Source: an uncultured virus (IMG/VR IMGVR_UViG_3300045391_005857)
Taxonomy: Duplodnaviria; Heunggongvirae; Uroviricota; Caudoviricetes
Direction: 5' to 3' (one strand)
Length of the DNA: 57,257 bases
Virus record (IMG/VR): IMGVR_UViG_3300045391_005857
Shown here: one piece after another, positions 1 to 57,257 of the stretch
Layout of the letters: every line of letters starts with the position of its first letter
How positions within the stretch are numbered: position 1 is the stretch's first letter
The notes under the pieces: generated by a model
What the model was told of the DNA's origin: nothing
The model's database searches: none
Seen by the model: the letters and a program-made list of their open reading frames with translations, nothing else
Position numbers and translations under genes: made by a program

Positions 1-131
1 AGCAATGGCTTCGCCAGTCTAGGCGGTGGTGGGTTCGTCGGCACAGAGGCAGGCTACGCTGAAACGATGCAGCCCGCGCGGCACGAAGACCCGGATATGG
101 CCCCGATCTTCACAGGGCCGCCCCATCAGCC

Positions 132-386
132 TTAATTGGCGTTTAGCATCGCCAGCTCGGCGACCGCTTCCGCCGAAATCTCGTCGAGCCGCTGAATCTT
201 CAGGGACGACTGCCGGCCGTTGGGCGACATCACGAGGATCGTGACTTCGTCCTCACCCTTCTGCTCGGCCTTATCGAGAGCGGCGCCCAAGGCGCGCACG
301 GCCGACCGGTTCAGCGCGAGCCGGGGCTCAGCGCAGGCGTGACCAGCGTCTCGCAGGTCGACCAGAGGTGTGAGGGTTGCGGACAT
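132..386 (-). CDS. hypothetical protein (84 aa)
   Basis: ATG start, co-oriented with neighbouring minus-strand ORFs. Confidence 0.55.
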   Translation of the reverse strand: MSATLTPLVDLRDAGHACAEPRLALNRSAVRALGAALDKAEQKGEDEVTILVMSPNGRQSSLKIQRLDEISAEAVAELAMLNAN

Positions 387-471
387 GGTTAGATCATCCT
401 ATGCAGGTTGGTGTCGCCTCCCTGCTGGATTGGTTTCAAAGTCTATGCGGCCGCACGAGTTGTGGCTAGAC

Positions 472-1278
472 CTACTCGGCCGGCTTGTAGTCCACGATGC
501 CCATCGCAGCCAGCGCTTGACCGCGACTGATCATGCCACGCTCCTGGATTTGGGAGAGCGCTTGCATCTGCTCGTGCGACAACTGCGACGCGCGCGGGGT
601 GGCAGCCACATGAGCCACAACCTCCAGTGAAGGTTCGGCCACATTCGCCAGATCGGGCTCAACGATGAAGCTCATCGGCTGCACGGTCTCGTGGTCCCAG
701 TTGCCCCATTCGTTGCGGTAGATGCCGGGCGGCAACGACAGCGGATAGTCGGGCTGCGCGGACGGTGTTCCTACGATCGGTTCACCCAATTGGTGGTTGT
801 AGAACTCGTTCGCGGCTCGCTGCCGGGCGACCTCGTCCACCAGGCCGGTATAGTCGCGGGTCCACCGGCGATCTCGCATCGTCCTATTGGTCCCGGCCGC
901 CGGAGCCGAAGCTCCTGGCGGCAGGCCCAGTGGTTGAGGAGCTGCGGGAGCCACGCCGCGGGCTCGATCGGCCGCCTCTTGTTGCCGCTGCATCTCCTGA
1001 ACGAACGCCTGCTGCAGAGCACTTGCCGTGCCCGTGGGCTTCGGCGGCATTGGCTTAGAGGCCACGGGCGGCTTATCACGCCGCTGGAGCGATTCACAGC
1101 CGCAATACCGGCACAGGCAACCCTTTAGGCTCTCACCAAAGGGGGCTGGCGTCCCCTTTGGAATCTCCGCACCCGCCTGGTCGCCACAGTTGACGCACAG
1201 GGTGACAACCTTGTAGGTCGTTTGCTCGTCATTGGCCCCGCCGCTGATGTCGATCGACCGCAATTCTCTTTCTGCCAT
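472..1278 (-). CDS. hypothetical protein with N-terminal Zn ribbon and Pro-rich linker
   Basis: CVNC...CRYC pairs; AAGGA upstream of ATG. Confidence 0.7.
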   Translation of the reverse strand: MAERELRSIDISGGANDEQTTYKVVTLCVNCGDQAGAEIPKGTPAPFGESLKGCLCRYCGCESLQRRDKPPVASKPMPPKPTGTASALQQAFVQEMQRQQEAADRARGVAPAAPQPLGLPPGASAPAAGTNRTMRDRRWTRDYTGLVDEVARQRAANEFYNHQLGEPIVGTPSAQPDYPLSLPPGIYRNEWGNWDHETVQPMSFIVEPDLANVAEPSLEVVAHVAATPRASQLSHEQMQALSQIQERGMISRGQALAAMGIVDYKPAE

Positions 1279-1325
1279 GACAAATTCCTTTGTGCTTCGC
1301 AGCTAACTCCTTGCTGCACAAACCT

Positions 1326-1892
1326 TTAGACCTCTTCGCCCGTCACGATATTTTCCGCTTTTATCCGCGCATCCAGATCGGCGAAATTGTCGTTAAGTGG
1401 CTTATCCTCAACGACTTGCGCCACGCTATCCACCACATTATCGGTTCCTAAGTACCGTTTCCAGTCCCAACTCTCGGGATCGCGAGCCCCAATCACCGCA
1501 TGCGTCCCAGTCGCGACCAGCACCGCGGCACTCCCCTTCGGTACCGCAGCCAACGCCTCCTCCACCGTCTCGAATGGCGCCTCGTACGACCCGTTGGGCG
1601 TCTTCTTCGCCCCACGCTTCCCGACGTACCAGGTGTAGGCGTCTGGACCCATGGGGCGACGTACCATCTCGCCCGCCCCAACCTCACCCATCTGCCCTAC
1701 CTCACGCCACAGACCACTCTGCCATTCATAGTCGCCACACCGCTTCAGCTCCCCGATCCGCACCGGCCTCCAGACCATGAACAGAACAGGCAGTCCCTCC
1801 CCGCTCACTTCGTCGCCATCACCCCACGCACCCTCAGTTAGCTCACCAGCTGCTGCGAGCTGCAGCACGGGATCGACCGGTTTCCTGGGCAT
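1326..1892 (-). CDS. hypothetical protein (188 aa)
   Basis: Long ORF, AGGGG upstream of ATG. Confidence 0.65.
   Translation of the reverse strand: MPRKPVDPVLQLAAAGELTEGAWGDGDEVSGEGLPVLFMVWRPVRIGELKRCGDYEWQSGLWREVGQMGEVGAGEMVRRPMGPDAYTWYVGKRGAKKTPNGSYEAPFETVEEALAAVPKGSAAVLVATGTHAVIGARDPESWDWKRYLGTDNVVDSVAQVVEDKPLNDNFADLDARIKAENIVTGEEV
1444..1456 (-). repeat. variant copy of dispersed 13-mer (GGTACTTAGGAAC)
   Basis: GTTCCTAAGTACC on + strand, one mismatch to the motif, inside a minus-strand gene. Confidence 0.6.
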
Positions 1893-1982
1893 TAGAATAA
1901 TCCCCTAAATTTCTAACGTGAGCAGGACACTTTAGCAGAGTTGCTGTTGACACGCCTACACGTTCCTCCGGACATTGAGCCC

Positions 1983-2714
1983 ATGCACACGCCCACACCG
2001 ATCGCCACGCTCCTTGGCCACAGCGTTCCCTTGTCGACCCAGAGCACCTTTTCGGGAATCGCTCCAGCCTCACCACGGCGTTTCAAGATTGCCCAGCTCG
2101 TAGCCTGCCTAGTTTCCCGTCCAGACGCCCACGCACAGGCCCTCCCGTCGGAATCGATACTCACGGGCATGGGGTCCTACGGTACAAAACAGGCCGGAAT
2201 TGAAGACAACCAAGGACAGAATCGAGGACAACCAATACCGCCAGATTGGGCTGAACTCCTTGCTGCGTATAGAGTTAAGTGCGGACAAGAGCTGGCGTAT
2301 TTGATGCCGGCATTCCGCCCATTCCAATTGCCATCCGGCAGGTGGCTGACGCCAGGGGCTCCTGGAGCCGCTAGCATTGCGCCAGGCGCAGTGCCACACG
2401 ACGCAGCCTATATCCGAAATAATGAGGACGTTAAAACCGCCGCGTCGATCATCGCACCGGCAGCTTCGCCCGCGCAAGCCCAGCAGGCCCTGAACTCGAT
2501 GATGCCTTATCCGGCCCGCCAGCCGCTTCCCGGCCTCTCCGCACCGCCTGGCGGCGGCCTCCCGGGACACGCGGCGATCAACAACACCATCCAGACCAAA
2601 GGCCCGATCTCAGCCAGCGGGGATTTCGGCAATCCCAACGCTGGGCAGGACGTGGCCATGCAGCCGGCTAAAATTGCCGGTTGGCTGAAGATGCGGCGAT
2701 TACTAGGTGTATGA
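1983..2714 (+). CDS. Pro/Ala/Gly-rich hypothetical, possible virion-internal protein
   Basis: ATG at 1983 within ORF 1941-2714; KQAG, KTAA and KIAG motifs. Confidence 0.6.
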   Translation: MHTPTPIATLLGHSVPLSTQSTFSGIAPASPRRFKIAQLVACLVSRPDAHAQALPSESILTGMGSYGTKQAGIEDNQGQNRGQPIPPDWAELLAAYRVKCGQELAYLMPAFRPFQLPSGRWLTPGAPGAASIAPGAVPHDAAYIRNNEDVKTAASIIAPAASPAQAQQALNSMMPYPARQPLPGLSAPPGGGLPGHAAINNTIQTKGPISASGDFGNPNAGQDVAMQPAKIAGWLKMRRLLGV

Positions 2715-3177
2715 CGTGGTGATCTACGCTCCCCGTGAGCCCTTCAGAATCGAGTATTTCGCTATGGACGCAGATATCATTGGCGGCTTCCCGACGGTCG
2801 ACCCCAACTGTGCCGGCTGTGGCAAGCCGCTGACCCAGGAGAATGCCTGGATGACGGACGGCTGTCCGTGCAACCATCCGCTGGGCTGCAACAACCAGAA
2901 CGAGACGCGGTGGCGACTGCTCATGCAGCTCCAGCAGGCGCAGTCACGCGACCTGGCCGGCGTGCTCAATGTGTTGGACCTCATGGGCATACCCAAGACC
3001 TACGAGGGTAACAGCGATGGCGTGCGGCGGACCGAGACGTATACTGTGCTCGGGCGGATGCGGGAGCTGCAGCACCGCATGCAGCAGCTCCAGCCGCGGG
3101 AGAAGCAAACGCTCTCGCCGAAAGACGCGGCCTTTGTCGACTTTGCCGGCGATCTGCACACTGCGTTTGGTGGTTGA
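2707..3177 (+). CDS. hypothetical protein with Cys cluster
   Basis: CAGC...CPC...C; start uncertain. Confidence 0.55.
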   Translation: MYDVVIYAPREPFRIEYFAMDADIIGGFPTVDPNCAGCGKPLTQENAWMTDGCPCNHPLGCNNQNETRWRLLMQLQQAQSRDLAGVLNVLDLMGIPKTYEGNSDGVRRTETYTVLGRMRELQHRMQQLQPREKQTLSPKDAAFVDFAGDLHTAFGG

Positions 3178-3181
3178 GTTT

Positions 3182-3194
3182 GGTACTTAGAAAC
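3182..3194 (+). repeat. dispersed 13-mer GGTACTTAGAAAC, copy 1
   Basis: Exact copy, intergenic, 2 nt before ATG 3197. Confidence 0.9.
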
Positions 3195-3196
3195 CC

Positions 3197-3829
3197 ATGA
3201 CTTGTTACTTAGTGCTCGGTACTCCGCGCAGCGGCACGAACGCCGTGGCCGGCGTTATGCACCGGCTTGGCATCATGATGGGCGAGCGATTCATTGCAGA
3301 CGATCCAGAATGGAACGCCAGAGGTTTTTACCAGGATGCTGATTTTCACGAGGCCCACGCCACATTATTCAGTGGGGACGAGTTTCCGCGGCTGGGCAGC
3401 ATTGTTGATTATGCCGACGTCGACCCCATCCGGGGGTTAGTGCGACGGCGGGTGGAAGCCGGGTCGGATTTCGGTTTTGCCGGAATGTACGTGCCGTGGC
3501 TATCGCCAAACGTCGTGGAGTGGTGCCGGCCAATGGCGGTAGCTGTAATTGTCGTGCGTCGGCCCTTTCATGAGAGCGTGCAGAGTTGGGCGGCCCGCAC
3601 CGGTACGCCGCTGGAGATTGTCTGCCACGGCATGGCCAGGGCACTATATGCAGTCGAGGAGGCGGCCGCGATTGTCGGCTGCTGCAAACTCGAACTAAGC
3701 TATCACGAGCTGCTGCGCGACAGGGAGTCGACAGTTAAGCGGATTGCCGAATTTGTTGGTCGCGACAGCAACCGGGCCGCAATCGATTTCATCGATCCGT
3801 CGTTGCGGCGGTTTGGATCGCCACTATGA
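3197..3829 (+). CDS. sulfotransferase-family protein
   Basis: N-terminal PAPS-loop GTPRSGT; IVVRRP...SVQSW; C-terminal SYHELL...RIAEFVG. Confidence 0.8.
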   Translation: MTCYLVLGTPRSGTNAVAGVMHRLGIMMGERFIADDPEWNARGFYQDADFHEAHATLFSGDEFPRLGSIVDYADVDPIRGLVRRRVEAGSDFGFAGMYVPWLSPNVVEWCRPMAVAVIVVRRPFHESVQSWAARTGTPLEIVCHGMARALYAVEEAAAIVGCCKLELSYHELLRDRESTVKRIAEFVGRDSNRAAIDFIDPSLRRFGSPL

Positions 3830-4086
3830 TCCGCGCACAGCGAGTCGAGGGCGGCGGTTACTGGGCGTTGACGTCCGACGGTCGTGAGTTTTTCTTGTCT
3901 GCAGAGCAAATCGGGACGTTGGTTCAGATCCCTGAGATCGGGTTGGCGTCGTGGCGGTCGCAATCGCAAGTCGCTAGGATTCAACAGGCAATTGCCGCCG
4001 GGCTCGGGCTCACGGCAGATTTGGTTACGGTGACGTTGGCGGGCGGTCGACTTATCAATGTCGAGATAGGCTATGGCCACGGTTAA
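3826..4086 (+). CDS. hypothetical protein (86 aa)
   Basis: ATGA-coupled to the upstream gene. Confidence 0.6.
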   Translation: MIRAQRVEGGGYWALTSDGREFFLSAEQIGTLVQIPEIGLASWRSQSQVARIQQAIAAGLGLTADLVTVTLAGGRLINVEIGYGHG

Positions 4087-5224
4087 TATCTGCGGTTTTG
4101 AAACAGGCGACGCCACCGAGTTGGTATCGCTCACTGGTACCGCGTCTATTCAGAGTAGCGTGGTTCGCACAGGCGGTTACGCGCTGCGGAGCAATCCGAC
4201 CGGCTCCGGTGGCGGCAGCGGCACACTATGGGGGCTCGACGCATCTGGCTTACCTGTAGTCCATTCTCTAACGACTTACTACATGCGGTTTTATTTTCGC
4301 TACGCCATCAAGCCTGCCGCGGGCAACGAGATGATCGCCGCGATCGACGGCGATAGTAGCGCGAAGTTCCAATCTGCGCTGTTGCTGAGGCTGAATAGCG
4401 ATGGCACGTTGGCTGCGTATAGGTCCAGGGGTAATTATTTGACTGCCGGTTTGCTAGGGACGGGCTCGGCGGTTTTGAGTCAGGATACTTGGTACCGTAT
4501 TGAAATGATGCGATCCAGCACCGCGCACGCACCCTGGGAGGTCAGAGTCAACGGAGTCACGGACATATCCGGATCTGACGGCCCCAGCGTTATAACGAGC
4601 GGGGCATTTACGCTCGGCAAGGCCGGCAATGCCAATTCGCAAACGGTGGACTTCTTCTACGACGACGTTGTGATCTCGAATTCGGGTTTCCCCGGCGCTG
4701 GTGCGGTCATTGCTTTACACCCCGACGGTACCATCGCCGACGACTGGAGTATCGGTGCTGGCTCAGGGAGCGACTATCAGCAAATCGATGAGACCACCCC
4801 GGATGGTGATACGACATACTTGGTAGCATCTGTAGTCGGCTCTACGGGTACGTTCACGTTGACGGATACCGGTATTGATCCGGCGTCGGTGATTAACACC
4901 TGCAAGTTGCTGGGTGGGTTCAAGACTGGAAGCGGCTCGCCGGCAGTTAATATGTTTTTGTCCACGGCGCTCGGCCACAACTGCGATCCGACAGGCGATT
5001 ACAGCACCACCGGCAGCTATGTGGTCCTAGGGCAAGTCAACGATACAGGTCCTGCGGTCGACGGGTCGCCGGCGTGGACGCCCGCCGATCTCGACGGCTG
5101 TTTTGCCAACATTCAATTTAGTTCCGGGGTGGGCAGCGTCCCGCGCTGTACATATTTAGCGGTGATGGTTGATTACGGCCCGCCACCTCAGCCGCCTGTG
5201 CGGACAATTTTAGGCGTGCTGTAA
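4073..5224 (+). CDS. Gly/Ser/Thr-rich beta-sandwich (LamG/lectin-like) protein, probably virion structural
   Basis: TWYRIE, VRVNG and FFYDDVVIS patterns typical of concanavalin-like folds. Confidence 0.6.
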   Translation: MATVNICGFETGDATELVSLTGTASIQSSVVRTGGYALRSNPTGSGGGSGTLWGLDASGLPVVHSLTTYYMRFYFRYAIKPAAGNEMIAAIDGDSSAKFQSALLLRLNSDGTLAAYRSRGNYLTAGLLGTGSAVLSQDTWYRIEMMRSSTAHAPWEVRVNGVTDISGSDGPSVITSGAFTLGKAGNANSQTVDFFYDDVVISNSGFPGAGAVIALHPDGTIADDWSIGAGSGSDYQQIDETTPDGDTTYLVASVVGSTGTFTLTDTGIDPASVINTCKLLGGFKTGSGSPAVNMFLSTALGHNCDPTGDYSTTGSYVVLGQVNDTGPAVDGSPAWTPADLDGCFANIQFSSGVGSVPRCTYLAVMVDYGPPPQPPVRTILGVL

Positions 5225-5250
5225 TCTCGTTTTGAAAAGGAAGTCATGCC

Positions 5251-6003
5251 ATGGGAATCAGATATCTGGAGCAGCGCGAGCCGCTCTCCCATCTCGTGCC
5301 CGTCTACTTCGTGTTCGCGGTGATCTTGGGTGTCATCTTGCTGGTTGCTGTCGCTCGCGGGCAGAACCCGCAGGCCGCGCCGCAGCAGCCGGTAGCTCGC
5401 CCACGCGGCCAATTGATCCAGAAGGCGAAGACGCTGATCAGCGGCGCTGTTGAGCAGGCCTCGCAGCTCCAGCAGCAGCCGCAGCAACCCAACCCGGCCC
5501 AAGATCAAATCTCCGATCGCTTCCCGCCGATCGTAGGCGCGACACCACGCGGCGGACCCATCAAGCCTGCGTTGCCTGGTGGCATCAGCTTCGTATGGCT
5601 CGAACTCACCGAGCAGCCCCACGACGGCGACACCGTCAAGGGCATCATCCACCTGCCGTTTGGCACGGACATTCGCGAGGCGTCCTATCGCGGTTACGGC
5701 TACGACACCTGCGAGGTCGATCATACCCGGCGAAACGCCAACCCGCCGATCACGGCCGCCGAGATCGTCATTGGTAAGAAGTGCCGCGATGATTTCCGGG
5801 CGCTGTTGGCCCAGCCCAACACGTTCTTGCTGGCCGAAGATCCGTTTATTAGCTCTACGCCGGGGCAAACCTACGATCGTACCGAGGCTCGCCTGGTGGT
5901 CTGGCAGAACAACCAGTACATCGACGTGGCGAAGTGGATGCAGGATCGTGGATATCTGCGTTCCCAGTTGCAACAGGCCGTGCCGCCAATTCCGGCCCAG
6001 TAG
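5251..6003 (+). CDS. membrane-anchored thermonuclease (SNase-like)
   Basis: N-terminal TM helix, Q/P linker, then HDGDTV...GYDTCE...YDRTEA...VAKWMQDRGY matching the SNase motif order. Confidence 0.65.
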   Translation: MGIRYLEQREPLSHLVPVYFVFAVILGVILLVAVARGQNPQAAPQQPVARPRGQLIQKAKTLISGAVEQASQLQQQPQQPNPAQDQISDRFPPIVGATPRGGPIKPALPGGISFVWLELTEQPHDGDTVKGIIHLPFGTDIREASYRGYGYDTCEVDHTRRNANPPITAAEIVIGKKCRDDFRALLAQPNTFLLAEDPFISSTPGQTYDRTEARLVVWQNNQYIDVAKWMQDRGYLRSQLQQAVPPIPAQ

Positions 6004-6012
6004 GAGCTGCCG

Positions 6013-6276
6013 ATGGAAATGCAAGAACTAGGCCCGGTCAAGCTGACGCAAAAGCTGCGAGATCACGTGCGGGCCACCCGCGGCGACGAGACGGCGGATT
6101 GCATCGCTAATTACGAGGTGGCGATCTTACGGATTGCCGGCCCGCGTTTTTCGCTCACGTTCCCCGGCTTACCGACTCAGCTTAACTTCGACCGGCAAGT
6201 CCAGCACCACGATGCGGCGATCGTGCTAGACGGTGCTCCGCGGGATTTTGATCTATTGACCGTCGCTGCCGATTGA
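6013..6276 (+). CDS. hypothetical protein (87 aa)
   Basis: AGGAG RBS upstream. Confidence 0.65.
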   Translation: MEMQELGPVKLTQKLRDHVRATRGDETADCIANYEVAILRIAGPRFSLTFPGLPTQLNFDRQVQHHDAAIVLDGAPRDFDLLTVAAD

Positions 6277-6300
6277 CAGTTGGATTTCTCTTGTCATAAT
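6273..6300 (+). promoter_or_regulatory. sigma70-like promoter
   Basis: TTGACA-16-CATAAT with extended -10 TG. Confidence 0.7.
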
Positions 6301-6312
6301 TCTGTCATGACA
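6291..6312 (+). repeat. 22-bp operator-like box, copy 1
   Basis: TTGTCATAATTCTGTCATGACA, identical to 10409-10430. Confidence 0.9.
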
Positions 6313-6494
6313 CGGACGCGAAACCGTGTCAGCGTCATTGTGACGCTGTTGCCCCGATCGCCGGAAATCTACCTAGTGCCAAATGGCCTCGGTGGGCGCG
6401 TCCCGGTGATCAAAGGCGATGGTTTAACGATACGCAGCAGCAAGGCAGGCAGTGGTCGGCTGGGTCGGAGCCCTACCGACCGCTGCCCTTTTTT
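6306..6494 (+). ncRNA. structured leader or sRNA of unknown class
   Basis: Stems 6308-15/6324-31, 6330-37/6341-48, 6356-64/6403-11, alternative 6345-52/6434-41, then terminator. Confidence 0.55.
6448..6494 (+). terminator. intrinsic terminator or attenuator
   Basis: GGCAGTGGTCGG/CCGACCGCTGCC 12-bp stem followed by T6. Confidence 0.7.
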
Positions 6495-6505
6495 GTAGGC
6501 GCAGG

Positions 6506-6727
6506 ATGGCCAGCAAACATCTCACGACGGGCGACATCGCGAAACTGTGTAACGTGTGCCCGCGAACCGTTGTCAAATGGTGCGACAGCGGGCTGTTGCC
6601 GCATATCAAGCTGCGGCCGAGCCGGCATCGCTGGATCACTCCCCAGGCGTTGGTGGAGTTCCTGCGGCAGCACAATAATCCTATTCCGGAGGAGCTGCAG
6701 TTATGCGTCGGCTCTGGATCGCAGTGA
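6506..6727 (+). CDS. MerR/excisionase-type HTH (HTH_17-like) DNA-binding protein
   Basis: LTTGDIAKLCNVCPRTVVKWCDSGLL...RHRWI. Confidence 0.85.
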   Translation: MASKHLTTGDIAKLCNVCPRTVVKWCDSGLLPHIKLRPSRHRWITPQALVEFLRQHNNPIPEELQLCVGSGSQ

Positions 6728-6957
6728 TCATGCCCGGCTGCAGCTTTCTGCTCGGGCATGTGTTCTTCAACTGGGCGCTGAAGCCGCACCCTTGGTATCC
6801 GGACTACGTCGCGATCCCGGTGATCGCCACGCTGGCCGCCATCGTTGTGTGCCGGCTGCGTGACGTGTATCGTGAGGACCAACAGCATTGGAAACTGCTG
6901 ATGGAGATTCGAGATCGGATCGAGGCTGAAAACCGCAGGGAGGCTAACCGCGCATGA
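6703..6957 (+). CDS. small membrane protein
   Basis: Two hydrophobic segments. Confidence 0.6.
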   Translation: MRRLWIAVIMPGCSFLLGHVFFNWALKPHPWYPDYVAIPVIATLAAIVVCRLRDVYREDQQHWKLLMEIRDRIEAENRREANRA

Positions 6958-7373
6958 GCTGGCTCATCGGACATCTGGTCGGGGATTACTTGCTGCAGAA
7001 CGATTGGCAGGCGCAGGGCAAGAAGAAGGCCCATCTGCCGTGCCTGGTGCACGTGTCGCTCTATACGCTGGCCGTGATGTTGTTCACGCAATGGCCGCTG
7101 TGGGCGATTCCCGTGATCTTCATCCCGCACTATCTGATCGATCGCTGGTCGTTCGTGCCCTGGTACATGCGGCTGATCGGGCAGGGTGATTTCATGAAGG
7201 CATCGCATCTGCAGACGGAGCAATACGGCAGCACGTGGCATGTGCCATGGCAGACGATAACTGATGTCAAGCTGCACATCGGCCTCGGCCCCTGGTCGAT
7301 CATCGTGGTCGATAATGTGATGCACCTCGTGTGCTTGTATTTCACTGATTTGCTCGTCAAAGCCTATGGTTAG
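6954..7373 (+). CDS. DUF3307-like membrane protein
   Basis: GHLVGDYLLQ...LVHV..Y...HYLID...DNVMH. Confidence 0.75.
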   Translation: MSWLIGHLVGDYLLQNDWQAQGKKKAHLPCLVHVSLYTLAVMLFTQWPLWAIPVIFIPHYLIDRWSFVPWYMRLIGQGDFMKASHLQTEQYGSTWHVPWQTITDVKLHIGLGPWSIIVVDNVMHLVCLYFTDLLVKAYG

Positions 7374-7509
7374 CGTCTGCATTACCGAGAAACAGCTCTT
7401 CCGCTGCCATCCGCGCGATATTGAGACCTTGCGGCCTGTGTTCAATGCCATCCGCGGCGAGATGCCAGGGTGTCGTCCAGTTATTATTCCTACTACTCCT
7501 GAAATCTAA
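7366..7509 (+). CDS. small hypothetical (47 aa, not in ORF track)
   Basis: MVSVCITEKQ...TTPEI fills the gap between coupled genes. Confidence 0.45.
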   Translation: MVSVCITEKQLFRCHPRDIETLRPVFNAIRGEMPGCRPVIIPTTPEI

Positions 7510-7746
7510 ATGCAGACGCGCACCTGGCCCTACGGCACCAAACTCAAAGCCCGCCTGGAGAGCAAGAAGCACCTGGAGAACGGTCGTTTCGCCGGCGCCT
7601 GGGTCATTATCCTGGTGGACGAGAATAACGAGGCCCAGGTGCTGTTGCAGGCACATGGCACGCCTAAGAACCCCGGCGACAAGTGCGAGATCGAGTTCTG
7701 CGAGGGCGGGCCGACGGGCGGCTATTGGAAGATCGTGGAGGCCTGA
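7510..7746 (+). CDS. hypothetical protein (78 aa)
   Basis: Abuts neighbours, GC-rich codon usage. Confidence 0.65.
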   Translation: MQTRTWPYGTKLKARLESKKHLENGRFAGAWVIILVDENNEAQVLLQAHGTPKNPGDKCEIEFCEGGPTGGYWKIVEA

Positions 7747-8114
7747 TGCGGTTATCACCAGCTACCCGCAGAGCCCTGAGCAACCTGCTGCATCGTCGCG
7801 AGATCAGCGCCGGCTGCAAGCGGCAGTGCGATTACGGCGGGCTCCAGGGTACGATCGCCAGCCTGGTGCGGCGTGGCCTGATCACATACGGCAAGGCCAA
7901 TGGTTACGAGCTGACGCTGCTAGGCCGCGAGGTGATCACGGCCTACGAGCGGATCGAATGGCGGGACAGTCTGCTGACCAAGTACGAGCGGCGGATTTAC
8001 GAGCTGGAGGAGATGCTCGAAATGACTATGCCGTACCTGCACGGCGACTTCCAGCGTGCGGCGCAGGCGTTGCTGCGGCAGAAGGTTGGGCAACCACCGA
8101 AAGGAAAGCTATGA
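7746..8114 (+). CDS. possible winged-helix plus coiled-coil protein
   Basis: TIASLVRRGLI...YELTLLGRE; TGATG coupling. Confidence 0.55.
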   Translation: MRLSPATRRALSNLLHRREISAGCKRQCDYGGLQGTIASLVRRGLITYGKANGYELTLLGREVITAYERIEWRDSLLTKYERRIYELEEMLEMTMPYLHGDFQRAAQALLRQKVGQPPKGKL

Positions 8115-8123
8115 GCGTGACCA

Positions 8124-8315
8124 ATGACAATCATCGCCAGGAAGAACGGCAAAACGTACGTCATCACCGAAGAAGATCAGCGCGAAATCCTAAAGCTGCT
8201 GGTCCAGTGCGGCGATTTAGAACTTGCGACGGATCAGTACATGCGGCGCAAGTACGGCGAGGCGTTCGTCCCAGAGCCCGAGACTAAGCCCGATGATCAC
8301 CATCCCCTTCGGTAA
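8124..8315 (+). CDS. hypothetical protein (63 aa)
   Basis: In-operon ORF. Confidence 0.55.
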   Translation: MTIIARKNGKTYVITEEDQREILKLLVQCGDLELATDQYMRRKYGEAFVPEPETKPDDHHPLR

Positions 8316-8562
8316 GCCCTTCGGCGATCTCCAATACCACTCGATGGAGGGCGAGTGCATCCGCAGCTTGCTGCAGTTTGCTGACACGTTCACCACGATC
8401 GACTACGAAGAACGCCGCGACGAGTGGATCGCTGAAGTGGTCGGTTGCACCCGTGAGGAGATCGGCGAGCCCCGGCAAGACTGGGCCGGCCTGCGGCGGC
8501 AGATCCTGGGCAGTTGCATGGTGGTAGAGGTCGCTCCCGATGTGTGGGCCAAATACACGTGA
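8293..8562 (+). CDS. MIxIPF-tag protein (MITIPF, 89 aa)
   Basis: ATG ATC ACC ATC CCC TTC. Confidence 0.7.
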   Translation: MITIPFGKPFGDLQYHSMEGECIRSLLQFADTFTTIDYEERRDEWIAEVVGCTREEIGEPRQDWAGLRRQILGSCMVVEVAPDVWAKYT

Positions 8563-8774
8563 TCGAAATCCCCTTTCGTACCTTCCGGCGACTCTCGAAT
8601 AAATGCCGCGAAGGCGACTACGTCTTCTGGCCAACGCCGATCGAGCTACGGTTCGGTATCTTGTCGCGTTTCGTTGAGCCCTGGCGTTACGGGCATACCA
8701 AAGTCCTGATATATACCTGGGTAGCGATTGGCGGCGAAATTCACAATGGTTACCAGTACGTGGATATCCCGTGA
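8559..8774 (+). CDS. MIxIPF-tag protein (MIEIPF, 71 aa)
   Basis: GTG ATC GAA ATC CCC TTT on GTGA overlap; paralog of 12175-12399. Confidence 0.7.
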   Translation: MIEIPFRTFRRLSNKCREGDYVFWPTPIELRFGILSRFVEPWRYGHTKVLIYTWVAIGGEIHNGYQYVDIP

Positions 8775-8846
8775 TCGAACTGCTTAAAAGATGAGCAAGC
8801 CAAGTTTGCTGAGCCAAGTATGTCGTTACCATTACTTTGGTGATCC

Positions 8847-9110
8847 ATGATCGAAATCCCCTTCACCCTCGACGTCGCGCCCTGGCTGTGGTGCCAGCAG
8901 CACGGCATGCATACGACGGCAGATAGCTATGCCCGGTCGCTCGCACTGCCCACGCCCGTCGATATCCATGCCATCTTCAACACCAGGCGGCTAACGGACG
9001 CCGAGGCAGCGGCCGTGCGGGCTCTTGACGGCGACGATGGCGATGCCGGTATCATTACGCTGAGTTATGAGGACCACGACACCGATTTTGCATGGAGGTC
9101 ATTGGAATGA
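8847..9110 (+). CDS. MIxIPF-tag protein (MIEIPF, 87 aa)
   Basis: ATG ATC GAA ATC CCC TTC. Confidence 0.7.
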   Translation: MIEIPFTLDVAPWLWCQQHGMHTTADSYARSLALPTPVDIHAIFNTRRLTDAEAAAVRALDGDDGDAGIITLSYEDHDTDFAWRSLE

Positions 9111-9610
9111 GCTACGACAGCACTAGCGACACGCTCGAACACATCCGCAACGTCAGCGAGCGGCTGTACCACTTCGGCTCCCAACTAGCACTGCGGGCCA
9201 AGCTGCACGACCAGAGCAAGCTCGATACGCCGGAGAAGGAGGCCCTTGACCAGTTTACGCCGCTGCTCAAAGGGTTGACCTACGGCAGCCAGGAGTACAA
9301 GGATGGGCTGGAGAAGAGCGGTCCGGCGATGGACATCTACCTGAAGCATCATTATGCCAACAATCGCCACCACCCGGAGTTCCATGGCGAAAAGGGCGTC
9401 GCCGGCATGACGCTGATCGACCTGGTGGAGATGCTATGCGATTGGCGCGCAGCTACCGAGCGACACGCTACCGGAAACATTCTGCGATCGCTGGAAATCA
9501 ATCGCGAGCGGTTCAAGCTCTCCGACCAGCTTTACGAGATCCTGCTCAATACGGTTAAAGCGCTAGGTTGGGATCAGGCATCGGGCCAAATCTCGCCCGA
9601 CAAGACGTAG
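9107..9610 (+). CDS. HD-like phosphohydrolase (DUF5662-like)
   Basis: H...HDQSK...HHYANNRHHPE...EMLCDW; GGAGG RBS. Confidence 0.75.
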   Translation: MSYDSTSDTLEHIRNVSERLYHFGSQLALRAKLHDQSKLDTPEKEALDQFTPLLKGLTYGSQEYKDGLEKSGPAMDIYLKHHYANNRHHPEFHGEKGVAGMTLIDLVEMLCDWRAATERHATGNILRSLEINRERFKLSDQLYEILLNTVKALGWDQASGQISPDKT

Positions 9611-10140
9611 CCGATCGTGCTCTTGCTGACGTGAAAGCGATCGGCCAGTTTGACAATTGTCGTTTTCTTCGGGGCTGCGTAGGCGGCCCTGATCTTGCGT
9701 ACTTTAGCCGCCGTGAGTTTAGCCCGGCCATTACGTTCGCCGGCGTAGCAGCCGTTGCGGGAGCCGCTTCCGTATGATTTGCGAATGTTCTCAGGCCGCG
9801 TTGTGTAGATCAGATTGCCGGGCTTGTTGTTGCGTTTGTTCTCGTCCTTGTGGTCTACCTCGCAGAATCCAGCAATCGGCCCACGTCCGGGATGCAGCGG
9901 CAACGGCGGCGGCCCGTTAAACGCAACGGCCACCAGGTGATGGACCTTCTTAGAGAACGTCTTGCCATCTTTACGCAGGTTGACGACCAGATAGCCGCCC
10001 CGTTTGGCGACTTGTAGCTTGCGTATCTTCCCTTGTTGTCGTCTGCCAGCAGGGTCGATGCGATCAACAGACCGTACGCGACCTTTGTCAGAGACTTCGT
10101 AGATGCCGGCAAATCCCGGTGCTGGCAACCATTGCTCCAT
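9574..10140 (-). mobile_element. free-standing NUMOD4-HNH homing endonuclease with C-terminal HTH
   Basis: YEVSDKGRVRS (NUMOD4), VHHLVA..F, VDHKDENKRNN..GNL...EN, AKLT..KVRKIR..LADRFHVSKSTI. Confidence 0.9.
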
Positions 10141-10207
10141 AGACTGTTCACCTCGTGGCGGCTATTGTAGCATGTTGAAGTCACGTTGTGACTGGAAAGG
10201 CATTGGG

Positions 10208-10408
10208 ATGGTAAGTGCTGCTGAGCGACAGGCAGCCTGCGATCACCGCAGCAAGCACGAGCTGCCGCGGATCGCCGTCCGCGGTAAATGGTATCGCCGC
10301 TGGTCGTGCGGGCACTGCCACAAGCAGTGGTCCGAGTACGATCGGGACGTCGATCAGCGGAGCTTGACGGATTGCGAAGCTGCGGATGCTTCCCAAGGCA
10401 TCGTCTAG
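10208..10408 (+). CDS. small Zn-binding hypothetical
   Basis: CDH...CGHC; start uncertain. Confidence 0.45.
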   Translation: MVSAAERQAACDHRSKHELPRIAVRGKWYRRWSCGHCHKQWSEYDRDVDQRSLTDCEAADASQGIV

Positions 10409-10430
10409 TTGTCATAATTCTGTCATGACA
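10409..10430 (+). promoter_or_regulatory. 22-bp operator-like box, copy 2, with extended -10
   Basis: Identical to 6291-6312; TGTCATAAT; 11 nt before ATG 10442. Confidence 0.8.
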
Positions 10431-10441
10431 AGGGCATTCGG

Positions 10442-10648
10442 ATGTCCAAGCACACTGCAACCTTCCGCGGCAAACGAGTTGCCGTGACGTTGCACACCGG
10501 CCAGGTCTTAGTCGACCGCTTCATCGACCGTCCCAAGAACCGGCGCTGGATCGAGCTGAAGGTGGCTGGGCGAATCCCGATGAACCAGGTGAAGTCGTTC
10601 TCACCCCTGCAAGGCGAGTTCGACCCGAAGCGTATGCGGAGTCGTTAA
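10442..10648 (+). CDS. hypothetical protein (68 aa)
   Basis: ATG downstream of the box. Confidence 0.65.
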   Translation: MSKHTATFRGKRVAVTLHTGQVLVDRFIDRPKNRRWIELKVAGRIPMNQVKSFSPLQGEFDPKRMRSR

Positions 10649-10924
10649 ATGCTTGAAGCACGTATCCCCCCGCCGGCAGAAAACCCCAATGGCCTGCACC
10701 AACGCTACCGCGTCACGAAAATGGACGGCGAGTACGACCCCAACGCCGTGTACTTCGTACTGCGGCTCGACGGGCAGGGCGACGATCCGACCTGGATTAA
10801 AGCCTGTCGCGTGGCAGCATTGCGACTGGCCCACGAGCTGGACGTGCTCAAGCATATGCCGCACTTGGCAGATGACTTACGTTCGTTGGTGGAGCGGCTG
10901 GTTGCTCAGGATAAGTCGCAATGA
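10649..10924 (+). CDS. hypothetical phage protein (91 aa)
   Basis: GLHQRYRVTK...YFVLRLD...LADDL pattern recalls small phage proteins. Confidence 0.7.
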   Translation: MLEARIPPPAENPNGLHQRYRVTKMDGEYDPNAVYFVLRLDGQGDDPTWIKACRVAALRLAHELDVLKHMPHLADDLRSLVERLVAQDKSQ

Positions 10925-11118
10925 TCGAAGTCCCGTTCCTATCGTCGATGTGGATCACCCGGCCAATACCGCTGTCGCGTGATTCCAAACCTATGACAAT
11001 CGTGTCGTGGTCGACGCTAGGCGGCTCCCGGCGAGTCGGGCTGTTGATGGAGTGGGACAACGGGACAGCGATTATTTTTGATCTGGATCGCGAACGCGAA
11101 GTAGCAGTGCGGGCATAA
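10921..11118 (+). CDS. MIxIPF-tag protein (MIEVPF, 65 aa)
   Basis: ATG ATC GAA GTC CCG TTC on ATGA overlap. Confidence 0.7.
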   Translation: MIEVPFLSSMWITRPIPLSRDSKPMTIVSWSTLGGSRRVGLLMEWDNGTAIIFDLDREREVAVRA

Positions 11119-11171
11119 CATGGCAGTCCTCATCGGACCTACCGTCACATCAAAGCGGAGAAACCAGGCGA

Positions 11172-11450
11172 ATGACCACTGAACTAGAATCCCTGCTCAA
11201 ACAAGCGGGCTCGACCATTGGCGCCCAAGCAATGATCACGACTGAATCCAAACCGACTACGTTCACCACCGGCCAAGTCGCCCGCTGGTCATTCGTTTCT
11301 CCGGCCACCGTCCACAAATGGTGCGTGACGGGCATGCTGCCACATGTGCGGCTCGACAACGGCAATCGGTTGATCGAGAAGGCTGTGTTGTTAGCGTTCT
11401 TTCGCAAGCACGAGCTGCCCATCCCGGCGGAGTTGTGCGATGGAAACTGA
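11172..11450 (+). CDS. HTH_17-like DNA-binding protein, paralog of 6506-6727
   Basis: FTTGQVARWSFVSPATVHKWCVTGMLPH...PIPAEL. Confidence 0.8.
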   Translation: MTTELESLLKQAGSTIGAQAMITTESKPTTFTTGQVARWSFVSPATVHKWCVTGMLPHVRLDNGNRLIEKAVLLAFFRKHELPIPAELCDGN

Positions 11451-11628
11451 AGAACGCTGGTGCGGCCATTGCCAGGCCGACACCCAGCAACGCGGCCACG
11501 ACTCAGGCCACGAACGCGACAGCTCCGGCGATTTCTGGGAGTGTTTGACGTGCCACTGGTATTACACCGGGTACACGGGTAAATGGGAGCCGCCACTTAA
11601 TCTGGAGCAACACGATGGTCCTAGCTGA
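11440..11628 (+). CDS. small Zn-finger protein
   Basis: CGHC...CLTC. Confidence 0.6.
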   Translation: METEERWCGHCQADTQQRGHDSGHERDSSGDFWECLTCHWYYTGYTGKWEPPLNLEQHDGPS

Positions 11629-12178
11629 ACTCGTCCCCTCAGCTCATCCCGACGGCTGGGTCATCGGCCGGCAGAGCGAGCCGCCCTATTGGGAGTTCTG
11701 GACGCCCACTGGCTGGTGCGGCGCCGGCGTTCTGTGGACCGACAAGCCGACGGCCGAGGCGATCGTCGCCCTAATCAACCAGCAGTCGGTCGAGATCGAG
11801 CGGCTGCGGGAGGCCCTGGAGACGATCCAGCGGGTCGACGAGCACCGGATGTGGGTGCAGGACTATATCCGGAGCCCGACGCCCGAGGAGCTGGCCAAGA
11901 AGGCCCTGGCGGGCCATAAGACGCTGGGGCAGCTCCGCTGGGAGTGGCAAGGCAAGACGATCTGCAACTGGAAAGAGCGGGCGGAGGCCCTGGAGACGTC
12001 GATCGACCAGCATATCTTCGATCTCAATCATCGGCAGCAGCACGCCTTGACCGTCGAGGAGTGGGGTCGGCAGCTCGGGCTGGAGAAGGCCCGCATCATC
12101 GCGCGGTTCGATAAGCAGACCGCTGCGGATTGCAAGGCATTCACCGACGCCCAGATCGAGCAGAGGCAGCCGCGGTGA
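11615..12178 (+). CDS. hypothetical coiled-coil protein
   Basis: 187-aa in-operon ORF. Confidence 0.7.
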   Translation: MVLAELVPSAHPDGWVIGRQSEPPYWEFWTPTGWCGAGVLWTDKPTAEAIVALINQQSVEIERLREALETIQRVDEHRMWVQDYIRSPTPEELAKKALAGHKTLGQLRWEWQGKTICNWKERAEALETSIDQHIFDLNHRQQHALTVEEWGRQLGLEKARIIARFDKQTAADCKAFTDAQIEQRQPR

Positions 12179-12399
12179 TCGAAATCCCTTTCCGTACCTA
12201 CCGACGGTTGCGGCCGGAGTGTATGCCGGGTGATACGGTATTTTGGTTTTCTTGCGGGAAGCTGCGGCTGGGCGTGCTGGAGAAATTCTGGCTCAATCCG
12301 GAGACGCAGGCGTCGACGGCCGTGGTGAATGTGCTGGAGTTTTACGGGTACAGATATTGGTGGATGACCTGCACGACTAACGCGCACCGGTTCCCATGA
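12175..12399 (+). CDS. MIxIPF-tag protein (MIEIPF, 74 aa)
   Basis: GTG ATC GAA ATC CCT TTC on GTGA overlap. Confidence 0.7.
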   Translation: MIEIPFRTYRRLRPECMPGDTVFWFSCGKLRLGVLEKFWLNPETQASTAVVNVLEFYGYRYWWMTCTTNAHRFP

Positions 12400-12629
12400 T
12401 CGAAATCCCCTTCGCCCGCCGGCTGCACGACGACTACGGCGGCGACAAGCTGGTCGTGGACATGCCGGACTTGTCCGACGTCCACATGCGGCGGCATAAT
12501 CCGGCCAGATCGTGGCTGGCGTTGGACGCTGCGATCCACCATCCCAATGGCTTCGAGACGGGCACGGTCTTGCTCGACTGCATCCAGCTCACGTTCATGG
12601 CCTACCGCCGGACGGACGAATACGAATGA
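12396..12629 (+). CDS. MIxIPF-tag protein (MIEIPF, 77 aa)
   Basis: ATG ATC GAA ATC CCC TTC on ATGA overlap. Confidence 0.7.
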   Translation: MIEIPFARRLHDDYGGDKLVVDMPDLSDVHMRRHNPARSWLALDAAIHHPNGFETGTVLLDCIQLTFMAYRRTDEYE

Positions 12630-12787
12630 TCGCCATCCCCTTCAGCGCAGACTATCAGCCCCCGGAGCCCGTGCCTGACTGGGTTGCGGACATGCTGTAC
12701 GAGATCGATCGCGATTTTATTATTAGCTATCACATCGCGCAGGGCTGTCAGCCGCCTGATATCCCGCGAACGCGGCCACGACCATGA
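12626..12787 (+). CDS. MIxIPF-tag protein (MIAIPF, 53 aa)
   Basis: ATG ATC GCC ATC CCC TTC on ATGA overlap. Confidence 0.65.
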   Translation: MIAIPFSADYQPPEPVPDWVADMLYEIDRDFIISYHIAQGCQPPDIPRTRPRP

Positions 12788-12978
12788 TCGCCATCTCCTT
12801 CGCAACCAAATACTTCGGCCCCATCCTGCCAGGCGATCCCGGGCTGGAGGCGCTCAAGCCAGACTGGGATCGTTATGGCGTAGGGCGGCCCCAAGCTCCG
12901 CCGCCTGTATCTGTCAGCGGCCGCTGGCTGTCGCTCAAGGAGTTCCAGGAGCTGCTGGATGATCGTCGTCCCTTTTAA
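12784..12978 (+). CDS. MIxIPF-tag protein (MIAISF, 64 aa)
   Basis: ATG ATC GCC ATC TCC TTC on ATGA overlap. Confidence 0.65.
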   Translation: MIAISFATKYFGPILPGDPGLEALKPDWDRYGVGRPQAPPPVSVSGRWLSLKEFQELLDDRRPF

Positions 12979-13150
12979 CTCCGCCCACTATTTCACACGC
13001 ACGTCGTTCGAGATATTGCGGTGGGGTCGAGACGAACTGGACGACCAGACGCGGCGGGAGTTGCTGCAAAACCCGGGCGTCAGGACAATCGGGTTGGGAG
13101 CCTGGCGGGAAGACATGTTCGCAGCTATGGACTGGGACCCGGACGAATGA
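12959..13150 (+). CDS. MIxIPF-tag protein (MIVVPF, 63 aa)
   Basis: ATG ATC GTC GTC CCT TTT. Confidence 0.65.
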   Translation: MIVVPFNSAHYFTRTSFEILRWGRDELDDQTRRELLQNPGVRTIGLGAWREDMFAAMDWDPDE

Positions 13151-13521
13151 TCATCGTACCCTTCGCGAATCGCTGGCCGGCCTACGTCGTCCTCCACTGC
13201 GGCAGCGACGTCATGCAACCGCTCGTCGCTCATGCGCAGCCGATCCACATTGTCGGGGCGCGAGAGATAACATGCCGCGACGTGAAGTTCCCCAGCAACG
13301 TACTGTCAGTGATTACATCCAGCACGACGTTGTTGGACTCGCGCAAGGAAGCAATGAGTGAGTGCTACTTCCAGGCCGTGCAGATTCTGCCGGGCGACGA
13401 TCTGGCGATCGTCATCGATCACGACTGCGAAGTCGGCGGAATGTGGGTGCATCGGCGGCTGCAGGGAAATAGTCACTGGCGGCGCTCGCAAGAGGTGCAT
13501 CTGTTGAAGCCGCACTTCTGA
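13147..13521 (+). CDS. MIxIPF-tag protein (MIIVPF, 124 aa)
   Basis: ATG ATC ATC GTA CCC TTC on ATGA overlap. Confidence 0.65.
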   Translation: MIIVPFANRWPAYVVLHCGSDVMQPLVAHAQPIHIVGAREITCRDVKFPSNVLSVITSSTTLLDSRKEAMSECYFQAVQILPGDDLAIVIDHDCEVGGMWVHRRLQGNSHWRRSQEVHLLKPHF

Positions 13522-13558
13522 TTGCTATTCAGGCGTGCCACGCTCCGCCGTATATTCT

Positions 13559-13571
13559 GGTACTTAGAAAC
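13559..13571 (+). repeat. dispersed 13-mer, copy 2
   Basis: Exact GGTACTTAGAAAC, intergenic. Confidence 0.9.
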
Positions 13572-13598
13572 GGATTTTCCACCACGGAGGGCGGACGG

Positions 13599-14252
13599 AT
13601 GGAGCCGATCAAATGTTTCTTCGTCGAGCCAACGGGCGAAGTCGAACTCTACCTGCGACGCTATGTCGGCAGCGACAAAGCCAAGTGCCCCGGGCCAATG
13701 GGCTATCACGACGCCATGAAGCTGATTGGCGACGCGCCGGCGATCTATACCGAGCTGCACGGCCGCCGCGTGCTCGATCGCCGGCCGGAGGAGTTCAAGG
13801 ACGACGATCCGCGGTGGCCGACGGAGTGCATCTGCGGCTACAAGTTCCAGCCGGACGACAATCGCCAGATTTTCCAGGAGCAGGTCTATGTGCGACGAGA
13901 CACGGGAGAAGAATTCGGTCTACGTCATCTACCTGCTGGCGCTATGTACTTTGCTGACTGGATGCTACACGACGGCAGTAATCGCGATCGTGGCCCGGAT
14001 AACCATTCGCTGGTGGTGATGGTCCCGAGCCCCAAGACGGGCAAAGCCCATTGTTGGCATGTGGATTCACGCTGCAACAACTGTGACCTGCCCGACGACG
14101 ATGAGCACAAGTGCTGGGTGCGGCGCGGCGATCCGACGACGGGCATTATCACGGTCGATAAGAACGGCAAGACTTGCGGGGCGGGTGGCGGCAGTATACA
14201 AACAGACGATTGGCACGGGATGCTGACCGATGGAATCTTGAGGCAGTGTTAA
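13599..14252 (+). CDS. Cys/His-rich, probably metal-binding hypothetical
   Basis: CICG, HCWHVDSRCNNC...HKCW...WHG; GGAGG RBS. Confidence 0.75.
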   Translation: MEPIKCFFVEPTGEVELYLRRYVGSDKAKCPGPMGYHDAMKLIGDAPAIYTELHGRRVLDRRPEEFKDDDPRWPTECICGYKFQPDDNRQIFQEQVYVRRDTGEEFGLRHLPAGAMYFADWMLHDGSNRDRGPDNHSLVVMVPSPKTGKAHCWHVDSRCNNCDLPDDDEHKCWVRRGDPTTGIITVDKNGKTCGAGGGSIQTDDWHGMLTDGILRQC

Positions 14253-14253
14253 G

Positions 14254-14475
14254 ATGGCAACGCTGGGCGACGAGGTGATGCAGCAGATTTTTGCTGAGGA
14301 AGATGCCAAAGTGCTGGTCGCAGTTAGCAAAGCGGCTGAGGAGGCCGGCCAGCGAGAACGAGAGCAAGCCCGCCAGGCCGGCTTTCAACAGGGCTCAATT
14401 ATCGGCATGCTATTTGGGCTGATCTGCGGGATCATCGTCGGCGTGGTGCTGGCGAACTTAATCAAGCTACAATGA
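14254..14475 (+). CDS. small protein with C-terminal TM helix
   Basis: Hydrophobic C-terminus. Confidence 0.6.
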   Translation: MATLGDEVMQQIFAEEDAKVLVAVSKAAEEAGQREREQARQAGFQQGSIIGMLFGLICGIIVGVVLANLIKLQ

Positions 14476-14669
14476 CTCCAATGGCTACGGTGCGAGAGAT
14501 CGCGGAAGAAATCAACGGCGGCCCGCTCCCGGAGCCGGAGCCGCAATTTATGTTATCGTTCTTCGCCTATCAGACGATCGGCTACTACGGCGGCGACCCG
14601 GTCCCCGGCAGAATACCCAATTCCGAGCAGCAGGATGGCCCACCTTCCGACTCTCAAGCTCCTGATTGA
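14472..14669 (+). CDS. hypothetical protein
   Basis: ATGA-coupled. Confidence 0.5.
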   Translation: MTPMATVREIAEEINGGPLPEPEPQFMLSFFAYQTIGYYGGDPVPGRIPNSEQQDGPPSDSQAPD

Positions 14670-14844
14670 CGGCAAGAACGTCCTGCCGGAGGATATGGCA
14701 AACCGCTGCACGTTCCGCTTCGTCAGCAACGGCGACAACACGGCGAGCCCCGTGCTATACGTTGACGGCAAGCGGGAGACCAGGCTGTGGTTCCTGCACG
14801 TGCAGCACGAGGAGCCCAAGGACACCAATGGTCGGTCCGGCTAA
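14635..14844 (+). CDS. hypothetical protein
   Basis: In-operon ORF. Confidence 0.55.
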   Translation: MAHLPTLKLLIDGKNVLPEDMANRCTFRFVSNGDNTASPVLYVDGKRETRLWFLHVQHEEPKDTNGRSG

Positions 14845-15067
14845 GATATTACGACGATCGTTCCTGGCTGCTTTTCTAGCCGTGCTTTTTGTACGGCCGG
14901 CGAAACGGCCCTACCACATGCCGTCAGTCGCGGTATTCAACGCTTTGCCGACCGCCAAGTATATTCGCGGTCCGCGTTATCGCGTTCAGCTCGGTCGCAT
15001 CGTGGGTAGCAAATCTACGAACATGCGGTGGGTCCCCATTCCCGGTAAGTTTTTGGAGAAGGATTAA
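14828..15067 (+). CDS. small protein with twin-arginine-like leader
   Basis: LRRSFLAAFLAVLF. Confidence 0.5.
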   Translation: MVGPAKILRRSFLAAFLAVLFVRPAKRPYHMPSVAVFNALPTAKYIRGPRYRVQLGRIVGSKSTNMRWVPIPGKFLEKD

Positions 15068-15069
15068 AC

Positions 15070-15324
15070 ATGGCCCGCGCTGTCCCCGGCAAGCCGAAGT
15101 ACGATCGTAAGTTCGTCAAAGCCCTCGATCACCTGAAGGACTTTCTCAACGGCGTCAGCGACCACAATCACTCGCTGATCGACAATCTCAGCGCCGGCGA
15201 GATCGAGATGGCCCTGTCCCTGTTTGAACAACTATCGCCCAAGCTCCGCCACCACGCCCGTATCCGGGCCGAGCAGGGCATGAACCGTCGGTCGCCACGG
15301 CGCCGCGGTATGATCAAGAATTAG
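15070..15324 (+). CDS. hypothetical basic protein
   Basis: AAGGA RBS. Confidence 0.65.
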   Translation: MARAVPGKPKYDRKFVKALDHLKDFLNGVSDHNHSLIDNLSAGEIEMALSLFEQLSPKLRHHARIRAEQGMNRRSPRRRGMIKN

Positions 15325-15329
15325 ACTCG

Positions 15330-15365
15330 TTTAGTCGATCGACTAAATTTAGTCGGAGGGCTAAA
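15330..15365. repeat. nested inverted repeats of TTTAGTCG
   Basis: Perfect palindromes 15330-15347 and 15340-15355, imperfect third 15348-15365. Confidence 0.85.
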
Positions 15366-15369
15366 TCTC

Positions 15370-15756
15370 ATGTCGCGGATGAGCGTAATTGGCTGGCTTC
15401 TGATCGGTAGCGCCGCCCTGGCCTACGAGTTGCCCTTCCCCACACCGTTGCCGCCGGACGCCATCAACCACGGCTGGTCGCTGCACCAGATCGAACGGGA
15501 CAACAAATGGTCCGGCGCTGTGTACAGCTTGCTGGACGACAAGCGTGACCTGGAGAACCAGGTCTACTGGCTGGGCGTGATGTTGATCGTCAGTATGGTG
15601 CTTAACGTCGGGATCGTAATTGCGTTTGCGGAGAGCAATCGCCGGCGACAAGGAAAGTCTTATGCTAAGGCCCCGCTTCAGTCTGCGGTCGTTAGTCATC
15701 ACGCTCCCGCTGTTGATGACCATGTGCATGTGGTTATGGCGGTGCGGACAGATTGA
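15370..15756 (+). CDS. membrane or secreted hypothetical
   Basis: GGAGG RBS, signal-like N-terminus, one TM. Confidence 0.55.
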   Translation: MSRMSVIGWLLIGSAALAYELPFPTPLPPDAINHGWSLHQIERDNKWSGAVYSLLDDKRDLENQVYWLGVMLIVSMVLNVGIVIAFAESNRRRQGKSYAKAPLQSAVVSHHAPAVDDHVHVVMAVRTD

Positions 15757-16108
15757 CGTCCAGCCGCTCTACCACACCGACAACTTCGGCAACAAATCCG
15801 CCGGCTACGAAGGCCGGCTGTTTTCGTACCAGCTCTACGTCACCGATCGTAGGATCGAGCTGTCCCGCGTGATGGTCTGGATCGACACAGCGCCGCGCAC
15901 CGCCGACGATAGGCGGCCGTTCCAACTCGACAAGCATCCGTGGGACGGACGGCATTACGGCTCGTTCACGTACCGGCAGATGGTGTGCTTGCAGATCGGC
16001 GACCCGTTTGATGCCATCACAACACAGGCTCCCGGGTGGCAGGCTGTGGACGCGGTTATACGGCCCTGGCTGGGTGATAGCATCTGTGACTCGCTGATTT
16101 CGCGTTGA
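15662..16108 (+). CDS. membrane-anchored hypothetical with planctomycete-style RFSLRSL leader
   Basis: MLRPRFSLRSLVITLPLL. Confidence 0.6.
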   Translation: MLRPRFSLRSLVITLPLLMTMCMWLWRCGQIDVQPLYHTDNFGNKSAGYEGRLFSYQLYVTDRRIELSRVMVWIDTAPRTADDRRPFQLDKHPWDGRHYGSFTYRQMVCLQIGDPFDAITTQAPGWQAVDAVIRPWLGDSICDSLISR

Positions 16109-16134
16109 CCTGTTTTCCGGCGGCTGGCCATAAT
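16105..16134 (+). promoter_or_regulatory. sigma70-like promoter
   Basis: TTGACC-18-CATAAT. Confidence 0.5.
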
Positions 16135-16175
16135 CCGGGCTGTGAACGATTCACTTGCCACGGAGGGCCGCAGCC

Positions 16176-17279
16176 ATGCGGAATGGAGTCCTGCTCGCTA
16201 TCGCGATACTTGCCTCTTCCGCCGTCGCTCTGGACGGCATCCCCACGCTCGCCAGTCGCCCCGACGCGAAGAATACGCTCTACCTGGATTTCGACGGGCA
16301 CAAGATGGACAAGTGGGGGCAGTACCAGGACGCCAATGCCACGGCGTTCACGATGGACGACGACCCCAAGACGCTCAGCACACAGGAGCGATCGGCGATC
16401 ATTGACATCTGGGCCCGCGTCTCCGAGGACTACGCCCCTTTTCAGCTCAACGTCACGACGATCGAGCCGCCGGCGGAGCAAGACGACGTCGCCCGCATCG
16501 TGATCGGCGGCAACGGCAAGAGCTGGTATGGCTATCGCGACCGCAACAACTATTGGCATGCCTACCAGAGCGGCGGCGTGGCCTATGAGAAAGCGTTCAA
16601 GCTCAAGAAGTGGCCGTCGGTCGGCTGGGTATTCATGGATCACCTGGCGGTCCACGCCAAGCGTGGCGAGGGTTGGTGGGCCAAGGCGATGGCGGAAGCC
16701 GCCAGTCATGAGGCGGGACACTTATTCGGGCTCGCCCACACGCCGGCCAATGGCCGCACGTACGACAGCGGGACCAAAGCCGCGGCGCCCATCATGGGCG
16801 CCTCGTACTATTCGCTGCGGACCCGCTGGAACCGCGCGATCAACGACGAGAATAAAGACCAGGACGCGATCGCGGTCCTGGCGGACACGCTGGGCCTGGT
16901 GGATGACGACCACGGCGATACGATCGAGCGGGCCACGGCGATCGTGGGCACCGGCGGAATCGAGGTCAACGGGATCATCGGCACGCACAAGGACGTGGAC
17001 ACGTTCAAGTTCGCTAGCATGGCCGGCGGCCAGCTCTCCATCAAGGTGGAAGGCCTACACCGCGGCGGAAATCTGGACCCGCTGGTCGAGCTGCGTGACA
17101 GCAAGGGCGATGTGCTGCAGAAAGCCGCGGCCGGCGAGACCCTTTCGCGGACGCTTGACGGCGGTTTATATTACCTCTCGGTCCGCGGTACCGCCGGCTA
17201 TGGCGATTTAGGCTGGTACACGCTCACCGGCGAGGTGCCGTGTGTGACATTGGATGTGTACACAGTCCTGCGGCCGTAA
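16176..17279 (+). CDS. secreted metzincin metalloprotease with PPC-like C-terminal domain
   Basis: Signal peptide; HEAGHLFGLAH; Met-turn APIMG; DDDHGDT...DVDTFKF...G.YYLSV. Confidence 0.85.
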   Translation: MRNGVLLAIAILASSAVALDGIPTLASRPDAKNTLYLDFDGHKMDKWGQYQDANATAFTMDDDPKTLSTQERSAIIDIWARVSEDYAPFQLNVTTIEPPAEQDDVARIVIGGNGKSWYGYRDRNNYWHAYQSGGVAYEKAFKLKKWPSVGWVFMDHLAVHAKRGEGWWAKAMAEAASHEAGHLFGLAHTPANGRTYDSGTKAAAPIMGASYYSLRTRWNRAINDENKDQDAIAVLADTLGLVDDDHGDTIERATAIVGTGGIEVNGIIGTHKDVDTFKFASMAGGQLSIKVEGLHRGGNLDPLVELRDSKGDVLQKAAAGETLSRTLDGGLYYLSVRGTAGYGDLGWYTLTGEVPCVTLDVYTVLRP

Positions 17280-17291
17280 GGAGTCTTTGCT

Positions 17292-17939
17292 ATGGCATGC
17301 CGTTCAGGAGAATGCGGACACAGCTATCAACCACAGCCGAAGTGGCACCTGGCCTTGGCGGCGATCGCACTGATCGTGGCGACCATCACGCTGGCATGGG
17401 TCTGCGGGAGAGCCCAGGGAGAAGAGATCAAATATCCGCACGTGGTTCTGAAAGCCCCGGAACCCAAGGTGCAGATCATGATCTATCGATTGCCGAACTC
17501 CAAATCCAGCGGCTCCGCGGTGGCGATCGGGCGGGCGATGGAGCAACAGGGTTGGAGCGTGATCTATCTCGACGCCTACGGCGGAATGGCTGGCGTGTCC
17601 AAGATCAAAGTCGCCCCCACGACCGTGATCGAGACGGTCGGCGCTGACATGCAAGTGCATGAGGAAGCCCGCATTGAGGGCGCCGCGCCGGCTGAAACGA
17701 TTTACGCGGCTGCCAGAGCAGCGCGTAATAAGATCAAGCCGCCGGTCGCCGCACCAATCGGTTCTGCACAACCCAAGCCGGATGGCTCTTACCCGTACAA
17801 GATCGACGAGCAGGGTCGTATGTTCGGCCAGATCGATGGCGAGTGGAAAGACACCGGCCGTCGGTTTATCAAGGGGCCGACGAAAGAGTGGAACGAGATC
17901 ATTAAGCTCCCTGCACCAGCTATCGCCACTACACCCTAG
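17292..17939 (+). CDS. secreted or membrane hypothetical
   Basis: AAGGAG RBS, TM helix. Confidence 0.7.
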   Translation: MACRSGECGHSYQPQPKWHLALAAIALIVATITLAWVCGRAQGEEIKYPHVVLKAPEPKVQIMIYRLPNSKSSGSAVAIGRAMEQQGWSVIYLDAYGGMAGVSKIKVAPTTVIETVGADMQVHEEARIEGAAPAETIYAAARAARNKIKPPVAAPIGSAQPKPDGSYPYKIDEQGRMFGQIDGEWKDTGRRFIKGPTKEWNEIIKLPAPAIATTP

Positions 17940-18388
17940 TGCCTATCGTTATCCCGTTCTCGCGGTACTACGCCACGCGGACGTTGATTCGCTTCCGGCT
18001 CTTGGATGACGAACTCAACATCGTGACGGGTGGTTTCGTGGTGACCAATCTCACCACCGGCGAGCACGGGCCACGCGGCTACGTAACAATCGAGATCAAG
18101 GAGGCCGTGTTGCCCCTTGGTCGCTGGAAGGCGCTGGTAGAGGTTTACGGCAACGTCGCCAGCAACACGCGCTTCTCGGCCGTATTCCCGGTCAATGGGG
18201 CGTTGCCCCGCGTCCAAGACCCGATCATTATCCAGGTCGGCACGGCTGTTGCGGCGACGGACGTCGTCACAGATGACAGCCTGATCCTCGTTGAGTCCTT
18301 TGCCATCATTGGCCGGACCAACGAACACAACCATCGGATTTTCTACGAGTTGTGGCGACAACAACAATGCTCTCGCAAAGGACGGTGA
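17939..18388 (+). CDS. hypothetical with divergent MIxIPF tag (MPIVIPF)
   Basis: GTG CCT ATC GTT ATC CCG TTC on TAGTG overlap. Confidence 0.6.
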   Translation: MPIVIPFSRYYATRTLIRFRLLDDELNIVTGGFVVTNLTTGEHGPRGYVTIEIKEAVLPLGRWKALVEVYGNVASNTRFSAVFPVNGALPRVQDPIIIQVGTAVAATDVVTDDSLILVESFAIIGRTNEHNHRIFYELWRQQQCSRKGR

Positions 18389-18389
18389 C

Positions 18390-19397
18390 ATGCGTTGGTT
18401 CTTGCTGCTGTGTCTATTCGTAACTCCAGCTTACGCTCAGCGGGGCGCCATTCGGCAGGACGAGCTGAAGCACGTGCAGGAGCAATTCCAGCAGCTCTGG
18501 GGCGAGCCATTGTTGATGAAGCTCGCCGATCTGCCGGCGGAGGGCCACGTTCCCGACTTCCGCATCCCGTATAGCGGCCACGATTATCCCGATCGGGCGG
18601 GCGGCACTTACCTGGCCCTGTCCAAGTACGACCGAGCCTTCAATCGCGGCGCCCTGGCGACCAATTACGAGATCAACGACGTCAAGCTCCATCGCTACGG
18701 CAAGACCAAGCGGCCGCCGTTGCTCTTCCCCAAGGCGGCGGAGCGCCGCGTGCCGGGCTGGTACGGGCACTGCAACGGCTGGACAGCGGCCGCGATCAGG
18801 CATGCCGAGCCGCAGCACAGCGTGACCCGCAATGGCGTTACGTTCACGCCGGCGGACATTAAGGGGCTCTTGGCGGAGCTGTATATGTACTCGGACTCGA
18901 CGTTCCTCGGTGGCGTCGATCCGGCGATCAATCCGGCGATGTTGCACCTGGCTCTGGCCAACTGGCTGGGCCGTGGCGCGCATCCGATCGCCATGGAGGC
19001 GGCTCTCGGCGAGATGGTCGTGAACTTCCCCATCCACCGCTATTCCTCCACGATCTCACCCGGCAATCCGACCGTGGTCGCCACGACCGTCACCTACACG
19101 CTCAACATTCCGCGCGAAATCGACAAAGGCCCCGCGAACTTTAATCGCAAGATGGTGTTCTCTTATGCTCTCGACCTCGATCAGCAGGGCCAGATTCGCG
19201 GCGGCTACTACCTCAATGGCAGCCAGGCGATCGACATGCTTTGGGTGCCGCTCAAGCCGACCCAGGGCGGTCAGGCCGGCAATCAGTCGGGCAACCCTTA
19301 CCTCAACGTGAAAGATGTGCTGGCTCTGTGGCGGGACTCGGTGCCCGAGGAGACACGGAAGGCCTGGCACAACATCGATCCGGACGAAGCACCATGA
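18390..19397 (+). CDS. secreted transglutaminase-elicitor-like cysteine enzyme
   Basis: Signal peptide; WYGHCNGWTAAAI..EP...NGVTF...DIKGLLAELY; INPA..H; V.NFPI. Confidence 0.75.
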   Translation: MRWFLLLCLFVTPAYAQRGAIRQDELKHVQEQFQQLWGEPLLMKLADLPAEGHVPDFRIPYSGHDYPDRAGGTYLALSKYDRAFNRGALATNYEINDVKLHRYGKTKRPPLLFPKAAERRVPGWYGHCNGWTAAAIRHAEPQHSVTRNGVTFTPADIKGLLAELYMYSDSTFLGGVDPAINPAMLHLALANWLGRGAHPIAMEAALGEMVVNFPIHRYSSTISPGNPTVVATTVTYTLNIPREIDKGPANFNRKMVFSYALDLDQQGQIRGGYYLNGSQAIDMLWVPLKPTQGGQAGNQSGNPYLNVKDVLALWRDSVPEETRKAWHNIDPDEAP

Positions 19398-19780
19398 ATA
19401 TCCCTACGTACAACGCCGGCCGGTTCCGTCGCGACGGTTTCTTCATCTGGTTATTCGATCAGCGCTACGACATTCCCGAAATGCGAGCGTCCCACCTCGC
19501 CAATACGGTGCTGCCGCTAGTCAAGCAGCTCAATCCGCCGTTGACACCGTTGGAGACGATCTGGCTAATGGAGTTCGCCAGCGGTTACTGCGGGTCGCTA
19601 TACCGGCAATTCGTAGACGGCTTACGGGAGATCGTCGATGGACCTACCAGCCAAGGATGTGCCAGTGGGGCGGTTCTTCGTGACGGCGGACCCACCGCCC
19701 AACAATGTGTTCATCATGCGGCGAGCCCCGCGGATGGTGTTGCACGGCCGCAAGAAAGCGGAACGTCGGCAAGTTCTTGA
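19394..19780 (+). CDS. hypothetical protein
   Basis: ATGA-coupled; long 3' overlap with the next gene. Confidence 0.5.
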   Translation: MNIPTYNAGRFRRDGFFIWLFDQRYDIPEMRASHLANTVLPLVKQLNPPLTPLETIWLMEFASGYCGSLYRQFVDGLREIVDGPTSQGCASGAVLRDGGPTAQQCVHHAASPADGVARPQESGTSASS

Positions 19781-19931
19781 GGACGGGCTCTGCCAGAACA
19801 TCAACACGGACGAGTATATGCGGATTGACGGCCGTGTGCTCGTGCGGCTGTTGGCTGAAGCGGAGCATAACCAGACCCACTTCGTAGGCGGCGGCCTGCG
19901 GGAAGCTCTCGCAGCCACCGGGCTGTGGTAA
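19638..19931 (+). CDS. hypothetical protein
   Basis: GGGAG RBS. Confidence 0.6.
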   Translation: MDLPAKDVPVGRFFVTADPPPNNVFIMRRAPRMVLHGRKKAERRQVLEDGLCQNINTDEYMRIDGRVLVRLLAEAEHNQTHFVGGGLREALAATGLW

Positions 19932-20167
19932 GCATGGATGACGATGCCAGTCAACCAATTTATGCCCCGGACGATGTAAAGGTGGGGGATACCCTTACGA
20001 AGTTCGGCACGCGACAAGCCAAGGGCGAGTATCGCGTGATCTCGATCGGTGTAGCCACCGTTACGGTGCGGAAGGCAAGTGGCCTTACGACGACGTTGCG
20101 GCGGCGGATCGTGATCGTACGTCACCCGGCTAGAAACCGGCCGTGGAAGAAGCCGGCGGCCGGTTGA
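19925..20167 (+). CDS. hypothetical protein
   Basis: In-operon ORF; start uncertain. Confidence 0.55.
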   Translation: MVSMDDDASQPIYAPDDVKVGDTLTKFGTRQAKGEYRVISIGVATVTVRKASGLTTTLRRRIVIVRHPARNRPWKKPAAG

Positions 20168-20193
20168 CGGGTGCATATTTGTGTCAGTACACT
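20164..20193 (+). promoter_or_regulatory. sigma70-like promoter, possibly leaderless transcript
   Basis: TTGACG-18-TACACT, ATG at 20200. Confidence 0.55.
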
Positions 20194-20199
20194 GGCCAC

Positions 20200-20382
20200 A
20201 TGGCCAAAACAGGACGTCCGACGAAGCAAGAGCCCGAAAAGCGTAACAAGCTGATGCAGGTGCGGATGCGTGCTGCGGATATGAAACGCTTCAACGCGGC
20301 TGCGATCAAAGCGGGGCTCGATCTCTCCGGCTGGGTACGCTCCCGGCTGTTAAATGTTGCCCGCCAGGAACTTGGTACTTAG
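20200..20382 (+). CDS. ribbon-helix-helix DNA-binding protein
   Basis: GRP...LMQVRM...F..AA..AGLDLSGWVR. Confidence 0.75.
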   Translation: MAKTGRPTKQEPEKRNKLMQVRMRAADMKRFNAAAIKAGLDLSGWVRSRLLNVARQELGT

Positions 20383-20386
20383 AAAC
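20374..20386 (+). repeat. dispersed 13-mer, copy 3
   Basis: Exact copy; supplies the TAG stop of the RHH gene. Confidence 0.9.
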
Positions 20387-20398
20387 CGTAGGCATAGC

Positions 20399-20830
20399 AT
20401 GTCTGATCGCGACTGGTATGCTAGCTGGCGACGCCGCACTCACGCCGCTTACGAACTCTACAACACCGCGAGTCTCGTCGATGATCGCGGATTCATTGAG
20501 CTGTATAACAAACTGGTGCATGAGTTGCAGTTCTGTCCGGAAGTAATTATTCGTCCATCTGTCACGGCGCTGCATAACGGCAGGCACGACATTCTGCTGA
20601 AGATCAGCGTGTACGATCCCGACGATCCTGCCATGAATCTGCCAGACGGCACGATACGCTTCCGCGACCTGTACTTTGGCAAGGTGACTCGCGGCGCTAA
20701 GAAGATTATGGGTATTATGCAAACTCTATTCGACGAAGCGGCTATGCATAAGCCGCGTAAACGACTACCGCCGTTGCCTTCGCCGCCGGTGGAACGGACA
20801 CGCGCGATCGATCTTAGTTGCGGAAAATAA
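20399..20830 (+). CDS. hypothetical protein
   Basis: ATG at 20399. Confidence 0.6.
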   Translation: MSDRDWYASWRRRTHAAYELYNTASLVDDRGFIELYNKLVHELQFCPEVIIRPSVTALHNGRHDILLKISVYDPDDPAMNLPDGTIRFRDLYFGKVTRGAKKIMGIMQTLFDEAAMHKPRKRLPPLPSPPVERTRAIDLSCGK

Positions 20831-20889
20831 TCTACTCTGGCGTCCGCCCTCGCGACGTGCTAATAGTGATCAGCATCAGGGAGGATGCA

Positions 20890-21414
20890 ATGTCAGCGCT
20901 GCCAGTACCAGTACCGCAGCAGCTTAATCGCGTGCAGGAAGCCCGCCGTAATCAGGGCTGGTCGCTCCGCACCGCCGCGCGGCGGCTGGGCACCGATATC
21001 CGCACCGTGCGACAGCTCGAAGACCCGCACGCCGATCTCCGCCTGAGTGAGGTCTATCTCTGGCAGCGAGCCCTGGACGTGCCGCTGGAGGACCTGTGTC
21101 TGCTCGACGATCAACCCGTCGAGAGCCCGGTGCAGAAACGATCGGTGATGGTGCGTGTCATGCGGACCGCCCGGACGATCGAATCGCAGGAGCTGAGCGA
21201 ATCGCAACGCACCAACGTACAAAACCTTATCGCGCAGCTTTTGGAAGTCATGCCGGAGCTGGCGGAAGTCGTCGCCTGGCCGGCGGTGGGGCAGCGACGT
21301 AGTCTGGAGGAGCCCAGTCAGCGCGATCTCGAACCAACAGCGATACCGATGGGGATGCGGGGCTGGGAAGATAGCGAGAGCCGGACCGGAAAGCATCCGA
21401 CGGCTGACGTTTAA
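20890..21414 (+). CDS. XRE-family HTH regulator
   Basis: RVQEARRNQGWSLRTAARRLG...DLRLSEV...ALDVPLEDL; GGAGG RBS. Confidence 0.85.
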   Translation: MSALPVPVPQQLNRVQEARRNQGWSLRTAARRLGTDIRTVRQLEDPHADLRLSEVYLWQRALDVPLEDLCLLDDQPVESPVQKRSVMVRVMRTARTIESQELSESQRTNVQNLIAQLLEVMPELAEVVAWPAVGQRRSLEEPSQRDLEPTAIPMGMRGWEDSESRTGKHPTADV

Positions 21415-21432
21415 CGCGGTCGGGAGGCAAGG

Positions 21433-22083
21433 ATGCCACGTCGTCGCAAGAAGCAGCCGGAAGCCTCGGAGCAGTGGTGGACTTACCCGCCGCGGCCTGA
21501 TCGCGAGTCGTCCCGCTGGACCCGGGCCGAGCAACGCGGCTTCGTCTGCGTGCCGACCATGGTTGGCGTCGGCCCCAACGAGCGGAAGGTCTCGGACGAG
21601 CAGTGGGTCGAGGCCGTGCTGACGGGCGTCATGATCGACGTCGGGCCGTATGCGTTCTGGGTCGGCTTCACGAACCTGCTCCGCGCGGCGTTCCGCGAGT
21701 TCTATAACGAGAACGACTGGCCGGCGATCGGCAACTACGACAGCTACGAGCCCTACTTCGGCGAGCTGCCATTGCCCAATGCGGCGATCGTGCCCGGCGA
21801 CTGCGGCTACGTGGCCGGTAAATGGACGCCGGAGATGATGCGGGGCATGAAACATAATCCGGTGTTCGTGGGCATCCCGCCCTTCCCGCAGCTCATCGCC
21901 CAGGACGCCTGGTGCCAGAATATTGCGGACGACGACCAGGATGACGGCGTGCTGCAGCGGTTCGCCAACGTGCTGTTTTGCCTGCGAAGATCCTACGGCT
22001 GCGCGGCCTCGCCGGAAGTGCAAGCCCCGCTGGGGTATATGCTTCGCAACGGCCTGTTTATGCCGATGCCCGAGCCCAGTTAG
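21433..22083 (+). CDS. hypothetical protein (216 aa)
   Basis: GGAGG RBS. Confidence 0.7.
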   Translation: MPRRRKKQPEASEQWWTYPPRPDRESSRWTRAEQRGFVCVPTMVGVGPNERKVSDEQWVEAVLTGVMIDVGPYAFWVGFTNLLRAAFREFYNENDWPAIGNYDSYEPYFGELPLPNAAIVPGDCGYVAGKWTPEMMRGMKHNPVFVGIPPFPQLIAQDAWCQNIADDDQDDGVLQRFANVLFCLRRSYGCAASPEVQAPLGYMLRNGLFMPMPEPS

Positions 22084-22157
22084 GTTCGCCTGGACGCTGA
22101 GCGACCAATCGCGTATTGTGGATCGTTACTGAGGGAGTCTTTGCCCAGGGAGGGACC

Positions 22158-22361
22158 ATGGCCGCCGATCTGTCACAAGTGCCGCTGGCTGAGCTGGAAA
22201 CGGAAAGCACGCGGCTCTCGACCGCGATCCGCGAGCTGCAGGACCAACGGCGGCCTGTCGACGACGAGATCAGCCGTCGGCATGACGTCATCAAAGCTCT
22301 GAAGACTCAATCGCCGGCCGAAATCGACGCCGCGATCCGCGCAGCATCCAATCCGTCTTAA
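22158..22361 (+). CDS. small coiled-coil protein
   Basis: GGAGG RBS. Confidence 0.65.
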   Translation: MAADLSQVPLAELETESTRLSTAIRELQDQRRPVDDEISRRHDVIKALKTQSPAEIDAAIRAASNPS

Positions 22362-22385
22362 CGCAGCACCACAGGGAGGTGAGCG

Positions 22386-22805
22386 GTGTCGAGCAATTTC
22401 AAGCTGGGCGTCAGCGCCATGCAGGCGGCGTGCGATGCGATCGTCGATTTGGTCGATCCGGGCGGACCCGGGCTGTTGAAGATTTATAGCGGCTCGCCGC
22501 CGGCTACGCCGGCTACCGGCGCTACTGGTACATTGCTCGCGACGCTGACGTTCTCGGCGACGGCCTTCGGCAGCGCGAATTCATCTGGTACCGCGACGGC
22601 CAATTCGATCACTTCGGATACCAATGCCGATGCGTCGGCTGACGCGGGGTATTTTCGAGTTGTGACTGCGGGCGGTACAGTCATTTTTCAAGGGACCGCC
22701 GGTAACTCCGGCGACTCGCCCGATATGACTTTCGACAACAAAAGCATCGTGGCGGGTGGTACTGTAGCGTGCTCGGCCATGACCCTGACTGTGCCGACGC
22801 AATAA
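22386..22805 (+). CDS. probable virion structural protein
   Basis: GLLKIYSG.PP...TGTLLATLTF...AGYFRV...IFQG pattern recalls small phage tail/head proteins. Confidence 0.7.
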   Translation: MSSNFKLGVSAMQAACDAIVDLVDPGGPGLLKIYSGSPPATPATGATGTLLATLTFSATAFGSANSSGTATANSITSDTNADASADAGYFRVVTAGGTVIFQGTAGNSGDSPDMTFDNKSIVAGGTVACSAMTLTVPTQ

Positions 22806-22818
22806 CCGAGGTGGCTAT

Positions 22819-23130
22819 ATGAGTAAAGAAAAACGCCGGGCGTTTCTCCAGAACGACCCTATCAACGTCCACAACATCGTACCTCAGCAGACCATTAAGC
22901 AGGTTTCGCAAACCGGCCTGGCCGCCCTTCTCGAAAACGTCGAAATCAAGGCCACCGCCAGCAGTTCCTACACCCGACAGAACGTCGACGATCGGTTGAA
23001 TTTCCTGAGTGAGAGGTTGTGTGAGATCAAGGTGGGCCAGCGAGCACCAGACGAAGCGCCGGCCCTCCAAGAGGAACAAAATTACTTACTGCGGCTGCGG
23101 GAGCGTGACTTCGGCGTTCCGGCGGCCTGA
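22819..23130 (+). CDS. hypothetical protein
   Basis: GAGGT RBS. Confidence 0.65.
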   Translation: MSKEKRRAFLQNDPINVHNIVPQQTIKQVSQTGLAALLENVEIKATASSSYTRQNVDDRLNFLSERLCEIKVGQRAPDEAPALQEEQNYLLRLRERDFGVPAA

Positions 23131-23147
23131 TCGCCAGCGGGGCAGGG

Positions 23148-25001
23148 ATGCCGTCTGATCTGTACGATACTGCGGGCAGCATTACCTGGGATCGCAAGCC
23201 CGGCGTGACTAAGTTCACGTTCAAAGGCACCGGCGGCGGCGGTGGCGGCCTGGCGGGTGATGGGAGTAATTCTGGTAACGGCGGTGGCGGCGGCGGGTAT
23301 GTCGAGGCAGAATTTACCGGCCTGAGCGACCCTTCTTATTCAGGTGTTCTCGGCGCTGGTGGGTTAGGGGAAGATCCCGACATCTCGCAGCCCGTGTCCA
23401 GCGGCGGCGATACCTATATCAATGTTGGCGATGATTTAGCGCAGGCAGACGGCGGGGCTGATGGCTCAGCGCGTGTGGGCGGTTCTTGGACCGCTACGTC
23501 CGGGGCCGGTTTCAATGGCGGTACCGGCGGATTGGGCGGAACGGGTGGCGAAGTATCGGGTGCTGGCGGCGGAGGTGGCGCCGGCGACACTGGTGACGGC
23601 GGCGACGGTCATGATTTTTCCCCCAGCTCTGACGGTTTTGGCGGTGCCGGCGCGGCTACACGCGGCGGCAATGGCGGCGATGGTGATGTAGGCGGTAATG
23701 GTAGCGATGGGTCTCAGTATGGCGGCGGTGGCGCTGGCGCTACGAGCGGGCGTGGCGGTAATGGCGCCAGTGGTTTTGTTGAGGTGGCGTTTGAATATGG
23801 CACGCTGGTTGTGACAGTGCAGCCGTCGACTACTGACAGTGGCTTACCGATCGCTACGATCACGGTTCAGATCAAAGACATTGACGGCGCTGCGGACACA
23901 TCCGCGGATACAGCAGCAGCCGGCAACCTGATCTCTGTGGCGATTTTATCCGGCGCCGGTTCGTTTACTGCTGGTACGACGACCAAGGCTTACGGCAGCG
24001 GCGCGAATGGTTCGTTGGCTGACTTCAATGATCTGGTGATTACCGGCGCTGGTCCATTTGTTCTGCGCTTCACGGACGCCGTTACCGGGATTTTTGTCGA
24101 CACCGACAGTTTTACGATCGTCAGTCACGATGTGACTGTCGCCGATTTTATAGTAGACGGCGTGGCGTTTACCGCCAGCGCTACCTTCGGTGCTGGTGCG
24201 AAGACAGCCACGAGTGATCTCGTGGTGCATAACATCAGCGGCGTAGCCAGTGCGGCCTTCTCGCCCGGCACGCATACGGCCAACGCTGCTCCGTCCGTTA
24301 CTGGTATTAACCTCGCGGCTGCTGCGTCTTCCTTTTTGTACTGTACCGGTGATTTTACAGTGCACAATATCGGCGGCGTCGCCTCGGCCACTTTCTCGCC
24401 TGGTACACACACGGCCAACGCTGATCTGACTGTCACCGGTATCGCATTCGCTGCCACCGCGGCAGGCACTACACCGACGGCCACCGCGACAGCGGGTTTA
24501 ACTGTCCGCAATATCAGCGGTGCTGCTTTGACCACGTTTGCGCCCGGCACCCACACGGCGACGGCGGATCGTACATTGTCCGGGATTTCATTTGCGGCCG
24601 ATATGGTTTTTGCCGCCAGCGTGAGTATCGGCACAGCCAATCTCTCGACCCATAACATTACATTTGCGGCAGCTACCTCATTTTCGCCTGGTACGCACAC
24701 GGCGACATCGGCAGACTTTACTGCCCACGTCGTCTATGCCGCCACGGCATCGTTCTCGCCTGGTACGCATACAGCGACGGCGGCTCTGCTAGTTCCGTCG
24801 GTGGTGTTTGTGGCATCGGGAAATGTCACGAACTGCGAGTTCTACAAACGCTATCGGCATATCACGCGGTATGAGCCTCACAACGACTTCCCCGCCGGCC
24901 GCCTGGTGTTCTATCGAGATCACGTTACTTACCTCTGCAAGTATGGTCGTCGCGAAGAGGTGCGGATCGTAACGCACATCAAGCGCTACCGCATTCACTA
25001 A
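23148..25001 (+). CDS. Gly-rich tail-fibre or adhesin-like protein with internal repeats
   Basis: GGGGG-rich N-terminal domain, Ig-like middle, five F(S/A)PGTHTA repeats. Confidence 0.75.
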   Translation: MPSDLYDTAGSITWDRKPGVTKFTFKGTGGGGGGLAGDGSNSGNGGGGGGYVEAEFTGLSDPSYSGVLGAGGLGEDPDISQPVSSGGDTYINVGDDLAQADGGADGSARVGGSWTATSGAGFNGGTGGLGGTGGEVSGAGGGGGAGDTGDGGDGHDFSPSSDGFGGAGAATRGGNGGDGDVGGNGSDGSQYGGGGAGATSGRGGNGASGFVEVAFEYGTLVVTVQPSTTDSGLPIATITVQIKDIDGAADTSADTAAAGNLISVAILSGAGSFTAGTTTKAYGSGANGSLADFNDLVITGAGPFVLRFTDAVTGIFVDTDSFTIVSHDVTVADFIVDGVAFTASATFGAGAKTATSDLVVHNISGVASAAFSPGTHTANAAPSVTGINLAAAASSFLYCTGDFTVHNIGGVASATFSPGTHTANADLTVTGIAFAATAAGTTPTATATAGLTVRNISGAALTTFAPGTHTATADRTLSGISFAADMVFAASVSIGTANLSTHNITFAAATSFSPGTHTATSADFTAHVVYAATASFSPGTHTATAALLVPSVVFVASGNVTNCEFYKRYRHITRYEPHNDFPAGRLVFYRDHVTYLCKYGRREEVRIVTHIKRYRIH

Positions 25002-25012
25002 GGAGTAGTGTT

Positions 25013-25840
25013 ATGGCAGTAAAACGGTCGAAGCATCCCAGGCTCCATCGGCCGCCGGCGGAGAAGCCCAATCCGCCCGGCAAAGGTCGATACGGCTGGA
25101 TTCCCGATTTGCCCGACAAGCGTGACTACCGCTTCGCGGCTGAGCGGTATGTGGATTTGAAAGCCCTCCCGCGCAAGATCGACCTGCGGCCCGGCGATTC
25201 GCCGCTCTACGATCAAAGCCAGCTCGGCTCCTGCACCGGCAACGCGATCGCCGGAGCCCTGCAGTTTGATCGGCGGAAGCAACGGTTGAAGCCTGACTAC
25301 GTGCCCTCGCGGTTGTTCATCTACTACAACGAGCGGGTCATGGAGCGGACCGTCGGCCAAGACGCCGGCGCCTCGATTCGCGACGGTATCAAGAGCGTGG
25401 CCAAGCTCGGCGCTCCGCCCGAGACGCTATGGCCCTACAACATCCGCAAGTTCGCGACGAAGCCGCCAACCAAGGCTTATCAGACTGCGTTGTTGCACAC
25501 GGCCGTCAAGTATCAACGCTTGACCAGCACGTCGCTGGCTCAGCTCAAAGGCTGTTTAGCCGGCGGGCTGCCGTTCGTGTTCGGCTTCGCGGTCTATGCC
25601 CCGTTCGAGGGCGATGAAGTCGCCCGCACGGGTCGCGTGCCGATGCCGCAGCCGGGCGAGGAGGAATTGGGCGGTCACGCCGTGCTGTGCGTCGGCTATG
25701 ACGACAGCATCGGTTGCTTCATCGTGCGAAATTCTTGGGGTACCAGTTGGGGAGATGGTGGTTATTTTTATATTCCCTATGATTATTTGACCGACCTTGA
25801 TCTCGCCGACGACTTCTGGGTCATCCAGATCGTGAAGTAA
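25013..25840 (+). CDS. papain-like C1 cysteine peptidase
   Basis: DQSQLGSCTGNA, SRLFIYYNER, GGHAV, RNSWG..WG..GYF. Confidence 0.93.
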   Translation: MAVKRSKHPRLHRPPAEKPNPPGKGRYGWIPDLPDKRDYRFAAERYVDLKALPRKIDLRPGDSPLYDQSQLGSCTGNAIAGALQFDRRKQRLKPDYVPSRLFIYYNERVMERTVGQDAGASIRDGIKSVAKLGAPPETLWPYNIRKFATKPPTKAYQTALLHTAVKYQRLTSTSLAQLKGCLAGGLPFVFGFAVYAPFEGDEVARTGRVPMPQPGEEELGGHAVLCVGYDDSIGCFIVRNSWGTSWGDGGYFYIPYDYLTDLDLADDFWVIQIVK

Positions 25841-25869
25841 GAGACGATCGAGTCGACGGCGTCGTCGCG

Positions 25870-26043
25870 TTAGTGAATAGCGGCGACGCCGAAGTGGACG
25901 AGCCACAGCGCCAGCCCCAGCCACAGGCAAGCGAACCAGCCGAGCCACGGCGAATACGCCGGAGCGTTGGGCACAGCTCCCAGGAGCGAGAGCAGCCATA
26001 GGAACATCGTCATCACAAACAATACGAGTAGAACGATGGCCAC
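25870..26043 (-). CDS. small two-TM membrane protein (57 aa, not in ORF track)
   Basis: GGGAGG RBS, GTG start, MAIVLLVLFV...LALWLVHFGVAAIH. Confidence 0.6.
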   Translation of the reverse strand: MAIVLLVLFVMTMFLWLLSLLGAVPNAPAYSPWLGWFACLWLGLALWLVHFGVAAIH

Positions 26044-26094
26044 CACGGGTCACCTCCCTGTTGAAAGAAGCGAAGTTGTCGCTGCGTAGAACAG

Positions 26095-26376
26095 CTACGG
26101 CACGATGACGCGAACGCCTGGTGCCGAGTAATAACCGCTGCCGTAGTAGCCAGGCCCGTAGTAATAACTGCCGTAGACGGCCGGCGGTGGCGGAGCGTAA
26201 TAGCGACGGCCGTAATAGCCGTAGTTGTAGTAGTTGTAAGCCGGCGGCGGACCATAGTACGGTCGTCGACCGATCGAGACGGATGGGCCGAAAAAGCCGG
26301 CACGCACGCCAATCTGGGCGTGGGCGGGAGCCGACAGAGCGAGAACGACTAGTAGGCTGGCGATGAGCTTGGACAT
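26095..26376 (-). CDS. secreted Tyr/Gly/Pro-rich protein
   Basis: AAGGAG RBS, signal peptide ending AHA. Confidence 0.75.
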   Translation of the reverse strand: MSKLIASLLVVLALSAPAHAQIGVRAGFFGPSVSIGRRPYYGPPPAYNYYNYGYYGRRYYAPPPPAVYGSYYYGPGYYGSGYYSAPGVRVIVP

Positions 26377-26488
26377 GGCGACTCCTTTCGAGTGGGCTAA
26401 AGATGCAATCAGCGTGCCGGTTTGCGATTGACGAGTCAACAGCGATCGCGACACAATCGGGCCTGTCGCGTAAACCGGGAGGGAGCCC

Positions 26489-27274
26489 ATGGATGTGAAA
26501 TTAGTTCCGTCAGACGGAGAGTCCGTCGATTCTGCCGAGCAGCCTGACGCTGCAACGACCAAGCCGGCTGTCGTCTCCGTTGTCCCTGAGCCAGGAGCCT
26601 ATGAGATCCGGAAGCTCGAACTGGAGTTCGCCGACAAGCGCGATCAGCGGCATTCGGATTTGATTAAGTGGTTCATCGCCGCTGTCTGGCCAGCGATTCT
26701 CTCCCTGCTGACGACGTGGTCGCAGCACTCGGCGATCGACACTGCCAAGACCGAGATTAACAAGAACGTGGCCGTCGTGGAGGACAAAGCGAACGCCGCA
26801 GCGGCGAGCGCCGACACGGCCGCGAAGAAGGCCACCGTGGCGGCGAACACGGCGGCCAGCGCCGACAAGACAGCCACCGATACCAATGCCGTGACGGCCA
26901 AGCTCTTGGCCACGGTGACTGCCGATCCCGACGACATGGCGCGAGCTGAGGAAGCCAAGACGCGATCGGATAATAAGCCAATGCCGCCGCTACCCAGGCC
27001 CGACCAGGATGAGCCGCCCAAACCGCCGGCTAAAACCGATTCAAAAGCGGCTGCGGCGAATTATGACGTGATCAGGCTGTGGCGACAGCGGCAACAGCAC
27101 AAGGCGGTTGCCGTTGACGGGCACCCGCCGCTGCCAGACAATCACTCGCTACCCCACCAGATGTTCAGCCAAGGGAGTGGCCTCGATGGCGATGATCAGC
27201 CGCAAGCGTCTCAAGGCCGCCATGCTAGCGGTCAAACCACAGCCCAAGCCGCAAACCGGACCGCCCGGCCCTAA
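26489..27274 (+). CDS. membrane protein with Ala-rich coiled coil
   Basis: One TM, AAAS-rich helix. Confidence 0.65.
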   Translation: MDVKLVPSDGESVDSAEQPDAATTKPAVVSVVPEPGAYEIRKLELEFADKRDQRHSDLIKWFIAAVWPAILSLLTTWSQHSAIDTAKTEINKNVAVVEDKANAAAASADTAAKKATVAANTAASADKTATDTNAVTAKLLATVTADPDDMARAEEAKTRSDNKPMPPLPRPDQDEPPKPPAKTDSKAAAANYDVIRLWRQRQQHKAVAVDGHPPLPDNHSLPHQMFSQGSGLDGDDQPQASQGRHASGQTTAQAANRTARP

Positions 27275-29303
27275 GCTCGGCGGCAAAGCACCAGCGACAC
27301 GTGGCCCGTTCCGTCCCAAGATGGCAGCGATCAATGGCGGTCGGCAGGGCGGTGGTGCCGGCACGGGTTCGCAGCCAGTGGGTGGTATGGCCCCGGCGAT
27401 GAATAGCCAGCTCAAACCGCCGGGGGGTGGTGCTGACGGCGGAATGCAGACGTCGCAGGCCAATAAGAATATGCAGATCGCTCAGGGCGGTCGGCCTGGC
27501 GTGAATGGCATGGCTCCGAAGCCGCCAATGGGGCAAGAGCCAGCACCGCCGGAGCCGTCTGGCAATCCGTACGGCGGAGCCAGTATGGCTGATGCGGCTT
27601 TCTTCGAGCAGCAAGGTAGCGGGCATTTGCCGCCCTCGCCGCGTCAATCATTTCGGTTTAATCCGCCGCGGCAGGTCTCGTACGACGGCCGCCCGTTAGG
27701 TCCGCAGGCGCACCCGGGTATGCCTACGTCGGATCAATATCCTGGCAAGGGTCTTTACCCAGGATTGCCGTTCGGCGAGCAGAATTTTCTGGCCGAGCAG
27801 GGCGATATGCCTGAGCTGGAGCAATCACGGCCGTATCAGCCGTTGATGCCAGGGGGGTCGCCGCGAGATATGCCGCCGGCCGATCATTTTGCGCAGCCCA
27901 GTCGCGGGATGTTGCAAGCGCCGCCGACTGTCGCGGAGCCAGAGCCGAGCCCCGGTGCTGACTGGAGTAATTATCAGTCGACGAATGCGAAGCCAACGAA
28001 TGCGGTGGCGGGTCAGCCGGGCGGAGGCATCGGCGGTTTCATAGGCCGCATGTTTGGTCCTGGCAATGGGCCAGCTAAAAGCGAACAGCTCTCCCCGGCG
28101 ACGACGGATGCCGAGCGAATGGTGGGTCGCAATAAGTATCTCTACGGTCAGCCGGGTGCACCTGGCTTGAATCGTCCGGGAGAACTGCCTCGCGGCATGC
28201 GAGACTTGTTTAGTTCGTCTGGAATCGAGCCGCAGCAGCCGGAAGAAGGTATCGCCGGCGGTCCGCCCGGATCACCCGAAGGAGCCGACGGCTCTGGTGA
28301 AGGCGGGCCAATGCACGACCCGAACAATCCCTACGCGTTTCAAGCTGGCTCTGGTGCCGACTTGTTCCAGGGTGGTGAGGAACCACCGCAAGCGCCCAAG
28401 CCGCCGTCGGCCGCCGCCGCAAGTGCGGAGCCGCCGTCGGCCGCCGCCGCAAGTGCGGAGCCGCCGACATCACCGGTCAGTGCCCAGCGATCGCCAGGTG
28501 GCGGCATGTCGCCCGGCACGCAGCGGATGATGGACAAGAATCAAGCCGAGGTCGCCCGTCTGCAAGACCTGATGTTCAAGAACCCACAGAGCCAACATCT
28601 GCGACAACATCTGCAGGGGCGAATCGACGCGCTCAACGCCCAGAACCAGCTCTACGGCCACATTGGCCGCGACAATACCGACGCCGGTGCCGCCGAGATG
28701 ATGGGCGACGTTCCCGACGTGCGGCCAGCACCTACGCAGCCAGGTCAGCCGCAAAAGGCGTGGTGGCAGAGCGAGGAGCAGTTCGCCAACCAACAAGCTC
28801 CGCCTGGCCCCGGCAAAACGGAGATGACCATGAAAGGCGCCGCGGACTTCATCGGCGAGATGTTCGGCGAGAAAGACGCCAACCTCTACGGGCAGCCCGG
28901 CTCGACCGTACCCAAGATCAATCAGCCCAAGGGTCGTACCGTGACCCGCGAGCGATTCAAGCAGCGGATCAAGTTGCCCCTGCCCAACGAGCCCGAGAAG
29001 GCGGCCGCGAGCTGCTGTAGCAGCATGGCCAAGTCGCTCAAACGGCGACGAATGAACAAAAAGAAGGCTGACGCGGAAGATCCACTGTTGGCTCGGATGA
29101 TGCGTAAGGGCAAGATGGACAAAGGCAAAGCCGTGGCCATTGCGAAAAGCCGCGGCTGGATTCGCCAGTCCGGGAGGCATCTGGAATTGAACGAGTCCGG
29201 TCGCGGCCCTCGCAACAATGCCGCCAAGCACATTCGGCAAGAGGGTGGTAGCACAAAACTCTCGGCGGCGGCACAATTTGTCGAATCACTGATGGCCGGC
29301 TAA
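27186..29303 (+). CDS. large disordered Pro/Gly/Gln-rich protein, possible virion-internal protein
   Basis: ~705 aa low complexity; KMAA and EKAAA motifs; NxYxYGQPG twice. Confidence 0.7.
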   Translation: MAMISRKRLKAAMLAVKPQPKPQTGPPGPKLGGKAPATRGPFRPKMAAINGGRQGGGAGTGSQPVGGMAPAMNSQLKPPGGGADGGMQTSQANKNMQIAQGGRPGVNGMAPKPPMGQEPAPPEPSGNPYGGASMADAAFFEQQGSGHLPPSPRQSFRFNPPRQVSYDGRPLGPQAHPGMPTSDQYPGKGLYPGLPFGEQNFLAEQGDMPELEQSRPYQPLMPGGSPRDMPPADHFAQPSRGMLQAPPTVAEPEPSPGADWSNYQSTNAKPTNAVAGQPGGGIGGFIGRMFGPGNGPAKSEQLSPATTDAERMVGRNKYLYGQPGAPGLNRPGELPRGMRDLFSSSGIEPQQPEEGIAGGPPGSPEGADGSGEGGPMHDPNNPYAFQAGSGADLFQGGEEPPQAPKPPSAAAASAEPPSAAAASAEPPTSPVSAQRSPGGGMSPGTQRMMDKNQAEVARLQDLMFKNPQSQHLRQHLQGRIDALNAQNQLYGHIGRDNTDAGAAEMMGDVPDVRPAPTQPGQPQKAWWQSEEQFANQQAPPGPGKTEMTMKGAADFIGEMFGEKDANLYGQPGSTVPKINQPKGRTVTRERFKQRIKLPLPNEPEKAAASCCSSMAKSLKRRRMNKKKADAEDPLLARMMRKGKMDKGKAVAIAKSRGWIRQSGRHLELNESGRGPRNNAAKHIRQEGGSTKLSAAAQFVESLMAG
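28400..28466 (+). repeat. 30-bp in-frame tandem duplication (PPSAAAASAE x2)
   Basis: Two exact units plus a partial third. Confidence 0.95.
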
Positions 29304-29344
29304 CGTCGCCGGCCGCGAGCCTTCAACAAAGGAGTCTGTGTTCT

Positions 29345-29548
29345 ATGCGTAAGTATCTCATCACCTTCGCTGTGGTCGTTGCATCATTATTTGCGATGCC
29401 GGCCACCAGCGAAGCCTGCTGCTTGCTGGGCAAGCTGGCTCGCGGCGTCGGCGCCGTTGTGTCGGCCCCTGTCCGGTTGCACCGCAACCACAGGGCGAAG
29501 CGGCAAGCCCGTCATCAAAGCAAAGCCTGCGTTGTGACGTCGAAGTAA
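29345..29548 (+). CDS. small secreted protein
   Basis: AAGGAG RBS, signal peptide. Confidence 0.7.
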   Translation: MRKYLITFAVVVASLFAMPATSEACCLLGKLARGVGAVVSAPVRLHRNHRAKRQARHQSKACVVTSK

Positions 29549-29595
29549 GTCGGCCGGGCCGACTGATGCTTTCTCATACCAGCAGGGAGGCTGCG

Positions 29596-29832
29596 GTGCC
29601 GAAGCATCTGAAACGCCTCGTGGATATTTTGGCTCAAATCTCGGGGGCCGATCCGCATAGCATCCGGCCCCAGACGCGGCTCCTCCGCGAGCTGGGGCTG
29701 GATACGCTCGACATTGAAGACATCGAGCATGAAATCGCCATCGAGTTCGGCGTGGACCTCGATCTCATCCGGGCCGGCGATATCACCGTCCAGCAGATTC
29801 TGGACATGCTCAGTGAGAGCTTAGAATGGTAG
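29596..29832 (+). CDS. acyl-carrier-protein-like protein (Thr at the Ser site)
   Basis: I.PQTRLLRELGLDTLD...I..EFGVDL...ITVQQI; GGGAGG RBS. Confidence 0.75.
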   Translation: MPKHLKRLVDILAQISGADPHSIRPQTRLLRELGLDTLDIEDIEHEIAIEFGVDLDLIRAGDITVQQILDMLSESLEW

Positions 29833-30529
29833 CCAGCGAGAATAGTCCCTTGTCCACGTAGGGCGTCAGCGTGCGGCGGACGAAGCCCAGCTCGGCCTTG
29901 GTGGCTCGCCGGCGTTGTTTCCGCACCTCCATGATCTTGGCCGTGCCGGAAGTGTTCTCGCCGTGGCAAAGACGAATGTAGAGCGTGGGCGGGCTCTCGC
30001 ACGGCACGAACTCTCCTTGGTTCTTGAACGCCATGGCGAAGTCGCTATCCTCGCCCGTGTCGCGCGATGGGTAACGCTCCGACCCATGCTGCCAGAGGAT
30101 CGTCCCGCAGCATGCTCCGCAGCGGAAACATTTGCAGCTCCGCACAAAGCAGTTGCCGGTGTTGACGTCGATGTTGATGTACGACGTCAGGGCCGTGGCC
30201 CGCTTGCCTTGCATCTGGGCGTTGGTGAGCTGGTAGCGGATGCGATTGGGGTCGTGCCAGTCGTCATCGTCCCAGGCGATTGCCCAGTCGCCCGGGTTGA
30301 GGAACTGCATGATCTCGTTGCGGAGCTGCCCTAGCGTGGGCGGCCGCTGGACGATGTGCTCGCTCACCAGCGGGTGGTGGAAGTTGATCCGCTCCCCGTG
30401 GTTGAAGATGATCATCCGCTTTTCGTAATGCGTCTGCTCGGCAAAGCATTGCAACGACATCTGCGCCAGCTTCCTCCGCTGCGGCGTGCCGGCGGTAACC
30501 ATGAGGGCGGTGACGAGCGGTTGACTCAC
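29810..30529 (-). CDS. GT-A (GT2-like) glycosyltransferase
   Basis: PLVTALM, TLGQLRN, WDDDDWH.PNRI..Q, GEDSDF. Confidence 0.85.
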   Translation of the reverse strand: MSQPLVTALMVTAGTPQRRKLAQMSLQCFAEQTHYEKRMIIFNHGERINFHHPLVSEHIVQRPPTLGQLRNEIMQFLNPGDWAIAWDDDDWHDPNRIRYQLTNAQMQGKRATALTSYINIDVNTGNCFVRSCKCFRCGACCGTILWQHGSERYPSRDTGEDSDFAMAFKNQGEFVPCESPPTLYIRLCHGENTSGTAKIMEVRKQRRRATKAELGFVRRTLTPYVDKGLFSLATILSSH

Positions 30530-31248
30530 GGTAATTTCTCTCCCCGATAGCGATGCTTCTGGCGACGGCGATTGTGGAACATTGATTTGATACGGGCGGC
30601 CCTGGTCTCGGCTTCCGGGATTGCGATGCCGTCGAGACGCTTGGTGGCCCGGCCGAACCAGTTCTTGCCGTCCTCACCGAGGTGCAGGACTTCGAAGTTG
30701 GGGCGAATCTTGCGTTCGATCGGCCAACGGTCTTGGAAGATGCTGTCACAGCCGCCGGCATGAATCCATTTCACGTCGTACCACGGCCGTTCGACCAGCA
30801 CCGGATCGGCGGCATGAAAGAGTTGGAAGTAGCCAGGGAACTCGCCCTCATTGGTGCGATAGCATGTCGTCCAGTCGAAGTCGGGCGTCCATTGCGACGG
30901 GTCGGTGAGCATCCGGCGATGCGGCGTATACAGATTGCCGATCTGGATGTCGTTTAGCGGCATGACGTCGGGGAAGAGCGTGTCGGCGTCGTGGATGATG
31001 ATCCAGCCCGTGCGGCCGAGGAAGGTCAGGCCCTCCTCCATCGCGGCGCCTTTGTTGAACTTCGCCCCCTGGCGGTAGAAAGCATCGGTGACAAAGCAGC
31101 GGGCGTTGGGTACAGTTTGGACCAGCTCCTTCGTACGTTGATCGTGCGGAGCGGTGACGACGACGATCTCGCTTAGATGCCGGGCATTCAGGGGCAGGGT
31201 TATAGCGAGGAGGTCGTCATATTCCACACAGACAGTGATTCCTTTCAT
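30526..31248 (-). CDS. GT-A glycosyltransferase-like protein
   Basis: ITVCVEYDD.L, FNKG, HDADT, GYFQLF. Confidence 0.75.
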   Translation of the reverse strand: MKGITVCVEYDDLLAITLPLNARHLSEIVVVTAPHDQRTKELVQTVPNARCFVTDAFYRQGAKFNKGAAMEEGLTFLGRTGWIIIHDADTLFPDVMPLNDIQIGNLYTPHRRMLTDPSQWTPDFDWTTCYRTNEGEFPGYFQLFHAADPVLVERPWYDVKWIHAGGCDSIFQDRWPIERKIRPNFEVLHLGEDGKNWFGRATKRLDGIAIPEAETRAARIKSMFHNRRRQKHRYRGEKLP

Positions 31249-31999
31249 GCCCAAGCTCTCCATCCTGGTGATTACGTTGCAGTCACGAGCCGAGAAGCTC
31301 GCCAATCTGCTGGCTTGTTTGCGACCCCAGCTTACGGACGACGTCGAACTTTTGCAATGTTGCGACAACGGCGAGCGACAGTCCGGGGCCAAGCGGAACG
31401 AGCTGCTGTTCAAGGCCACCGGCGACTACGTCGCCTTCATCGACGATGACGACCTGGTGGCGGACGATTACGTGCAGCGGATGCTGGCAGAGATCGAGCA
31501 TAAGCCAGACGTGATTACCTTCCGCCTGCGGATGAGCCGGGACGGCAAGTTCGTCGAGCAAAAGTTCGGGCTGCACGAGCAGGACGGCCCCCAGTGGGGT
31601 ACGGATATCCGGATGACCGCTAACCACATCTGCGCCTGGCGTCGCGAGCTGGCCACGATGATGCGGTTCCCGGACTGGCTGGGCTACGGCGACGATCAGT
31701 TCTGGTACAAGCCGCTGATTGCCGCCGGCGTCGCGAAGACTGAGCGACACATCGATCACATCATGTACTACTACACGTTCTCCCGGGCGGCGACGGCGAA
31801 TCAAACCAAGGAGCGTGTGCGTGTTGCCGACAAGTGGGTTGGCAGCGGTATCCAGGCGTACTGGATGGCTGATCGGATCGTTATGGACCGACACTCCGCG
31901 CAGTTCGGTCGCGTTCGGCGGGTCTATGACGCCGGCGGACGCGAATTTGATATCGATGCAGCGGAGTTGAAACCGATCGCACTGTGCTATCTCAAGTAG
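31247..31999 (+). CDS. GT2-family glycosyltransferase
   Basis: KLSILV, GAKRN, ATGDYVAFIDDDD. Confidence 0.88.
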   Translation: MPKLSILVITLQSRAEKLANLLACLRPQLTDDVELLQCCDNGERQSGAKRNELLFKATGDYVAFIDDDDLVADDYVQRMLAEIEHKPDVITFRLRMSRDGKFVEQKFGLHEQDGPQWGTDIRMTANHICAWRRELATMMRFPDWLGYGDDQFWYKPLIAAGVAKTERHIDHIMYYYTFSRAATANQTKERVRVADKWVGSGIQAYWMADRIVMDRHSAQFGRVRRVYDAGGREFDIDAAELKPIALCYLK

Positions 32000-32959
32000 C
32001 TACTTCTTGCTGTTCTGGATGTACTCGGTGACCCGGTTGACGTGCCCGATCTGACTGGGGTGCGTTACGATCTCCAGCAGCCGGCCCTTGCTCTTGGGCT
32101 TGTAGATGCTTTCGTGGGTCTTGCTGCACTGCTCCTTCTCGCCGCCGATCGCCAGCTCGCCGCGGCCCTTCAAGGGCACGCCGCAGGCGTGGCAGTGAAA
32201 GCGCGCTTGCTGCTCGAAGGCCGCCATCGGCTGATTCCACCAGCCCGGCGTAACCGCCAGGCCCGTGTCCGGATAATCGGGCTCCTCCTGGTGCAGCATC
32301 GCCATCGCGCCGGCGATCTCGCAGAAGTAGCCCCGCAGCTCGCCGCGGAAGACGCCGATCATCGCCGACCAGTATTGGTTGACGTCACACTCGCCGATCA
32401 GCTTCCAGCGATTCTCCTCGGTGTTGGGGACACCGCCGGGCAAGACCTCCATGTCCTGCATGGCGTAGTACGGCGAAGCGTGCCGCGAATCGTCGGTGAC
32501 GCCGACGGGCCGGGCTTCGGGCCAGTCGCGGCGGAACTCTTCCAACGCCTCCTGGTCGAGGTGGACGTTGATGTTGGAGACGTGCGGGTTGAACGTCTCC
32601 CGCGCGATCGCGCCGTTGCCAAAGAGCTTGTTGCACCACAGCCCCCGTCGCTCGAACGGGATATACCGCTGCATGATCTTGCAGAGCTGCTCGAACTGCG
32701 GGTGCAACGCGGGGTTGCCGCCGAACACACCCACGACGCCGAAATAGTCCTGCAAGCTCTGGCAGGCGACTTCAAATTGTTCGACCGTGATTCGGCCCGG
32801 CTTGCCGCCGAGGTTCGAGGCCTGCGTGCAGCCGAAGCAAGCCTTATCGCAGCTCCGCGTCACCCAGATTTGTAGGACTCCCTGGCGCCACACTGTCGGG
32901 CGGCGATCCCTCGGGGACTTCATCGTGGGGGGTAGGGGCAGCATTGGCATCCTTTCCAT
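32000..32959 (-). CDS. radical SAM protein
   Basis: VTRSCDKACFGC (CxxxCxxC), FGGNPALHP, C-terminal Cys; start uncertain. Confidence 0.85.
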   Translation of the reverse strand: MERMPMLPLPPTMKSPRDRRPTVWRQGVLQIWVTRSCDKACFGCTQASNLGGKPGRITVEQFEVACQSLQDYFGVVGVFGGNPALHPQFEQLCKIMQRYIPFERRGLWCNKLFGNGAIARETFNPHVSNINVHLDQEALEEFRRDWPEARPVGVTDDSRHASPYYAMQDMEVLPGGVPNTEENRWKLIGECDVNQYWSAMIGVFRGELRGYFCEIAGAMAMLHQEEPDYPDTGLAVTPGWWNQPMAAFEQQARFHCHACGVPLKGRGELAIGGEKEQCSKTHESIYKPKSKGRLLEIVTHPSQIGHVNRVTEYIQNSKK

Positions 32960-34109
32960 AATTGAGCCGGAGTCGTTCGATCTCGGCCGCCAACTCGCGG
33001 CCGCGACGCCGGTAATCATAGAACGCCTGGGCCCTCTTCGCGAAGTCCTCTTGTTTGTCCTTCTCGTAAGTGTCGGCCGTATGGCGGATCAGCTTGGAGA
33101 GGGCGTGCAGCGGGATGTCGCTCGATATCCGGATCAAATTGCCCTCGATCTCCGGCAAAACGTCGATCTCCGGCAGGTTCGTGATGACGCGGCAGCCGCA
33201 GGCCGTGGCCTCGATTAGCTTGCGGAGGGCATAGCCCAGCCGCGAAGCGGTGCAGATCGCAACCTTGTAGTGCGTCAGCGCGAACAGGTAGTTGTCGGTG
33301 TCGGGGCCGTTGGCGGCATAGCCCGGGAACGACCGCGTTTCCACCGGCAGGTACTGGGCGTTAGCGTACAGTCGATTGCGGAGCGGGTAATAATCGCGGG
33401 CCGCGTTGCCCGAGAGCAGGCACGTGCGGTCGCGGGGGTTGGCGCCGTAAGGCGGGATCTTCGCCGGATCGACCGAGTGCCAGGTGCGGATGAGGTGCTC
33501 GCGGCGGATGTACGGCGCTAGCGCACAGACAATGTCCGGGTGGTAGTAAGCAATCCAGCCGTGATAGCCCATCTGCTCGGCGGCGTCGCGATGGTAGTGC
33601 GGCTCCTGGTGGGCGTCTTTGCAGATCGTGAGCTTGAAAATGTCCGGGCGATGCGACAGGTGGTGGTAGTTCTGAAAGCCGGCGTCTTTGTTCAGGCAGG
33701 TGCTGGAGCCCGGGTCCCACTCGCGCTTGTCTTGCACGATGAGCGTCCGCACCGGGGCGGCGAGGTTGAGGATTGTCGGCACGTCGCGTTGATCGTCCGG
33801 ATAGCCAGGTCCCCATAGGCGATAGCCGGCCAATGCTAAGCCTTCTTGCATCTGCCAGCCTTCGTCGGTCATGTGCTGGGCGAAGCTGTGTAGCCCCAGC
33901 ATGTGTAAGCCGCCCTCCTGCGGAATGTATTCCGGCGGATCGAGCCGCACCACCGGCGCCGTCGCTCCGCGACGTCGGCGGAGCACACGTCGCTTCAATA
34001 GTTTACGGGCTGTTGCCTGGGTACGGTTGCGGATGGACTTTCGTTGTACCGGGCCGGGCGTCGCGGCCCGTCGGATCGTGTTGACGACACGACGGTTTTG
34101 ATTGGTCAT
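32844..34109 (-). CDS. GT-B-like glycosyltransferase
   Basis: YPLR, Y..AL..YKVAICT, RKLIEATACGCRVIT. Confidence 0.7.
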   Translation of the reverse strand: MTNQNRRVVNTIRRAATPGPVQRKSIRNRTQATARKLLKRRVLRRRRGATAPVVRLDPPEYIPQEGGLHMLGLHSFAQHMTDEGWQMQEGLALAGYRLWGPGYPDDQRDVPTILNLAAPVRTLIVQDKREWDPGSSTCLNKDAGFQNYHHLSHRPDIFKLTICKDAHQEPHYHRDAAEQMGYHGWIAYYHPDIVCALAPYIRREHLIRTWHSVDPAKIPPYGANPRDRTCLLSGNAARDYYPLRNRLYANAQYLPVETRSFPGYAANGPDTDNYLFALTHYKVAICTASRLGYALRKLIEATACGCRVITNLPEIDVLPEIEGNLIRISSDIPLHALSKLIRHTADTYEKDKQEDFAKRAQAFYDYRRRGRELAAEIERLRLNYGKDANAAPTPHDEVPEGSPPDSVAPGSPTNLGDAELR

Positions 34110-34663
34110 TTTGGTTTGATGAAGAACCAGCTCTCGATCTCTTCCGCCGATGTCTTGTACGGCGTGAGCTGATGTTGTTCAGCGAAAGCGATAACGGCCG
34201 GGCGGACTTCGTCGGCCCACTCCCATTCGTTGAGATCATGGCCCGACATTACGCCGCCAGGTCGAACCCTGGTCCACCAGCTTTGCATATCTTCTTCGAC
34301 GAAGCGGCGGATGTGATTACCGTCGATATGTACGAAATCCAGCGCGGCGGGCTCGATCTGGGCGGCTGCCTCGGTCGAGAGCATTCGCCAGAGTCGCACA
34401 CGGTTGGCGAAAGGCGCTAGCGTATCGACGGCTGCCTGATAGTCTGCATCGCGATCGCCGTAAGCTACCATGTCGTGATAGCTGGGCAGCTTTCGCCAGG
34501 GGTCCACGCAGATCAGCTCGCCGGGCCAGGCATTAAGAAACAGCGCGGCGTACTCGCCGCGATGGGTGCCAACCTCGACCGCTGTGCCGGTGAGGTCCCG
34601 TGTCCGCAGGAAACTACCAAAATCGACACGGGTCGGTAGTTCGGGGTGAGCGACAATGTCCAT
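34106..34663 (-). CDS. class I SAM methyltransferase (Methyltransf_24-like)
   Basis: VEVGTHRG, VDPW, DFVHIDGNH, PGGVMSGHD. Confidence 0.9.
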   Translation of the reverse strand: MDIVAHPELPTRVDFGSFLRTRDLTGTAVEVGTHRGEYAALFLNAWPGELICVDPWRKLPSYHDMVAYGDRDADYQAAVDTLAPFANRVRLWRMLSTEAAAQIEPAALDFVHIDGNHIRRFVEEDMQSWWTRVRPGGVMSGHDLNEWEWADEVRPAVIAFAEQHQLTPYKTSAEEIESWFFIKPK

Positions 34664-34710
34664 GTCGCTTGTTATAGTGTCACCGACGCGCTGTTTGCTA
34701 GGGAGTTTCT

Positions 34711-35055
34711 ATGCTGTTAGCGATCGACTTCGATCGGACGTTCATGCTGGACCCGCCCCTCTGGGGCGCTTTTCTGAAAGCGTTAGTCCTCAGCGACCAC
34801 CGGGCCATCGTCGTGACTTGTCGTACGGCACGGGAGGACAATTACGAGCTGATTCGCGATGCGCTGGCGCGTGCCGGGGCGTTGCATTCCGTGGAAGATA
34901 TTTTGTGCACCAGCCATCGACCGAAGCGCACTTTCGCAGTCGCCTGCGGGTATCAGGTCGATGTTTGGGTGGATGACATTCCCGAAGTTATCGGAGCCCG
35001 CGACGAGGCCGAAGTGCGCGAGATCGAGGCCCGTTTCCACGTCGCCTCGACGTGA
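34711..35055 (+). CDS. HAD-family phosphatase
   Basis: AIDFDRT, VVTCR, K, VWVDD. Confidence 0.8.
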   Translation: MLLAIDFDRTFMLDPPLWGAFLKALVLSDHRAIVVTCRTAREDNYELIRDALARAGALHSVEDILCTSHRPKRTFAVACGYQVDVWVDDIPEVIGARDEAEVREIEARFHVAST

Positions 35056-35101
35056 CGTTCGGCGACATGCTATCTTACGCCCACCTCCGGAGACCTGCCT
35101 G

Positions 35102-35287
35102 ATGCCCACACAGACTGCTCCGCGTGAAATGGTCGTCAACCCTGCCGACTTTCAGCTCTTGCTGACGTCGCGCCGTAACATGATCCGCGAGAATCGCCGG
35201 CACCAAGGTTTGTTGGGTCTCCGCGATCGCGACACCGGTGAATTATTCTTGACCGAGGAGCGGAAGCTCAAACCGGTAGCTGTATGA
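35102..35287 (+). CDS. hypothetical protein
   Basis: GGAG RBS, ATG 35102. Confidence 0.55.
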   Translation: MPTQTAPREMVVNPADFQLLLTSRRNMIRENRRHQGLLGLRDRDTGELFLTEERKLKPVAV

Positions 35288-35484
35288 GCGACAATCTGGA
35301 CGTCGAATTCATGTCCCGCAGCGACCTCAAGGCTGAGGTGACCAAGCTCCGCGGCGAGAACAAAGGTCTGGTACTTAGAAACCGGGTGTTGCGGGCTCGC
35401 CCCGATCTACCGGTCGAACGAATGGATTTCCACGACGCCCTCGCCAGGGCTCAGGAAGAATTGGCAAAACTCCGTGGCAGCTAA
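35284..35484 (+). CDS. small coiled-coil protein
   Basis: ATGA-coupled. Confidence 0.6.
   Translation: MSDNLDVEFMSRSDLKAEVTKLRGENKGLVLRNRVLRARPDLPVERMDFHDALARAQEELAKLRGS
35370..35382 (+). repeat. dispersed 13-mer, copy 4
   Basis: Exact copy inside a CDS (VLRN). Confidence 0.9.
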
Positions 35485-36154
35485 TCATTGTCCGATCTGC
35501 GACTTCAAAAGCGGCTTTAAGAACTTTCGTGGCCGCGAGCGTGCTCAGTGTCCGACCTGCGGCTCACTGGAGCGGCACCGGCTCGTCTGGTTGTACTGGC
35601 GAGAGCAGACAACGCTGTTCGACGGTCAGCCCAAGCGGATGTTGCACTTCGCCCCCGAGGCTTGCTTCCGCGGCCGGCTGCCAAACGTCCCCGGCATCGA
35701 CTACCTCAGCGGCGATCTTAATCCGGGCTCCGTGAAAGCGATGCGGAAACTTAACCTGACCAGGCTGGACCTACCCAGCGAGACGTTTCAGGTGTTCCAT
35801 TGCTCCCATGTGCTGGAGCACATCCCCGACGACGCGGCGGCGATGCGCGAGCTGTACCGCGTGCTGGCTCCGGGCGGTTGGGGCATTATTCAGGTGCCGC
35901 TACGCCGGGGTGAGCATACCTACGTCGATCCCAATGCGAGGACCGCCGAGCAGCGGACGCGAGCCTACGGCCAGTACAACCACGTGCGAATTTACGGTGA
36001 ATTGGACCTTGCCCCGGCGCTGCGGATGGCCGGTTTTACGGTGGAGCCGACGCAGTACGGGCATGATCTGCCGTGGCAGATTGCCGGGAAATACGGGGTA
36101 GATCGTGACGAACTGCTGTTTTTCTGTTACAAAAATGGCCACGCGGAATCTTAA
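35474..36154 (+). CDS. Zn-ribbon plus class I SAM methyltransferase
   Basis: CPIC...CPTCGSLERHR, LHFAPE, CSHVLEHI, RVLAPGG. Confidence 0.88.
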   Translation: MAANHCPICDFKSGFKNFRGRERAQCPTCGSLERHRLVWLYWREQTTLFDGQPKRMLHFAPEACFRGRLPNVPGIDYLSGDLNPGSVKAMRKLNLTRLDLPSETFQVFHCSHVLEHIPDDAAAMRELYRVLAPGGWGIIQVPLRRGEHTYVDPNARTAEQRTRAYGQYNHVRIYGELDLAPALRMAGFTVEPTQYGHDLPWQIAGKYGVDRDELLFFCYKNGHAES

Positions 36155-36198
36155 TCCGCCAGGAGTCTTCAAGTCACTGATGGACTGTTGGAGTAGCA

Positions 36199-36411
36199 AT
36201 GTTAGGTACGATCAAAAACCTCGCCGAAAAGGGATTCGGCTTTATCACCAAAGATGGGGCAGCTCGTGGGGATAAAGACTATTTCTTCCACTGCCGCGCC
36301 TTGCAGAACGCTTCCTTCGAGGAGTTGGAGCGGGGCCAACGTGTGGAGTTCGACACGGAGCCCGACCCACAAGGTCGCGGCGACCGGGCCATTAACGTAC
36401 GTCGCGTTTAG
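36199..36411 (+). CDS. cold-shock domain protein
   Basis: KGFGFI (RNP1), DYFFH (RNP2), GQRVEF...RAINV. Confidence 0.92.
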   Translation: MLGTIKNLAEKGFGFITKDGAARGDKDYFFHCRALQNASFEELERGQRVEFDTEPDPQGRGDRAINVRRV

Positions 36412-36443
36412 GCTTGCCGATGCTTTCGACAGGTTGATACGAT

Positions 36444-37028
36444 ATGTCGATCTGGGAGTCTGTCGCTCGGCTCGCGGCGAGGCTAGGGATTGGTCAACCG
36501 ATGTCTATCAAGATTGTCTTTGACGTTCGGGTCCTTACCGCCCTAGAAACTATCGCAGCGGAGTCTGTTAAACAGACCGAGCTGCTCACCGATATCCGTG
36601 ATGTCATGCGGCGGGCTATTCCGCCACACAGTGCTCGTAACCTGCAGTTTCATTTGTTAAAGGAGATCGAGGTGGACAAGATCATTTTCTCTCTGTCGGC
36701 CGACGCCCCCGACCCGGATGTCAAGACGCGCGAGCTGACGCTCACGCTCAATCCTGGTACGTCGGAGGAAGCATTGCTTACGAAGGTCACTGGCGACGCG
36801 TCCACGGTGGAATTCACCAAGGACAGCGACGGCAACGACCTCGGCGGTCCGCAGGACGCGTTCGTGAAGGCCTCGCTCGTCGACATCGACGACGGCGGCA
36901 ATCCGGCCGATCCGACCGAGATCACGTTCCAGTTGCTCGACACGTTCCCGCCCGTCTCGGCCACAGGCCTCGGCGTGAAGTTCGTGCGCGAGGACCAGGT
37001 TCCTGATCCGCCGGCTCCGACGCCCTGA
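36444..37028 (+). CDS. hypothetical protein
   Basis: 194-aa ORF; start uncertain. Confidence 0.6.
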   Translation: MSIWESVARLAARLGIGQPMSIKIVFDVRVLTALETIAAESVKQTELLTDIRDVMRRAIPPHSARNLQFHLLKEIEVDKIIFSLSADAPDPDVKTRELTLTLNPGTSEEALLTKVTGDASTVEFTKDSDGNDLGGPQDAFVKASLVDIDDGGNPADPTEITFQLLDTFPPVSATGLGVKFVREDQVPDPPAPTP

Positions 37029-37034
37029 GTGCTG

Positions 37035-37109
37035 CGCAAAGATTGGGCAAAGCGCGTAGCGCTGCTCCGGTGCTTACTTGTTAAGCAGGCGCTACGCGCA
37101 CCATTTGCG
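37035..37109. other. long intergenic hairpin
   Basis: CGCAAA/TTTGCG, GCGCGTAGCGC/GCGCTACGCGC and TGCTTA/TAAGCA nested stems. Confidence 0.7.
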
Positions 37110-37172
37110 GAAGTGTCCAGCAGGCGGCTCTAAAAAGATTTTTGAAATTGCTCTCCAGGGAGGGGTAGCAGC

Positions 37173-39515
37173 ATGTCCCAAGCGTTCTCGCTGCTGGGTC
37201 CGATGAACACTCGGCCGTACGCGATCGGCGAACGGCCGGGCGGCTCGTACATCCCCACGATCCCACTGCTCTCGGGGCAAACTGGGTGGGATAGTCTGAC
37301 TCCGTATTACACGTCGCGTGCGCTGGATACGCATCTTGAACATTTCGGGCATGGCGGCCCGCGGGTGACGGATCACCCGCTGACGAAGAAGGCCAATGGC
37401 TTGATGACGTTGACGCGCGGTCTGTCCAAGCCCGGCGTGCCGCCGATCGATCCCAAGGTCTACGCCCGGCTCTTCCCGAAAATCGATCTCAGCAAGTCCC
37501 GCTCGACCGGCCCTGGTTTCTGGGATCGCGCCAAGGCAGTAGCTGCCCATCCGGCGACGCCCGGTGTTGTAGGTGCTGGCGCTGTCGGCGGTAGTGGGCT
37601 TGCTATGTTTGGCGGTGCTTTAGCTGCAGGTAACCCTGTCGCGGCGCCACAAGAAGGTGTTGGTGAAGGTAGCGGCCTGCCCAAGGGGACGCCGGATACG
37701 ACATCCGGCGAGACCGGCCCAATCCCAGGCCCGGGCCTCCCGAAGATCGAACTGCCGGAGAGTTTGCAGAAGCTGGTCGGCGGTGTTGGCGATCCTGGAC
37801 AGATCGCTCAGTTCGCCGGCAAGAACTGGGGAGCGTTGCTCGGTGGCGGGATGGGTCTCGCCGGTCTCGCTTATTTGCTCAACAAGCGTCGGCAGGCCAA
37901 GCAGCGGGAGAAGACGTTAGCGTCGATGCCATTCGTGATGAAGTCGGCGGAGGACGTCCGCGTCTTTGCGTTGGAGCATCCGCTCGTGGCCGGCTTTCTG
38001 CGACGCTGCGGGGAAGCCAAGCTCAACGATCGACAAATCATTACCAAGATTGCGGCTGCCTGCCGCGTCGATCCGTCGATTAAAGCAGCCTTCGACGCGG
38101 CCGGTACGTTGTTTGATCAAAGACAGCCGCCACAGTCGCCGAACCCGATGATTGCCAAAGCACCGCAGCCGAATCTAGCTGGCGACGAGCTGGCTAAGGC
38201 GCGCGCAAATGTGCCCCCGCCTGGTTCTCCGCAGGGCGGCAAGTTGGTGGGCTCACCCAGTCTGCCCGATAAGCCAATGAATGGTCCCAGCTTGTACGGC
38301 CATTACGCCGACCAGGCGTTCAATCCAAATCACGATTGGAGCCAGGACCCCACCGACGCACCGGGCGACGCAGCGTTGCGAACCGGTGCCCGTGTCAGCG
38401 GCGCTGTCGGTGGCGCTGCCGGCCTGGCCGCTGGCGGCATTGCAGCGACCCCGCTGGCGACGCTGCCGGCAACATCAGCACTCGGTGCGGCCGGCGGTGC
38501 TGCAGCACGTACTGCCGGCGGGCTGGCTGGTCAAGTTGCTCTCATCGGAGGCGCTCAAGCTATCGGACAAGGTATTCATGATTCACTCGGCGGTAATCAG
38601 CACATGGATATGGGCATGGGCGAAATGCCGCCAGCGGTCGACGGCAACGGGCAGCCGATCACTACGCCCGAGCAAGCTAAGCAGCACGTAGCTGAGACGG
38701 GGCAGAAGATACAGGAGGCCGCGGCTCAAAATCCCGAAATCAAAAATACTCTGGCTGAGGCGAATAAAACGCAGCAAGCGCCGCCCAGTATGACGGCCGG
38801 CGCCGCACAGAATTTATTAAACGAGCCGCACATCAAAGCCATGGGGGCAACATTGCAGGATGCGTGGCAGCACGTCTCCGCAATGCCGTGGCAACAGCAA
38901 GCACCGCTCTGGCTCGGCCTGGGGCTCGGGACGTACGGATTGCTGCATGGTCTATTCGGCAAAGAAGGCGGGATCGGCGATTGGCTGATGGGGCTGGTAG
39001 GTCTTGGCACTGCGGCTGGTATGGCAGCCCGCGGCGGTGCGTTTGGCCAAGGGGCCCAGCAAGCCGTACATGGTGCTGTTGGCGGAATCGGTAACTGGTT
39101 AAACGGAATGTTGCAAGGCAAAGCTGGTCCGCAGCAAGCTGGTGGGCAACCAGCAGCGACACTGTCGGAGGCTCCCAAGGTGGAGCCGAGCGCTATGCAA
39201 GGCGTCATGGCGAATCATAGCTGGCTGACACCGCATATCGGCGGCGGGGATGATCCGCACGCACTCGATAAAGGCGATCAAGCCGCGATTCTTAAAGCAT
39301 TTGCCGCTGGACAAATCAAACCAGAGCAAATGCAGGCTCTCGTACAAGAGCCTGCGCTCAGGCCGCTTATCCAGCACGGCGTCGATAGCGAGCTAGATAC
39401 GCAACGGAGCGGGCCAATAGCGCGGATGACCAACTGGGGCAGAGCGCTTACTCGCGAGCAGGCTTTACAGCACGCGGAGCCGTGGCAGCGGCAGCTTTAT
39501 GACTGGACGCGCTAA
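37173..39515 (+). CDS. Gly/Ala-rich 780-aa protein with hydrophobic helices, possible ejection/internal virion protein
   Basis: GxxxG-rich segments; KKAN, KSAE and KIAA motifs; GGAGG RBS. Confidence 0.7.
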   Translation: MSQAFSLLGPMNTRPYAIGERPGGSYIPTIPLLSGQTGWDSLTPYYTSRALDTHLEHFGHGGPRVTDHPLTKKANGLMTLTRGLSKPGVPPIDPKVYARLFPKIDLSKSRSTGPGFWDRAKAVAAHPATPGVVGAGAVGGSGLAMFGGALAAGNPVAAPQEGVGEGSGLPKGTPDTTSGETGPIPGPGLPKIELPESLQKLVGGVGDPGQIAQFAGKNWGALLGGGMGLAGLAYLLNKRRQAKQREKTLASMPFVMKSAEDVRVFALEHPLVAGFLRRCGEAKLNDRQIITKIAAACRVDPSIKAAFDAAGTLFDQRQPPQSPNPMIAKAPQPNLAGDELAKARANVPPPGSPQGGKLVGSPSLPDKPMNGPSLYGHYADQAFNPNHDWSQDPTDAPGDAALRTGARVSGAVGGAAGLAAGGIAATPLATLPATSALGAAGGAAARTAGGLAGQVALIGGAQAIGQGIHDSLGGNQHMDMGMGEMPPAVDGNGQPITTPEQAKQHVAETGQKIQEAAAQNPEIKNTLAEANKTQQAPPSMTAGAAQNLLNEPHIKAMGATLQDAWQHVSAMPWQQQAPLWLGLGLGTYGLLHGLFGKEGGIGDWLMGLVGLGTAAGMAARGGAFGQGAQQAVHGAVGGIGNWLNGMLQGKAGPQQAGGQPAATLSEAPKVEPSAMQGVMANHSWLTPHIGGGDDPHALDKGDQAAILKAFAAGQIKPEQMQALVQEPALRPLIQHGVDSELDTQRSGPIARMTNWGRALTREQALQHAEPWQRQLYDWTR

Positions 39516-39649
39516 CGGCCGGTGAGCCCGGCATAGAAGGCCAGCCAGCAGAGATAGGCTATCAAGCCCCAGAGCTGGTAGCGGCAATTGGTAAGACGTT
39601 TCTCCAGGATCGCGACGCGGTCTTCTAGCGGCAATTCAGGTGTTGCCAT
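39512..39649 (-). CDS. small membrane protein (45 aa, not in ORF track)
   Basis: GGAG RBS; MATPELPLEDRVAILEK...TM. Confidence 0.5.
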   Translation of the reverse strand: MATPELPLEDRVAILEKRLTNCRYQLWGLIAYLCWLAFYAGLTGR

Positions 39650-39738
39650 GGCGGCCAATACTCCGGTGTTTTAATGTTCGCCCATACGCGCAATCGTAAT
39701 CTCGACAAGCTCCCGAAGCCATAGTCTCAAAAACCACA

Positions 39739-39767
39739 TTGCCGCCACTTCGGGGGACTGATAAATT
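39739..39767 (+). promoter_or_regulatory. sigma70-like promoter for the structured RNA
   Basis: TTGCCG-17-TAAATT with TG extension; predicted +1 near 39774. Confidence 0.6.
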
Positions 39768-39774
39768 CATGGGC

Positions 39775-40015
39775 CTGGCATCGGAGCGCTGTCTTGGCCG
39801 CCCTGGCACGGGCTGGTGAAGACCGCCGGGGCCTACTATGAGGGTAGCTCCTGGCGTAGGAAAGCTCGTTTGGTAAACGCCGTCTGACGAGCGAGGACGG
39901 AGCGACGAAAGTGCCTTAATGTCGTCGCGGTGGGTGTGGGTGGCGCAAGTCATCCATGTCCGGTACCCGGGGGAAAGGGGATCTCCGGGGGCTTACGGCG
40001 GCGCTCCGGTGCCAG
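39775..40015 (+). ncRNA. unclassified multi-branched structured RNA (~240 nt)
   Basis: 19-bp closing helix with 3 G-U pairs, GCAA-capped 13-bp hairpin, several further stems, possible loop-loop pairing. Confidence 0.75.
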
Positions 40016-40076
40016 AGTTTGACGAAGCTGCTGCGTGGAGACGATACCACGGATTACTCCAAGGAGGGATGTAACG

Positions 40077-40394
40077 ATGCAGAGCAGCGACTGGCTCACA
40101 ATTGCCTTGTGGGGCTTGGGTGCACTGGGCACCGTGGTCGCAACTCTGATGGGTGTGCTGGCCTATTTCCTCAAGCGCCTCATCGATCAACTCGACAGCA
40201 CACGCCGCCAGGTGTTTTCGCTGCGAGATGAACTTCGCTCTATGCACGGGAAGTTCAAATTGTTCAAGATTGAGGTGCGCTTGCTGCTAACCAAGGCCGG
40301 CGTCAACACTCGCGAGATCGAAGAACTCGTCAAGCTGGCTGACGACGACGAGATCGCTGGTCCCTTGGACGACGTTGAGCTGCTGCCACCATGA
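40077..40394 (+). CDS. single-TM plus coiled-coil protein
   Basis: AAGGAGG RBS, N-terminal TM. Confidence 0.7.
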   Translation: MQSSDWLTIALWGLGALGTVVATLMGVLAYFLKRLIDQLDSTRRQVFSLRDELRSMHGKFKLFKIEVRLLLTKAGVNTREIEELVKLADDDEIAGPLDDVELLPP

Positions 40395-43300
40395 ACGATA
40401 TCTACTATTACGACGTTGGTGTAACGGTCGGCGCGATCTATCAGGCGTTACTGCGACGACCATCGGTCGAGAAGATTGCGGCCACGGCCGAACTGTCCTA
40501 CGGTCTGAAGGGACAGCTCTACAAATCGAGTGCCGGCTGGATTTTGCTGACGGTGCCGAATCATCTCGGCCGCGGGGCTTTCGATGCCCTCGGGGAGACC
40601 GGCATCGAGCTGCCGCTTAACAGCAAGGGCATCTACAACGCGCATATCTCGGTCATGCGACCCGAGGAGGTCGAGACGATCCCCGGCGGGGCCGGCGCGA
40701 TCAGCGAGCGGGGGCATGACTTCGCCTACACGCTAGGTCCGGTACGATCGGTGAAGCCGCACGGCTGGAGCGACGTCGCGAAGGTCTGGTACATCGAAGT
40801 TCACAGCCCTCAACTAGAACAACTGCGGAGAAGCTATGGGTTATCGTCACGACCGCGCGAAAACAAACATCGCTTCCACATCACGATCGCTATAAGAAAG
40901 TCGCAGGTCCTCCGGGAGAATGACAAGTCCAAAGCGGCTTCGTTCATTCACTACCCGGAGGAGATGTTTCGCGGTCGACTGGCGACAGCGGGACCTCCGC
41001 AGCTCGCCGAAGATGCTTTCCCCTGTTGTGATGCGGAGGCGGAGACTGGCGAGACGATCAAGACGGGGGAGGAAGCGATCGCGGCGCCAAAGGGTGAACT
41101 GTGCCCGTATTGTCAAGCGCGTTTAGAGTACAACCCCGACGATCAGACGTGCAACCATTGCGGCAAAGAGTATCCGCCGGAGAAGCTGGCGGCAGAGTCT
41201 GCCGGGCTCCATCCGGCAGTTGCACAGACAGTGCAACAGCATGGACAGATAGGTCCTGGCTTCCCCTACCAAAGCACAATCGGCCACGGGAAAGTTGGTC
41301 CCTTGATGCATTCGGACGCCGGGCTGGATTTTTTGCACCACGTACATGGCGATGCCGCCCGCGCTGGTTTGGGGCAGTCGTTACGCCGTAGCGGTTACGA
41401 CCCGACCAGCGAGCAGGCAACTAACGTCGGGCAGCAATTGTTCAATCAGCGATGGCCAACACAATTACCGCCGGTGCAATCAGGCAATGTTAGTCAGGCC
41501 GCTGGTGTCGGTGTGCAATTAGCCCCCGGTAGTTTTGAGCAGTCTTTGTACGGCATGCCTGCACACGGCATACTTAATCACGAGTTGGAGCATGTGCGAC
41601 AGGATCGCGTACCTGGCGGCGGGGCCGGGGTAGAGGTTGGGCCTAGTCTCGGTGATTTGGTATTCGCGAACGAGACGGCGAGACAGGTTACCGGGCAGCC
41701 TACGCAGCATCAGGTGACTTTTCCGAGTGGAAAAGAACACGACATCAACTGGATGACGGATCAAGCTAAGCAGCACGGGTATTTCGGCGGGAAGTCAATG
41801 GATGACTTATTGGCGACGCCGGCCGGTCAGCAGTGGTTACAGCAGGCGATTGGCGAGAAGGGGGCAGGTCTGCTGCCGTCGGTACACCTCCAGCCGCAAC
41901 AGCAACGCGTCTCGGACGAGATCAAACACCAACGCGTCCGTAAGCTCCTCTACCACTCCCTCGGCTCAGGCAAGACGCTGTCGTCTATCGCGGCCGCGGA
42001 ATCGGCTGGCGAGCCCTACCTGGCGACTGTGCCCGCGGCGCTGCGGCCGAACTTCAAGAACGAGCAAGCCCGCTGGACCGATCAACAAACGCCATCCGAG
42101 GTCGAGAGCTATTCCGCCCTCGCCAAGGGCGTCCCCCAGCAACACTTCGGCACCGCGATCTTCGACGAAGCCCAGCGACTGCGGAATGAGAACTCGCTAC
42201 AGACACAGCACGCTAAAGAAGTTGCGCGGCAGACGCCCAATCTGCTCATGCTCTCCGGCACTCCGATCGTGAACGGGCCAGGCGACTTCGCCCCGCTGGC
42301 CGAGATGCTCACGGGCAAGCCGCAGGACTCCAAGACGTTTGAGCAAACCTACGTCGGTCAGAAGACCGTGCGGCCTAGTCTGATGGCCCGCTTCCGCGGC
42401 GTGCAGCCGGCGAAGGTGCCGGTACTTAGAAACCAAGACCAGCTCAAAAAGCTGCTCGCCGGCCACGTCGATTACCACGCGCCGGCGAAGCCCGACGTCG
42501 AGCAAGTCGAGGAGCGTTATGAGACGCCCATGTCGGGCGAGCAGACGAAACTCTACCAGGCTTTCTGGAATCAGTTGCCGTGGGTGCTCCGCTGGAAGCT
42601 GCAGCACGAGTTCCCGCTCTCCAAGCAGGAGATCGGTAATCTATCCTCGTTCCTGGCCGGCCCTCGTCAGGTTTCCTTGTCAACGCTGCCCTTTATGCGC
42701 GGCCGTCGCGACCCGTACAAAGCCTTCCAACAATCACCCAAGCTCCAGCGGGCGATGCAGCTCGCTGAAGAGACGCTCGGCAGCAATCCCAACGCCAAGA
42801 TCGTCGCGTTCTCAAATTTCCTCGAAGCGGGCCTGCAGCCGTACGCAGCGGCGTTGGCTGCTAAGAAAATCCCCTATGCCATCTTTCATGGCGGCATGAA
42901 TGATGCCGAGCGCAAGCGGGCCGTCGCCGACTACAACGCTAATCGTATCCGGGCACTCCTCATCGCTCCGGCCGGCGCCGAGGGCATCTCCCTCAAGCAT
43001 ACCAACGCGCTGCAGCTCCTCGACCCGCACTGGAACGAAGCCCGCCTCGATCAGGCGATCGGCCGCGGCATCCGCTTCGATTCGCACACCGATCTACCGC
43101 CCGAGCAGCGGAAGGTGCGGGTGCAACGGTTCTTGTCGACGCTGCCGCCAGGCGTGCTATCGCGGCTGTGGCGGTACATCATTCAAACCAAGCCCAACAC
43201 CGAAAAAAGCAGCCCGGGTGTCGACCTGTACCTGGAGCACCGGGCCCGGAAGAAACAGGAGCTGAATAACCAGTTCCTCAATCTGCTCAAGGAGATCGGA

Positions 43301-43576
43301 TCACCCAAAGCCGCGGCCGCGACTGGCAGTTACTACCTGGACGCTGTTCAGCAAACGCCAGTCAGCTATGATTCATCCCAAGGTGCATTGCAGAACCTGC
43401 TAATGCACCTGGGCAAGGTCAGGGCTCGTGGCGATCGGGCGATCACAGAAGCCGAGAACTGGGACAGCTTGCAGGACGCCGCGGACCCAAATCGGTCACT
43501 TCTCAGGTTGCAGAGGCAACTAGCAGGCGAACCACCACTCGTCTCCCACCCTCTGGATAGATTGCTGCATGCTTAA
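40391..43576 (+). CDS. multidomain 2H phosphoesterase / Zn ribbon / HExxH / SNF2-family helicase
   Basis: HISV and HITI; CPYC..CNHC; HELEH; HSLGSGKT, DEAQ, SGTP, EGISL, QAIGRGIRFDSH. Confidence 0.88.
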   Translation: MNDIYYYDVGVTVGAIYQALLRRPSVEKIAATAELSYGLKGQLYKSSAGWILLTVPNHLGRGAFDALGETGIELPLNSKGIYNAHISVMRPEEVETIPGGAGAISERGHDFAYTLGPVRSVKPHGWSDVAKVWYIEVHSPQLEQLRRSYGLSSRPRENKHRFHITIAIRKSQVLRENDKSKAASFIHYPEEMFRGRLATAGPPQLAEDAFPCCDAEAETGETIKTGEEAIAAPKGELCPYCQARLEYNPDDQTCNHCGKEYPPEKLAAESAGLHPAVAQTVQQHGQIGPGFPYQSTIGHGKVGPLMHSDAGLDFLHHVHGDAARAGLGQSLRRSGYDPTSEQATNVGQQLFNQRWPTQLPPVQSGNVSQAAGVGVQLAPGSFEQSLYGMPAHGILNHELEHVRQDRVPGGGAGVEVGPSLGDLVFANETARQVTGQPTQHQVTFPSGKEHDINWMTDQAKQHGYFGGKSMDDLLATPAGQQWLQQAIGEKGAGLLPSVHLQPQQQRVSDEIKHQRVRKLLYHSLGSGKTLSSIAAAESAGEPYLATVPAALRPNFKNEQARWTDQQTPSEVESYSALAKGVPQQHFGTAIFDEAQRLRNENSLQTQHAKEVARQTPNLLMLSGTPIVNGPGDFAPLAEMLTGKPQDSKTFEQTYVGQKTVRPSLMARFRGVQPAKVPVLRNQDQLKKLLAGHVDYHAPAKPDVEQVEERYETPMSGEQTKLYQAFWNQLPWVLRWKLQHEFPLSKQEIGNLSSFLAGPRQVSLSTLPFMRGRRDPYKAFQQSPKLQRAMQLAEETLGSNPNAKIVAFSNFLEAGLQPYAAALAAKKIPYAIFHGGMNDAERKRAVADYNANRIRALLIAPAGAEGISLKHTNALQLLDPHWNEARLDQAIGRGIRFDSHTDLPPEQRKVRVQRFLSTLPPGVLSRLWRYIIQTKPNTEKSSPGVDLYLEHRARKKQELNNQFLNLLKEIGSPKAAAATGSYYLDAVQQTPVSYDSSQGALQNLLMHLGKVRARGDRAITEAENWDSLQDAADPNRSLLRLQRQLAGEPPLVSHPLDRLLHA
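42421..42433 (+). repeat. dispersed 13-mer, copy 5
   Basis: Exact copy inside the helicase CDS (VLRN). Confidence 0.9.
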
Positions 43577-43943
43577 AGCATTCGATTTCGTCGTCAACGC
43601 GATCGTCTGGGGCATCGTGGCCGCAATAGTAGCCGGGATGGCGCTGTGTGTCCTCGCCCAAGTTGTCGATTGGTTGGTCGCGATACGCCACTTGCTTCGC
43701 AAGCAACAGAAACCACTACAGGAACCGGAGTTTATGAGCGACTACAAGCCGGAGAGTGATTCGGAGTTGGAAGATCGAGCAAAGCAGATGGCCGAGTACT
43801 ACATGGGCCATCGCGAAAAAATGGGTGATGACGGGATCAGGGCCTGCATGCGTCGCGTGGCCCAGGAAAACCCGAAGCTGCATCGGTTCTTACAGCACGA
43901 GCTGACGGAATACATACGTTCCGAGAACCGTAAACCCAAGTAA
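43569..43943 (+). CDS. membrane-anchored hypothetical
   Basis: N-terminal TM. Confidence 0.6.
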   Translation: MLKAFDFVVNAIVWGIVAAIVAGMALCVLAQVVDWLVAIRHLLRKQQKPLQEPEFMSDYKPESDSELEDRAKQMAEYYMGHREKMGDDGIRACMRRVAQENPKLHRFLQHELTEYIRSENRKPK

Positions 43944-43945
43944 TC

Positions 43946-44227
43946 GTGACAATGTCTGGTTACTGGACTATGCTACGCAGCGGGCGGTTTAGTTCCGCCC
44001 GCGTTCGTGCCCGCCGGAAAAAGTATGCTGTCGGTCCTCGCGACCGACGGCGGGCTGCCCGCGACACACGAGGTTACACGCGGCGATGGGCTCAGAAGCA
44101 ACTACGCTTAGCCAACAAGCGACACCAGGACGCGATCGCCGCCTGGCTCTATGGTCCCTTCTCTTCGGGCCCGCCGCCGCGTCCGATCGAGAGCTGGGCC
44201 TGGCTGAACCGGTTGAAGACGGCGTAA
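43946..44227 (+). CDS. basic hypothetical protein
   Basis: Fills gap; overlaps the next ORF. Confidence 0.45.
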   Translation: MTMSGYWTMLRSGRFSSARVRARRKKYAVGPRDRRRAARDTRGYTRRWAQKQLRLANKRHQDAIAAWLYGPFSSGPPPRPIESWAWLNRLKTA

Positions 44228-45408
44228 AGCTCGCCGACTGGCAACAGGTGCCCGATCTCGTCCGCGAACGGTACAAAGAAGCGGCCGACGTCAAGAAGGT
44301 AGTCAGCCGGCTGCTCAAGCATCTGCCCAAAGAGATGCCCGACTATGGGCACGTCTTTTGGAACCCGAAGACGAAAGAGCTGTGGGCCGTGCTCAGCGAC
44401 AGCGAGCCGCAGTCCACCCATCAGCGCTGGCACAACGCGCTCAAAGCCGTCAACGGCGTCAGTGCCGTGCGGACAGAGGCCGAGTATGGTCCACATCGCG
44501 ACCCTGATTGGATTCGCGTCAAGAAAGCCGCCGCGCTCGAATATCTCAACAAGCCGTTCCAGATGGCCGGCGCGCTCACCGGCGGGCCGAGCCCAATGAC
44601 CAATGCGATCGTCGGCGGCCTCTTGGCCGGCGGAGCCGGTTATGCCGGCGGGGCGATCGCCGAACAACTGTTACCGCGGCGCTACGTGGAGCGTGGCCGC
44701 TTGCGAAAGGTACTTGGCTTGCTCGGCCTGGGGCTAGGCACTTTACCGGGGCTGTGGGAGGGCTCGGTGAATTCGCTGAATTCCAACCAGGCCGGCAAGC
44801 CTTTAGGTTGGCGAACGGCGATCACGCCGACGAACAACGTACCGCTCAATCCCCATACTCAGTTCCAGAGCAATCTATTACGGGGTGGACACTACAAAGG
44901 TGGCGAGGCGATCGACTGGGACACGCTCGACGCGGAGCTGGAGGGTTGCCCGCTGGCTCCGGAGTTCTTTTTGAAAGCGGCTGCCGGTTTCGCCGCCTCG
45001 CTCGGCCCTGCCGATTACAACCTGCGGTCGGTGCCGATGGACGCGTTCAATCAAGCGATCTGGAACGACGTCAGCAAAGGCATCAGCGCTCGCAACAACC
45101 CCTACGGCACCAAAGATCCGTGGGGCGACAACTCACAATCACTGCACACGCCACCGCCGCTGGGCGCAGCTACGGCGGGGCTCGTGGCCGGTATCGGCGC
45201 TCAATACGGGAATCCGTCGCTTCTTTCTCCTCAGCACTTCATCAGTGGTCTAGCGGCGGCCGGCGTCGATCTCGTAACAGCTCGCTTGGCAGGGGGCGTG
45301 CTCGGTGTGCTCGGCGGGCTCACGCCCGCTGCGCAAGAACAACTCCAAAATGCAGGGCTCTGGTCGGGTTTGATTCGCGGCGTAGCTAGCTCGGTGCTGG
45401 GCGTCTAG
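44086..45408 (+). CDS. Gly/Ala-rich probable virion protein
   Basis: KLAD, KKAAA and LKAAA motifs; true start may lie downstream. Confidence 0.65.
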   Translation: MGSEATTLSQQATPGRDRRLALWSLLFGPAAASDRELGLAEPVEDGVKLADWQQVPDLVRERYKEAADVKKVVSRLLKHLPKEMPDYGHVFWNPKTKELWAVLSDSEPQSTHQRWHNALKAVNGVSAVRTEAEYGPHRDPDWIRVKKAAALEYLNKPFQMAGALTGGPSPMTNAIVGGLLAGGAGYAGGAIAEQLLPRRYVERGRLRKVLGLLGLGLGTLPGLWEGSVNSLNSNQAGKPLGWRTAITPTNNVPLNPHTQFQSNLLRGGHYKGGEAIDWDTLDAELEGCPLAPEFFLKAAAGFAASLGPADYNLRSVPMDAFNQAIWNDVSKGISARNNPYGTKDPWGDNSQSLHTPPPLGAATAGLVAGIGAQYGNPSLLSPQHFISGLAAAGVDLVTARLAGGVLGVLGGLTPAAQEQLQNAGLWSGLIRGVASSVLGV

Positions 45409-45410
45409 GG

Positions 45411-45440
45411 TTGCCAAATCATGGGGCCTGTCAGTAAGGT
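45411..45440 (+). promoter_or_regulatory. possible sigma70-like promoter
   Basis: TTGCCA-18-TAAGGT just before GTG 45446. Confidence 0.35.
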
Positions 45441-45445
45441 AGGGC

Positions 45446-45670
45446 GTGCCGATGACCATCTTCCAAGCGGATTTGGAGAAGTGGTTCGCGCGGCCGCTCG
45501 TGCGGGACGATCCCGGCGAGAAGAAAATTCGCGACGCGGGTTTCGCGTTCGCTGTCGCGATTCTGGACAACACCAGCGCGGGCGTACCGGGGTTTAACCA
45601 GGAAGAAACGATTACGCGAATTCAGGAAGCCTGTTTACTGGCCTGCGCCAGTCGGCGGATATCACGTTAA
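45446..45670 (+). CDS. hypothetical protein
   Basis: 74-aa ORF. Confidence 0.6.
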   Translation: MPMTIFQADLEKWFARPLVRDDPGEKKIRDAGFAFAVAILDNTSAGVPGFNQEETITRIQEACLLACASRRISR

Positions 45671-45686
45671 AGCATGGAGGTTGGTC

Positions 45687-46913
45687 ATGCGTTGCTTGGT
45701 GACGTTTTTGTTGTTGGTGGGCTCGGCGGTTGCTGCACCGCCGGTGCGATTGATCCCCGAGTCCGAAGAGCAAGAAATTCTGGCCATGATGCCGCCGGTT
45801 CTCGATAAAGACGTCGAGGCGATTCTCTCGGCCGACGATCTGATCTGGTACAGCGAGATCGAGATGCCGCAGGCCTATCAGTTCGAGAATGCCTTCCATA
45901 CGCCGTACCACAATATCTCCGATCGACAGCAACAGCCGGACCGCGTCGGTAATGCCAATCGCGAGTTCCCTTGGAGCCATGCTGGCGGCGCCGACAAGGT
46001 CAAGAACCTGGAAGTCTTCCGCTTCGTCAAGTTTCCCAAGCAAGACGATCGCTACCTGCCGATGATTTACTTCCGGCAGAGACCACCGGGTGTGGACATT
46101 GGCGACGGCGCTCCGGGCCAAGGTCGCAGCACGTGGCGGTGGATGTATCCGCGCGGTACGGTCTTCGGCGAGCTGATGTGTATGGTCGGCCCCGACAAGC
46201 TGATTTATCCCTTCGAGCTGCGGCTGCGGACTCGCGAGCAAGACTCGTGGACGATGAACGCTCTGCGGCCGTTCCCCGACGCGACGGGGCTCGCCAACCG
46301 TATCAAACGCTTGCGGCCGGATTGGGAGCAAGCACCCGACCTGGTGAAGCTCGTGCGGCATCTCGAAGTCGTCAACAAGGATTACCCGTCGGCGACCATC
46401 GCCGACACGTCGTTAACGAGTCCGCGGCACACTGGTGTCCAAGCATTTCGGGCGACGGTCCATATCGATGCGTTGCCGCCGGTCAAGGACGACAAGCTCG
46501 TCTCGGACCTGCTGCTAACGACGCCGTGGAAGAGTGCAATCGCTGCGATCTGGCGGGAAGGCTACGATGGCGGAGCCGTGCACGCTCCTACCGTGGAGGA
46601 AGGCGCCGGCTTTCACATCGTGCCCGAGAACTATCGCGGCTATGCATTCAGCGTGGATGACGCGTCCTGTATGCAGTGCCATCAGCATACGAATATGACG
46701 GCCCGGACCTTCGACCGGCAGCGTGGCTGGTGGGGCCGCGTGAGGGGGGATGACGCGATTTTCTCGTTCCACCCGATCGATCCTAAGACCATTAGTACCA
46801 ACGGCCAGAATCGCACGGCCCGGGTGCGGCAGAGCTTTGTCGAGGCCGGTATTTTGACCGGTTACGACGCCCGGCGGCACCGTCCGCCGCTCTACCAGGC
46901 GATTTCACGTTAA
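45687..46913 (+). CDS. secreted protein with a single CxxCH motif
   Basis: Signal peptide; SCMQCHQ; GGAGG RBS. Confidence 0.75.
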   Translation: MRCLVTFLLLVGSAVAAPPVRLIPESEEQEILAMMPPVLDKDVEAILSADDLIWYSEIEMPQAYQFENAFHTPYHNISDRQQQPDRVGNANREFPWSHAGGADKVKNLEVFRFVKFPKQDDRYLPMIYFRQRPPGVDIGDGAPGQGRSTWRWMYPRGTVFGELMCMVGPDKLIYPFELRLRTREQDSWTMNALRPFPDATGLANRIKRLRPDWEQAPDLVKLVRHLEVVNKDYPSATIADTSLTSPRHTGVQAFRATVHIDALPPVKDDKLVSDLLLTTPWKSAIAAIWREGYDGGAVHAPTVEEGAGFHIVPENYRGYAFSVDDASCMQCHQHTNMTARTFDRQRGWWGRVRGDDAIFSFHPIDPKTISTNGQNRTARVRQSFVEAGILTGYDARRHRPPLYQAISR

Positions 46914-46991
46914 TCAGCTTGCACCATCGGGCCGGGCGGGTCATAATTTCGCCCAGCAGCAGTGAGGCTGTTATCAAACAGGGAGGTTTCG

Positions 46992-47255
46992 ATGGCCACG
47001 CCGAATATGACCGGCTCCCCCGCAGGATCGATTGCCGGGAGCGATTGGCTCAAAGTTCTCAAAGGCGCAGGGGTGGCTGCTTTTGGCGCCGTCATCACGT
47101 ACGGGCTTACCGTCGTCCTGCCTGACCTGCAAAGCCACGGTGCTATCACCGCGGCAATGTTCGTAATGATCTCTACCGCAGGGAACGCCCTGCTCAAGTT
47201 CTTAACGGACACTCAGGCTCCGGCTCCGCCGGATGATCCGCCGGCCCTCATTTAG
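46992..47255 (+). CDS. holin-like two-TM protein
   Basis: GGGAGG RBS; two hydrophobic helices. Confidence 0.55.
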   Translation: MATPNMTGSPAGSIAGSDWLKVLKGAGVAAFGAVITYGLTVVLPDLQSHGAITAAMFVMISTAGNALLKFLTDTQAPAPPDDPPALI

Positions 47256-47270
47256 GAAGCGTCTTGCGTC

Positions 47271-48041
47271 ATGCGTCGTCACATTTTGCTGGTTGCTCTT
47301 TTTCTCTTCGCACTTCCATCTATCGTCGCCGCACAAGTGACGGCGATTATTACGGCACCGCCCAAAGCGGCACTGGGTGATTTGGTGATCTTGGACGGTA
47401 GCGGGTCCGCCGGCACGGCGTTCCGCTGGGTCCTCCTGGGCAGCAGTAAAACATTCCTGCCTATCGAGAGCGGTAAGCGCGCTGTCTTCGCCAGCGGCAC
47501 GGCTGGCGAATATGTGTTCATGCTCGTCGTCGGCGGGCAGGCGCAAGGCGGCGGCGTTGACGTGGCGATGGCAGAGCACCATTTAATCGTTGGCGACGGA
47601 CAACCATCGCCGCCGATTATCCCCACGCCGTCACCCGCGCCGCAGCCCCCGCCGGTACCCGCGCCGCAGCCCCCGCCGGTACCCACGCCACCGGTCATTC
47701 CGGCCGGTAAATACGGCTTCGCCCAGATCGCTTACGACGCGGCCCAGGGCGTGCCATTGCCGCAGCGGGTTGGGCAAGGGCCACGGTTGGCCGAAAACTT
47801 CGAGGCCGTAGCGGCAGCGATCGCCGCCGGTGCTGTGACCTCGGTACGGGAGGCCAACGATCAACTCCGTGGCAAGAATGCTGATGTCGCCGGCGCAAAC
47901 CGCGATCTGTGGTTGCCGGTAATCAACGCCTTCGCCGCCAAGGCCACAGACCTGGCTCGCCAGGGCCAGCTGTCTACGATGGATGAACATCGTGCGGCCT
48001 ATCTCGAATTTGCGTCTGGCTTACGTCTCGCATCCAAATAA
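47271..48041 (+). CDS. secreted protein with Ig/PKD-like domain, Pro linker and helical domain
   Basis: Signal peptide; GDLVILDGSGS..FRW; 24-bp duplication at 47633-47680. Confidence 0.75.
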   Translation: MRRHILLVALFLFALPSIVAAQVTAIITAPPKAALGDLVILDGSGSAGTAFRWVLLGSSKTFLPIESGKRAVFASGTAGEYVFMLVVGGQAQGGGVDVAMAEHHLIVGDGQPSPPIIPTPSPAPQPPPVPAPQPPPVPTPPVIPAGKYGFAQIAYDAAQGVPLPQRVGQGPRLAENFEAVAAAIAAGAVTSVREANDQLRGKNADVAGANRDLWLPVINAFAAKATDLARQGQLSTMDEHRAAYLEFASGLRLASK

Positions 48042-48051
48042 GGGAAAAGTC

Positions 48052-48486
48052 ATGAAGACCTTGCAAGAGTTTTGCCAATCGGTCGCCACGGATGTCTCTG
48101 GAGCCTCGGCCGATGATGTGGCCCAGTGCTGTTCCGGCTCACCCGACACCGTCGGTGCGACCGTCGCCAGCCCGGCCGGCCCGCTGGTTGGCCTCGACAT
48201 CATGTCGCTGATCACCGCGATCGGCACGATCATCACGACGATCACGCAGAACTGTCCGCAGAAGAGTCGGGACCTGGCCAAGACAGCGGCCAATCCGACC
48301 TTCCGGCAACGTGTCCAATTCCGCGCGGAGGCCTCGCGGCAGCTCCGCAGCAATCCAAACTTCCGGTGGCGGGATCGTCACGAAATCGTGACGACTTCCT
48401 GCGCCAAGGTCTTTGGCGGTATGTCCGAAGAAGACCGCGTGGCGGTTATCGAAGATGCCCGCACCGCCGATTATTCCGTGATCTAA
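48052..48486 (+). CDS. hypothetical protein
   Basis: ATG 48052 after AAGGG. Confidence 0.65.
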   Translation: MKTLQEFCQSVATDVSGASADDVAQCCSGSPDTVGATVASPAGPLVGLDIMSLITAIGTIITTITQNCPQKSRDLAKTAANPTFRQRVQFRAEASRQLRSNPNFRWRDRHEIVTTSCAKVFGGMSEEDRVAVIEDARTADYSVI

Positions 48487-48530
48487 AGCCGCGGTGGCGA
48501 TAGATCGAATTTTGTGAAGGGAGTCACGCT

Positions 48531-48953
48531 GTGTTTACCGCACTTGTAGCGACCGTCCTGCTCTCCGCTTCGCCGATTCGTGATTACGAAACGGCCATCA
48601 AGGAAAGTGAGGCGAGCGGTAAGCCGCTGGTCGCCTTCGTCTCGGCCACGTGGTGCCGGTATTGCCCGGAGCGTCGCGCTAAGATGGAGCGGCTGCGGGC
48701 CGCTGGTCGCTTGGACGACGTCAATTACACCGTCATCGATTACGATCGCCAGGCTGCGGCACGCAACCGGCTAATGCCCAATCGCAGCGACCAGATGATC
48801 CCCCGCGTCATCGTGCTGCGGAAGGTGAAGGATGGCTGGGCCCGCGAGGAAGTCGCCGGCGTGGGAGACAGTCAGGATGTTCGTGTCGAGGACATGCTCG
48901 ACAAGGCGATCGCGGCGGCCAAAGACCGCCAGTCGCAGTCGGTAGCACCATAG
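48531..48953 (+). CDS. secreted thioredoxin-like protein
   Basis: GKPLVAFVSATWCRYC; cis-Pro-type IPRVIV; signal peptide. Confidence 0.85.
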   Translation: MFTALVATVLLSASPIRDYETAIKESEASGKPLVAFVSATWCRYCPERRAKMERLRAAGRLDDVNYTVIDYDRQAAARNRLMPNRSDQMIPRVIVLRKVKDGWAREEVAGVGDSQDVRVEDMLDKAIAAAKDRQSQSVAP

Positions 48954-48960
48954 GAGAGGC

Positions 48961-49977
48961 ATGATGCCGGTTTCGTTGATTCCCTGGCCGGACGAGGCGG
49001 TCGAGCTGTCGCCGGATAAAGTCATTGACATGTACGTCAATGGCTTCGCGGGAGCTTTCCATTCGCCCGAAGAGGCGGAGAAGCTCGCCGACTCGATGCA
49101 GTGGAAGAACTTCGGCGACGCGGCGGTCGAGTTCGGGCTCGAAGACAGCGGAGCTGGCAAGCTCTCACTGCCCTTCATGTCGCTGCTCAAGTTAGCACCG
49201 ACATGCTTCCCCGGGCCGGCTCAAACGACGGGCGACTGCGCTTCTCGCGGTACAGCCAACGCCTGTCAGGTTACGCTGGGTGTCGAGGTGGATCTTGGCA
49301 TCCCTGATCCCGACACCGGCGTGGTCGAGGGTTTTCCGGATATCCCGGAGCCTTCCCAGGGCATCATTGCCTCCGAGCCGATCTATGGTTATCGGGGGCA
49401 TTCGGGGCAGGGAGCCAACGTCCAGCGGCTGGCCCAGTTCATGACGACGGCTGGCGGCATCTTGCTCCGCAAGCCGTATCCGTCGCTCGGCATCGACCTC
49501 ACAAAATACGACAGCAGCATCGGCGCCCGCTGGGGTGGTCGCGGCACGCCGGCCAACGTCTGCGTGGAAGGCAAGCTGCACCAGGTCCGCACCTGCACGG
49601 CGATCAAATCGACGGAGCAAGCTCGCGACGCGCTGGCCAACGGTTACGGCATCAACGTCGGCTCGAACTACGGCTTCACTGACACCCGCAACGAAGACGG
49701 CGTCTCGAAACGATCGCGGCCGTGGAACCATGCCATGTCGTGGATCGCTGTCGACGACACGCCGGAGACGCGCAAAAAGTACAACGGGATGTTGTTCCTC
49801 GTCATGAACTCGTGGGCTCGCTTCAACCGCGGCCCACTGGCCAATCATCAGCCCGAGGGTTCGTTCTGGATCGTCGAGTCCGATGCCCGCGGGATGATAG
49901 CACAGGGCGGTGCCGTGGCGTTCTCAAATACTAACGGTTTCCCTGGGCGTGATCTCCCCAACTATTTGGTGATCTGA
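48961..49977 (+). CDS. divergent papain-like (C1) cysteine peptidase
   Basis: QTTGDCAS, WNHAM, MNSW, GSFWI. Confidence 0.75.
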   Translation: MMPVSLIPWPDEAVELSPDKVIDMYVNGFAGAFHSPEEAEKLADSMQWKNFGDAAVEFGLEDSGAGKLSLPFMSLLKLAPTCFPGPAQTTGDCASRGTANACQVTLGVEVDLGIPDPDTGVVEGFPDIPEPSQGIIASEPIYGYRGHSGQGANVQRLAQFMTTAGGILLRKPYPSLGIDLTKYDSSIGARWGGRGTPANVCVEGKLHQVRTCTAIKSTEQARDALANGYGINVGSNYGFTDTRNEDGVSKRSRPWNHAMSWIAVDDTPETRKKYNGMLFLVMNSWARFNRGPLANHQPEGSFWIVESDARGMIAQGGAVAFSNTNGFPGRDLPNYLVI

Positions 49978-50071
49978 TTGCTATAGGCAAGTCCGAAAAG
50001 GCTTGCTAGGCTGATTTCCGGTTTGGAACCCATTTGGCGATCATCCAGTCGCCGCACAAAGGAGTGAAGTC

Positions 50072-50662
50072 ATGAAGACGTTTCGAAAACTGTCCGTGCT
50101 CTTGTTTGCCCTGATGATGCTGTGCACCCTCTGCGTGGCGACGCCCGCTTCTGCCGTGGAAGACTATTTCGTCTTTGCGACCGCAGCGCCGACCTCATTG
50201 CCGAACGTGCTCAGCGACTACGACGTGCTCCCCGACCAAGCGCGGGCCAGTACGAGCGACCTGGAGGTCGCGGCCGTGGATGTTGCCGACTTATCGCAAT
50301 ACAGCGTCAACGGCGAACGGCCGAGCGGGGCTGCATTGTCGCCTAAGCCGCAATTCCAGGCGCCGATGCAAAAGCAATTCCAGGCCCCCACGCAATTTCA
50401 GTCCCCCAAGCAGTTTAGTAGCTCTCGCGCCTCCGGGTGTTTGCCGGGCCGCGCTGCTCGCTTGGATCGACGTGCTGACGTAGCCGCCGCCCGCCGGGCG
50501 GGTGGATGCTCGGACGCTTCGGCTTGTGCCGACGGCAGTTCGTGCAGCGGCCCCAGTCGCACGGTCTCGGACGCCGAATATGCGGGCGGCTGCAGCGGCA
50601 ATAACAGTTGCGACGGCCAAGGCTGCAGTGGTGGCGGTCGCGGTTTGTTACGTCGCCGCTAA
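50072..50662 (+). CDS. secreted protein with Cys/Gly-rich C-terminus
   Basis: AAGGAG RBS, signal peptide, QFQ repeats. Confidence 0.7.
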   Translation: MKTFRKLSVLLFALMMLCTLCVATPASAVEDYFVFATAAPTSLPNVLSDYDVLPDQARASTSDLEVAAVDVADLSQYSVNGERPSGAALSPKPQFQAPMQKQFQAPTQFQSPKQFSSSRASGCLPGRAARLDRRADVAAARRAGGCSDASACADGSSCSGPSRTVSDAEYAGGCSGNNSCDGQGCSGGGRGLLRRR

Positions 50663-50694
50663 TTGATCTATCGTATCGGCCCCCTGATCGATAG

Positions 50695-50736
50695 AACCCC
50701 GGCACGCGGGCCTCCAATCCGTGCCGGGGTTTTTTA
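50695..50736 (+). terminator. intrinsic terminator
   Basis: AACCCCGGCACG/CGTGCCGGGGTT stem followed by a T run. Confidence 0.85.
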
Positions 50737-50807
50737 TTGCGCTGTAGCGGTTACCGGGGCTGTGGGGTATGATTTTCCCCAGGTCACCCATACGCAAGGG
50801 ACGCAGG

Positions 50808-51335
50808 ATGTTTCGCCCAACCGGAGCCAGGACAGGCACCATTCTCAAGTACGAGAAGCTGACCTTCTTTGCCTGCGAGGGGCTGATCGTCCTCCACGAC
50901 GAGCGGGAAGCGGCCGAAGATTACAACGTCATCCTGCCCGACGACTTCCTCGAACGGGCTCGCGAGCTAAACCGGCTCGGCAAGGAGTGCACTTCGACCG
51001 ATAGCCAGCGATCGCTGCGGGAGACTGGTCGCAAATACATGCAGGGAGCTTCGGACATGCGGCTCGCTGCCAAAGAAGCCAAGGACATGGGCGATCCCAG
51101 CGATCCGGCGGTCCAAGCCTTCTGGGCTCGCCATCGCCCCGGCCGTAAATCGCGGGTTAGCTTGCGGGCGGGCAGCGACAAAGCCGGCTATCCCCAGCTC
51201 CCCGAGCTGCCCCGCGGCAAGAACACCGGCAAGACAGCCGCTGTTGACGGCAAAGCCAAGATCGTCGATCAAGATACCCATCTGCGTATCCACACACCGC
51301 CCCGGCGCAAGCGGCAACTGGTTTTGGATGTCTAG
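50808..51335 (+). CDS. hypothetical protein
   Basis: ATG 50808 within ORF 50769-51335. Confidence 0.7.
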   Translation: MFRPTGARTGTILKYEKLTFFACEGLIVLHDEREAAEDYNVILPDDFLERARELNRLGKECTSTDSQRSLRETGRKYMQGASDMRLAAKEAKDMGDPSDPAVQAFWARHRPGRKSRVSLRAGSDKAGYPQLPELPRGKNTGKTAAVDGKAKIVDQDTHLRIHTPPRRKRQLVLDV

Positions 51336-51344
51336 GAGGGACCG

Positions 51345-51704
51345 ATGACGGATCGCGACGCGTTCAAAATCGGCTTCCTCTTGCGTTGCGCCGAGGAGCA
51401 TTTGACCGCCGAAGAAACGCGGGGACGAATCAAGTCCGCTCACTGGACGGGCACAGTCGCCGGGCTTGGAGCTTTGGGCGCCGGCACTGGCTTGGCGGCC
51501 TCTGCCGGGATCGGTGCCGGCGCCGGCTGGCTCGGTGCGAAGCTAACTGAGCCTGACATGGATGCAGAAGACGCTAAGATGCAAGAATTGATCGCCGCCT
51601 TTCGCCAACAGGCCGACCAGGCCAAGCGAACGGCGGCACGCATCGCTTATCGAACTAGACCGCTGCGGCCACGTGGCCGGAGCTTATCACCAATCGCTGC
51701 ATAG
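51345..51704 (+). CDS. probable virion protein with GFLxRC...KSA leader
   Basis: AGGAGG RBS; Gly-rich hydrophobic helix after IKSA. Confidence 0.7.
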   Translation: MTDRDAFKIGFLLRCAEEHLTAEETRGRIKSAHWTGTVAGLGALGAGTGLAASAGIGAGAGWLGAKLTEPDMDAEDAKMQELIAAFRQQADQAKRTAARIAYRTRPLRPRGRSLSPIAA

Positions 51705-51715
51705 GGAGGTGCACC

Positions 51716-51922
51716 GTGGCTTTCAGTGTCAATCAACGTGTCAAAGTGACCGATCAGCATTCCGAGTTTCGTAACCACCTCGGAACGGTGTTGGCGGTCA
51801 ATGGCAATAGCCACCAGGTTCGCCTGGATGGCTTCCCTAACCGCAAGCGTCAGTTGCTGCTCACCGGGCAGCTCCAACTGACCACCTTGCCGGACCCAAT
51901 CGACTACAGTAACGCCGGCTAG
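51716..51922 (+). CDS. small KOW/SH3-like protein
   Basis: FSVNQRVKV...GTVLAV...VRLD. Confidence 0.65.
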   Translation: MAFSVNQRVKVTDQHSEFRNHLGTVLAVNGNSHQVRLDGFPNRKRQLLLTGQLQLTTLPDPIDYSNAG

Positions 51923-51939
51923 GCGAGGATGCGGTTGCG

Positions 51940-52437
51940 ATGCCGAAGGGGAGCATGCTGAAGTTCTTCCGCGATCGCGGAGGGCCGAACTCTCCGCACG
52001 GCGGATATCTTCAATGGCCGGGTACAGTCGATGGCTTCCCGGTCCGCTCGAACTCGCCGCTGGCTCCAGACCTGAAGCAAAGCGAGTTCGACGAGCTACC
52101 GCTCAGCTTCACCTACAAGTCCGAAAAGTTCGAGCTGTGGCGACCGGAGCAGAAGGCACATTTTGATGAGATCATGGATCGGATCGTCAACGGTTGGTAC
52201 TTGAAGTACAACCGCAACGATACGACCTCGACGGAGGGTGTGACGGTTTGGTTGGAGTGGGTTCAGATTTACGGTGAGGATATCACCGGCAAGACGCCAG
52301 GAGCGATCGTCCATGCAAAGCCAGTCACTCTCACCCCCGCCGTCCCTGCCATCCCCCAGCCGACTCGCCCCGCCCCGATCTCTAGCGTGTCACACGCCCT
52401 CCTCGGTTGGCCAGACGACGGTCAAACAGGCCCTTGA
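51940..52437 (+). CDS. hypothetical protein
   Basis: 165-aa ORF. Confidence 0.7.
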   Translation: MPKGSMLKFFRDRGGPNSPHGGYLQWPGTVDGFPVRSNSPLAPDLKQSEFDELPLSFTYKSEKFELWRPEQKAHFDEIMDRIVNGWYLKYNRNDTTSTEGVTVWLEWVQIYGEDITGKTPGAIVHAKPVTLTPAVPAIPQPTRPAPISSVSHALLGWPDDGQTGP

Positions 52438-53224
52438 TCCGCAGATCATGAAGAAGCAAGAGCTGCTCCAGTCGCTCTTGCATTTGGGCTTAGCAGGCGC
52501 GGGCATCGGTGCCGGCATTCGTGCCGGCACCGGGCTGCACCAGCTGCTCATCGCCGGCAAACCTAAGCCGGCCACGACGCTCCCTACGCCGGACACGGTC
52601 CCTGTGCCGGTGCTCCGGCCCGATCCGACCGAGATGAGCGAGCCGGATGACGGCGTGGAGGGCGAGCCGTCGATCGCCAAGATGGCGGAGAAGCTGGCGG
52701 CCGAGCAATGGCTGCCGCAGCCGATCGCCGATGCGATGCCGAATCTTTCCAACTCGGGGCACCCTTTTGCTTCCTGGCAAGGCATGCCGGCCGCGGTGGG
52801 TGTCGGCACGCTGGGCGTCGCCGGCGGCTACTCGCTCATGGACTGGTTGGCCAAGCATCGTCGCAAGGCCGAGCAGAAGGCCGACGTCGACGACGCCCGC
52901 GACGAGTTCCGCAGCGCCCTGGCCAATGAATACAACACGGCCATGTCGGCTAAACAGGCTAACGAGCTGGACGCTGCCTTCGACGAGTGGCAGAAGCAAG
53001 CCAATGGTCGGCAGCAACTTGCAGACATCGGCAACCTCGCCGGCGGGATGTATGGTGCAGCCGCGCTGGCTCTCGGCGGCGGCACGGCTTACATGACGTA
53101 TAAAGCGATGAAGGAACGCAGTGCGCAGAAGCTCTTGCAGAAAGCAATCGCCGCCCGCGCGCGACAGCGATCCACGCCGCAACCGATCTACGCCGTGCCG
53201 ACCAATGACCTTGCGACTGTGTAA
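52313..53224 (+). CDS. Gly/Ala-rich probable virion protein
   Basis: KQAL, KMAEKLAA and KQAN x2 motifs; three hydrophobic helices. Confidence 0.65.
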   Translation: MQSQSLSPPPSLPSPSRLAPPRSLACHTPSSVGQTTVKQALDPQIMKKQELLQSLLHLGLAGAGIGAGIRAGTGLHQLLIAGKPKPATTLPTPDTVPVPVLRPDPTEMSEPDDGVEGEPSIAKMAEKLAAEQWLPQPIADAMPNLSNSGHPFASWQGMPAAVGVGTLGVAGGYSLMDWLAKHRRKAEQKADVDDARDEFRSALANEYNTAMSAKQANELDAAFDEWQKQANGRQQLADIGNLAGGMYGAAALALGGGTAYMTYKAMKERSAQKLLQKAIAARARQRSTPQPIYAVPTNDLATV

Positions 53225-56200
53225 TGACCAGTATTCTCGATCCACCGGGCTCTTCCCCCGCACCTGCTAAGCCCAAACTGCGCCGCTTCGACGATACCCA
53301 GTCCACCCGGTCGGCGATTTTCGACAATGTGCTCCACGCCGCGAAGTCGATCGAGCCTATCACCAATCCGCGGCATACGCTCTCGCTGACCAATCTGAAA
53401 TACACCGGTCCCGAAGGTTACTCGCTGGCCGATCAGAAGAAGGCCATTCTCTCCAACCAGTCGTTGCATCGTCGGCTGCAGGGCACCTGGCAGCTTACTG
53501 ATACTGCGAGCGGTAAGCCGCTCGCCTCGCGTACAGCTACGATTGCGCACGTGCCCTGGATGACCGATCGCGGGACGTTCATCTACAACGGTACCGAATA
53601 TACGATGGCCAACCAATTTCGGTTGCTGCCGGGCGTCTACACCCGCCGCAAGAGCAACGGCGAGCTGGAGGCCCACGTCAATGTTGCTAAAGGTCTGGGC
53701 CACCGGCTGCATCTCGATCCGGAGAGCGGTGTCTTCCACGCGCAGTTCGGCCAGGCCAAGATCCCGCTGTACCCGCTCTTAAAGACGCTCGGCATCCACG
53801 ACTCCAAGCTGCGGGAGGTGTGGGGCAACGACCTCACGGCCGCCAACGCCGCCAAGGATGACCCGCAGGCGATGCGGAAGCTGTACACCAAGCTGCTGCG
53901 GTACGGCACCGACACCGACGACATGTCGAAGCGGGCGGCGATCGCTAAGGTCATCTCGCAAATGGAGCTTGATCCGGCCGTCACGAAACGCACGCTCGGC
54001 CAGTCGTACAAGAATGTTTCTGCGGACGTTATCCTGGCGGCTACGAAGAAGCTGTTGGACATCAACCGCGGCGAGGCAGAGGAGGACGATCGCGATCACC
54101 TGGCTTACCAGCGGGTGCTCGGTCCCGAGGATATGTTCGCCGAGGCGATGCACCGCGCTCGCGACGTCGGTCGCAAGTTGCTATGGAAGGCCGCGGTGAA
54201 GAACACACTCGATCATGTGCCGGCCGGAGCCTACACGCCAGCGATCAACGATACATTGCTCAACAGCGGCCTGGGCATGCCGCTAGAAGAAGTCAATACC
54301 GGGGAGATTTTCGATCAGCTCACACGTATCACGCGGATGGGGCGAGGCGGTATCCCATCGCTCGATGCGGTGCCCGATGAGTCGCGCGCGGTGCATCCCT
54401 CGCAATACGGCTTTGTGGATTTTTTACGTACGCCAGAATCTTCCAAAGTAGGCGTCGATCTTCGACTTGCGCGCTCGGCCCTCAAGGGAGATGACGGCCG
54501 AGTCTATACTCCGGTACGCGACGTGCGGCGTGGCGCAATAGCCCCCAAGTCGCCCCAGGAACTAGCCGACAGCGTGCTGGCATTCCCGGGCGAAATGGAG
54601 AGTGGTCGCCCATACGTCCACGCGTTTGTGCGGGGCAAACAAAGAGTCATCCCGCGACAGCAGGTGGAATACTCTTTGCCATCAGGGGAAGATGTTTTTA
54701 GTCCCCTTGGCAATCTGATTCCGATGAAGTCGGCTGTCAAAGGACAGCGATCCGTTATGGCGGCGCGCATGGTGACGCAGGCCTTGCCGCTCCGTGATCC
54801 AGAAGCTCCGCTAGTACAAAGTGGGGTACCTAATCAGAAGGACCACTCTTATGAACACGAATATGGTACTCGCCTTGGCGCTATTCGACATTCTGGTTCT
54901 GAGCCTGGTCGCGTGCTTTCTGTTGCGCCTGACAGTATCGTCGTGGAGAGCAGCGGGGGTCGGCAGACGATCGAGCTGCACCAGCATCTCCCCTTCAACC
55001 GCAAGACGTTCTTCCACCAAGAGCCGGTCGTCCACCCAGGCGACACCGTCCAGCCGGGACAACTCCTCGCGCGCTCGAATTTTACAGATTCCAACGGTGC
55101 CGCAGCCCTCGGTAAAAACGCCCGCGTGGCCTATATCCCATGGGGTGGGATGAACTTCGAAGATGCCAATGTGGTGTCGCGGTCGTACGCCGACCGTATG
55201 ACCTCGGAGCACATGTATCAGCACGGCGTCGAATGGGATGACAACACCAAGCGGGGTAAGAGCGCGTTCCAGGCGCTCTTCCCCGCTAAATATCCCAAGC
55301 AGGTCCTGGCGAACTTCGATCAGCACGGCGTCATTCAGCCGGGCACCGAGGTTAAGCAAGGTTCGCCGCTTATTCTGGTCGCCCGTCAACGCGAGCCCCG
55401 CAAAGGCGTCGTGCACCGCTCGCAGGGTCCCTCGTTTTCCGACGAGAGCGTGACGTGGGATCACCACGCGCCGGGCGTCGTCACCGACGTCGTGCATACC
55501 GGCAAAGGCGTGCAGGTCGTGGTGAAGACGGCACACGGCCTGGAGGTCGGCGACAAGCTCAGCGGGCGGTACGGTGACAAAGGCGTGGTGGCTGCGATCG
55601 TCGACGATCACGAGATGCCGCAGGATGCGAGCGGGCAGCCGTTCGAGGTGCTGCTCAATCCCAGCGGTATCTCGACCCGTACGAACCCCGCCCAGATTTT
55701 CGAGGCTGGCCTCGGCAAGATTGCCGCCGCGCATGGCAAACCGTACAAGGTGCAAGATTTCTCCGGCACCGACGATCTCAACGAGTACGTTACGCAGGAG
55801 CTAAATAAACACGGGCTCCAGGCTCGCGAAACGATTACCGATCCTCGTACCGGCCGGCAGATCCCCGACATCTATACAGGTAATCGCTGGCTGATGAAGT
55901 TGCACCACACGGCCGAGTCGAAGTATCAGGGTCGCGGACTGGGCGCTTACACGGCGGACGAAACGCCGGCTAAGGGCGGTACCGAAGGCGCCAAGCGGGT
56001 CGGCATGCTCGAACTCAACTCCCTGCTCTCGCACGGAGCCACCAATGTCGTCCGCGACATCGGACTCGTCCGCGGCCAGGCCAATCCGCAGTACTGGTCG
56101 CAGTTCATGGCCGGCTTCAAACCACCCACGCCTAAAGTACCGCACGTCTACGAGAAGTTCGTCAACCAGCTCAAGGCCTCCGGCATCAACGTGGTCCGCG

Positions 56201-57257
56201 ACAACAACCGGATCAATATCATGGCCTTGCGGGATAGCGACCTGGAACATCTGACCGGCGACCGCGAGCTGCAGAACGTCGAGACGGTCGACTGGCGAGA
56301 CTTCCTCAAGCCGATCGACGGCGGTCTGTTCGATCCTCGGCTCACCGGCGGCCCGGGCGGTAATCGCTGGTCGCACATCACGCTGCAGCACCCGCTACCA
56401 AACCCGGTAATGGAAGAGCCCATCCGGCGGTTGCTCAATCTGACGACGCCCCAATTCCACGACGTGCTCAGCGGCAAAGAACAGTTGCAAGGCCGTACCG
56501 GCCCCGAGGCGATCTCCGCTGCTTTGAATTCGATCGATCTCGGCAAAGAACTGGAACGAGCCCGCATCGAGTGCCACAGCAACCGCCGCACGGCTCGCGA
56601 TGCGGCGATCCGTCGCTTGAAGTACCTGAAATCGGCACAAGAATCGAACACGCATCCGAGGGAGTGGATGTTATCGAAGGTCCCCGTCTTGCCGCCGGCC
56701 TTTCGCCCGGTGTCAACTATCGGACCGAAGAAGCTGCCGCTCGTAGCGGACCCCAACTATCTCTACAAGGAGGTGTTCGACGCCAACCAGGCGTGGAAGG
56801 ATGTCGCGAAGGATATCGGCGACGCTGGTGACGAGCAGTTGGCGACCTACAAAGCATTCAAGGCTGTGACCGGGTTGGGCGATCCGATCCAGCCGAAGAA
56901 CCAAGAACGCCGCGTAAGAGGAATCCTCGAACATGTCTTCGGCTCTTCTCCCAAAACAGGTGCTGTACAATATCGATTACTGGGAAGACCAGTTGATCTC
57001 GTCGGTCGTGCGGTTATTGCACCGGACCCTGACCTGGATATGGACCAAGTTGGCGTCCCCGAGCATCGAGCTTGGGAAATCTATAAACCCTTCATTGTCC
57101 GACGACTCGTCCGCAGCGGCATGCCCCGAATTCAAGCCGCTCGGGCCGCTGAAGAGAGACACGAGGATGCTCGGAAAGCCCTCCTCCAAGAGATGGAAGC
57201 GCGGCCGGTTATCATCAACCGTGCCCCGACGCTCCACCGGTACGGGGTGATGGCGGC
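53224..57257 (+). CDS. rpoBC: fused beta-beta' DNA-directed RNA polymerase (3' partial; not in ORF track)
   Basis: Stop-free frame from ATG 53224: PWMTDRGTFIYNG, DDRDHL, VHPSQYG..RTPE, MNFEDA, GDKLSGRYGDKG, MKLHH, GAKRVG, then GLFDPRLTG, VPVLPPAFRP, LLGRPVD, NRAPTLH. Confidence 0.95.
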   Translation, partial: MTSILDPPGSSPAPAKPKLRRFDDTQSTRSAIFDNVLHAAKSIEPITNPRHTLSLTNLKYTGPEGYSLADQKKAILSNQSLHRRLQGTWQLTDTASGKPLASRTATIAHVPWMTDRGTFIYNGTEYTMANQFRLLPGVYTRRKSNGELEAHVNVAKGLGHRLHLDPESGVFHAQFGQAKIPLYPLLKTLGIHDSKLREVWGNDLTAANAAKDDPQAMRKLYTKLLRYGTDTDDMSKRAAIAKVISQMELDPAVTKRTLGQSYKNVSADVILAATKKLLDINRGEAEEDDRDHLAYQRVLGPEDMFAEAMHRARDVGRKLLWKAAVKNTLDHVPAGAYTPAINDTLLNSGLGMPLEEVNTGEIFDQLTRITRMGRGGIPSLDAVPDESRAVHPSQYGFVDFLRTPESSKVGVDLRLARSALKGDDGRVYTPVRDVRRGAIAPKSPQELADSVLAFPGEMESGRPYVHAFVRGKQRVIPRQQVEYSLPSGEDVFSPLGNLIPMKSAVKGQRSVMAARMVTQALPLRDPEAPLVQSGVPNQKDHSYEHEYGTRLGAIRHSGSEPGRVLSVAPDSIVVESSGGRQTIELHQHLPFNRKTFFHQEPVVHPGDTVQPGQLLARSNFTDSNGAAALGKNARVAYIPWGGMNFEDANVVSRSYADRMTSEHMYQHGVEWDDNTKRGKSAFQALFPAKYPKQVLANFDQHGVIQPGTEVKQGSPLILVARQREPRKGVVHRSQGPSFSDESVTWDHHAPGVVTDVVHTGKGVQVVVKTAHGLEVGDKLSGRYGDKGVVAAIVDDHEMPQDASGQPFEVLLNPSGISTRTNPAQIFEAGLGKIAAAHGKPYKVQDFSGTDDLNEYVTQELNKHGLQARETITDPRTGRQIPDIYTGNRWLMKLHHTAESKYQGRGLGAYTADETPAKGGTEGAKRVGMLELNSLLSHGATNVVRDIGLVRGQANPQYWSQFMAGFKPPTPKVPHVYEKFVNQLKASGINVVRDNNRINIMALRDSDLEHLTGDRELQNVETVDWRDFLKPIDGGLFDPRLTGGPGGNRWSHITLQHPLPNPVMEEPIRRLLNLTTPQFHDVLSGKEQLQGRTGPEAISAALNSIDLGKELERARIECHSNRRTARDAAIRRLKYLKSAQESNTHPREWMLSKVPVLPPAFRPVSTIGPKKLPLVADPNYLYKEVFDANQAWKDVAKDIGDAGDEQLATYKAFKAVTGLGDPIQPKNQERRVRGILEHVFGSSPKTGAVQYRLLGRPVDLVGRAVIAPDPDLDMDQVGVPEHRAWEIYKPFIVRRLVRSGMPRIQAARAAEERHEDARKALLQEMEARPVIINRAPTLHRYGVMA

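Follow-up and report, generated by a model that had tools for sequence, protein, structure and literature searches.

The window, the whole 57,257-nt stretch of DNA analyzed here, belongs to an uncultured phage of roughly 200 kb. It carries a short, repeated DNA word, encodes several small HTH and ribbon-helix-helix (RHH) proteins, and ends within a gene for an RNA polymerase (RNAP). The features that concern the repeat are as follows:

1441..1457, - strand: variant copy of the motif, GGTACTTAGGAAC, within the minus-strand gene 1326-1868, frame RYLGT
3181..3197, + strand: motif with its flanks, T-GGTACTTAGAAAC-CCA, intergenic, 4 nt past the stop of gene 2707-3177
3197..3829, + strand: sulfotransferase-like gene, ATG 2 nt after the motif, no Shine-Dalgarno (SD) site
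13558..13574, + strand: motif copy, intergenic, followed 27 nt on by an ATG at 13599
13599..14252, + strand: gene following the 13559 copy, 217 aa, without a family match
20373..20389, + strand: motif copy, GT-stop frame, its TAG being the stop of the RHH gene 20143-20382
20399..20830, + strand: gene downstream of the 20374 copy, ATG 12 nt after the motif, 143 aa, no family found
35369..35385, + strand: motif copy in the 66-codon ORF 35284-35484, frame VLRN
42420..42436, + strand: motif copy deep in a 1061-aa 2H-phosphoesterase/SNF2 helicase gene, codons 677-680, frame VLRN
53224..57255, + strand: fused β + β'-N RNAP gene, running past the window end

The repeat reported in a preliminary description of this DNA is real. 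GGTACTTAGAAAC is the most repeated 13-mer in the window, with exact + strand copies at 3182, 13559, 20374, 35370, and 42421 (n=5) and one copy with a single mismatch, GGTACTTAGGAAC, on the - strand at 1444-1456 (n=1). These are the 6 matches found at ≤2 mismatches; 100 dinucleotide-preserving shuffles of the window gave a mean of 0.32, and 0/100 reached 6. Allowing 3 mismatches gains just 2 sites (8 found vs 5.0 expected), and thus the 13-mer has no degenerate halo. The conserved motif does, however, extend beyond 13 nt, to ~17 nt with its flanks: among 21 copies at ≤1 mismatch, taken from the window and three related contigs, the 5' base is C or T in 21/21, and the 3' bases are C (18/21), then G/A (19/21), then A (15/21). 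The minus-strand block of the window, 29.8-34.7 kb, has no copy. Rfam gave 0 matches over the entire window at the gathering threshold, and a σ70 consensus scan of positions 1-20000 found 8 sites vs 6.9 expected, none coinciding with a motif copy. A literature search with the motif strings returned a single match, an unrelated herpesvirus paper.

The intergenic positions (3182 and 13559) and the frames in which the other copies are read (VLRN at 35370 and 42421, GT-stop at 20374, RYLGT at 1444) are as previously described, and the imposed codons are indeed unusual, CTT making up 6.1% of Leu codons, AGA 2.3% of Arg, and GTA 9.2% of Val in window genes. At 3181..3197, the final A of the flank doubles as the first base of the start codon of gene 3197-3829; since the N-terminus of the product, MTCYLVLGTPRSGT, leads directly into a P-loop-like segment, this ATG is probably the true start. 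The ATG at 13599 has its own SD site, GGAGGG. A methyltransferase gene (35474-36154) begins 91 nt downstream of the 35369..35385 copy, and the next minus-strand start after the 1441..1457 copy, at 1278, lies 165 nt downstream. The A-to-G variant of the latter copy is seen twice more, in contig G003. The copy at 42420..42436 is a candidate internal promoter; the SNF2 part of its gene has an orthologue in contig G009 only, and G009 lacks the motif.

The same 13-mer is present in three IMG/VR contigs, G001 (n=3), G002 (n=5), and G003 (n=4 exact plus 3 with one mismatch), in all of which a backwards control word has 0 matches. The RNAP of G002 is just 61% identical to that of the window and the DNA otherwise barely aligns, yet the 13-mer is letter-identical. 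Two other relatives carry variants, each being the word repeated most often in its genome: GGTAATTAGAAAC / GTAATTAGAAAC in G013 (13 copies) and GGTAAATARGAAC, written GTAAATA[A/G]GAAC, in G012 (15 copies). The variants differ by one to three bases, in concert, a pattern that fits a phage-encoded reader. A scaffold, GGTA..TA..AAC, is found in six contigs; a reversed control scaffold occurs 0-1 times per contig. One orthologous site, ahead of a metallophosphatase gene, is common to G003 and G013. The letter identity in G002 and the concerted variants elsewhere support the earlier proposal of selection at the DNA level. An exact 13-mer in phages diverged past DNA alignment would need explanation even if the promoter reading developed below is wrong.

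Of 29 large relatives searched whole at ≤1 mismatch, only G013 has the motif; two others gave a single stray match apiece, and the remaining 26 gave none. No counterpart was found in G009, where only SD words are enriched upstream of starts. When three variants were scanned as 14-mers against IMG/VR, each was multi-copy only in its own contig(s) among the matches listed (80 of 102, 98, and 119 or more stretches), the others being single matches. A 10-kb portion of the window matched none of the phage records searched with megablast, and single-protein IMG/VR searches with the helicase or the polymerase found no relatives; a polymerase alignment was needed. Matches in genome_contigs comprise 20 loci in MAGs; the MAG labels span unrelated phyla, identity is at most 60%, and none has the motif. 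No host is assigned.

The window polymerase is a β/β'-N fusion, with a Pfam Rpb2_6 match (1.3e-56) plus Rpb1 matches, and it presumably acts as the catalytic partner of whichever factor reads the motif. At E ≤ 1e-20 it has 598 homologues, in environmental phage contigs of up to 229 kb. A Pfam scan of window ORF translations found no sigma gene, and Pfam Sigma70_r2 had no match in G001-G003; sigma was found later through gp10 of Arash, a cultured Salmonella phage. Homologues of gp10 are present in G001, G002, G012, G013, and G009, all of the phages examined. The family profile matches SigA regions 2-4 (E = 4.8e-10), and 4/4 members match Pfam Sigma70_r3 and Sigma70_r4. The second Arash sigma, gp196, has no match in the related contigs (tblastn, E ≤ 1e-3). 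Among the 92 ORF translations of the window that were scanned with Pfam, none matched a T7-type single-subunit RNAP.

Arash also has a repeated word. Its most repeated 10-mer, GGTATAAGTA (reverse complement TACTTATACC), occurs in 16 copies, and all 16 copies of TACTTATACC are on the minus strand. For 13/16 copies, an ORF of ≥45 codons begins 14-58 nt downstream, its start codon preceded by an SD site, and one copy is located 10 nt before a tRNA gene. In appearance, GGTATAAGTA resembles an extended -10 element. Like the motif of the window, it begins with GGTA, spans ~16 nt, lacks a -35 element, and occurs (16 copies) in a phage with the same set of polymerase and sigma; unlike it, the Arash word is confined to one strand, is followed by ordinary leaders with starts 14-58 nt on, and differs in sequence past GGTA. 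In Arash, both the polymerase and sigma are virion proteins. The Arash paper is the only one on a cultured member of the group, and the word "promoter" has 0 occurrences in it (PMC10585845).

The placement of the motif was analyzed for 48 copies in six contigs, using gene calls from a simple in-house caller. A co-oriented start codon lies 2-60 nt downstream of 24/48 copies (random 3.8%, P = 9e-22) and 2-8 nt downstream of 12/48 (random 0.54%, P = 4e-17); the latter distance leaves no room for an SD site. The minimum spacing is 2 nt, 0 or 1 never being seen. The ATGs directly 3' of the motif yield N-termini that align with those of orthologues having an SD site in the motif's place, and thus these ATGs are true starts. 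The other start-proximal copies (12/24) lie 11-51 nt upstream of a gene that has its own SD site. Just 12/48 copies are deep in genes, vs 87.5% at random, and 36/48 are outside gene interiors, vs 12.5% expected. Density is about one copy per 12-20 kb, with enrichment in the accessory-gene part of the genomes. The strand bias is modest over the six contigs (31/48 copies on the majority strand, 17/48 on the minority strand, P = 0.03); orientation follows transcription in the window, as had been claimed, but only loosely in relatives.

These position statistics and the analogous Arash motif make a promoter the best-supported reading of the repeat, and from them we infer, short of proof, what had been one candidate among several. 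The 13-mer is probably the core of a -10-type, phage-specific promoter, with a start 1-2 nt after the motif and leaderless or short-leader mRNAs. The ~17-nt promoter would read Y-GG-TA[C/A][T/A]TA-[G/A][A/G]AACC-R/A and would have three parts: a -10-like hexamer behind GG, in the style of an extended -10; a conserved discriminator; and a purine start point 1-2 nt past AAC-C. The hexamer would be TACTTA here, TAATTA and TAAATA in two relatives, and TATAAG in Arash. The reader would most likely be a phage σ70-family factor together with the phage's own two-chain RNAP. Where the ATG is 2-8 nt away, little or no leader would be expected; with an ATG farther off, the transcript would have a short leader bearing its own SD site. 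Copies within genes and on the opposite strand could serve as internal or antisense promoters. The motif itself, its conservation and concerted lineage variants, its position before start codons, and the sigma genes are observed, whereas promoter function, the start point, the sigma and polymerase involved, and the timing in infection are inferred.

Compared with σ70-type -10 promoters, the details are mixed. Motif positions 3-4 are always TA, and the two bases in the middle change from lineage to lineage, as in -10 elements. A purine lies 1-2 nt past the motif, at the distance of 6-8 nt from the hexamer where such promoters would start transcription, and no start codon precedes it (spacing ≥2). 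Other details fit less well. The 17 minority-strand copies and the 12 deep in genes count against the promoter reading. The hexamer is preceded by GG, not TGn, and ends in A, so that the proposed -7 base is A, where σ70 promoters have T. The gp10-family sigma has region 4, yet neither a -35 element nor an A/T-rich upstream element is conserved at the motif copies, and the proposed promoter would lack a -35 element. At 9-15 copies in roughly 190 kb, the motif must be joined by at least one further class of promoter.

The short spacing to the ATG could also reflect a signal in the RNA, either an endonuclease processing site between cistrons or an SD-independent translation start or re-initiation element. 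In many places the motif exactly fills the gap from a stop codon to the following ATG. For 9/12 short-spacing genes (2-8 nt), the stop of the preceding ORF falls within the motif or ≤4 nt before it; thus, translational coupling could serve these genes without leaderless mRNA. In addition, short-spacing genes lack an SD site, vs 47-74% of all called genes in these contigs that have one. However, an RNA-level role is quite improbable given the copies 11-51 nt ahead of genes with their own SD site and the 17/48 exact copies whose strand is rarely transcribed as mRNA, but which are still conserved and mostly intergenic. The position of the Arash counterpart, ahead of ordinary SD-ATG starts, and the lack of a match to any Rfam family also argue against it.

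Strong hairpins adjoin some of the opposite-strand copies. Six of these 17 run into a terminator-like hairpin of -17 to -27 kcal/mol, which directly precedes the motif on the gene strand and takes its tail from the motif's U-rich complement. This arrangement is not expected from a plain promoter model. The hairpins, the concentration of copies of both orientations at gene boundaries, and the small HTH and RHH proteins encoded in the window would suit a boundary element bound by a sequence-specific DNA-binding protein, acting as a regulator, roadblock, or part of a terminator at the ends of transcription units rather than a start site. Nevertheless, such an element is improbable: 0/31 majority-strand copies have a hairpin, a roadblock leaves the ATG at 2-8 nt and the purine 1-2 nt past the motif unexplained, and the -10-like layout common to Arash points to the initiation machinery.

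Strand-specific nick sites are known in T5-like or phiKMV-like phages, and the word is oriented, low in copy number (~1 per 12-20 kb), and enriched among accessory genes. It might instead be a site for a DNA transaction: a nick site, a polar word like Chi or KOPS, a signal for packaging or replication, or a recombination junction for accessory-gene shuffling, which PeSL promoter/stem-loop cassettes are described as mediating in the available text of PMC2839356. This is very improbable. Nicking, packaging, or replication would not account for placement 2-60 nt before start codons; orientation has no single-point switch along G013, G012, G002, or G003; and a role in shuffling would add to a promoter role, not replace it. 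Likewise, the packaging, segregation, and nucleoid-protein sites offered in the preliminary description do not fit because copies cluster at gene boundaries directly before start codons. Chi and KOPS words are 5-8 nt, dense, replication-oriented, and indifferent to start codons or gene boundaries. The motif, at 13-17 nt, one per 12-20 kb, and mostly outside gene interiors, is not of this class.

The promoter reading can be extended to a two-way boundary signal for a virion-delivered phage holoenzyme of β/β'-N, β'-C, and sigma, although this extension is rather unlikely. In the forward direction, the motif would be a -35-less promoter, starting on or just before the ATG and making leaderless mRNAs in an SD-using host. 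In reverse, its U-rich complement behind a hairpin would complete an intrinsic terminator. The promoter would also fire back into the hairpin, insulating adjacent transcription units, and each lineage would have re-tuned the word along with its sigma.

If the promoter reading is true, an almost unstudied group of large phages becomes directly testable. According to the available text of two reviews, known jumbo-phage polymerases lack a sigma homologue, and sigma factors occur in phages that have no polymerase of their own (PMC7824862, PMC13282480). The bacterial-type polymerase occurs in hundreds of environmental phage contigs plus cultured Arash, and a candidate lineage-specific promoter would be the first testable DNA signal for this system. 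It would supply templates for in vitro transcription and predictions of start sites and leaderless mRNAs; the C/A and T/A swaps would be natural specificity variants for studies of sigma-DNA recognition; and the motif would offer a way to divide these genomes into transcription units.

Among known systems, the PeSL cassettes of T4-type phages are similar in being compact units of upstream stop, promoter, and start among accessory genes, sometimes combined with a terminator stem-loop, as far as the available text of PMC2839356 describes them. They differ in being host σ70 promoters with -35 and -10 boxes, in about 50 copies per genome; the motif here lacks a -35, has 9-15 copies, and has a stem-loop only at opposite-strand copies (6/48).

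The virion-RNAP promoters of phiKZ-like phages, in the text available from PMC5312081, are lengthy and strongly conserved, with transcription beginning at a set point a few nt on; single changes in them are not tolerated, and internal and antisense copies exist. The AR9 early promoter, AAATATATATTAT-(6N)-G, is likewise a 13-nt, near-invariant, A/T-rich word in tens of copies or fewer, and the early promoters of phiKZ and AR9 resemble the motif in their start a few nt downstream (here predicted) and in their internal and antisense copies (PMC5312081, same text). As in phiKZ-like systems, the polymerase of the group is probably virion-borne, judging from the Arash proteome as given in the available text (PMC10585845). 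However, phiKZ-like polymerases are described in the accessible review text as split, non-canonical, and without a sigma homologue (PMC7824862, PMC13282480), whereas the enzyme here is a bacterial-type β/β'-N fusion with its own sigma homologue. In addition, AR9 leaders are 26-491 nt and the available text gives no leaderless transcript for phiKZ, whereas here the ATG is often 2-8 nt after the motif.

The extended -10 consensus is TGnTATAAT, with T at -12, A at -11, T at -7, and an optional TG at -15/-14. Unlike such promoters, the motif has a hexamer that ends in A rather than T, a GG that is adjacent without a spacer base, six bases past the hexamer that are equally conserved, and copies that are letter-perfect rather than degenerate. 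Like them, it combines GG, a TA..TA hexamer, a discriminator, and a purine, with a dispensable -35, and a σ70-family factor containing regions 3 and 4 is encoded by every phage of the group examined. A single base separates the Arash form, tGGTATAAG, from the textbook consensus.

The 13-mer GGTACTTAGAAAC is the most repeated word of its length in the window, where a word search finds exact copies on the plus strand and a one-mismatch variant on the minus strand, just as the preliminary description had reported:

1444-1456, minus strand: one-mismatch variant GGTACTTAGGAAC, gene-internal
3182, plus strand: exact copy; a sulfotransferase-like gene has its ATG 2 nt downstream
13559, plus strand: exact copy, with a Shine-Dalgarno (SD) site and ATG 27 nt downstream
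20374, plus strand: exact copy, from which a ribbon-helix-helix gene takes its stop codon; the next ATG is 12 nt downstream
35370, plus strand: exact copy, with a methyltransferase gene 91 nt downstream
42421, plus strand: exact copy, gene-internal

The reading frames and intergenic positions match that description as well, and the codons it called unusual are indeed rare: CTT, AGA, and GTA make up 6.1%, 2.3%, and 9.2% of their codon families in window genes. The copies also stand far above chance; in 100 dinucleotide-preserving shuffles, matches with at most two mismatches average 0.32, and no shuffle reaches six. Since allowing three mismatches adds only two sites (8 found versus 5.0 expected), the word is sharply defined. 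A second repeated word, (A)TGATCGAAATCCCCTT, is present in five plus-strand copies (8560, 8848, 10922, 12176, and 12397). Two small called genes (8847-9110 and 12396-12629) have the copies at 8848 and 12397 beginning at their ATG; there the word would encode MIEIPF, suggesting that the products are small proteins of one paralogous family.

The observation also extends to related phages, in which the preliminary description had proposed to look for conservation. In a 14-mer scan of IMG/VR, three contigs have multiple matches among the matches listed (80 of 102 matching stretches). These three related contigs, G001 (59 kb), G002 (104 kb), and G003 (112 kb), were searched whole at ≤1 mismatch and contain the same 13-mer in 3 copies, 5 copies, and 4 exact plus 3 one-mismatch copies, respectively; a backwards control word has no match in them. 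By gene order relative to the nearly complete genome G013, G003 and G002 are adjoining parts of one genome, and G001 and the window correspond to different, non-overlapping parts of the G013 type of genome, though they may derive from different phages. At the DNA level the window aligns with G002 only, and there only in the polymerase gene (~65%; 61% protein identity). When 29 large relatives were searched whole at ≤1 mismatch, 26 gave no match, G012 and G021 gave one stray match each, and G013 was the sole carrier, with 11 copies of GGTAATTAGAAAC. G013 also has 13 copies of GTAATTAGAAAC, and G012, the sister of G002 in the polymerase tree, has GGTAAATAAGAAC and GGTAAATAGGAAC in a total of 15 copies, counting one with a different first base. 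In both G013 and G012 the genome's own variant is the top repeated word. The variants have in common the scaffold GGTA-N-W-TA-R-R-AAC(C), which when reversed as a control occurs 0-1 time per contig and which has no copy in G009, a member of a large sister clade. The motif genomes take the basal places in a FastTree polymerase tree, with (window,(G012,G002)) first, G013 next, and 52 motif-free rows after them. Every copy within a genome is of one variant, which speaks for a reader evolving together with the phage. Closer relatives of the window's phage have polymerases 68% identical, P0001 and P0002, on contigs of 177 and 213 kb. G009 (L224-L233) has about 30 matches, genic and intergenic, to a near-palindrome, CTCATTGATATCAATGAG, that includes TGATATCAA in both directions. 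Contigs of the phage group (L462-L481) have been binned into metagenome-assembled genomes (MAGs) that carry the labels of very different phyla (Planctomycetota, Nanopelagicales, Methylococcales, Aquaspirillum, and others), most likely through mis-binning, and they provide no host signal.

Conservation takes in one base on the 5' side of the 13-mer (C or T) and three on its 3' side (C, then R or C, then A); no conserved bases and no -35-like block are found upstream. Positions 3-8 form a hexamer, TACTTA in the window, TAATTA in G013, and TAAATA in G012, with two fixed bases at either end and a middle pair that differs between lineages, as in -10 elements. The hexamer is preceded by GG and followed after 7-8 nt by a purine, ahead of which no start codon lies. 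The motif is probably a -10-type promoter without a -35 element, specific for the phage's σ factor and polymerase and giving rise to leaderless or short-leader mRNAs; we infer its start point, reader, and timing. Transcription would begin 1-2 nt after the motif. A signal acting in the RNA, a site for a boundary protein, and sites for DNA transactions are less likely explanations. Host-type σ70 sites in the first 20 kb of the window are at chance level in total count; the best of them (6273-6300, plus strand; 11/12) has TTGACA, a 16-nt spacer, and CATAAT with a TG, and lies ahead of a small HTH gene (6506-6727).

Placement relative to genes was scored for all 48 copies, lineage variants included, over six contigs, using a simple codon-bias gene caller whose choice of start is blind to the motif.

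Placement of the 48 motif copies (observed; random expectation; P)
On the majority gene strand: 31/48; 50%; 0.03
Co-oriented start codon ≤60 nt downstream: 24/48; 3.8%; 9e-22
Co-oriented start codon ≤8 nt downstream: 12/48; 0.54%; 4e-17
Inside a gene by more than 15 nt: 12/48; 87.5%; 4e-23

The 24 motif-to-start spacings are 2, 2, 2, 2, 3, 4, 4, 4, 5, 5, 6, and 8 nt in one half and 11, 12, 13, 17, 17, 20, 22, 26, 27, 27, 49, and 51 nt in the other, and are never 0 or 1 nt. The genes with short spacings have no room for an SD site, a feature present in 47-74% of all called genes. Their ATGs are real starts, because the N-termini align with those of SD-bearing orthologues, in which the SD site occupies the motif's place. 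Such matches are seen for MARAGWYDESEYRDYPF of G001 (versus G002, G013, and G009), for the metallophosphatase of G003 and G013 (versus G009), and for MLQFARSNPWRAPHWRW of G013 (versus G002 and G009). Since the metallophosphatase gene has the motif upstream in both G003 and G013, its position there is orthologous. For 9 of the 12 short-spacing genes, the preceding ORF ends in the motif or ≤4 nt from it, and so translational coupling could stand in for the leaderless step. Orthologues are lacking for most of the other genes next to a motif, and it is the accessory part of the genomes that is enriched in copies.

The remaining 17 of the 48 copies lie on the minority strand. Five of these fall within genes, the G003 DNA polymerase gene among them, and one (window 1444) is co-oriented with its local minus-strand gene. 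Six of the 17 lead directly into a hairpin (-17.4 to -26.6 kcal/mol; random 44-mers: mean -10.4, 5th percentile -17.7), a feature that none of the majority-strand copies (0 of 31) has. Examples of minority-strand copies with a hairpin are G003 3365 and G012 27722, 115606, and 119763. Along the gene strand the six give a terminator-like unit, in which the hairpin precedes the motif's U-rich complement, with SD-ATG coming after both; along the motif strand they would be promoters that fire into a hairpin, and a T-run is present in three.

The proposed reader is a phage-encoded σ factor together with the phage polymerase. The window is 60% G+C, with nearly all genes on the plus strand, and includes the following:

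9574-10140, minus strand: free-standing NUMOD4 + HNH_3 homing-endonuclease gene amid plus-strand genes
29596-34663, mostly minus strand: acyl-carrier-like protein, family-2 glycosyltransferase, radical-SAM-like protein, and methyltransferase; may be a sugar or modification module; motif absent from its minus strand
36199-36411, plus strand: phage cold-shock-domain protein (Pfam CSD, 4.6e-17)
40391-43576, plus strand: 1061-aa fusion of a 2H phosphoesterase domain and a SNF2-type helicase; the 2H part stands alone as a small gene in G002, G013, G012, and G009; for the helicase part, only G009 has an orthologue
53224-57255, plus strand, cut by the window's end: RNA polymerase gene that joins β in frame with an N-terminal portion of β' (Pfam Rpb2_6, 1.3e-56; Rpb1_2)

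In an alignment of 16 members, the polymerase fusion extends through the catalytic DFDGD loop. The family comprises 598 proteins at E ≤ 1e-20, typically ~1460 aa, on contigs of up to 229 kb; some members contain intein/LAGLIDADG domains. The nearest named phages by polymerase (31-33% identity) are Salmonella phage Arash and Vibrio phages D181, D148, and D69. The polymerase subunits gp206, which had the most spectra, and gp216 have been detected in Arash virions together with the σ factor gp10 (PMC10585845). The contigs G001, G002, G012, G013, and G009 each have a gp10 homologue (tblastn E 1e-9 to 2e-17); the gp10-like gene of G001 is at 42384-43166. All four gp10 homologues examined match Pfam Sigma70_r3 and Sigma70_r4, and their profile matches SigA over regions 2 to 4.2 (E = 4.8e-10). 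The second annotated σ factor of Arash, gp196, has no tblastn match in the contigs of the group that were examined.

Arash (OQ632216; 53% G+C) has a counterpart of the motif. Its most repeated 10-mer is TACTTATACC, the reverse complement of GGTATAAGTA, which with its flanks reads (c)tGGTATAAGTAaRgtRt, much like an extended -10 element. The 16 copies all share the minus strand, which carries the non-structural genes. Downstream of 13 of them, at a distance of 14-58 nt, an ORF of ≥45 codons has its SD-preceded start; two are ahead of shorter ORFs, and one is 10 nt upstream of an annotated tRNA-Asn. This setting matches the textbook picture of a promoter. Arash also contains a five-copy dispersed repeat element, in which inverted GGTTACAACGTTTG words are paired exactly 144 nt apart with similar flanks:

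Arash 26628/26772
Arash 66375/66519
Arash 100131/100275
Arash 138478/138622
Arash 173252/173396

Within the reach of our searches, the literature has no account of the motif or of a promoter for this polymerase group, and the word "promoter" does not occur in the Arash paper (PMC10585845). The Arash and window words have in common the leading GGTA, their length, the lack of a -35 element, and a purine at the same offset, in Arash about 7 nt after TATAAG. Two reviews describe the known jumbo-phage polymerases as having no σ homologues (PMC7824862, PMC13282480). The phiKZ-like jumbo phage AR9, too, has internal and antisense promoter copies. Phage λ makes a short antisense RNA, oop, and this RNA is one of the two nearest parallels to the hairpin copies. 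The other is the PeSL (promoter-early stem-loop) cassette of T4-type phages, which combines a promoter with a stem-loop (PMC2839356).

Follow-up and report, generated by a model that had tools for sequence, protein, structure and literature searches.

A six-residue N-terminal tag shared by eleven small phage genes with otherwise dissimilar bodies, and its possible role as a docking label

Eleven small genes of an uncultured phage open with the same six-residue tag or a close variant of it, and this tag is a real feature, restricted to gene starts. The analysis covered one stretch of 57,257 bases (hereafter the window), in which ten plus-strand ORFs, all within 8293-13521, open with RTGATCRNNRTCCCYTTY, giving M-I-x-(I/V)-(P/S)-F. 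A search for the DNA consensus of the tag, with up to two mismatches permitted and 100 shuffles as background, returned 10 matches in the 57257 bases against 0.53 expected (the shuffle mean); the shuffles gave a maximum of 2 matches, and at least 10 were reached in 0 of 100. The matches, seven without mismatch and three with one, all lie on the plus strand and fall exactly at the ten starts listed in the initial annotation, eight of which use ATG and two GTG. At the peptide level, a six-frame search for x-I-x-[IV]-[PS]-F counted 11 places in the whole window, 11/11 of them at a start, and recovered the divergent member that had been listed at 17939: this eleventh match lies at 17942, one codon after the GTG, and reads M-P-I-V-I-P-F, with one extra residue. 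The run of six consecutive tagged genes claimed earlier is also present, from 12175 to 13521, and all 11 tagged ORFs resemble the window's confident genes in their GC1/GC2/GC3 values (about 0.6/0.43/0.73). The features are listed below.

8140..9589, no strand assigned: 1450-bp module holding most of gene 8124-8315, t8293, t8559, the relic, t8847 and nearly all of a DUF5662 gene
8293..8562, plus strand: t8293, 89 aa, MITIPF..., acidic, pI 4.5; 23-nt overlap with the upstream gene 8124-8315
8559..8774, plus strand: t8559, 71 aa, GTG start, (M)IEIPF...; GTGA overlap; paralogue of t12175
8771..8794, plus strand: candidate relic, first 9 nt of the tag (GTGATCGAA) in a frame of 8 codons counting the stop; GTGA overlap with the stop of t8559
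8847..9110, plus strand: t8847, 87 aa, MIEIPF..., acidic, pI 4.4
10921..11118, plus strand: t10921, 65 aa, MIEVPF...; 1 consensus mismatch; ATGA overlap with 10649-10924
12175..12399, plus strand: t12175, 74 aa, GTG start, (M)IEIPF...; heads the six-gene run; GTGA overlap with 11615-12178
12396..12629, plus strand: t12396, 77 aa, MIEIPF...; ATGA overlap
12626..12787, plus strand: t12626, 53 aa, MIAIPF...; ATGA overlap
12784..12978, plus strand: t12784, 64 aa, MIAISF... (Ser for Pro); 1 consensus mismatch; ATGA overlap
12959..13150, plus strand: t12959, 63 aa, MIVVPF...; 20-nt overlap
13147..13521, plus strand: t13147, 124 aa, MIIVPF...; ends the six-gene run; 1 consensus mismatch; ATGA overlap
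17939..18388, plus strand: t17939, divergent member, 149 aa, GTG start, (M)PIVIPF...; 1-nt overlap with the TAG of 17355-17939

This stretch belongs to a large uncultured soil phage that encodes a fused RNA polymerase beta/beta', best matched among cultured phages by Salmonella phage Arash and Vibrio phages (31-33%); the neighbouring 217-aa gene has its best cultured match in Burkholderia phage FLC9 (45%). The tagged genes belong to a long series of small, mostly orphan genes, closely packed and all in one orientation. The array is a single-genome observation; the other phage and genome loci compared, about 2.7 Mb in total, contain no second array, and the neighbouring 217-aa gene occurs without it at 79 metagenome and 80 viral loci. 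The module at 8140..9589 is letter-identical (0 other letters, 0 gaps) in contigs of roughly 10 kb from another sample, the matches consisting of two records (runs X4 and X6) of one sample in one study. These contigs are unlike the window on both flanks, the match ending before 8140 and behind 9589. Since a module with three tags is found intact in different surroundings, tagged cassettes move between genomic contexts.

Behind the tag, sequence comparison suggests that the bodies are unrelated at any level detectable here. By BLASTP, similarity was observed for one of the 55 body pairs, t8559/t12175 (50% identity over 32 aa, E 3e-9), the best E among the other pairs being 0.12, and searches across reading frames and at the DNA level found nothing beyond this same pair. 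The divergence right after the tag, which the initial annotation had described, holds for 54 of the 55 pairs, whose bodies part ways directly after codon 6, and a MAFFT alignment of the tagged proteins presents only M1, I2, P5 and F6 as conserved. No family was found for the tagged proteins in Pfam, PHROGs or NCBIfam; t12175, compared with 5.8 billion proteins, and t17939, in its own protein search, matched nothing beyond themselves, and a PDB profile search with the first 24 residues gave 0 matches. AlphaFold2 reached a mean pLDDT of 50.7 for t12175 (with a 2-row alignment) and of 36.1 for t13147, values too low for fold comparison, and neither Atlas nor AlphaFold provided a usable fold for t13147. 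The tagged proteins range from 53 to 149 aa and from pI 4.4 to 9.0, most bodies being acidic or neutral, and these wide ranges make a single shared fold requiring the tag strand unlikely.

Such comparisons bear directly on a rather unlikely alternative, according to which a small gene was duplicated again and again in this lineage and the tagged genes form one fast-diverging tandem paralogue family, whose bodies drifted or were selected until unrecognisable and which kept its first strand as the core of a shared small fold, together with a constraint on the start, and the tag has no address function. Indeed, t8559 and t12175 are clear paralogues, the array is lineage-specific (as seen from its absence at the 79 metagenome and 80 viral loci with the 217-aa gene), the synonymous sites of the tags show no randomisation, in keeping with fairly recent duplicates, and by eye many members present aromatics 3-5 positions past the tag as well as a Trp among residues 1-30. 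However, 54 of the 55 body pairs are dissimilar, also in other frames, yet the tags keep even synonymous positions; because uniform point-mutation divergence would not wipe out the bodies and at the same time spare the wobble sites of the tag, this argues against a paralogue family, and so do the nearly three-fold spread in length, the wide spread in charge and the abrupt switch from identity to no similarity at nt +19. The search for full-length paralogues of one ordinary family, the outcome that the initial annotation had set against its own proposal, ended with that one similar pair and no family in the three databases.

The way in which the tag varies suggests that what is preserved is mainly the peptide. 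The conserved stretch extends exactly from nt +1 to +18, with information content at background from nt +19, and no conservation was seen among the tagged genes upstream of the tag start or downstream of nt +18. Second positions never change in codons 2 and 4-6, third positions differ in 1 of the 10 tags for codon 4, in 3 for codon 5 and in 2 for codon 6, and codon 3 is unconstrained at all three bases (encoding E, A, T, V or I); the only replacements outside this free codon are I/V (3) and P to S (1). Since the variation follows codons and the constrained residues alternate, it has the pattern of selection on a peptide, in line with the mostly synonymous or I/V variation from which such selection had been proposed. 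The hydrophobic residues Ile2, Ile/Val4 and Phe6 alternate and would lie on one face of a strand, position 3 being free. The same-codon fraction in the tags is 0.76, above the prediction from codon usage (Monte Carlo p 0.0013), with GAA in 5/5 cases versus 30% in the window, CCC in 6/9 versus 27% and ATC in 17/17 versus 71%. This uniformity of synonymous codons, beyond what codon usage predicts, points to conservation that is partly at the nucleotide level or to recent common ancestry.

The codon uniformity, with GAA and CCC used contrary to the habit of the window, is one of several observations that speak for a mainly nucleotide-level element, in which the 18-mer would be a start context (RTGA with an open start of lower GC) for termination-reinitiation along genes lacking Shine-Dalgarno sites, or a microhomology for cassette shuffling by unequal or inter-phage recombination, and the peptide a by-product; we consider this explanation unlikely. 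At 7 of the 10 canonical tags, a 4-nt RTGA overlap is shared with the upstream TGA, so that the overlaps claimed by the initial annotation are real at these junctions, and they represent the majority of the window's 4-nt overlaps; the other canonical junctions are overlaps of 20 and 23 nt and one 72-nt gap. Start regions of tagged genes are less structured than other starts (folding of -10.4 versus -14.1 kcal/mol, p 0.013), and this weaker folding also fits a translational role. To these are added the 1450-bp module in its other context and the partial tag at 8771, a mini-ORF already noticed in the initial annotation, which is indeed present, the first 9 nt of the tag being followed by five codons and a stop, and whose weight is modest. 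The word RTGATCGAA is found 7 times in the window versus 0.98 expected (5 in tags, 1 in the relic and 1 unrelated, on the minus strand at 22604). A precedent exists in T4-type phages, where short conserved cassette borders called PeSL drive modular shuffling, according to PMC2839356. Against a nucleotide-level element, the variation of the tag tracks the reading frame, which is unexpected for an RNA or DNA site, nothing is conserved upstream of the start, and the exchanged module begins and ends (8140 and 9589) away from the tags. Moreover, the missing Shine-Dalgarno word is not peculiar to tagged genes: the 4-mer core is missing in 8 of the 11, and its presence in 3/11 versus 31/74 of the other predicted genes constitutes no difference (p 0.51); a 5-mer Shine-Dalgarno-like word precedes t12959 alone among the tagged genes. 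Between 6000 and 20000, promoter-like sites number 6 versus 5.2 in shuffled sequence and terminator-like sites 10 versus 9.8. The recombination or coupling alternative that had been raised for the tag fits the codon uniformity and the RTGA junctions; the edges of the exchanged module, a single case, speak against it.

Our preferred reading, held tentatively and with somewhat less than an even chance of being right, is that the tag is a portable N-terminal strand docking diverse small accessory proteins to one common partner. The six residues would constitute a short amphipathic strand, with Ile2, Ile/Val4 and Phe6 on one face and Pro5 fixed, whose hydrophobic face would dock each bearer onto this partner, the candidates being a virion part under assembly, on the model of the T4 capsid targeting sequence, some other hub of the phage, or a protein of the host. 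RTGA, the first four bases of the tag, would close the upstream gene and open the next one, resulting in a coupled chain of translation, and the near-identical 18-mers at the starts would provide in-register microhomology for the gain, loss and exchange of cassettes, so that the 18-nt identity may help cassettes move. We counted in favour of docking the presence of the tag at starts only, the peptide-type conservation, the unrelated bodies, the family-free proteins and the occurrence of the module elsewhere. We counted against it a conservation of six residues, apparently shorter than the published targeting peptides compared, the lack of a conserved cleavage position, the mostly acidic or neutral bodies, the codon uniformity, the less structured starts, the lack of any relative with a similar array among the collections searched, and a presumably low or coupled expression, given the missing Shine-Dalgarno cores, unlike that of the abundant T4 internal proteins.

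Two further explanations concern the arrangement of the genes. In the first, which is very unlikely, the tagged proteins bind each other, their N-terminal strands zipping into one hetero-oligomer with variable outer parts. The coupling of six consecutive genes would favour equimolar synthesis and the alternating hydrophobic pattern would suit strand-strand pairing, but tagged genes are scattered among untagged ones (8293-9110, 10921, 17939) and a three-gene module exists elsewhere, an arrangement that a fixed complex is not expected to tolerate. In the second, which we find hardly credible, the genes are orphan cassettes that would replace the variable end of some larger gene located beyond the window, like the alternative ends stored for polymorphic toxins or tail fibres, with the tag as recombination joint. 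The motif does lie exactly at the border between constant and variable parts and the cassettes do stand in a row; however, each of the ten starts at an ATG or GTG of its own, coupling to the preceding gene is seen for most, and no other gene in the 57-kb window has the motif in any frame.

To return to docking, a more specific version of it, which is doubtful, would make the hexapeptide a minimal address label that loads changing small proteins onto one phage structure, e.g., the head for co-injection with DNA, the same 18 bases being coupling signal and cassette joint. If this were true, it would be the shortest such viral tag, and labelling of the capsid-targeting type would have arisen independently in several virus lineages. 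Were the tag an address or docking label, the phage could bring each new small protein to the same place with no need to evolve a further interaction, and the 11 orphan genes, about which homology alone is silent, would form one functional class, probably of host-directed accessory proteins; the name "effector system", given to them in the initial annotation, is purely inferential. The T4 capsid targeting sequence has served to load foreign proteins into phage, and a docking label of this kind would offer a very short tag for loading them into or onto phage. If the role of the tag is mainly translational or recombinational, one 18-mer would be stop, start and cassette joint, a compact example of its kind.

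Several known systems resemble the array in part. A RiPP precursor array was considered and rejected, as the leader would have only 6 residues and the "cores" 47-143, and a radical SAM-like gene lies about 19 kb off on the other strand. The array resembles 4-nt stop-start coupling (ATGA/GTGA) by the RTGA that 7/10 tags share with the upstream stop, but plain coupling explains bases 1-4 only and leaves over the conserved codons 4-6. In the T4-type hyperplastic regions, PMC2839356 describes PeSL (promoter-early stem-loops) as short conserved sequences at the borders of small orphan genes, which can mediate modular gain, loss and exchange. Like PeSL cassettes, the array presents a repeated short sequence at orphan-gene borders and a tagged module in a second genomic context; unlike PeSL, which are intergenic promoter-terminator units, the tag is coding and varies like codons, promoter- and terminator-like sites are at chance, and the one exchanged module seen has its breakpoints at 8140 and 9589, not at tags. 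A further parallel concerns IPI, IPII, IPIII and Alt of T4 and their T-even counterparts, in which, according to passages of PMC3012670 and PMC9026906, a short N-terminal peptide is found on otherwise unrelated, small phage proteins. PMC9026906 describes this capsid targeting sequence as a propeptide 10-19 residues long, about 10 of them being required, whereas conservation here stops after 6. A T4-type peptide also ends in a conserved site for the prohead protease, and its bearers are carried inside the prohead core and end up in virions; here there is no conserved residue at positions 7-12 and hence no conserved processing position behind the tag. Compared with the T4 sequence, the tag departs in two defining features, its length and its processing position. 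Among the 45 and 69 window proteins compared, none was recognised as a T4-like head protease or scaffold, the window covering a fraction of the genome and most of its proteins being family-less. Instead of being basic, most bodies are acidic or neutral, the tagged genes are translationally coupled and without strong ribosome-binding sites, unlike those of T4 internal proteins, and the phage that carries them is unrelated to T4. What the array has in common with the T4 system is a common N-terminal peptide on small, nearby and non-essential-looking genes with highly variable bodies.

The initial annotation had proposed that a six-residue N-terminal motif, M-I-x-(I/V)-(P/S)-F, opens a series of small genes, and we confirmed that the corresponding nucleotide pattern RTGATCRNNRTCCCYTTY matches ten times in the window, always on the + strand and precisely at the claimed starts (8293, 8559, 8847, 10921, 12175, 12396, 12626, 12784, 12959 and 13147), compared with a mean of 0.53 matches in shuffled sequences, none of which (0/100) reached ten. 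A six-frame peptide search of the window with x-I-x-[IV]-[PS]-F returned 11 occurrences, ten of them being the tag sites (eight starting with ATG, two with GTG) and the eleventh beginning one codon after the GTG at 17939, where a divergent member had been described. A loose search for the tag on the other window proteins gave only three matches, all internal and unremarkable. Since the codon-position G+C profile of all 11 tagged ORFs matches that of the confident genes of the window, these are very probably real genes in the frames assigned to them. As an observation, the tag array is well established, on the basis of a single genome.

The boundaries of the tag are sharp: the stretch from +1 to +18 is rich in information per base, whereas the 12 preceding bases (-12 to -1) and those from +19 onward are at background. 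Seven tags share RTGA with the stop codon upstream, in agreement with the overlaps initially reported, two others reach further back into the gene before them (overlaps of 20 and 23 nt), one comes after a gap of 72 nt, and the start at 17939 overlaps an upstream TAG by one base. The RTGA start-stop overlap accounts for bases 1-4 of the tag only. The 72-nt gap holds, at 8771, the truncated tag already noticed, a 9-nt fragment whose evidential weight is weak; the word RTGATCGAA is found seven times in the window (0.98 expected), one of the seven lying on the opposite strand and unrelated to the tags.

Codon by codon, the variation among the ten tags supports the selection at the peptide level that had been suspected. 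In codons 4-6 the second positions show zero variation, the first positions differ only by three A/G exchanges (Ile/Val) and a single C to T that replaces Pro by Ser, and the third positions vary in 1, 3 and 2 of the ten tags, respectively, while in codon 3 all three bases are free. The residues constrained are thus the alternate I2, I/V4 and F6, plus Pro5, a pattern which would suit a short amphipathic strand. A mainly nucleotide-level element, which we judge unlikely, would have to be reconciled with this pattern; on its side stands the uniformity of the codons, Ile being written ATC in 17/17 cases (71% in the window), Glu GAA in 5/5 (30%) and Pro CCC in 6/9 (27%). Pairs of the same residue share the same codon with a frequency of 0.76, a value reached by 0.13% of 20,000 simulations from window codon usage. 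Other genes of the window also favour GAA within their first six codons (12/21), which softens its signal in the tag. The start regions of the tagged genes fold less stably over 60 nt than other predicted starts (-10.4 versus -14.1 kcal/mol, n=11 versus 75, p 0.013). Codon uniformity and less stable folding together indicate a second, weaker layer in the tag, either a constraint on DNA or RNA or recent shared ancestry. A Shine-Dalgarno deficit special to tagged genes was considered and rejected, the 4-mer core being present at 3/11 tagged and 31/74 other predicted starts (p 0.51). The predicted gene starts used in these comparisons come from a crude caller.

Behind the tag, the proteins (53-149 residues, pI 4.4-9.0, six of 11 acidic) have little in common. 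With the tag removed, BLASTP related one of 55 pairs, namely the bodies of the genes at 8559 and 12175 (50% over 32 residues, E 3e-9), no other pair scoring better than E 0.12, and a multiple alignment of the tagged proteins left M1, I2, P5 and F6 as its only conserved columns. Profile searches gave no Pfam match below E 0.099, four PHROGs matches with E of 0.027-0.18, zero NCBIfam matches and, for the first 24 residues against the PDB, zero matches. At the sequence level, BLASTP and profile searches therefore do not find the tagged ORFs to be full-length paralogues of one ordinary family, the outcome that would have spoken against the initial proposal. A paralogue family diverging too fast for such searches, of which the 8559/12175 pair could be a trace, is a rather unlikely explanation that keeps some real weight. 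Translated all-frame and short-word DNA comparisons of the bodies added nothing, the next best translated match (E 0.005) being between opposite strands. That the tagged ORFs are orphan replacement cassettes for a gene beyond the window seems to us barely credible. Two members, those at 12175 and 17939, were compared with 5.8 billion proteins and retrieved identical copies only.

Structure prediction gave AlphaFold2 models of the proteins starting at 12175 and 13147 with pLDDT of 50.7 and 36.1, too poor for use; for the protein at 17939 the ESM Atlas returned unnamed viral clusters only. Glycosyltransferase-like fragments proposed there for the 13147 protein are a weak lead, their score of 0.77 being below the chance bar and Pfam giving no backing (E up to 1). 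The idea that the tagged proteins bind one another is highly improbable in our view; complex prediction for the 12396 and 12626 proteins, with a score of 0.01, counts neither for nor against it. The alternating hydrophobic-proline pattern of the tag may conceivably resemble bacterial sliding-clamp-binding peptides, protease degrons or the first strand of GT-A glycosyltransferases.

The window has a G+C of about 60% and comes from a large uncultured phage, of which it covers 57 kb. Proteins identical to its own are encoded on soil-metagenome contigs from JGI and Logan, which are 27, 53 and 119 kb long. The majority of its genes have no family match; the recognisable ones include an SNF2 helicase, methyltransferases, an HNH/NUMOD4 homing endonuclease and one virion protein. 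Scanning the window for Rfam families and for tRNAs gave no match. The features outside the tagged genes are the following:
9574-10140, minus strand, NUMOD4 + HNH_3 homing endonuclease gene, the sole minus-strand gene in the small-gene run
11172-11450, plus strand, untagged BldC/excisionase-like helix-turn-helix protein (NCBIfam E 2e-4, below cut-off)
11440-11628, plus strand, untagged 62-aa protein with two Cys pairs
13599-14252, plus strand, 217-aa Cys- and Trp-rich protein with a good Shine-Dalgarno site, just downstream of the array
16176-17279 and 18390-19397, both plus strand, two phage genes with signal-peptide-like starts
29810-34663, minus-strand block with a radical SAM-like gene, a Methyltransf_24 gene and unknowns
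31235-31999, plus strand, glycosyltransferase inside that block, beginning M-I-P-F like a shortened tag, probably by chance
40391-43576, plus strand, 1061-aa protein with a 2H phosphoesterase domain ('Swiss Army Knife' 2H-SAK) fused to an SNF2-type helicase
53224-57255, plus strand, fused RNA polymerase beta/beta' ORF of >1343 aa, running off the end

In the last of these, Rpb2 domains 2, 3 and 6 (beta) are joined to the beginning of beta', represented by Rpb1 domain 2; in Salmonella phage Arash and the Vibrio phages D181, D148 and D69, single ORFs are 31-33% identical to this fused ORF. The position of the untagged genes at 11172-11628 between tagged ones suggests that putative regulators are embedded within the array. 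The tagged gene at 17939 follows a gene at 17355-17939 and sits between the two genes with signal-peptide-like starts, one of which weakly matches metallopeptidase M12 and PPC domains and the other the transglutaminase-elicitor family (E 3e-22). The 217-aa protein falls into no family of Pfam, PHROGs or NCBIfam. Metagenomes and phages contain at least 422 of its relatives (45% for Burkholderia phage FLC9), and 61 columns are invariant among eight sequences; the protein represents a phage family that is widespread and undescribed.

Part of the array was found in a second context. Window 8140-9589, containing the tagged genes at 8293, 8559 and 8847, the 8771 fragment and a DUF5662 gene, is present without any difference in Logan contigs from X4 and X6, two runs of one other soil sample from one study, where several kb on each side are unlike window 8000-14300. 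The presence of this identical module elsewhere shows that tagged genes travel as cassettes. Its right edge falls just inside the overlap of the endonuclease 3' end with the DUF5662 gene end, and because the identical module ends there, the homing endonuclease is probably a recent insertion specific to the window's phage. A role of the tag as the joint between cassettes goes beyond what the module shows, neither edge (8140 or 9589) being at a tag.

No second tag array was found in any collection scanned. The exact tag occurs at nine loci in viral contigs, at single, unrelated sites, and at a minimum of 120 loci in prokaryotic contigs, also single sites; among the prokaryotic matches listed, two have a second loose match and none an array. 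Four of the nine viral loci belong to a conserved family of 328-330-aa proteins beginning M-I-E-I-P-F, as single genes without arrays on unrelated low-GC viral contigs:
locus L030, 3375, minus strand
locus L033, 6001, plus strand
locus L034, 6018, minus strand
locus L029, 6001, plus strand

The hexapeptide string MIEIPF was absent from the full-text literature searched. Around the DUF5662 gene (25 loci) there were three tag matches, all non-genic. Of the 80 metagenome loci of the 217-aa gene, only L035, identical to window 3599-24249, carries the array; the remaining 79 have three loose matches, and the gene's 80 viral loci (1.27 Mb) have one. A de novo search of the metagenome and viral 217-aa loci for any recurrent N-terminal word returned low-complexity words only, and in 105 of these loci no other gene of window 4-24 kb recurred, except for one match of 6506-6727. 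A neighbouring 187-aa gene has 11 relatives, the best on a 961-bp contig and none in viral contigs. No RNA sample was among those listed as containing sequence of window 8000-14300. With neither a second array nor other shared genes at the 217-aa loci, no relative of the phage within reach can be used for comparison, and as far as can be seen the array is lineage-specific.

We tentatively favour, with somewhat less than even confidence, the reading of the tag as a portable label for docking or addressing, in which a six-residue strand at the N-terminus would, through its hydrophobic face, recruit a variety of small accessory proteins to a single partner. By analogy with the capsid targeting sequence (CTS) of T4 internal proteins, this partner could be the assembling capsid, which we consider doubtful at best. 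In T4 (PMC9026906, PMC3012670), the CTS is likewise one label common to diverse proteins, and its bearers are packaged; it is 10-19 residues long and has a conserved processing position, whereas the conserved tag has six residues and no such position behind it. Another parallel, for the gain and loss of cassettes, is provided by the promoter-early stem-loops (PeSLs) of T4-type phages (PMC2839356), and on this analogy it is plausible that the 18-nt identity could serve as microhomology. Being coding sequence, and with no enrichment of promoter or terminator signals, the tag is not itself a PeSL. The sharing of a single N-terminal label by assorted phage proteins is already known in kind from T4.

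Follow-up and report, generated by a model that had tools for sequence, protein, structure and literature searches.

What does the 427-nt gap between a small minus-strand open reading frame (ORF; coding ends at position 39650) and a plus-strand 105-aa ORF encode in the genome of an uncultured tailed phage, and how is it related to the genes that follow it? The stretch of DNA analyzed here, IMG/VR record IMGVR_UViG_3300045391_005857, is 57,257 nt long and is referred to below as the window; coordinates are positions in it unless another record is named. The window is phage-like and mostly dark, with a virion protein encoded at 22386-22805. A preliminary description, made from the sequence alone, placed in this gap an unclassified structured RNA of about 240 nt. 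This proved to be the case: the folded RNA covers positions 39772-40018 of the plus strand (~245 nt) and consists of multiple helices closed by the pairing of its ends. It belongs to an undescribed family whose pseudoknotted RNAs are ~200 to 250 nt long.

Fold stability and the search for relatives

The minimum free energy (MFE) of positions 39770-40020 of the plus strand is -134.8 kcal/mol, a value reached by none of 200 dinucleotide-preserving shuffles (mean, -109.1; standard deviation, 4.7; z score, -5.51). The reverse complement of this interval folds with an MFE of -95.0 kcal/mol (z score, -3.19). Because the minus strand is so much less stable, the G-U pairs of the RNA are strand specific, in agreement with their initial attribution to a plus-strand RNA. 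The whole window was also scanned in 250-nt segments with a step of 125 nt, a grid that does not contain the exact RNA interval. None of the 457 plus-strand segments reached -134.8 kcal/mol; the best one scored -131.2 kcal/mol, with a GC fraction of 0.70, and is richer in GC than the RNA interval. Another well-folding stretch, the intergenic region at 6030-6430, which carries a promoter-like site (TTGACA-N17-CATAAT) and several hairpins, was dropped from consideration: with a z score of -1.26 it is not unusually stable, and the covariance model R2, described below, finds no match in it.

Searches by sequence did not lead to relatives. A blastn search of GenBank phages returned no match to either the window copy or a major-clade copy, the window sequence used alone as a query for blastn and nhmmer retrieved no relatives, and single-protein locus searches of viral contigs gave no match. 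A metagenome scan recovered only an identical copy, on a contig that lies wholly inside the window, and a 1.3-kb fragment. Since these searches failed, relatives were sought via the 2H-SAK phosphoesterase encoded downstream of the RNA. Seventeen homologs of its N terminus were aligned, and 80 IMG/VR loci were fetched, mostly from contigs of 150 to 235 kb. A covariance model built from the single window sequence had full-length plus-strand matches in 17 of the 80 loci (E values from 1.5e-10 to 0.032), all of them upstream of the 2H-SAK match, and a profile made from 14 of these 17 detected the RNA in 69 of the 80. A second model, R2, was run on 75 sources; in 68 of them it had exactly one full-length match, and it matched nowhere else. 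The absence of matches to model R1 in five whole records, a run that included no positive control, is uninformative. The RNA is a single-copy feature of these genomes and is common in a clade of uncultured phages of ~200 kb, which occur in lakes and soils.

The association with the 2H-SAK gene was also recovered by a search that made no use of the protein. A scan of the entire IMG/VR with a 23-nt degenerate motif, covering hairpin H1 and the linker that follows it, yielded 81 stretches, one per contig, and the full RNA was found in all 81. A 2H-SAK gene lies on the same strand 617 to 1217 nt downstream in each of the 74 loci with enough DNA; the other 7 end at contig ends. A motif match in one bacterial metagenome-assembled contig was dismissed as a chance hit because that contig does not contain the RNA.

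Comparison with known RNAs gave uniformly negative results. At gathering thresholds, none of the 4227 models of Rfam 15 matches anywhere in the window, and relaxing the E value to 10 over positions 39400-40400 produces only a chance snoRNA match, located outside the RNA. Rfam finds only tRNAs in the loci of 13 relatives at gathering thresholds, and only neighboring tRNAs, nothing on the RNA, in eight further members at E values up to 10. ARAGORN detects no tRNA or tmRNA genes in the window; in the relatives' loci it places tRNAs beside the RNA and never on it. Resemblances to RNase P, SRP, cobalamin riboswitches, and the tRNA D-loop have no Rfam support and were dropped. Thus, the comparison with Rfam that the preliminary description proposed as a check leaves the RNA outside every known class. 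No description of the family was found in the papers searched; a large catalogue of IMG/VR RNA motifs of 29 to 151 nt (PMC10690425) may hold fragments of it among its alignments. Within Rfam 15, the GenBank phages, and the literature searched, the family has no known relatives by sequence or structure.

ROOL and GOLLD RNAs are often phage-borne and found near tRNA genes, and they are several hundred nucleotides longer than the RNA described here. They have been reported as large ornate phage-associated RNAs (bioRxiv 10.1101/2024.12.08.627333); they resemble our RNA in having complex conserved folds and an unknown function, whereas the latter differs in its length (~245 nt), its fixed leader position, and the absence of a match to their Rfam models.

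Covariation and architecture of the RNA

The R2-fitted alignment comprises 67 distinct sequences and 83 base pairs. In it, 88.3% of the cells are paired and 79 of the 83 pairs show changes on both sides, a combination not matched in any of 500 shuffles; sliding the partners by 1 to 3 columns lowers the pairing to 36-45%. The collection of homologs that had been suggested as a further check therewith supports a conserved fold. As model-fitted alignments lean towards the model, a structure-blind MAFFT alignment (A8; 62 sequences) was also made. On this alignment, RNAalifold recovers P1, P2, H1, H5, H6, and H7, with compensatory changes in 37 of 43 pairs.

In its overall layout, six hairpins (H1 and H3 to H7) surround a purine-rich junction, P1 is the closing helix, which is long, P2 is a short helix, and the loops of H1 and H5 form a kissing interaction. 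In the MFE fold, the 5' strand of P1 (39772-39793, plus strand) pairs with its 3' strand (39997-40018), which extends by three base pairs the closing helix originally drawn between 39775-39793 and 39997-40015. P1 is also recovered from the MAFFT alignment, and in the R2-fitted alignment all 18 of its pairs have changed on both sides, with 93% of the cells paired; its length across the family varies from 10 to 22 bp. P2 joins 39796-39799 to 39990-39993, as seen in both the covariance model and the R2-fitted alignment (4 of 4 pairs covary; 95% paired). It is followed by H1 (39800-39813), a GCCC-UGGCAC-GGGC hairpin whose stem is paired in 100% of the cells of the R2-fitted alignment; this conserved GCCC/GGGC hairpin replaces the CCCTGGC/GCCGGGG pairing proposed from the single sequence. 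The next segment (39814-39824) is a purine-rich linker with the family consensus GGUUAGG (GGUGAAG in the window), whose columns are nearly invariant in the MAFFT alignment. The small UGG/ACC hairpin that single-sequence folding puts here is paired in only 60% of the cells and was rejected; in the family, the segment is a conserved single-stranded motif.

H3 (39826-39855) is a long hairpin of two helices, in which 12 of 12 pairs covary. In 60 of the 67 relatives its loop contains a GGA (CA-N-GGA-UG), whereas the window's own loop, AUGAG, does not. The relatives do not support the TCCT-GGCGT-AGGA helix that had been suggested inside the RNA. The linker J3/4 (39856-39863) has an unpaired AGGA at 39858 (GGA at 39859) and leads to H4 (39864-39892), a two-part GCUCGU/ACGAGC hairpin in which 7 of 7 pairs covary and the inner helix is paired in only 72% of the cells. 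J4/5 (39893-39901), GAGGACGGA in the window and GGAGGA in the family, displays two unpaired A(N)GGA motifs, AGGA at 39894 and ACGGA at 39897. The GCGACGA/UCGUCGC hairpin H5 (39902-39928) is paired in 97% of the cells (8 of 8 pairs covary), and H6 (39931-39962), which is present in the MFE fold, is a 14-bp hairpin with several G-U pairs and a GCAA loop; its sequence and length vary among family members, yet 15 of 15 pairs covary and 82.5% of the cells are paired. The last hairpin, H7 (39966-39989), is formed by CCCGGGGG and TCTCCGGG (7 of 8 pairs covary; 95.7% paired), and its loop carries AGGGGAUC, which exceeds all other motifs of the family in conservation and in which GGGGA is (nearly) invariant. 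H4 to H7 correspond to hairpins of the preliminary description, and for each of them fold and covariation agree with it.

In the window, the H1 loop GGCAC (39805-39809) can kiss the H5 loop GUGCC (39911-39915), and other lineages have different complementary sequences at the same two loop positions. In the MAFFT alignment, these columns are 95.6% paired, with double changes in 5 of 5 pairs, as against 20-65% pairing in slid controls; none of 500 shuffles equals either the paired fraction or the covariation score. Earlier tests based on the longest complementary run, in which the kissing loops did no better than shuffles, are superseded by this column-wise test. The kiss previously proposed between ACGCC and GGCGT gives way to this covarying one.

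Such data leave little room for the view that the locus encodes no functional RNA and that it folds by chance owing to its GC richness, acts at the DNA level, or codes for protein. GC-rich DNA does fold well (the mean MFE of 250-nt segments of this 57-kb stretch is -93 kcal/mol), and in 48 of the 67 members, 80% or more of the RNA is spanned by open frames. However, the overlapping ORFs show no protein-level similarity and have no protein-level relatives, which bears out the original remark that no convincing ORF covers the RNA and led us to reject a protein-coding reading. In addition, the compensatory changes in the 67 sequences, the conserved G-U pairs with their strand asymmetry, and the covariation seen in the MAFFT/RNAalifold, kissing-loop, and R2-fitted analyses all contradict this view, which we consider extremely improbable. 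The RNA and its family almost certainly exist.

Leader position and neighboring genes

The RNA had also been credited with its own promoter. From sequence only, an extended -10-like element, TG-n-TAAATT (39759-39767, plus strand), ends 4 nt before the closing helix, and a candidate -35 hexamer, TTGCCG (39739-39744, plus strand; 4 of 6 positions match the consensus), lies 17 nt before the -10-like hexamer; transcription is expected to start at about 39772-39775. A simple sigma-70 scan called no promoter at this site, picking up neither TTGCCG nor TG-n-TAAATT. The -10-like element is the part of the claim that the comparison sustains: such a hexamer, counted if its end fell in the interval from 14 nt upstream to 6 nt downstream of the RNA start, is found in 52 of 67 distinct relatives, versus 17% at random positions in the same loci, and 34 of the 67 relatives have the TG extension. 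Ahead of the -10-like element, some 50 to 70 nt upstream of the RNA, some relatives (e.g., L054, L049, and L077) also share a conserved CTCTTTGACAA with a small inverted repeat after it; this motif may be a phage promoter or operator.

At the other end, no consistent terminator follows the RNA. T-runs of at least 4 are found after it in only 8 of 67 relatives, the 15 nt downstream contain 4.0 T residues compared to 3.2 expected, and no terminator-like site was found on the plus strand. P1 combined with a U-run was considered as a terminator and rejected as inconsistent across the family. An ORF of at least 90 aa begins 4 to 69 nt (median, 29) 3' of the RNA in 63 of 67 members. With this ORF so close, no consistent terminator, and a -10-like motif at the 5' end, the RNA therefore represents the extreme 5' end of an operon transcript. 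This is where the comparative data take the list of roles initially left open (ribozyme, decoy, scaffold, or packaging RNA): they point to an operon 5' leader, and nothing was found in support of packaging.

In the window, the first gene of the operon is the 105-aa ORF (40077-40394, plus strand), which encodes one N-terminal membrane helix followed by a coiled coil, has a weak match to phrog_462, and is preceded by a strong Shine-Dalgarno (SD) region, AAGGAGGGAUG (40060-40076, plus strand), with two A(N)GGA motifs, AAGGA and AGGGA, at 40062-40070. It is followed by the 2H-SAK gene (40391-43576, plus strand), so that the RNA does lie upstream of a 2H/SNF2 fusion, as was stated at the outset; the 1061-aa product combines the 2H-SAK phosphoesterase, a zinc ribbon, and an SNF2 helicase (Pfam IDs PF22547, PF00176, and PF00271). 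In most loci, the gene right after the RNA encodes a ~120-aa multi-pass membrane protein to which the window's 105-aa protein is not homologous; 2 of 5 such ORFs scanned from the major clade have weak matches to holin PHROGs (E value of about 4e-4). A one-helix coiled-coil protein directly follows the RNA in the window and in L003, whereas L018 and L016 have no small ORF, and the RNA leads straight to the 2H-SAK start. The window and the main clade do not have the same upstream genes, and the C-terminal domains of the SAK proteins vary among SNF2, ligase, and NUDIX. The 2H-SAK gene is the constant downstream partner of the RNA, and the small membrane ORF is variable and sometimes absent. The reverse does not hold: two nearly complete SAK-bearing records, L004 and L011, contain no RNA at E values up to 1, in a search in which the positive control, L054, was found. 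In the L008 record, ~5.4 kb separate the RNA from the SAK gene downstream, and an array of six tRNA genes (L008 221-1600) is located between them.

Several other features of these loci deserve mention. A tRNA-Asn (GTT) gene is often located between the membrane ORF and the 2H-SAK gene (L051 3794-3868; L054 3797-3870; likewise at about 3800-3920 in L077, L061, L049, L065, and L067). In the main clade, an actin-like protein (Volactin; Pfam ID PF25216; E value of 2.6e-60) is encoded two genes upstream of the RNA, e.g., at L029 1486-2523, and ORFs of ~344 aa occupy the same place in many loci. The 440-aa protein encoded at 44086-45408 in the window is conserved 3' of the SAK gene in 53 loci and has no match in Pfam, NCBIfam, or PDB. 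TROVE/Ro60-like genes are found in the L018 record (202.6-203.7 kb, 18 kb from the RNA) and in the L012 record (55.0-56.0 kb). Elsewhere in the window, there are an HNH endonuclease gene (9574-10140, minus strand), a weak radical-SAM-like ORF with three methyltransferase-domain ORFs on both strands (32000-36154), and a giant ORF with regions resembling the beta subunit of multisubunit RNA polymerases (phrog_24349 and phrog_3295), which starts at 53224 and runs off the window end at 57255.

CsrA and the competing readings of the RNA

Many of the phages that carry the RNA also encode a member of the CsrA family. The Pfam CsrA domain (PF02599) scores above the cut-off in 4 of 5 and in 15 of 24 related records in two separate sets. 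It is found in 19 of the 27 RNA-bearing records, including all 17 that are at least 90% complete and 2 of the 10 that are less complete, counts that take no account of relatedness; the eight records without CsrA include two at 82% completeness. The two SAK-bearing records that lack the RNA also lack CsrA (0 of 2), and these two genomes may represent a single lineage. Four records encode CsrA no more than ~1.3 kb away from the RNA: in L003 the gene is divergent and located 160 nt upstream of the RNA, and in L015, L016, and L017 it is found just past the 2H gene. In the 57-kb window itself, which is part of a 119-kb contig, no CsrA was detected by tblastn with 4 phage CsrAs or by an HMM search of 1163 frames (best E value, 1.7). 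CsrA homologs have been found in GenBank phages and IMG/VR contigs by Campa et al. in 2021 (PMC8450108), who propose manipulation of host regulation and, in the part of the paper used here, name no phage RNA partner; the relatives of our phage carry such RsmA/CsrA genes too, and what differs is that here a conserved phage RNA co-occurs with them.

The RNA itself displays possible binding sites. Unpaired GGA motifs are conserved in the H3 loop (the 60 of 67 members mentioned above), at two places in J4/5 (40 and 33 of 67), in J6/7 (38 of 67), and in the H7 loop (66 of 67); in the window they are found in J3/4, J4/5, the H7 loop, and the SD region of the next ORF. There is no overall enrichment, with 6.5 GGA per RNA versus 5.6 in shuffles, and only 26 of 63 leaders have a GGA near the next start codon. 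The motif bound by CsrA is A(N)GGA, and in targets with several sites one of these lies over the SD sequence (PMC4066749); the window leader has this arrangement, with several A(N)GGA sites, one of them over the SD.

Our preferred reading, which we put forward tentatively, is that the RNA may act as a cis-acting regulatory 5' leader of the membrane-ORF/2H-SAK operon that is read by a CsrA-family protein. According to this proposal, the unpaired GGA motifs displayed by the fold would be candidate docking sites for CsrA, CsrA dimers bound to them would set the translation or stability of the downstream genes, and in related phages the CsrA would be supplied by the phage itself. The RNA resembles CsrA/RsmA leaders and CsrB/RsmZ sponges in its unpaired A(N)GGA/GGA motifs in loops and linkers, here also over the SD, and in the CsrA-family gene of related phage genomes; its 5' position is that of a leader. 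It differs from the Csr/Rsm RNAs in being phage-borne and tied to a 2H-SAK gene, in matching no Rfam Csr/Rsm model, in the lack of GGA enrichment, and in its conserved seven-helix fold with a long P1 and a kissing loop. Known CsrA leaders and sponges need neither a seven-helix pseudoknotted fold nor a P1 of 10 to 22 bp, which counts against CsrA as the reader.

A different part for CsrA is envisaged if the RNA is a stand-alone, trans-acting stable RNA that is cut or terminated after P1 and serves as a sponge or timer for phage or host CsrA; CsrB and RsmZ are the CsrA sponges of bacteria. The -10-like motif of its own, the long P1 sealing both ends in the manner typical of stable RNAs, the conserved and unpaired GGA motifs, the co-occurrence with phage CsrA, and the single copy per genome would all suit such an RNA, and tRNA genes are found in the same transcription units, so that processing enzymes are active there anyway. 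However, Csr/Rsm sponges are characterized by dense GGA motifs well above chance and a discrete, terminated transcript, whereas here there are only ~4 to 6 GGA sites, occurring at the near-shuffle frequency given above, T-runs follow the RNA in just the 8 of 67 members, and an ORF begins within 4 to 69 nt in 63 of them. A free-standing sponge appears somewhat unlikely on this evidence. It is unlikely, too, that the leader is a ligand-sensing riboswitch of a new class or a self-cleaving ribozyme that gates the SAK operon. In the former case, the ligand could be a nucleotide-derived signal degraded by the 2H or NUDIX enzymes; in the latter, the 2H enzyme could process a 2',3'-cyclic phosphate end produced by self-cleavage. 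The RNA keeps strictly to its place in the 5' UTR, the enzymes encoded after it are 2H, NUDIX, or ligase fusions, and the junction and loop nucleotides are conserved amid freely covarying helices, alongside a kissing loop, a pattern of conservation that is seen in aptamers and ribozymes. Against this, no Rfam riboswitch or ribozyme model matches at E values up to 10, no alternative terminator/antiterminator and no SD-sequestering helix were found, and P1, at 10 to 22 bp, looks constitutively stable, unlike the P1 helices of riboswitches. The conservation is aptamer-like, the P1 is long, and the plus strand lacks a terminator-like site.

The strict adjacency of the RNA and the 2H-SAK gene suggests one more option, namely, that the RNA could be a partner, scaffold, or substrate of this end-processing enzyme, by analogy with Y RNAs: YrlA and YrlB belong to the rsr-rtcBA RNA-repair operon. 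Y RNAs are likewise structured noncoding RNAs with paired 5' and 3' ends and are encoded beside RNA end-processing enzymes. The adjacency holds in 74 of 74 loci, is direct in L018 and L016, and has persisted while the upstream genes, the small ORF, and the C-terminal domains of SAK were exchanged; the two ends of the RNA are held next to each other by P1, and a tRNA-Asn gene is often present in the same locus. However, the two nearly complete genomes mentioned above have SAK genes without the RNA, and all the loci come from related phages, so the adjacency may reflect inherited synteny. The RNA also differs from Y RNAs in having no detectable tRNA-like module and no match to an Rfam Y RNA model, and only 2 of 5 near-complete records with the RNA encode a TROVE/Ro protein, at a site that is not adjacent to it. 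An identification as a Y RNA was rejected on these grounds, and we regard the broader role as a partner of 2H-SAK as distinctly improbable. A more far-reaching proposal, for which we also hold out little probability, is that a phage operon for RNA end processing and counter-defense is gated by a new class of sensing or catalytic RNA, either a riboswitch for a nucleotide-derived signal or a self-cleaving ribozyme, with phage CsrA as a second input, or that the RNA is a dedicated partner of phage CsrA.

The operon that begins with this RNA encodes a multidomain nucleic acid end-processing enzyme. Whichever of these readings applies, the RNA is an attractive candidate for structure determination on account of its seven-helix junction and its covarying kissing loop. 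If it is read by a phage CsrA, large phages would carry their own posttranscriptional regulator together with its cognate RNA; if it is a dedicated partner of the phage-encoded CsrA, the two would constitute the first Csr-type protein-RNA pair carried by a virus; and if it is a sensor or a ribozyme, it would represent a new class of functional RNA.

Follow-up and report, generated by a model that had tools for sequence, protein, structure and literature searches.

A genuine module-start tag, K-x-A-[A/D/E], is present across the relatives of a multidomain phage protein. The protein is encoded in a stretch of 57,257 nucleotides (hereafter the window) from a large (~200 kb class), uncultured, tailed phage, and very probably belongs to the polyvalent class of Iyer et al. 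(2017). The best explanation of the data as a whole, to which we assign a probability of about 0.5, is that of a polyvalent phage protein with an SNF2 core linked to RNA polymerase (RNAP), accreted modules, and tags that serve as processing sites. That such multi-domain proteins are injected and processed has been proposed before, in the polyvalent-protein hypothesis (PMC5512222); the processing code is possibly new. The main text of that paper makes no mention of a K-x-A-[A/D/E] module-start tag (the word 'linker' occurs 0 times).

Domain architecture of the protein

The features of the protein are as follows.

40391..43576, + strand: whole ORF, polyvalent protein of 1061 aa; its ATG overlaps the stop codon of the upstream ORF (ATGA)
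40391..40468, + strand: N-terminal leader, aa 1-26, with a predicted helix at 3-21
40469..40483, + strand: junction tag 1, EKIAA, aa 27-31, in a segment of pLDDT<50 (23-35)
40505..40915, + strand: 2H phosphoesterase domain, aa ~39-175 (Pfam 2H-SAK, HISV, HITI)
40643, + strand: HISV, aa 85, first H-x-[T/S] motif
40877, + strand: HITI, aa 163, second H-x-[T/S] motif
40931..40942, + strand: junction tag 2, KAAS, aa 181-184, in a disordered stretch (176-234)
41093..41176, + strand: four-Cys Zn ribbon, aa ~235-262 (CPYC at aa 238, nt 41102; CNHC at aa 254)
41180..41194, + strand: junction tag 3, EKLAA, aa 264-268, at the end of the model
41327..41854, + strand: HExxH domain, aa ~313-488 (HELEH at aa 397, nt 41579)
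41855..41872, + strand: junction tag 4, EKGAGL, aa 489-494, immediately N-terminal to the SNF2 core, in the last model block
41873..43285, + strand: SNF2-family ATPase core, aa 495-965 (GSGKT at aa 525, DEAQ at aa 592)
43307..43321, + strand: junction tag 5, KAAAA, aa 973-977, before the tail module
43322..43573, + strand: C-terminal tail module, aa 978-1061, which recurs in relatives

The ORF and all of its motifs lie where the initial annotation had placed them. The EKxA coordinates used there denote the Lys codon, and the Glu codon of the motif begins 3 nt earlier (EKIAA, 40469 vs 40472).

The proposed fusion of disparate enzyme modules was upheld, with a leader helix, 2H phosphoesterase, Zn ribbon, HExxH+Glu domain, SNF2 ATPase and tail following one another from N to C terminus. 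Polyvalent proteins combine at least two domains of disparate activity in one chain (here 2H, Zn ribbon, HExxH and SNF2) and are encoded by phages, prophages or conjugative elements. Consistent with the latter, 203 relatives were found on IMG/VR viral contigs of up to 226 kb, and those in species genomes were confined to 2 small MAG contigs. A homolog search returned 130 matches at E<=0.001, and accretions were surveyed from the 120 listed. Among the matches listed, the SNF2 core is common to the homologs at 41-69% identity, and the N- and C-terminal accretions vary, including 2H-SAK, InPase, SET, LigD_N, DNA ligase, C39 peptidases, GNAT, a zeta-toxin-like kinase, NUDIX and inteins.

The leader carries a pattern, Y-x-x-G-x-A-x-x-L, that is kept in 2H-first homologs. 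Assignment of the N-terminal domain to the 2H fold is supported by a match of aa 80-172 to Pfam 2H-SAK (PF22547; 35.2 bits vs a cut-off of 27), by the invariance of H85 and H163 in 13 aligned sequences, and by a structural comparison of the 2H model (VIA) in which the best 27 rows were all 2H enzymes (27/27, Z 6.4-3.6); Foldseek alone gave no significant match for this domain. Acb1 (7t26) ranked first in this comparison (Z 6.4, with 109 aa aligned at an rmsd of 4.3), followed by the phage BCSR5 PDE (Z 5.6) and the poxvirus cGAMP PDE (Z 5.3), but its lead is so small as to be a tie, with many other 2H enzymes (CNPase, Usb1, ns2, LigT) within ~1 Z. The module is likely a nucleotide-signal or RNA-end hydrolase.

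The Zn ribbon, which drew a weak profile match only, is common to the relative P0003 and to a giant protein of 2977 aa (L003). The HExxH motif of the following domain was found to be invariant together with a downstream Glu (H397, E398, H401 and E415 in 15 aligned sequences), and the domain has 107 relatives at E<=1e-3. In the predicted model, HExxH lies on helix 92-104 and E116 opens helix 113-135 (model numbering); the C-terminal helical subdomain (aa ~410-488) is also found alone in relatives. No Pfam family was found for the query domain itself, and 1 of the 15 members matches DUF6782, a putative metallopeptidase (2.9e-4). Foldseek gave no match, a PDB profile search gave 0 matches and an Atlas search gave weak leads only; the wide structural comparison (VIA) reached a best Z of 5.0, with M1/M61 gluzincins at Z 3.4-3.5. 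The domain is a candidate Glu-zincin metallopeptidase.

Both lobes of the SNF2 ATPase score above their Pfam cut-offs (SNF2-rel_dom, PF00176, 42 bits; Helicase_C, PF00271, 51.3 bits), and with GSGKT, DEAQ and a phrog_62 match at 1.2e-41 the assignment holds. Its top PDB sequence match is NPH-I (1.8e-13 with a single sequence, 1.4e-16 with a profile), which spans only the C-terminal lobe (~76-85 residues) and, in the profile search, leads SsoRad54 and ISWI by little. Of the DNA-remodelling role first attributed to it, membership of the SNF2 family is retained, but the SNF2 module looks more like a phage RNA polymerase partner than a generic remodeller. The tail module recurs in P0002 and in a separate 275-aa protein (P0229), and is preceded by K-x-[A/G]-[A/Q] in 3/3 contexts.

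The K-x-A-[A/D/E] tag marks module starts

The initial annotation described each domain as bracketed by KxA. In the query protein alone KxA is at chance (6 seen vs 5.1 expected, p = 0.41), and EKxA, a motif picked post hoc, occurs 3 times vs 0.31 expected (p about 0.003); the bracketing is upheld as a family-wide junction tag, its signal reaching significance only at the level of the family. Of the 111 proteins in which 5 or more residues precede the SNF2 core, 107 carry K-x-[AGS]-[ADEGSR]-[LIV] at its N-edge, and conservation begins at the K. Outside the core, in counts that come from homologs and hence from non-independent samples, K.A[ADE] was seen 193 times vs 90 expected (2.14x), with control motifs at 0.5-1.3x except for the offset pattern K..A[ADE] (1.93x). 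The enrichment is specific for Lys and for orientation, since R.A[ADE] stands at 0.95x and the reverse motif at 1.29x. Inside the core, K.A[ADE] was seen once vs 25.2 expected (z -5.7, column-aware null, 117 aligned cores), and four control motifs were at expectation.

Domain swaps among the homologs tend to fall at the tag: at breakpoints supported by at least 10 HSPs, a tag is adjacent to 28/44 starts and 52/71 ends (64-73%), compared with 12-14% of random positions. The tag also occurs in the first 40 aa of 31/86 long N-extensions (9% of other sequence windows) and is enriched ~2x in the other 67 ORFs of the window (29 vs 12.9 expected, z 4.6), where controls are at expectation. When 106 proteins with the HExxH domain were taken as an independent set, the tag reached 2.0x outside the domain, but controls reached 1.4-1.6x and only 10/73 C-flanks carried it; in the L003 protein it was not enriched overall (5 seen vs 3.7 expected). 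The chance-level KxA count of the query is what a meaningless coincidence in an Ala-rich protein would give, but the 107/111 junctions, the enrichment at breakpoints, the depletion from the core and the enrichment in other window ORFs make coincidence very improbable.

At the individual sites, K28 of EKIAA is at least 90% conserved across an alignment of 13 homologs, KAAS is part of a conserved 'SKAASxIHxPE' after the 2H domain, and K265 of EKLAA is at least 90% conserved in an alignment whose rows include gaps at that column; P0003 has 'PPEKLAA' at this site, as read from the homolog sequences. Four of the 5 tag sites (EKIAA, KAAS, EKLAA and EKGAG, covered by two models) lie in low-confidence or disordered stretches. 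The tag, [E]-K-x-A-[A/D/E], opens every module and moves along with it in shuffling; it lies in disordered linkers and is selected against inside folded domains. We hypothesize that a protease would cut at the tags, probably at or next to the Lys, to separate leader and modules in the capsid or after injection. The odds that the tags are cleavage sites are, in our judgment, a little short of even.

The protein may instead stay intact, its tags being uncleaved module-start elements, either a docking peptide (for capsid interior, portal or RNAP) or a helix or linker cap inherited with the modules. This is rather unlikely overall, but two observations favor it. In some 20 homologs the tag is kept although its K follows a stretch of just 1-24 residues (e.g., a start M-K-K-V-A-E-L), which inter-domain cleavage alone leaves unexplained, and conservation runs beyond the tag into the modules (K-x-A-[ADE]-L-L-P-x-V for SNF2, K-x-A-[AE]-[DY]-A-P-G for LigD_N). 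The preference for Lys over Arg and the orientation specificity speak against a generic Ala-rich linker, and core avoidance (1 vs 25) fits a signal recognized in trans, although a docking signal predicts the same. Arash Gp217 and the PA-SR01 helicase, relatives outside the clade, lack the tag, and it is therefore not needed for the SNF2 fold.

Linkage to RNA polymerase and virions

Two further ORFs of the window bear on the role of the protein.

44086..45408, + strand: neighbouring ORF with modules in common with polyvalent homologs P0013 and P0088
53224..57255, + strand: fused RNA polymerase beta/beta'-like ORF, 3' open

The former has K-x-A-[ADE] at five positions, two of them overlapping (e.g., 'VKKAAALEYL'). 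The latter is 33% identical to the Arash virion RNAP Gp206 over 1391 aa, and in 13/80 related viral loci no more than 10 kb separates an RNAP gene from the SNF2 gene. The gene order in Arash is portal, RNAP beta, RNAP beta', SNF2, structural genes and major capsid protein, and the SNF2 gene lies inside structural blocks in both Arash and PA-SR01. Arash Gp217, 32% identical to the SNF2 core over aa 494-970, was found in purified particles with 38 unique peptides and 1148 spectra, spectral counts equal to those of virion RNAP beta' and of a neighbouring structural protein (PMC10585845). Because that particle proteome counts 116 proteins as virion-associated (PMC10585845), some may be carry-over. 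Virion loading, as originally proposed, is supported indirectly by this distant SNF2 homolog, which is abundant in particles and devoid of accretions. Delivery of the protein by the virion is probable, and we infer its packaging, its cleavage at the tags and its biochemical targets.

An intracellular early or middle protein that is never packaged, with its SNF2 core working with phage RNAP or in replication/recombination and its extra domains acting in the cytoplasm, would account for the absence of recognisable capsid, portal or tail genes among the ORFs flanking the gene in the window. The SNF2 helicases of jumbo phages have been suggested to act as cofactors of RNAP or of recombination (PMC7824862), and the Arash proteome is very inclusive. 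We nonetheless regard this alternative as improbable, as the spectra of Gp217 match those of structural and RNAP proteins, the gene lies within structural blocks in Arash and PA-SR01, and neighbouring window ORFs have modules and tags in common with polyvalent proteins.

Because the SNF2 gene is linked to RNAP and co-packaged with it in Arash, the conserved core would most likely help early transcription or the handling of DNA as soon as the genome has been injected, in a role comparable to that of poxvirus NPH-I or bacterial RapA. Here it has gained the 2H phosphoesterase, Zn ribbon, candidate Glu-zincin metallopeptidase and small tail module.

Possible processing and comparison with known systems

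Recurrent consensus sites at module borders, as in polyproteins, are present in this family. Among possible processing enzymes, a gene of the trypsin family immediately precedes that for SNF2 in 45/80 loci, a papain-family gene occurs in the window and in two related loci (L004 and L005), and C39 domains lie inside P0009, P0010 and the L004 protein; these, with the in-cis HExxH domain, are candidate processing proteases. The trypsin homolog and the papain-like gene of the window are each absent from the same 5/5 RNAP-linked records, 3 of which are at least 90% complete. Peptidase_S78 and S77 were not found, the S77 control giving no match anywhere. Among the trypsin-like, papain-like, C39 and in-cis HExxH candidates, no protease common to all tag-bearing phages was found, which again favors an intact protein, as does the transfer of N4 virion RNAP and of ArdC/TraC1 polyvalent proteins unprocessed (PMC5512222).

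Cleavage at the tags remains our preferred reading, and may extend further. Tentatively, and with less confidence than for the tag sites themselves, we propose that the ~200 kb virion-RNAP phage lineage has a dedicated cleavage code for packaged proteins, served by a Lys-directed protease and kept out of folded domains by purifying selection. The code would open every module and follow short N-terminal leaders, and polyvalent proteins would therefore be true polyproteins. One chain would be loaded and then cut to release an anti-signalling 2H hydrolase, a metallopeptidase and a cofactor of RNAP resembling NPH-I, and the protease would be the adjacent trypsin-family enzyme in the largest subclade. 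If true, tailed dsDNA phages would have a polyprotein strategy whose sites follow a defined grammar, and phage counter-defence enzymes a standard for the exchange of modules. Phages are believed to deliver such enzymes in large part through polyvalent proteins, and the mechanism by which one chain gives several working enzymes has so far been guesswork. A conserved tag would supply a testable site grammar, allow unknown modules to be parsed automatically in thousands of uncultured phage proteins, and point to the protease to seek.

Like other members of the polyvalent class that Iyer et al. (2017) described, the present protein joins several unrelated enzyme domains in one phage polypeptide. 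SNF2, 2H, zincin-like HExxH, InPase, GNAT and papain-like modules recur in that class in shuffled order (PMC5512222), and its members are predicted to be packaged, injected with DNA and proteolytically processed (Iyer, Burroughs, Anand, de Souza and Aravind 2017; PMC5512222). The present protein differs in that its SNF2 module is not paired with a DNA methylase, its HExxH domain matches no Pfam model, and its family is linked to a virion RNAP of the multisubunit type. Acb1 of phage FBB1 (PDB 7t26), an anti-CBASS 2H phosphodiesterase, likewise has the 2H fold and a pair of H-x-[T/S] motifs, but shares ~11% sequence identity with the 2H domain described here, which forms part of a polyvalent protein.

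Short consensus sites are also used where prohead proteases process the ejection proteins of giant phages (SPN3US/phiKZ type) and at the capsid-targeting leaders of T4. The phiKZ and T4 sites end in Glu (A/S/G-x-E and L/I-x-E), whereas the invariant residue here is Lys followed by x-Ala, and no homologous protease was found here. In prohead-type systems leaders are removed and packaged proteins are cut, virion RNAP subunits included (PMC10052503, PMC7411985).

Salmonella phage Arash has a homologous SNF2 core (Gp217) and RNAP, with the SNF2 gene adjoining the RNAP genes (Gp206/Gp216); Gp217, termed a 'DNA helicase', is a distant relative and a bare core of 472 aa that lacks the leader, the tags and the accreted domains. 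Vaccinia NPH-I (D11; PDB 6rfl chain Y) is the closest solved structure by sequence, although only the C-terminal lobe aligns and, when a profile is used, it outscores Rad54 and ISWI by little. NPH-I is packaged in the virion as the SNF2-family ATPase of the early-transcription complex, where its partner is a multisubunit RNAP that is packaged as well. A packaged SNF2 ATPase together with a packaged multisubunit RNAP in phages would parallel this poxvirus machinery and suggests a general requirement.

SNF2 core, polyvalent class and link to RNA polymerase

The reading frame proposed in the initial annotation was found intact, and each of its motifs was located where it had been placed. The features of this target protein and of the RNA polymerase (RNAP) gene discussed with it are as follows.

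Target protein motifs and RNAP gene in the window
40391-43576, forward strand: intact ORF, 1061 aa, with motifs as follows
EKIAA: aa 27
HISV: aa 85
HITI: aa 163
KAAS: aa 181
CPYC/CNHC: aa 238/254
EKLAA: aa 264
HELEH: aa 397
EKGAG: aa 489
GSGKT: aa 525
DEAQ: aa 592
KAAAA: aa 973
53224-57255, forward strand, 3' end open: fused beta/beta'-like RNAP

Pfam identified SNF2-rel_dom and Helicase_C in the window protein and PHROGs matched it to phrog_62 ("DNA helicase"); SNF2 matches in NCBIfam were all sub-threshold. The closest solved sequence to the SNF2 core is vaccinia NPH-I (E = 1.8e-13 with the single sequence, 1.4e-16 with a profile), with Rad54 and ISWI close behind in the profile search; a phage database returned only distant relatives. 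A search with the window protein gave 130 matches at E ≤ 0.001, and the 120 listed have the SNF2 core in common, at 41-69% identity over ~46% of the query. Among these listed matches, the additions on either side of the core include 2H-SAK, InPase, SET, LigD_N, DNA ligase, C39 and C70 peptidases, GNAT, zeta-toxin-like kinases, NUDIX and inteins. The window protein very probably belongs to the class that Iyer et al. 2017 (PMC5512222) called "polyvalent proteins". That study proposes that polyvalent proteins are packaged and injected along with DNA, that zincin-like peptidases process them, and that their 2H domains may break down nucleotide second messengers. Since packaging, processing and the 2H role were all proposed there, the earlier interpretation of a virion-loaded, processed enzyme bundle is essentially the published hypothesis. 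The closest complete relative (L003, a 226-kb viral contig, CheckV 100%) encodes a 2977-aa polyvalent protein (L003:2528-11461) that shares the 2H start, also contains a GerD-like segment, LigD_N and the Zn ribbon, and has the SNF2 core as its C-terminal part.

An alignment-based scan of viral contigs yielded 203 relatives, on contigs of up to 226 kb (a single-protein scan of the same contigs found nothing), and 80 of the loci were examined. Among 185,579 species genomes, a relative occurred in only two small MAG contigs, one binned as Planctomycetota, and the family is essentially viral. In 13 of the 80 viral loci the RNAP gene is found no more than 10 kb from the SNF2 gene, immediately upstream in several. 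The window's own RNAP is a homolog of Gp206, a virion RNAP subunit of Salmonella phage Arash (33% identity over 1391 aa). It joins RNAP beta (Rpb2 domains 2, 3 and 6) to the beginning of beta' (Rpb1 domain 2); relatives such as L074 encode the remainder of beta' separately, a few kb further downstream. Gp206 is the most abundant Arash particle protein.

The gene for Gp217, the Arash homolog of the SNF2 core, has the RNAP beta' gene on one side and structural genes on the other. In the particle data of the Arash study (PMC10585845), Gp217 was detected in purified virions at 100% coverage from 38 unique peptides; its 1148 spectra are on a par with those of the RNAP subunit Gp216 (1210) and the major capsid protein (1333). 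The same data count 116 particle proteins, so the finding is read with some caution. We consider it probable, at roughly two chances in three, that the polyvalent window protein is delivered by the virion; its SNF2 ATPase core would serve the packaged phage RNAP as infection begins.

The junction tag and its reading as a possible processing site

The initial annotation had each domain bracketed by KxA. In the window protein taken alone KxA is at chance level (6 seen versus 5.1 expected, p = 0.41), and EKxA, a motif picked post hoc, was seen three times versus 0.31 expected; the bracketing is borne out by the homologs' junctions, but not by this protein on its own. Among the 111 proteins with at least five residues ahead of the projected SNF2 core, K-x-[AGS]-[ADEGSR]-[LIV] directly precedes "xPxVxLQPHQ" in 107, and residues upstream of the tag lysine are variable. 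The consensus of 142 de-duplicated instances is [E]-K-[A/T/Q]-A-[A/E/D]-[A/D]. By sequence comparison, the tag travels with the module downstream of it.

Form of the tag at module starts
SNF2: K-x-A-[ADE]-L-L-P
LigD_N: K-x-A-[AE]-[DY]-A-P-G
2H: E-K-x-A-A-D-x-E-L-S-Y
Tail: K-x-[A/G]-[A/Q]-x-S-[YWF]-Y-L (3 of 3 contexts)

On the question of whether homologs swap domains at KxA, alignment starts and stops between homologs were tag-adjacent in 36-38% of cases versus 12-14% at random positions; among breakpoints backed by at least 10 alignments, the tag-adjacent fractions were 28/44 for starts and 52/71 for ends. The tag also follows optional N-terminal leaders: of 86 long N-terminal extensions, 31 have it within 40 residues, versus 9% elsewhere. 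The SNF2 fold does not need the tag, because it is missing from the distant cultured relatives Arash Gp217 and PA-SR01. Origin as a DNA-level recombination scar seems unlikely, judging from length, since the conserved element (4-5 residues with one free position) is too short for homologous recombination. The tag might also be a cryptic internal translation start, a reading not adopted here.

Outside the SNF2 core, K.A[ADE] was seen 193 times versus 90 expected (2.1x) in homologs that are not independent samples; the controls R.A[ADE], K.L[ADE] and the reverse pattern gave 0.95x, 1.13x and 1.29x, and the offset pattern K..A[ADE] was likewise raised (1.93x). Avoidance was assessed in 117 aligned SNF2 cores by 200 shuffles of residues within alignment columns, which respects conservation. 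Inside the cores, K.A[ADE] was seen once versus 25.2 expected (z -5.7; lowest shuffle 14) and K.[AGS][ADEGS] 20 times versus 102.6, with R.A[ADE], K.L[ADE], E.A[ADE] and KA.[ADE] all at expectation. The other 67 window ORFs contain 29 K.A[ADE] versus 12.9 expected (2.2x, z 4.6; controls at expectation), and these ORFs include the target's neighbor at 44086-45408, which shares modules with polyvalent homologs. The excess is modest in 106 HExxH-domain proteins picked regardless of SNF2 (2.0x outside the domain, controls 1.4-1.6x), where only 10 of 73 C-terminal flanks carry the tag, and the 2977-aa L003 protein has no overall enrichment.

Neighboring gene
44086-45408, forward strand: 440 aa; N-terminal module common to polyvalent homologs P0013 and P0088, C-terminal half Gly/Ala-rich and membrane-like

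This neighbor bears K-x-A-[ADE] at five positions, two overlapping, and is syntenic in three viral loci (L003, L050, L051). K-L-A-D occurs four times in other window ORFs (40035-40394, 44086-45408, 18291-19397 and 48961-49977) and K-L-A-A in the target; by rough estimate ~0.3 would be expected.

Because they are located in disordered linkers, are lysine- and orientation-specific, are present across the window's proteome and are kept out of a folded domain by selection, the tags are read as most likely marking processing sites; that they are cleaved is advanced only tentatively. Against this reading, a common protease was not found among the tag-bearing phages examined. An uncleaved docking or capping element would account equally well for tags at extreme N-termini: some 20 proteins retain the tag though just 1-24 residues precede it. 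Further genes of the window are listed next, followed by the proteases considered as possible cutters.

Peptidase- or transglutaminase-like and other genes in the window
25013-25840, forward strand: papain-family C1 peptidase
16155-17279, forward strand: weak reprolysin-like HExxH plus PPC domain
18291-19397, forward strand: TGase_elicitor-like ORF
37173-39515, forward strand: 780 aa, Gly/Ala/Pro-rich with hydrophobic stretches, no family match
29566-34663, mostly reverse strand: small cluster, some ORFs unannotated
29566-29832: PP-binding (carrier-protein-like) ORF
32000-33019: weak radical-SAM match
34106-34663: Methyltransf_24 gene

In 45 of 80 viral loci (L010:8587-9429, L035:9006-9872 and 43 more) a trypsin-family protease is encoded directly ahead of the SNF2 gene, on its upstream side. 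Neither the window nor five RNAP-linked records (three at least 90% complete) contain it, and as a universal cutter it was rejected for the subgroup to which the window belongs (0 of 5). By our reading of its sequence, Met or Leu, not Asp, stands six positions before the catalytic Ser, so lysine specificity cannot be claimed for it; it carries an N-terminal hydrophobic, signal-like segment. The papain-like protein shares ~50% identity with the products of genes close to SNF2 in two loci (L004, L005), and was rejected as common cutter, its homolog missing in the same five records. In these records no Peptidase_S78 head protease was found; Peptidase_S77 gave no match, an uninformative result because its control was silent too.

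The protein at 37173-39515, which bears "FVMKSAEDV" behind a basic stretch, is a possible ejection or membrane-active protein, and the 29566-34663 cluster might represent a cassette for modification or biosynthesis.

HExxH and 2H modules, and comparison with known systems

The HExxH region (aa 266-494) has 107 relatives at E ≤ 1e-3 in a 1.84-billion-protein library and no Pfam match. In 18 near-full-length relatives, and likewise in a 15-sequence alignment, H397, E398, H401 and E415 do not vary, which in sequence terms is a Glu-zincin signature. The domain model is confident (pLDDT 80.6, pTM 0.81); Foldseek against PDB gave no match at E ≤ 0.001, wide structural re-scoring (VIA) gave rows at noise level only, a PDB sequence-profile search gave 0 matches and an ESM Atlas search just weak leads. 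Pfam assigned no family to 37 relatives, except one 2H-SAK/DUF5661 protein, and a putative metallopeptidase family touched only 1 of 15 members. We class the module as a candidate, rather than proven, metallopeptidase from an undescribed family.

At the N-terminus, Pfam placed 2H-SAK at aa 80-172, above the curated cut-off; the double-Zn-ribbon match was weak. Residues 1-270 were modeled with AlphaFold2 from an alignment of 13 homologs (mean pLDDT 67), and the model is segmented as follows.

Segments of the N-terminal model
aa 3-21: leader helix
aa 23-35: disordered, containing EKIAA
aa 39-175: compact domain, pLDDT 80-94
aa 176-234: long disordered stretch, containing KAAS
C-terminal to this stretch: small Zn-ribbon unit

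Foldseek found no significant match for this partly disordered model, and upon VIA re-scoring of its candidates, all 27 top rows were 2H phosphoesterases. This confirms, for the predicted structure, the 2H fold that the initial annotation had assigned. Phage FBB1 Acb1 was best (Z 6.4, rmsd 4.3, 109 residues), ahead of phage BCSR5 phosphodiesterase, poxvirus cGAMP PDE, CNPase, Usb1, MHV ns2 and LigT. The 2H module would most plausibly remove nucleotide immune signals or process RNA ends.

The polyvalent class is already known, and so is the general hypothesis of packaging and processing. What appears to be new is the module-start tag found across the family, together with its avoidance signature, as well as the unclassified HExxH family and the tie between this SNF2 family and a packaged multisubunit RNAP; the tag does not occur in the main text of PMC5512222, and the papers found in literature searches describe no such motif as far as listings and abstracts show. 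The window 2H domain ranks Acb1 first, yet CNPase-, Usb1-, ns2- and LigT-type enzymes lie within ~1 Z, so that Acb1 is not separable from the other 2H enzymes.
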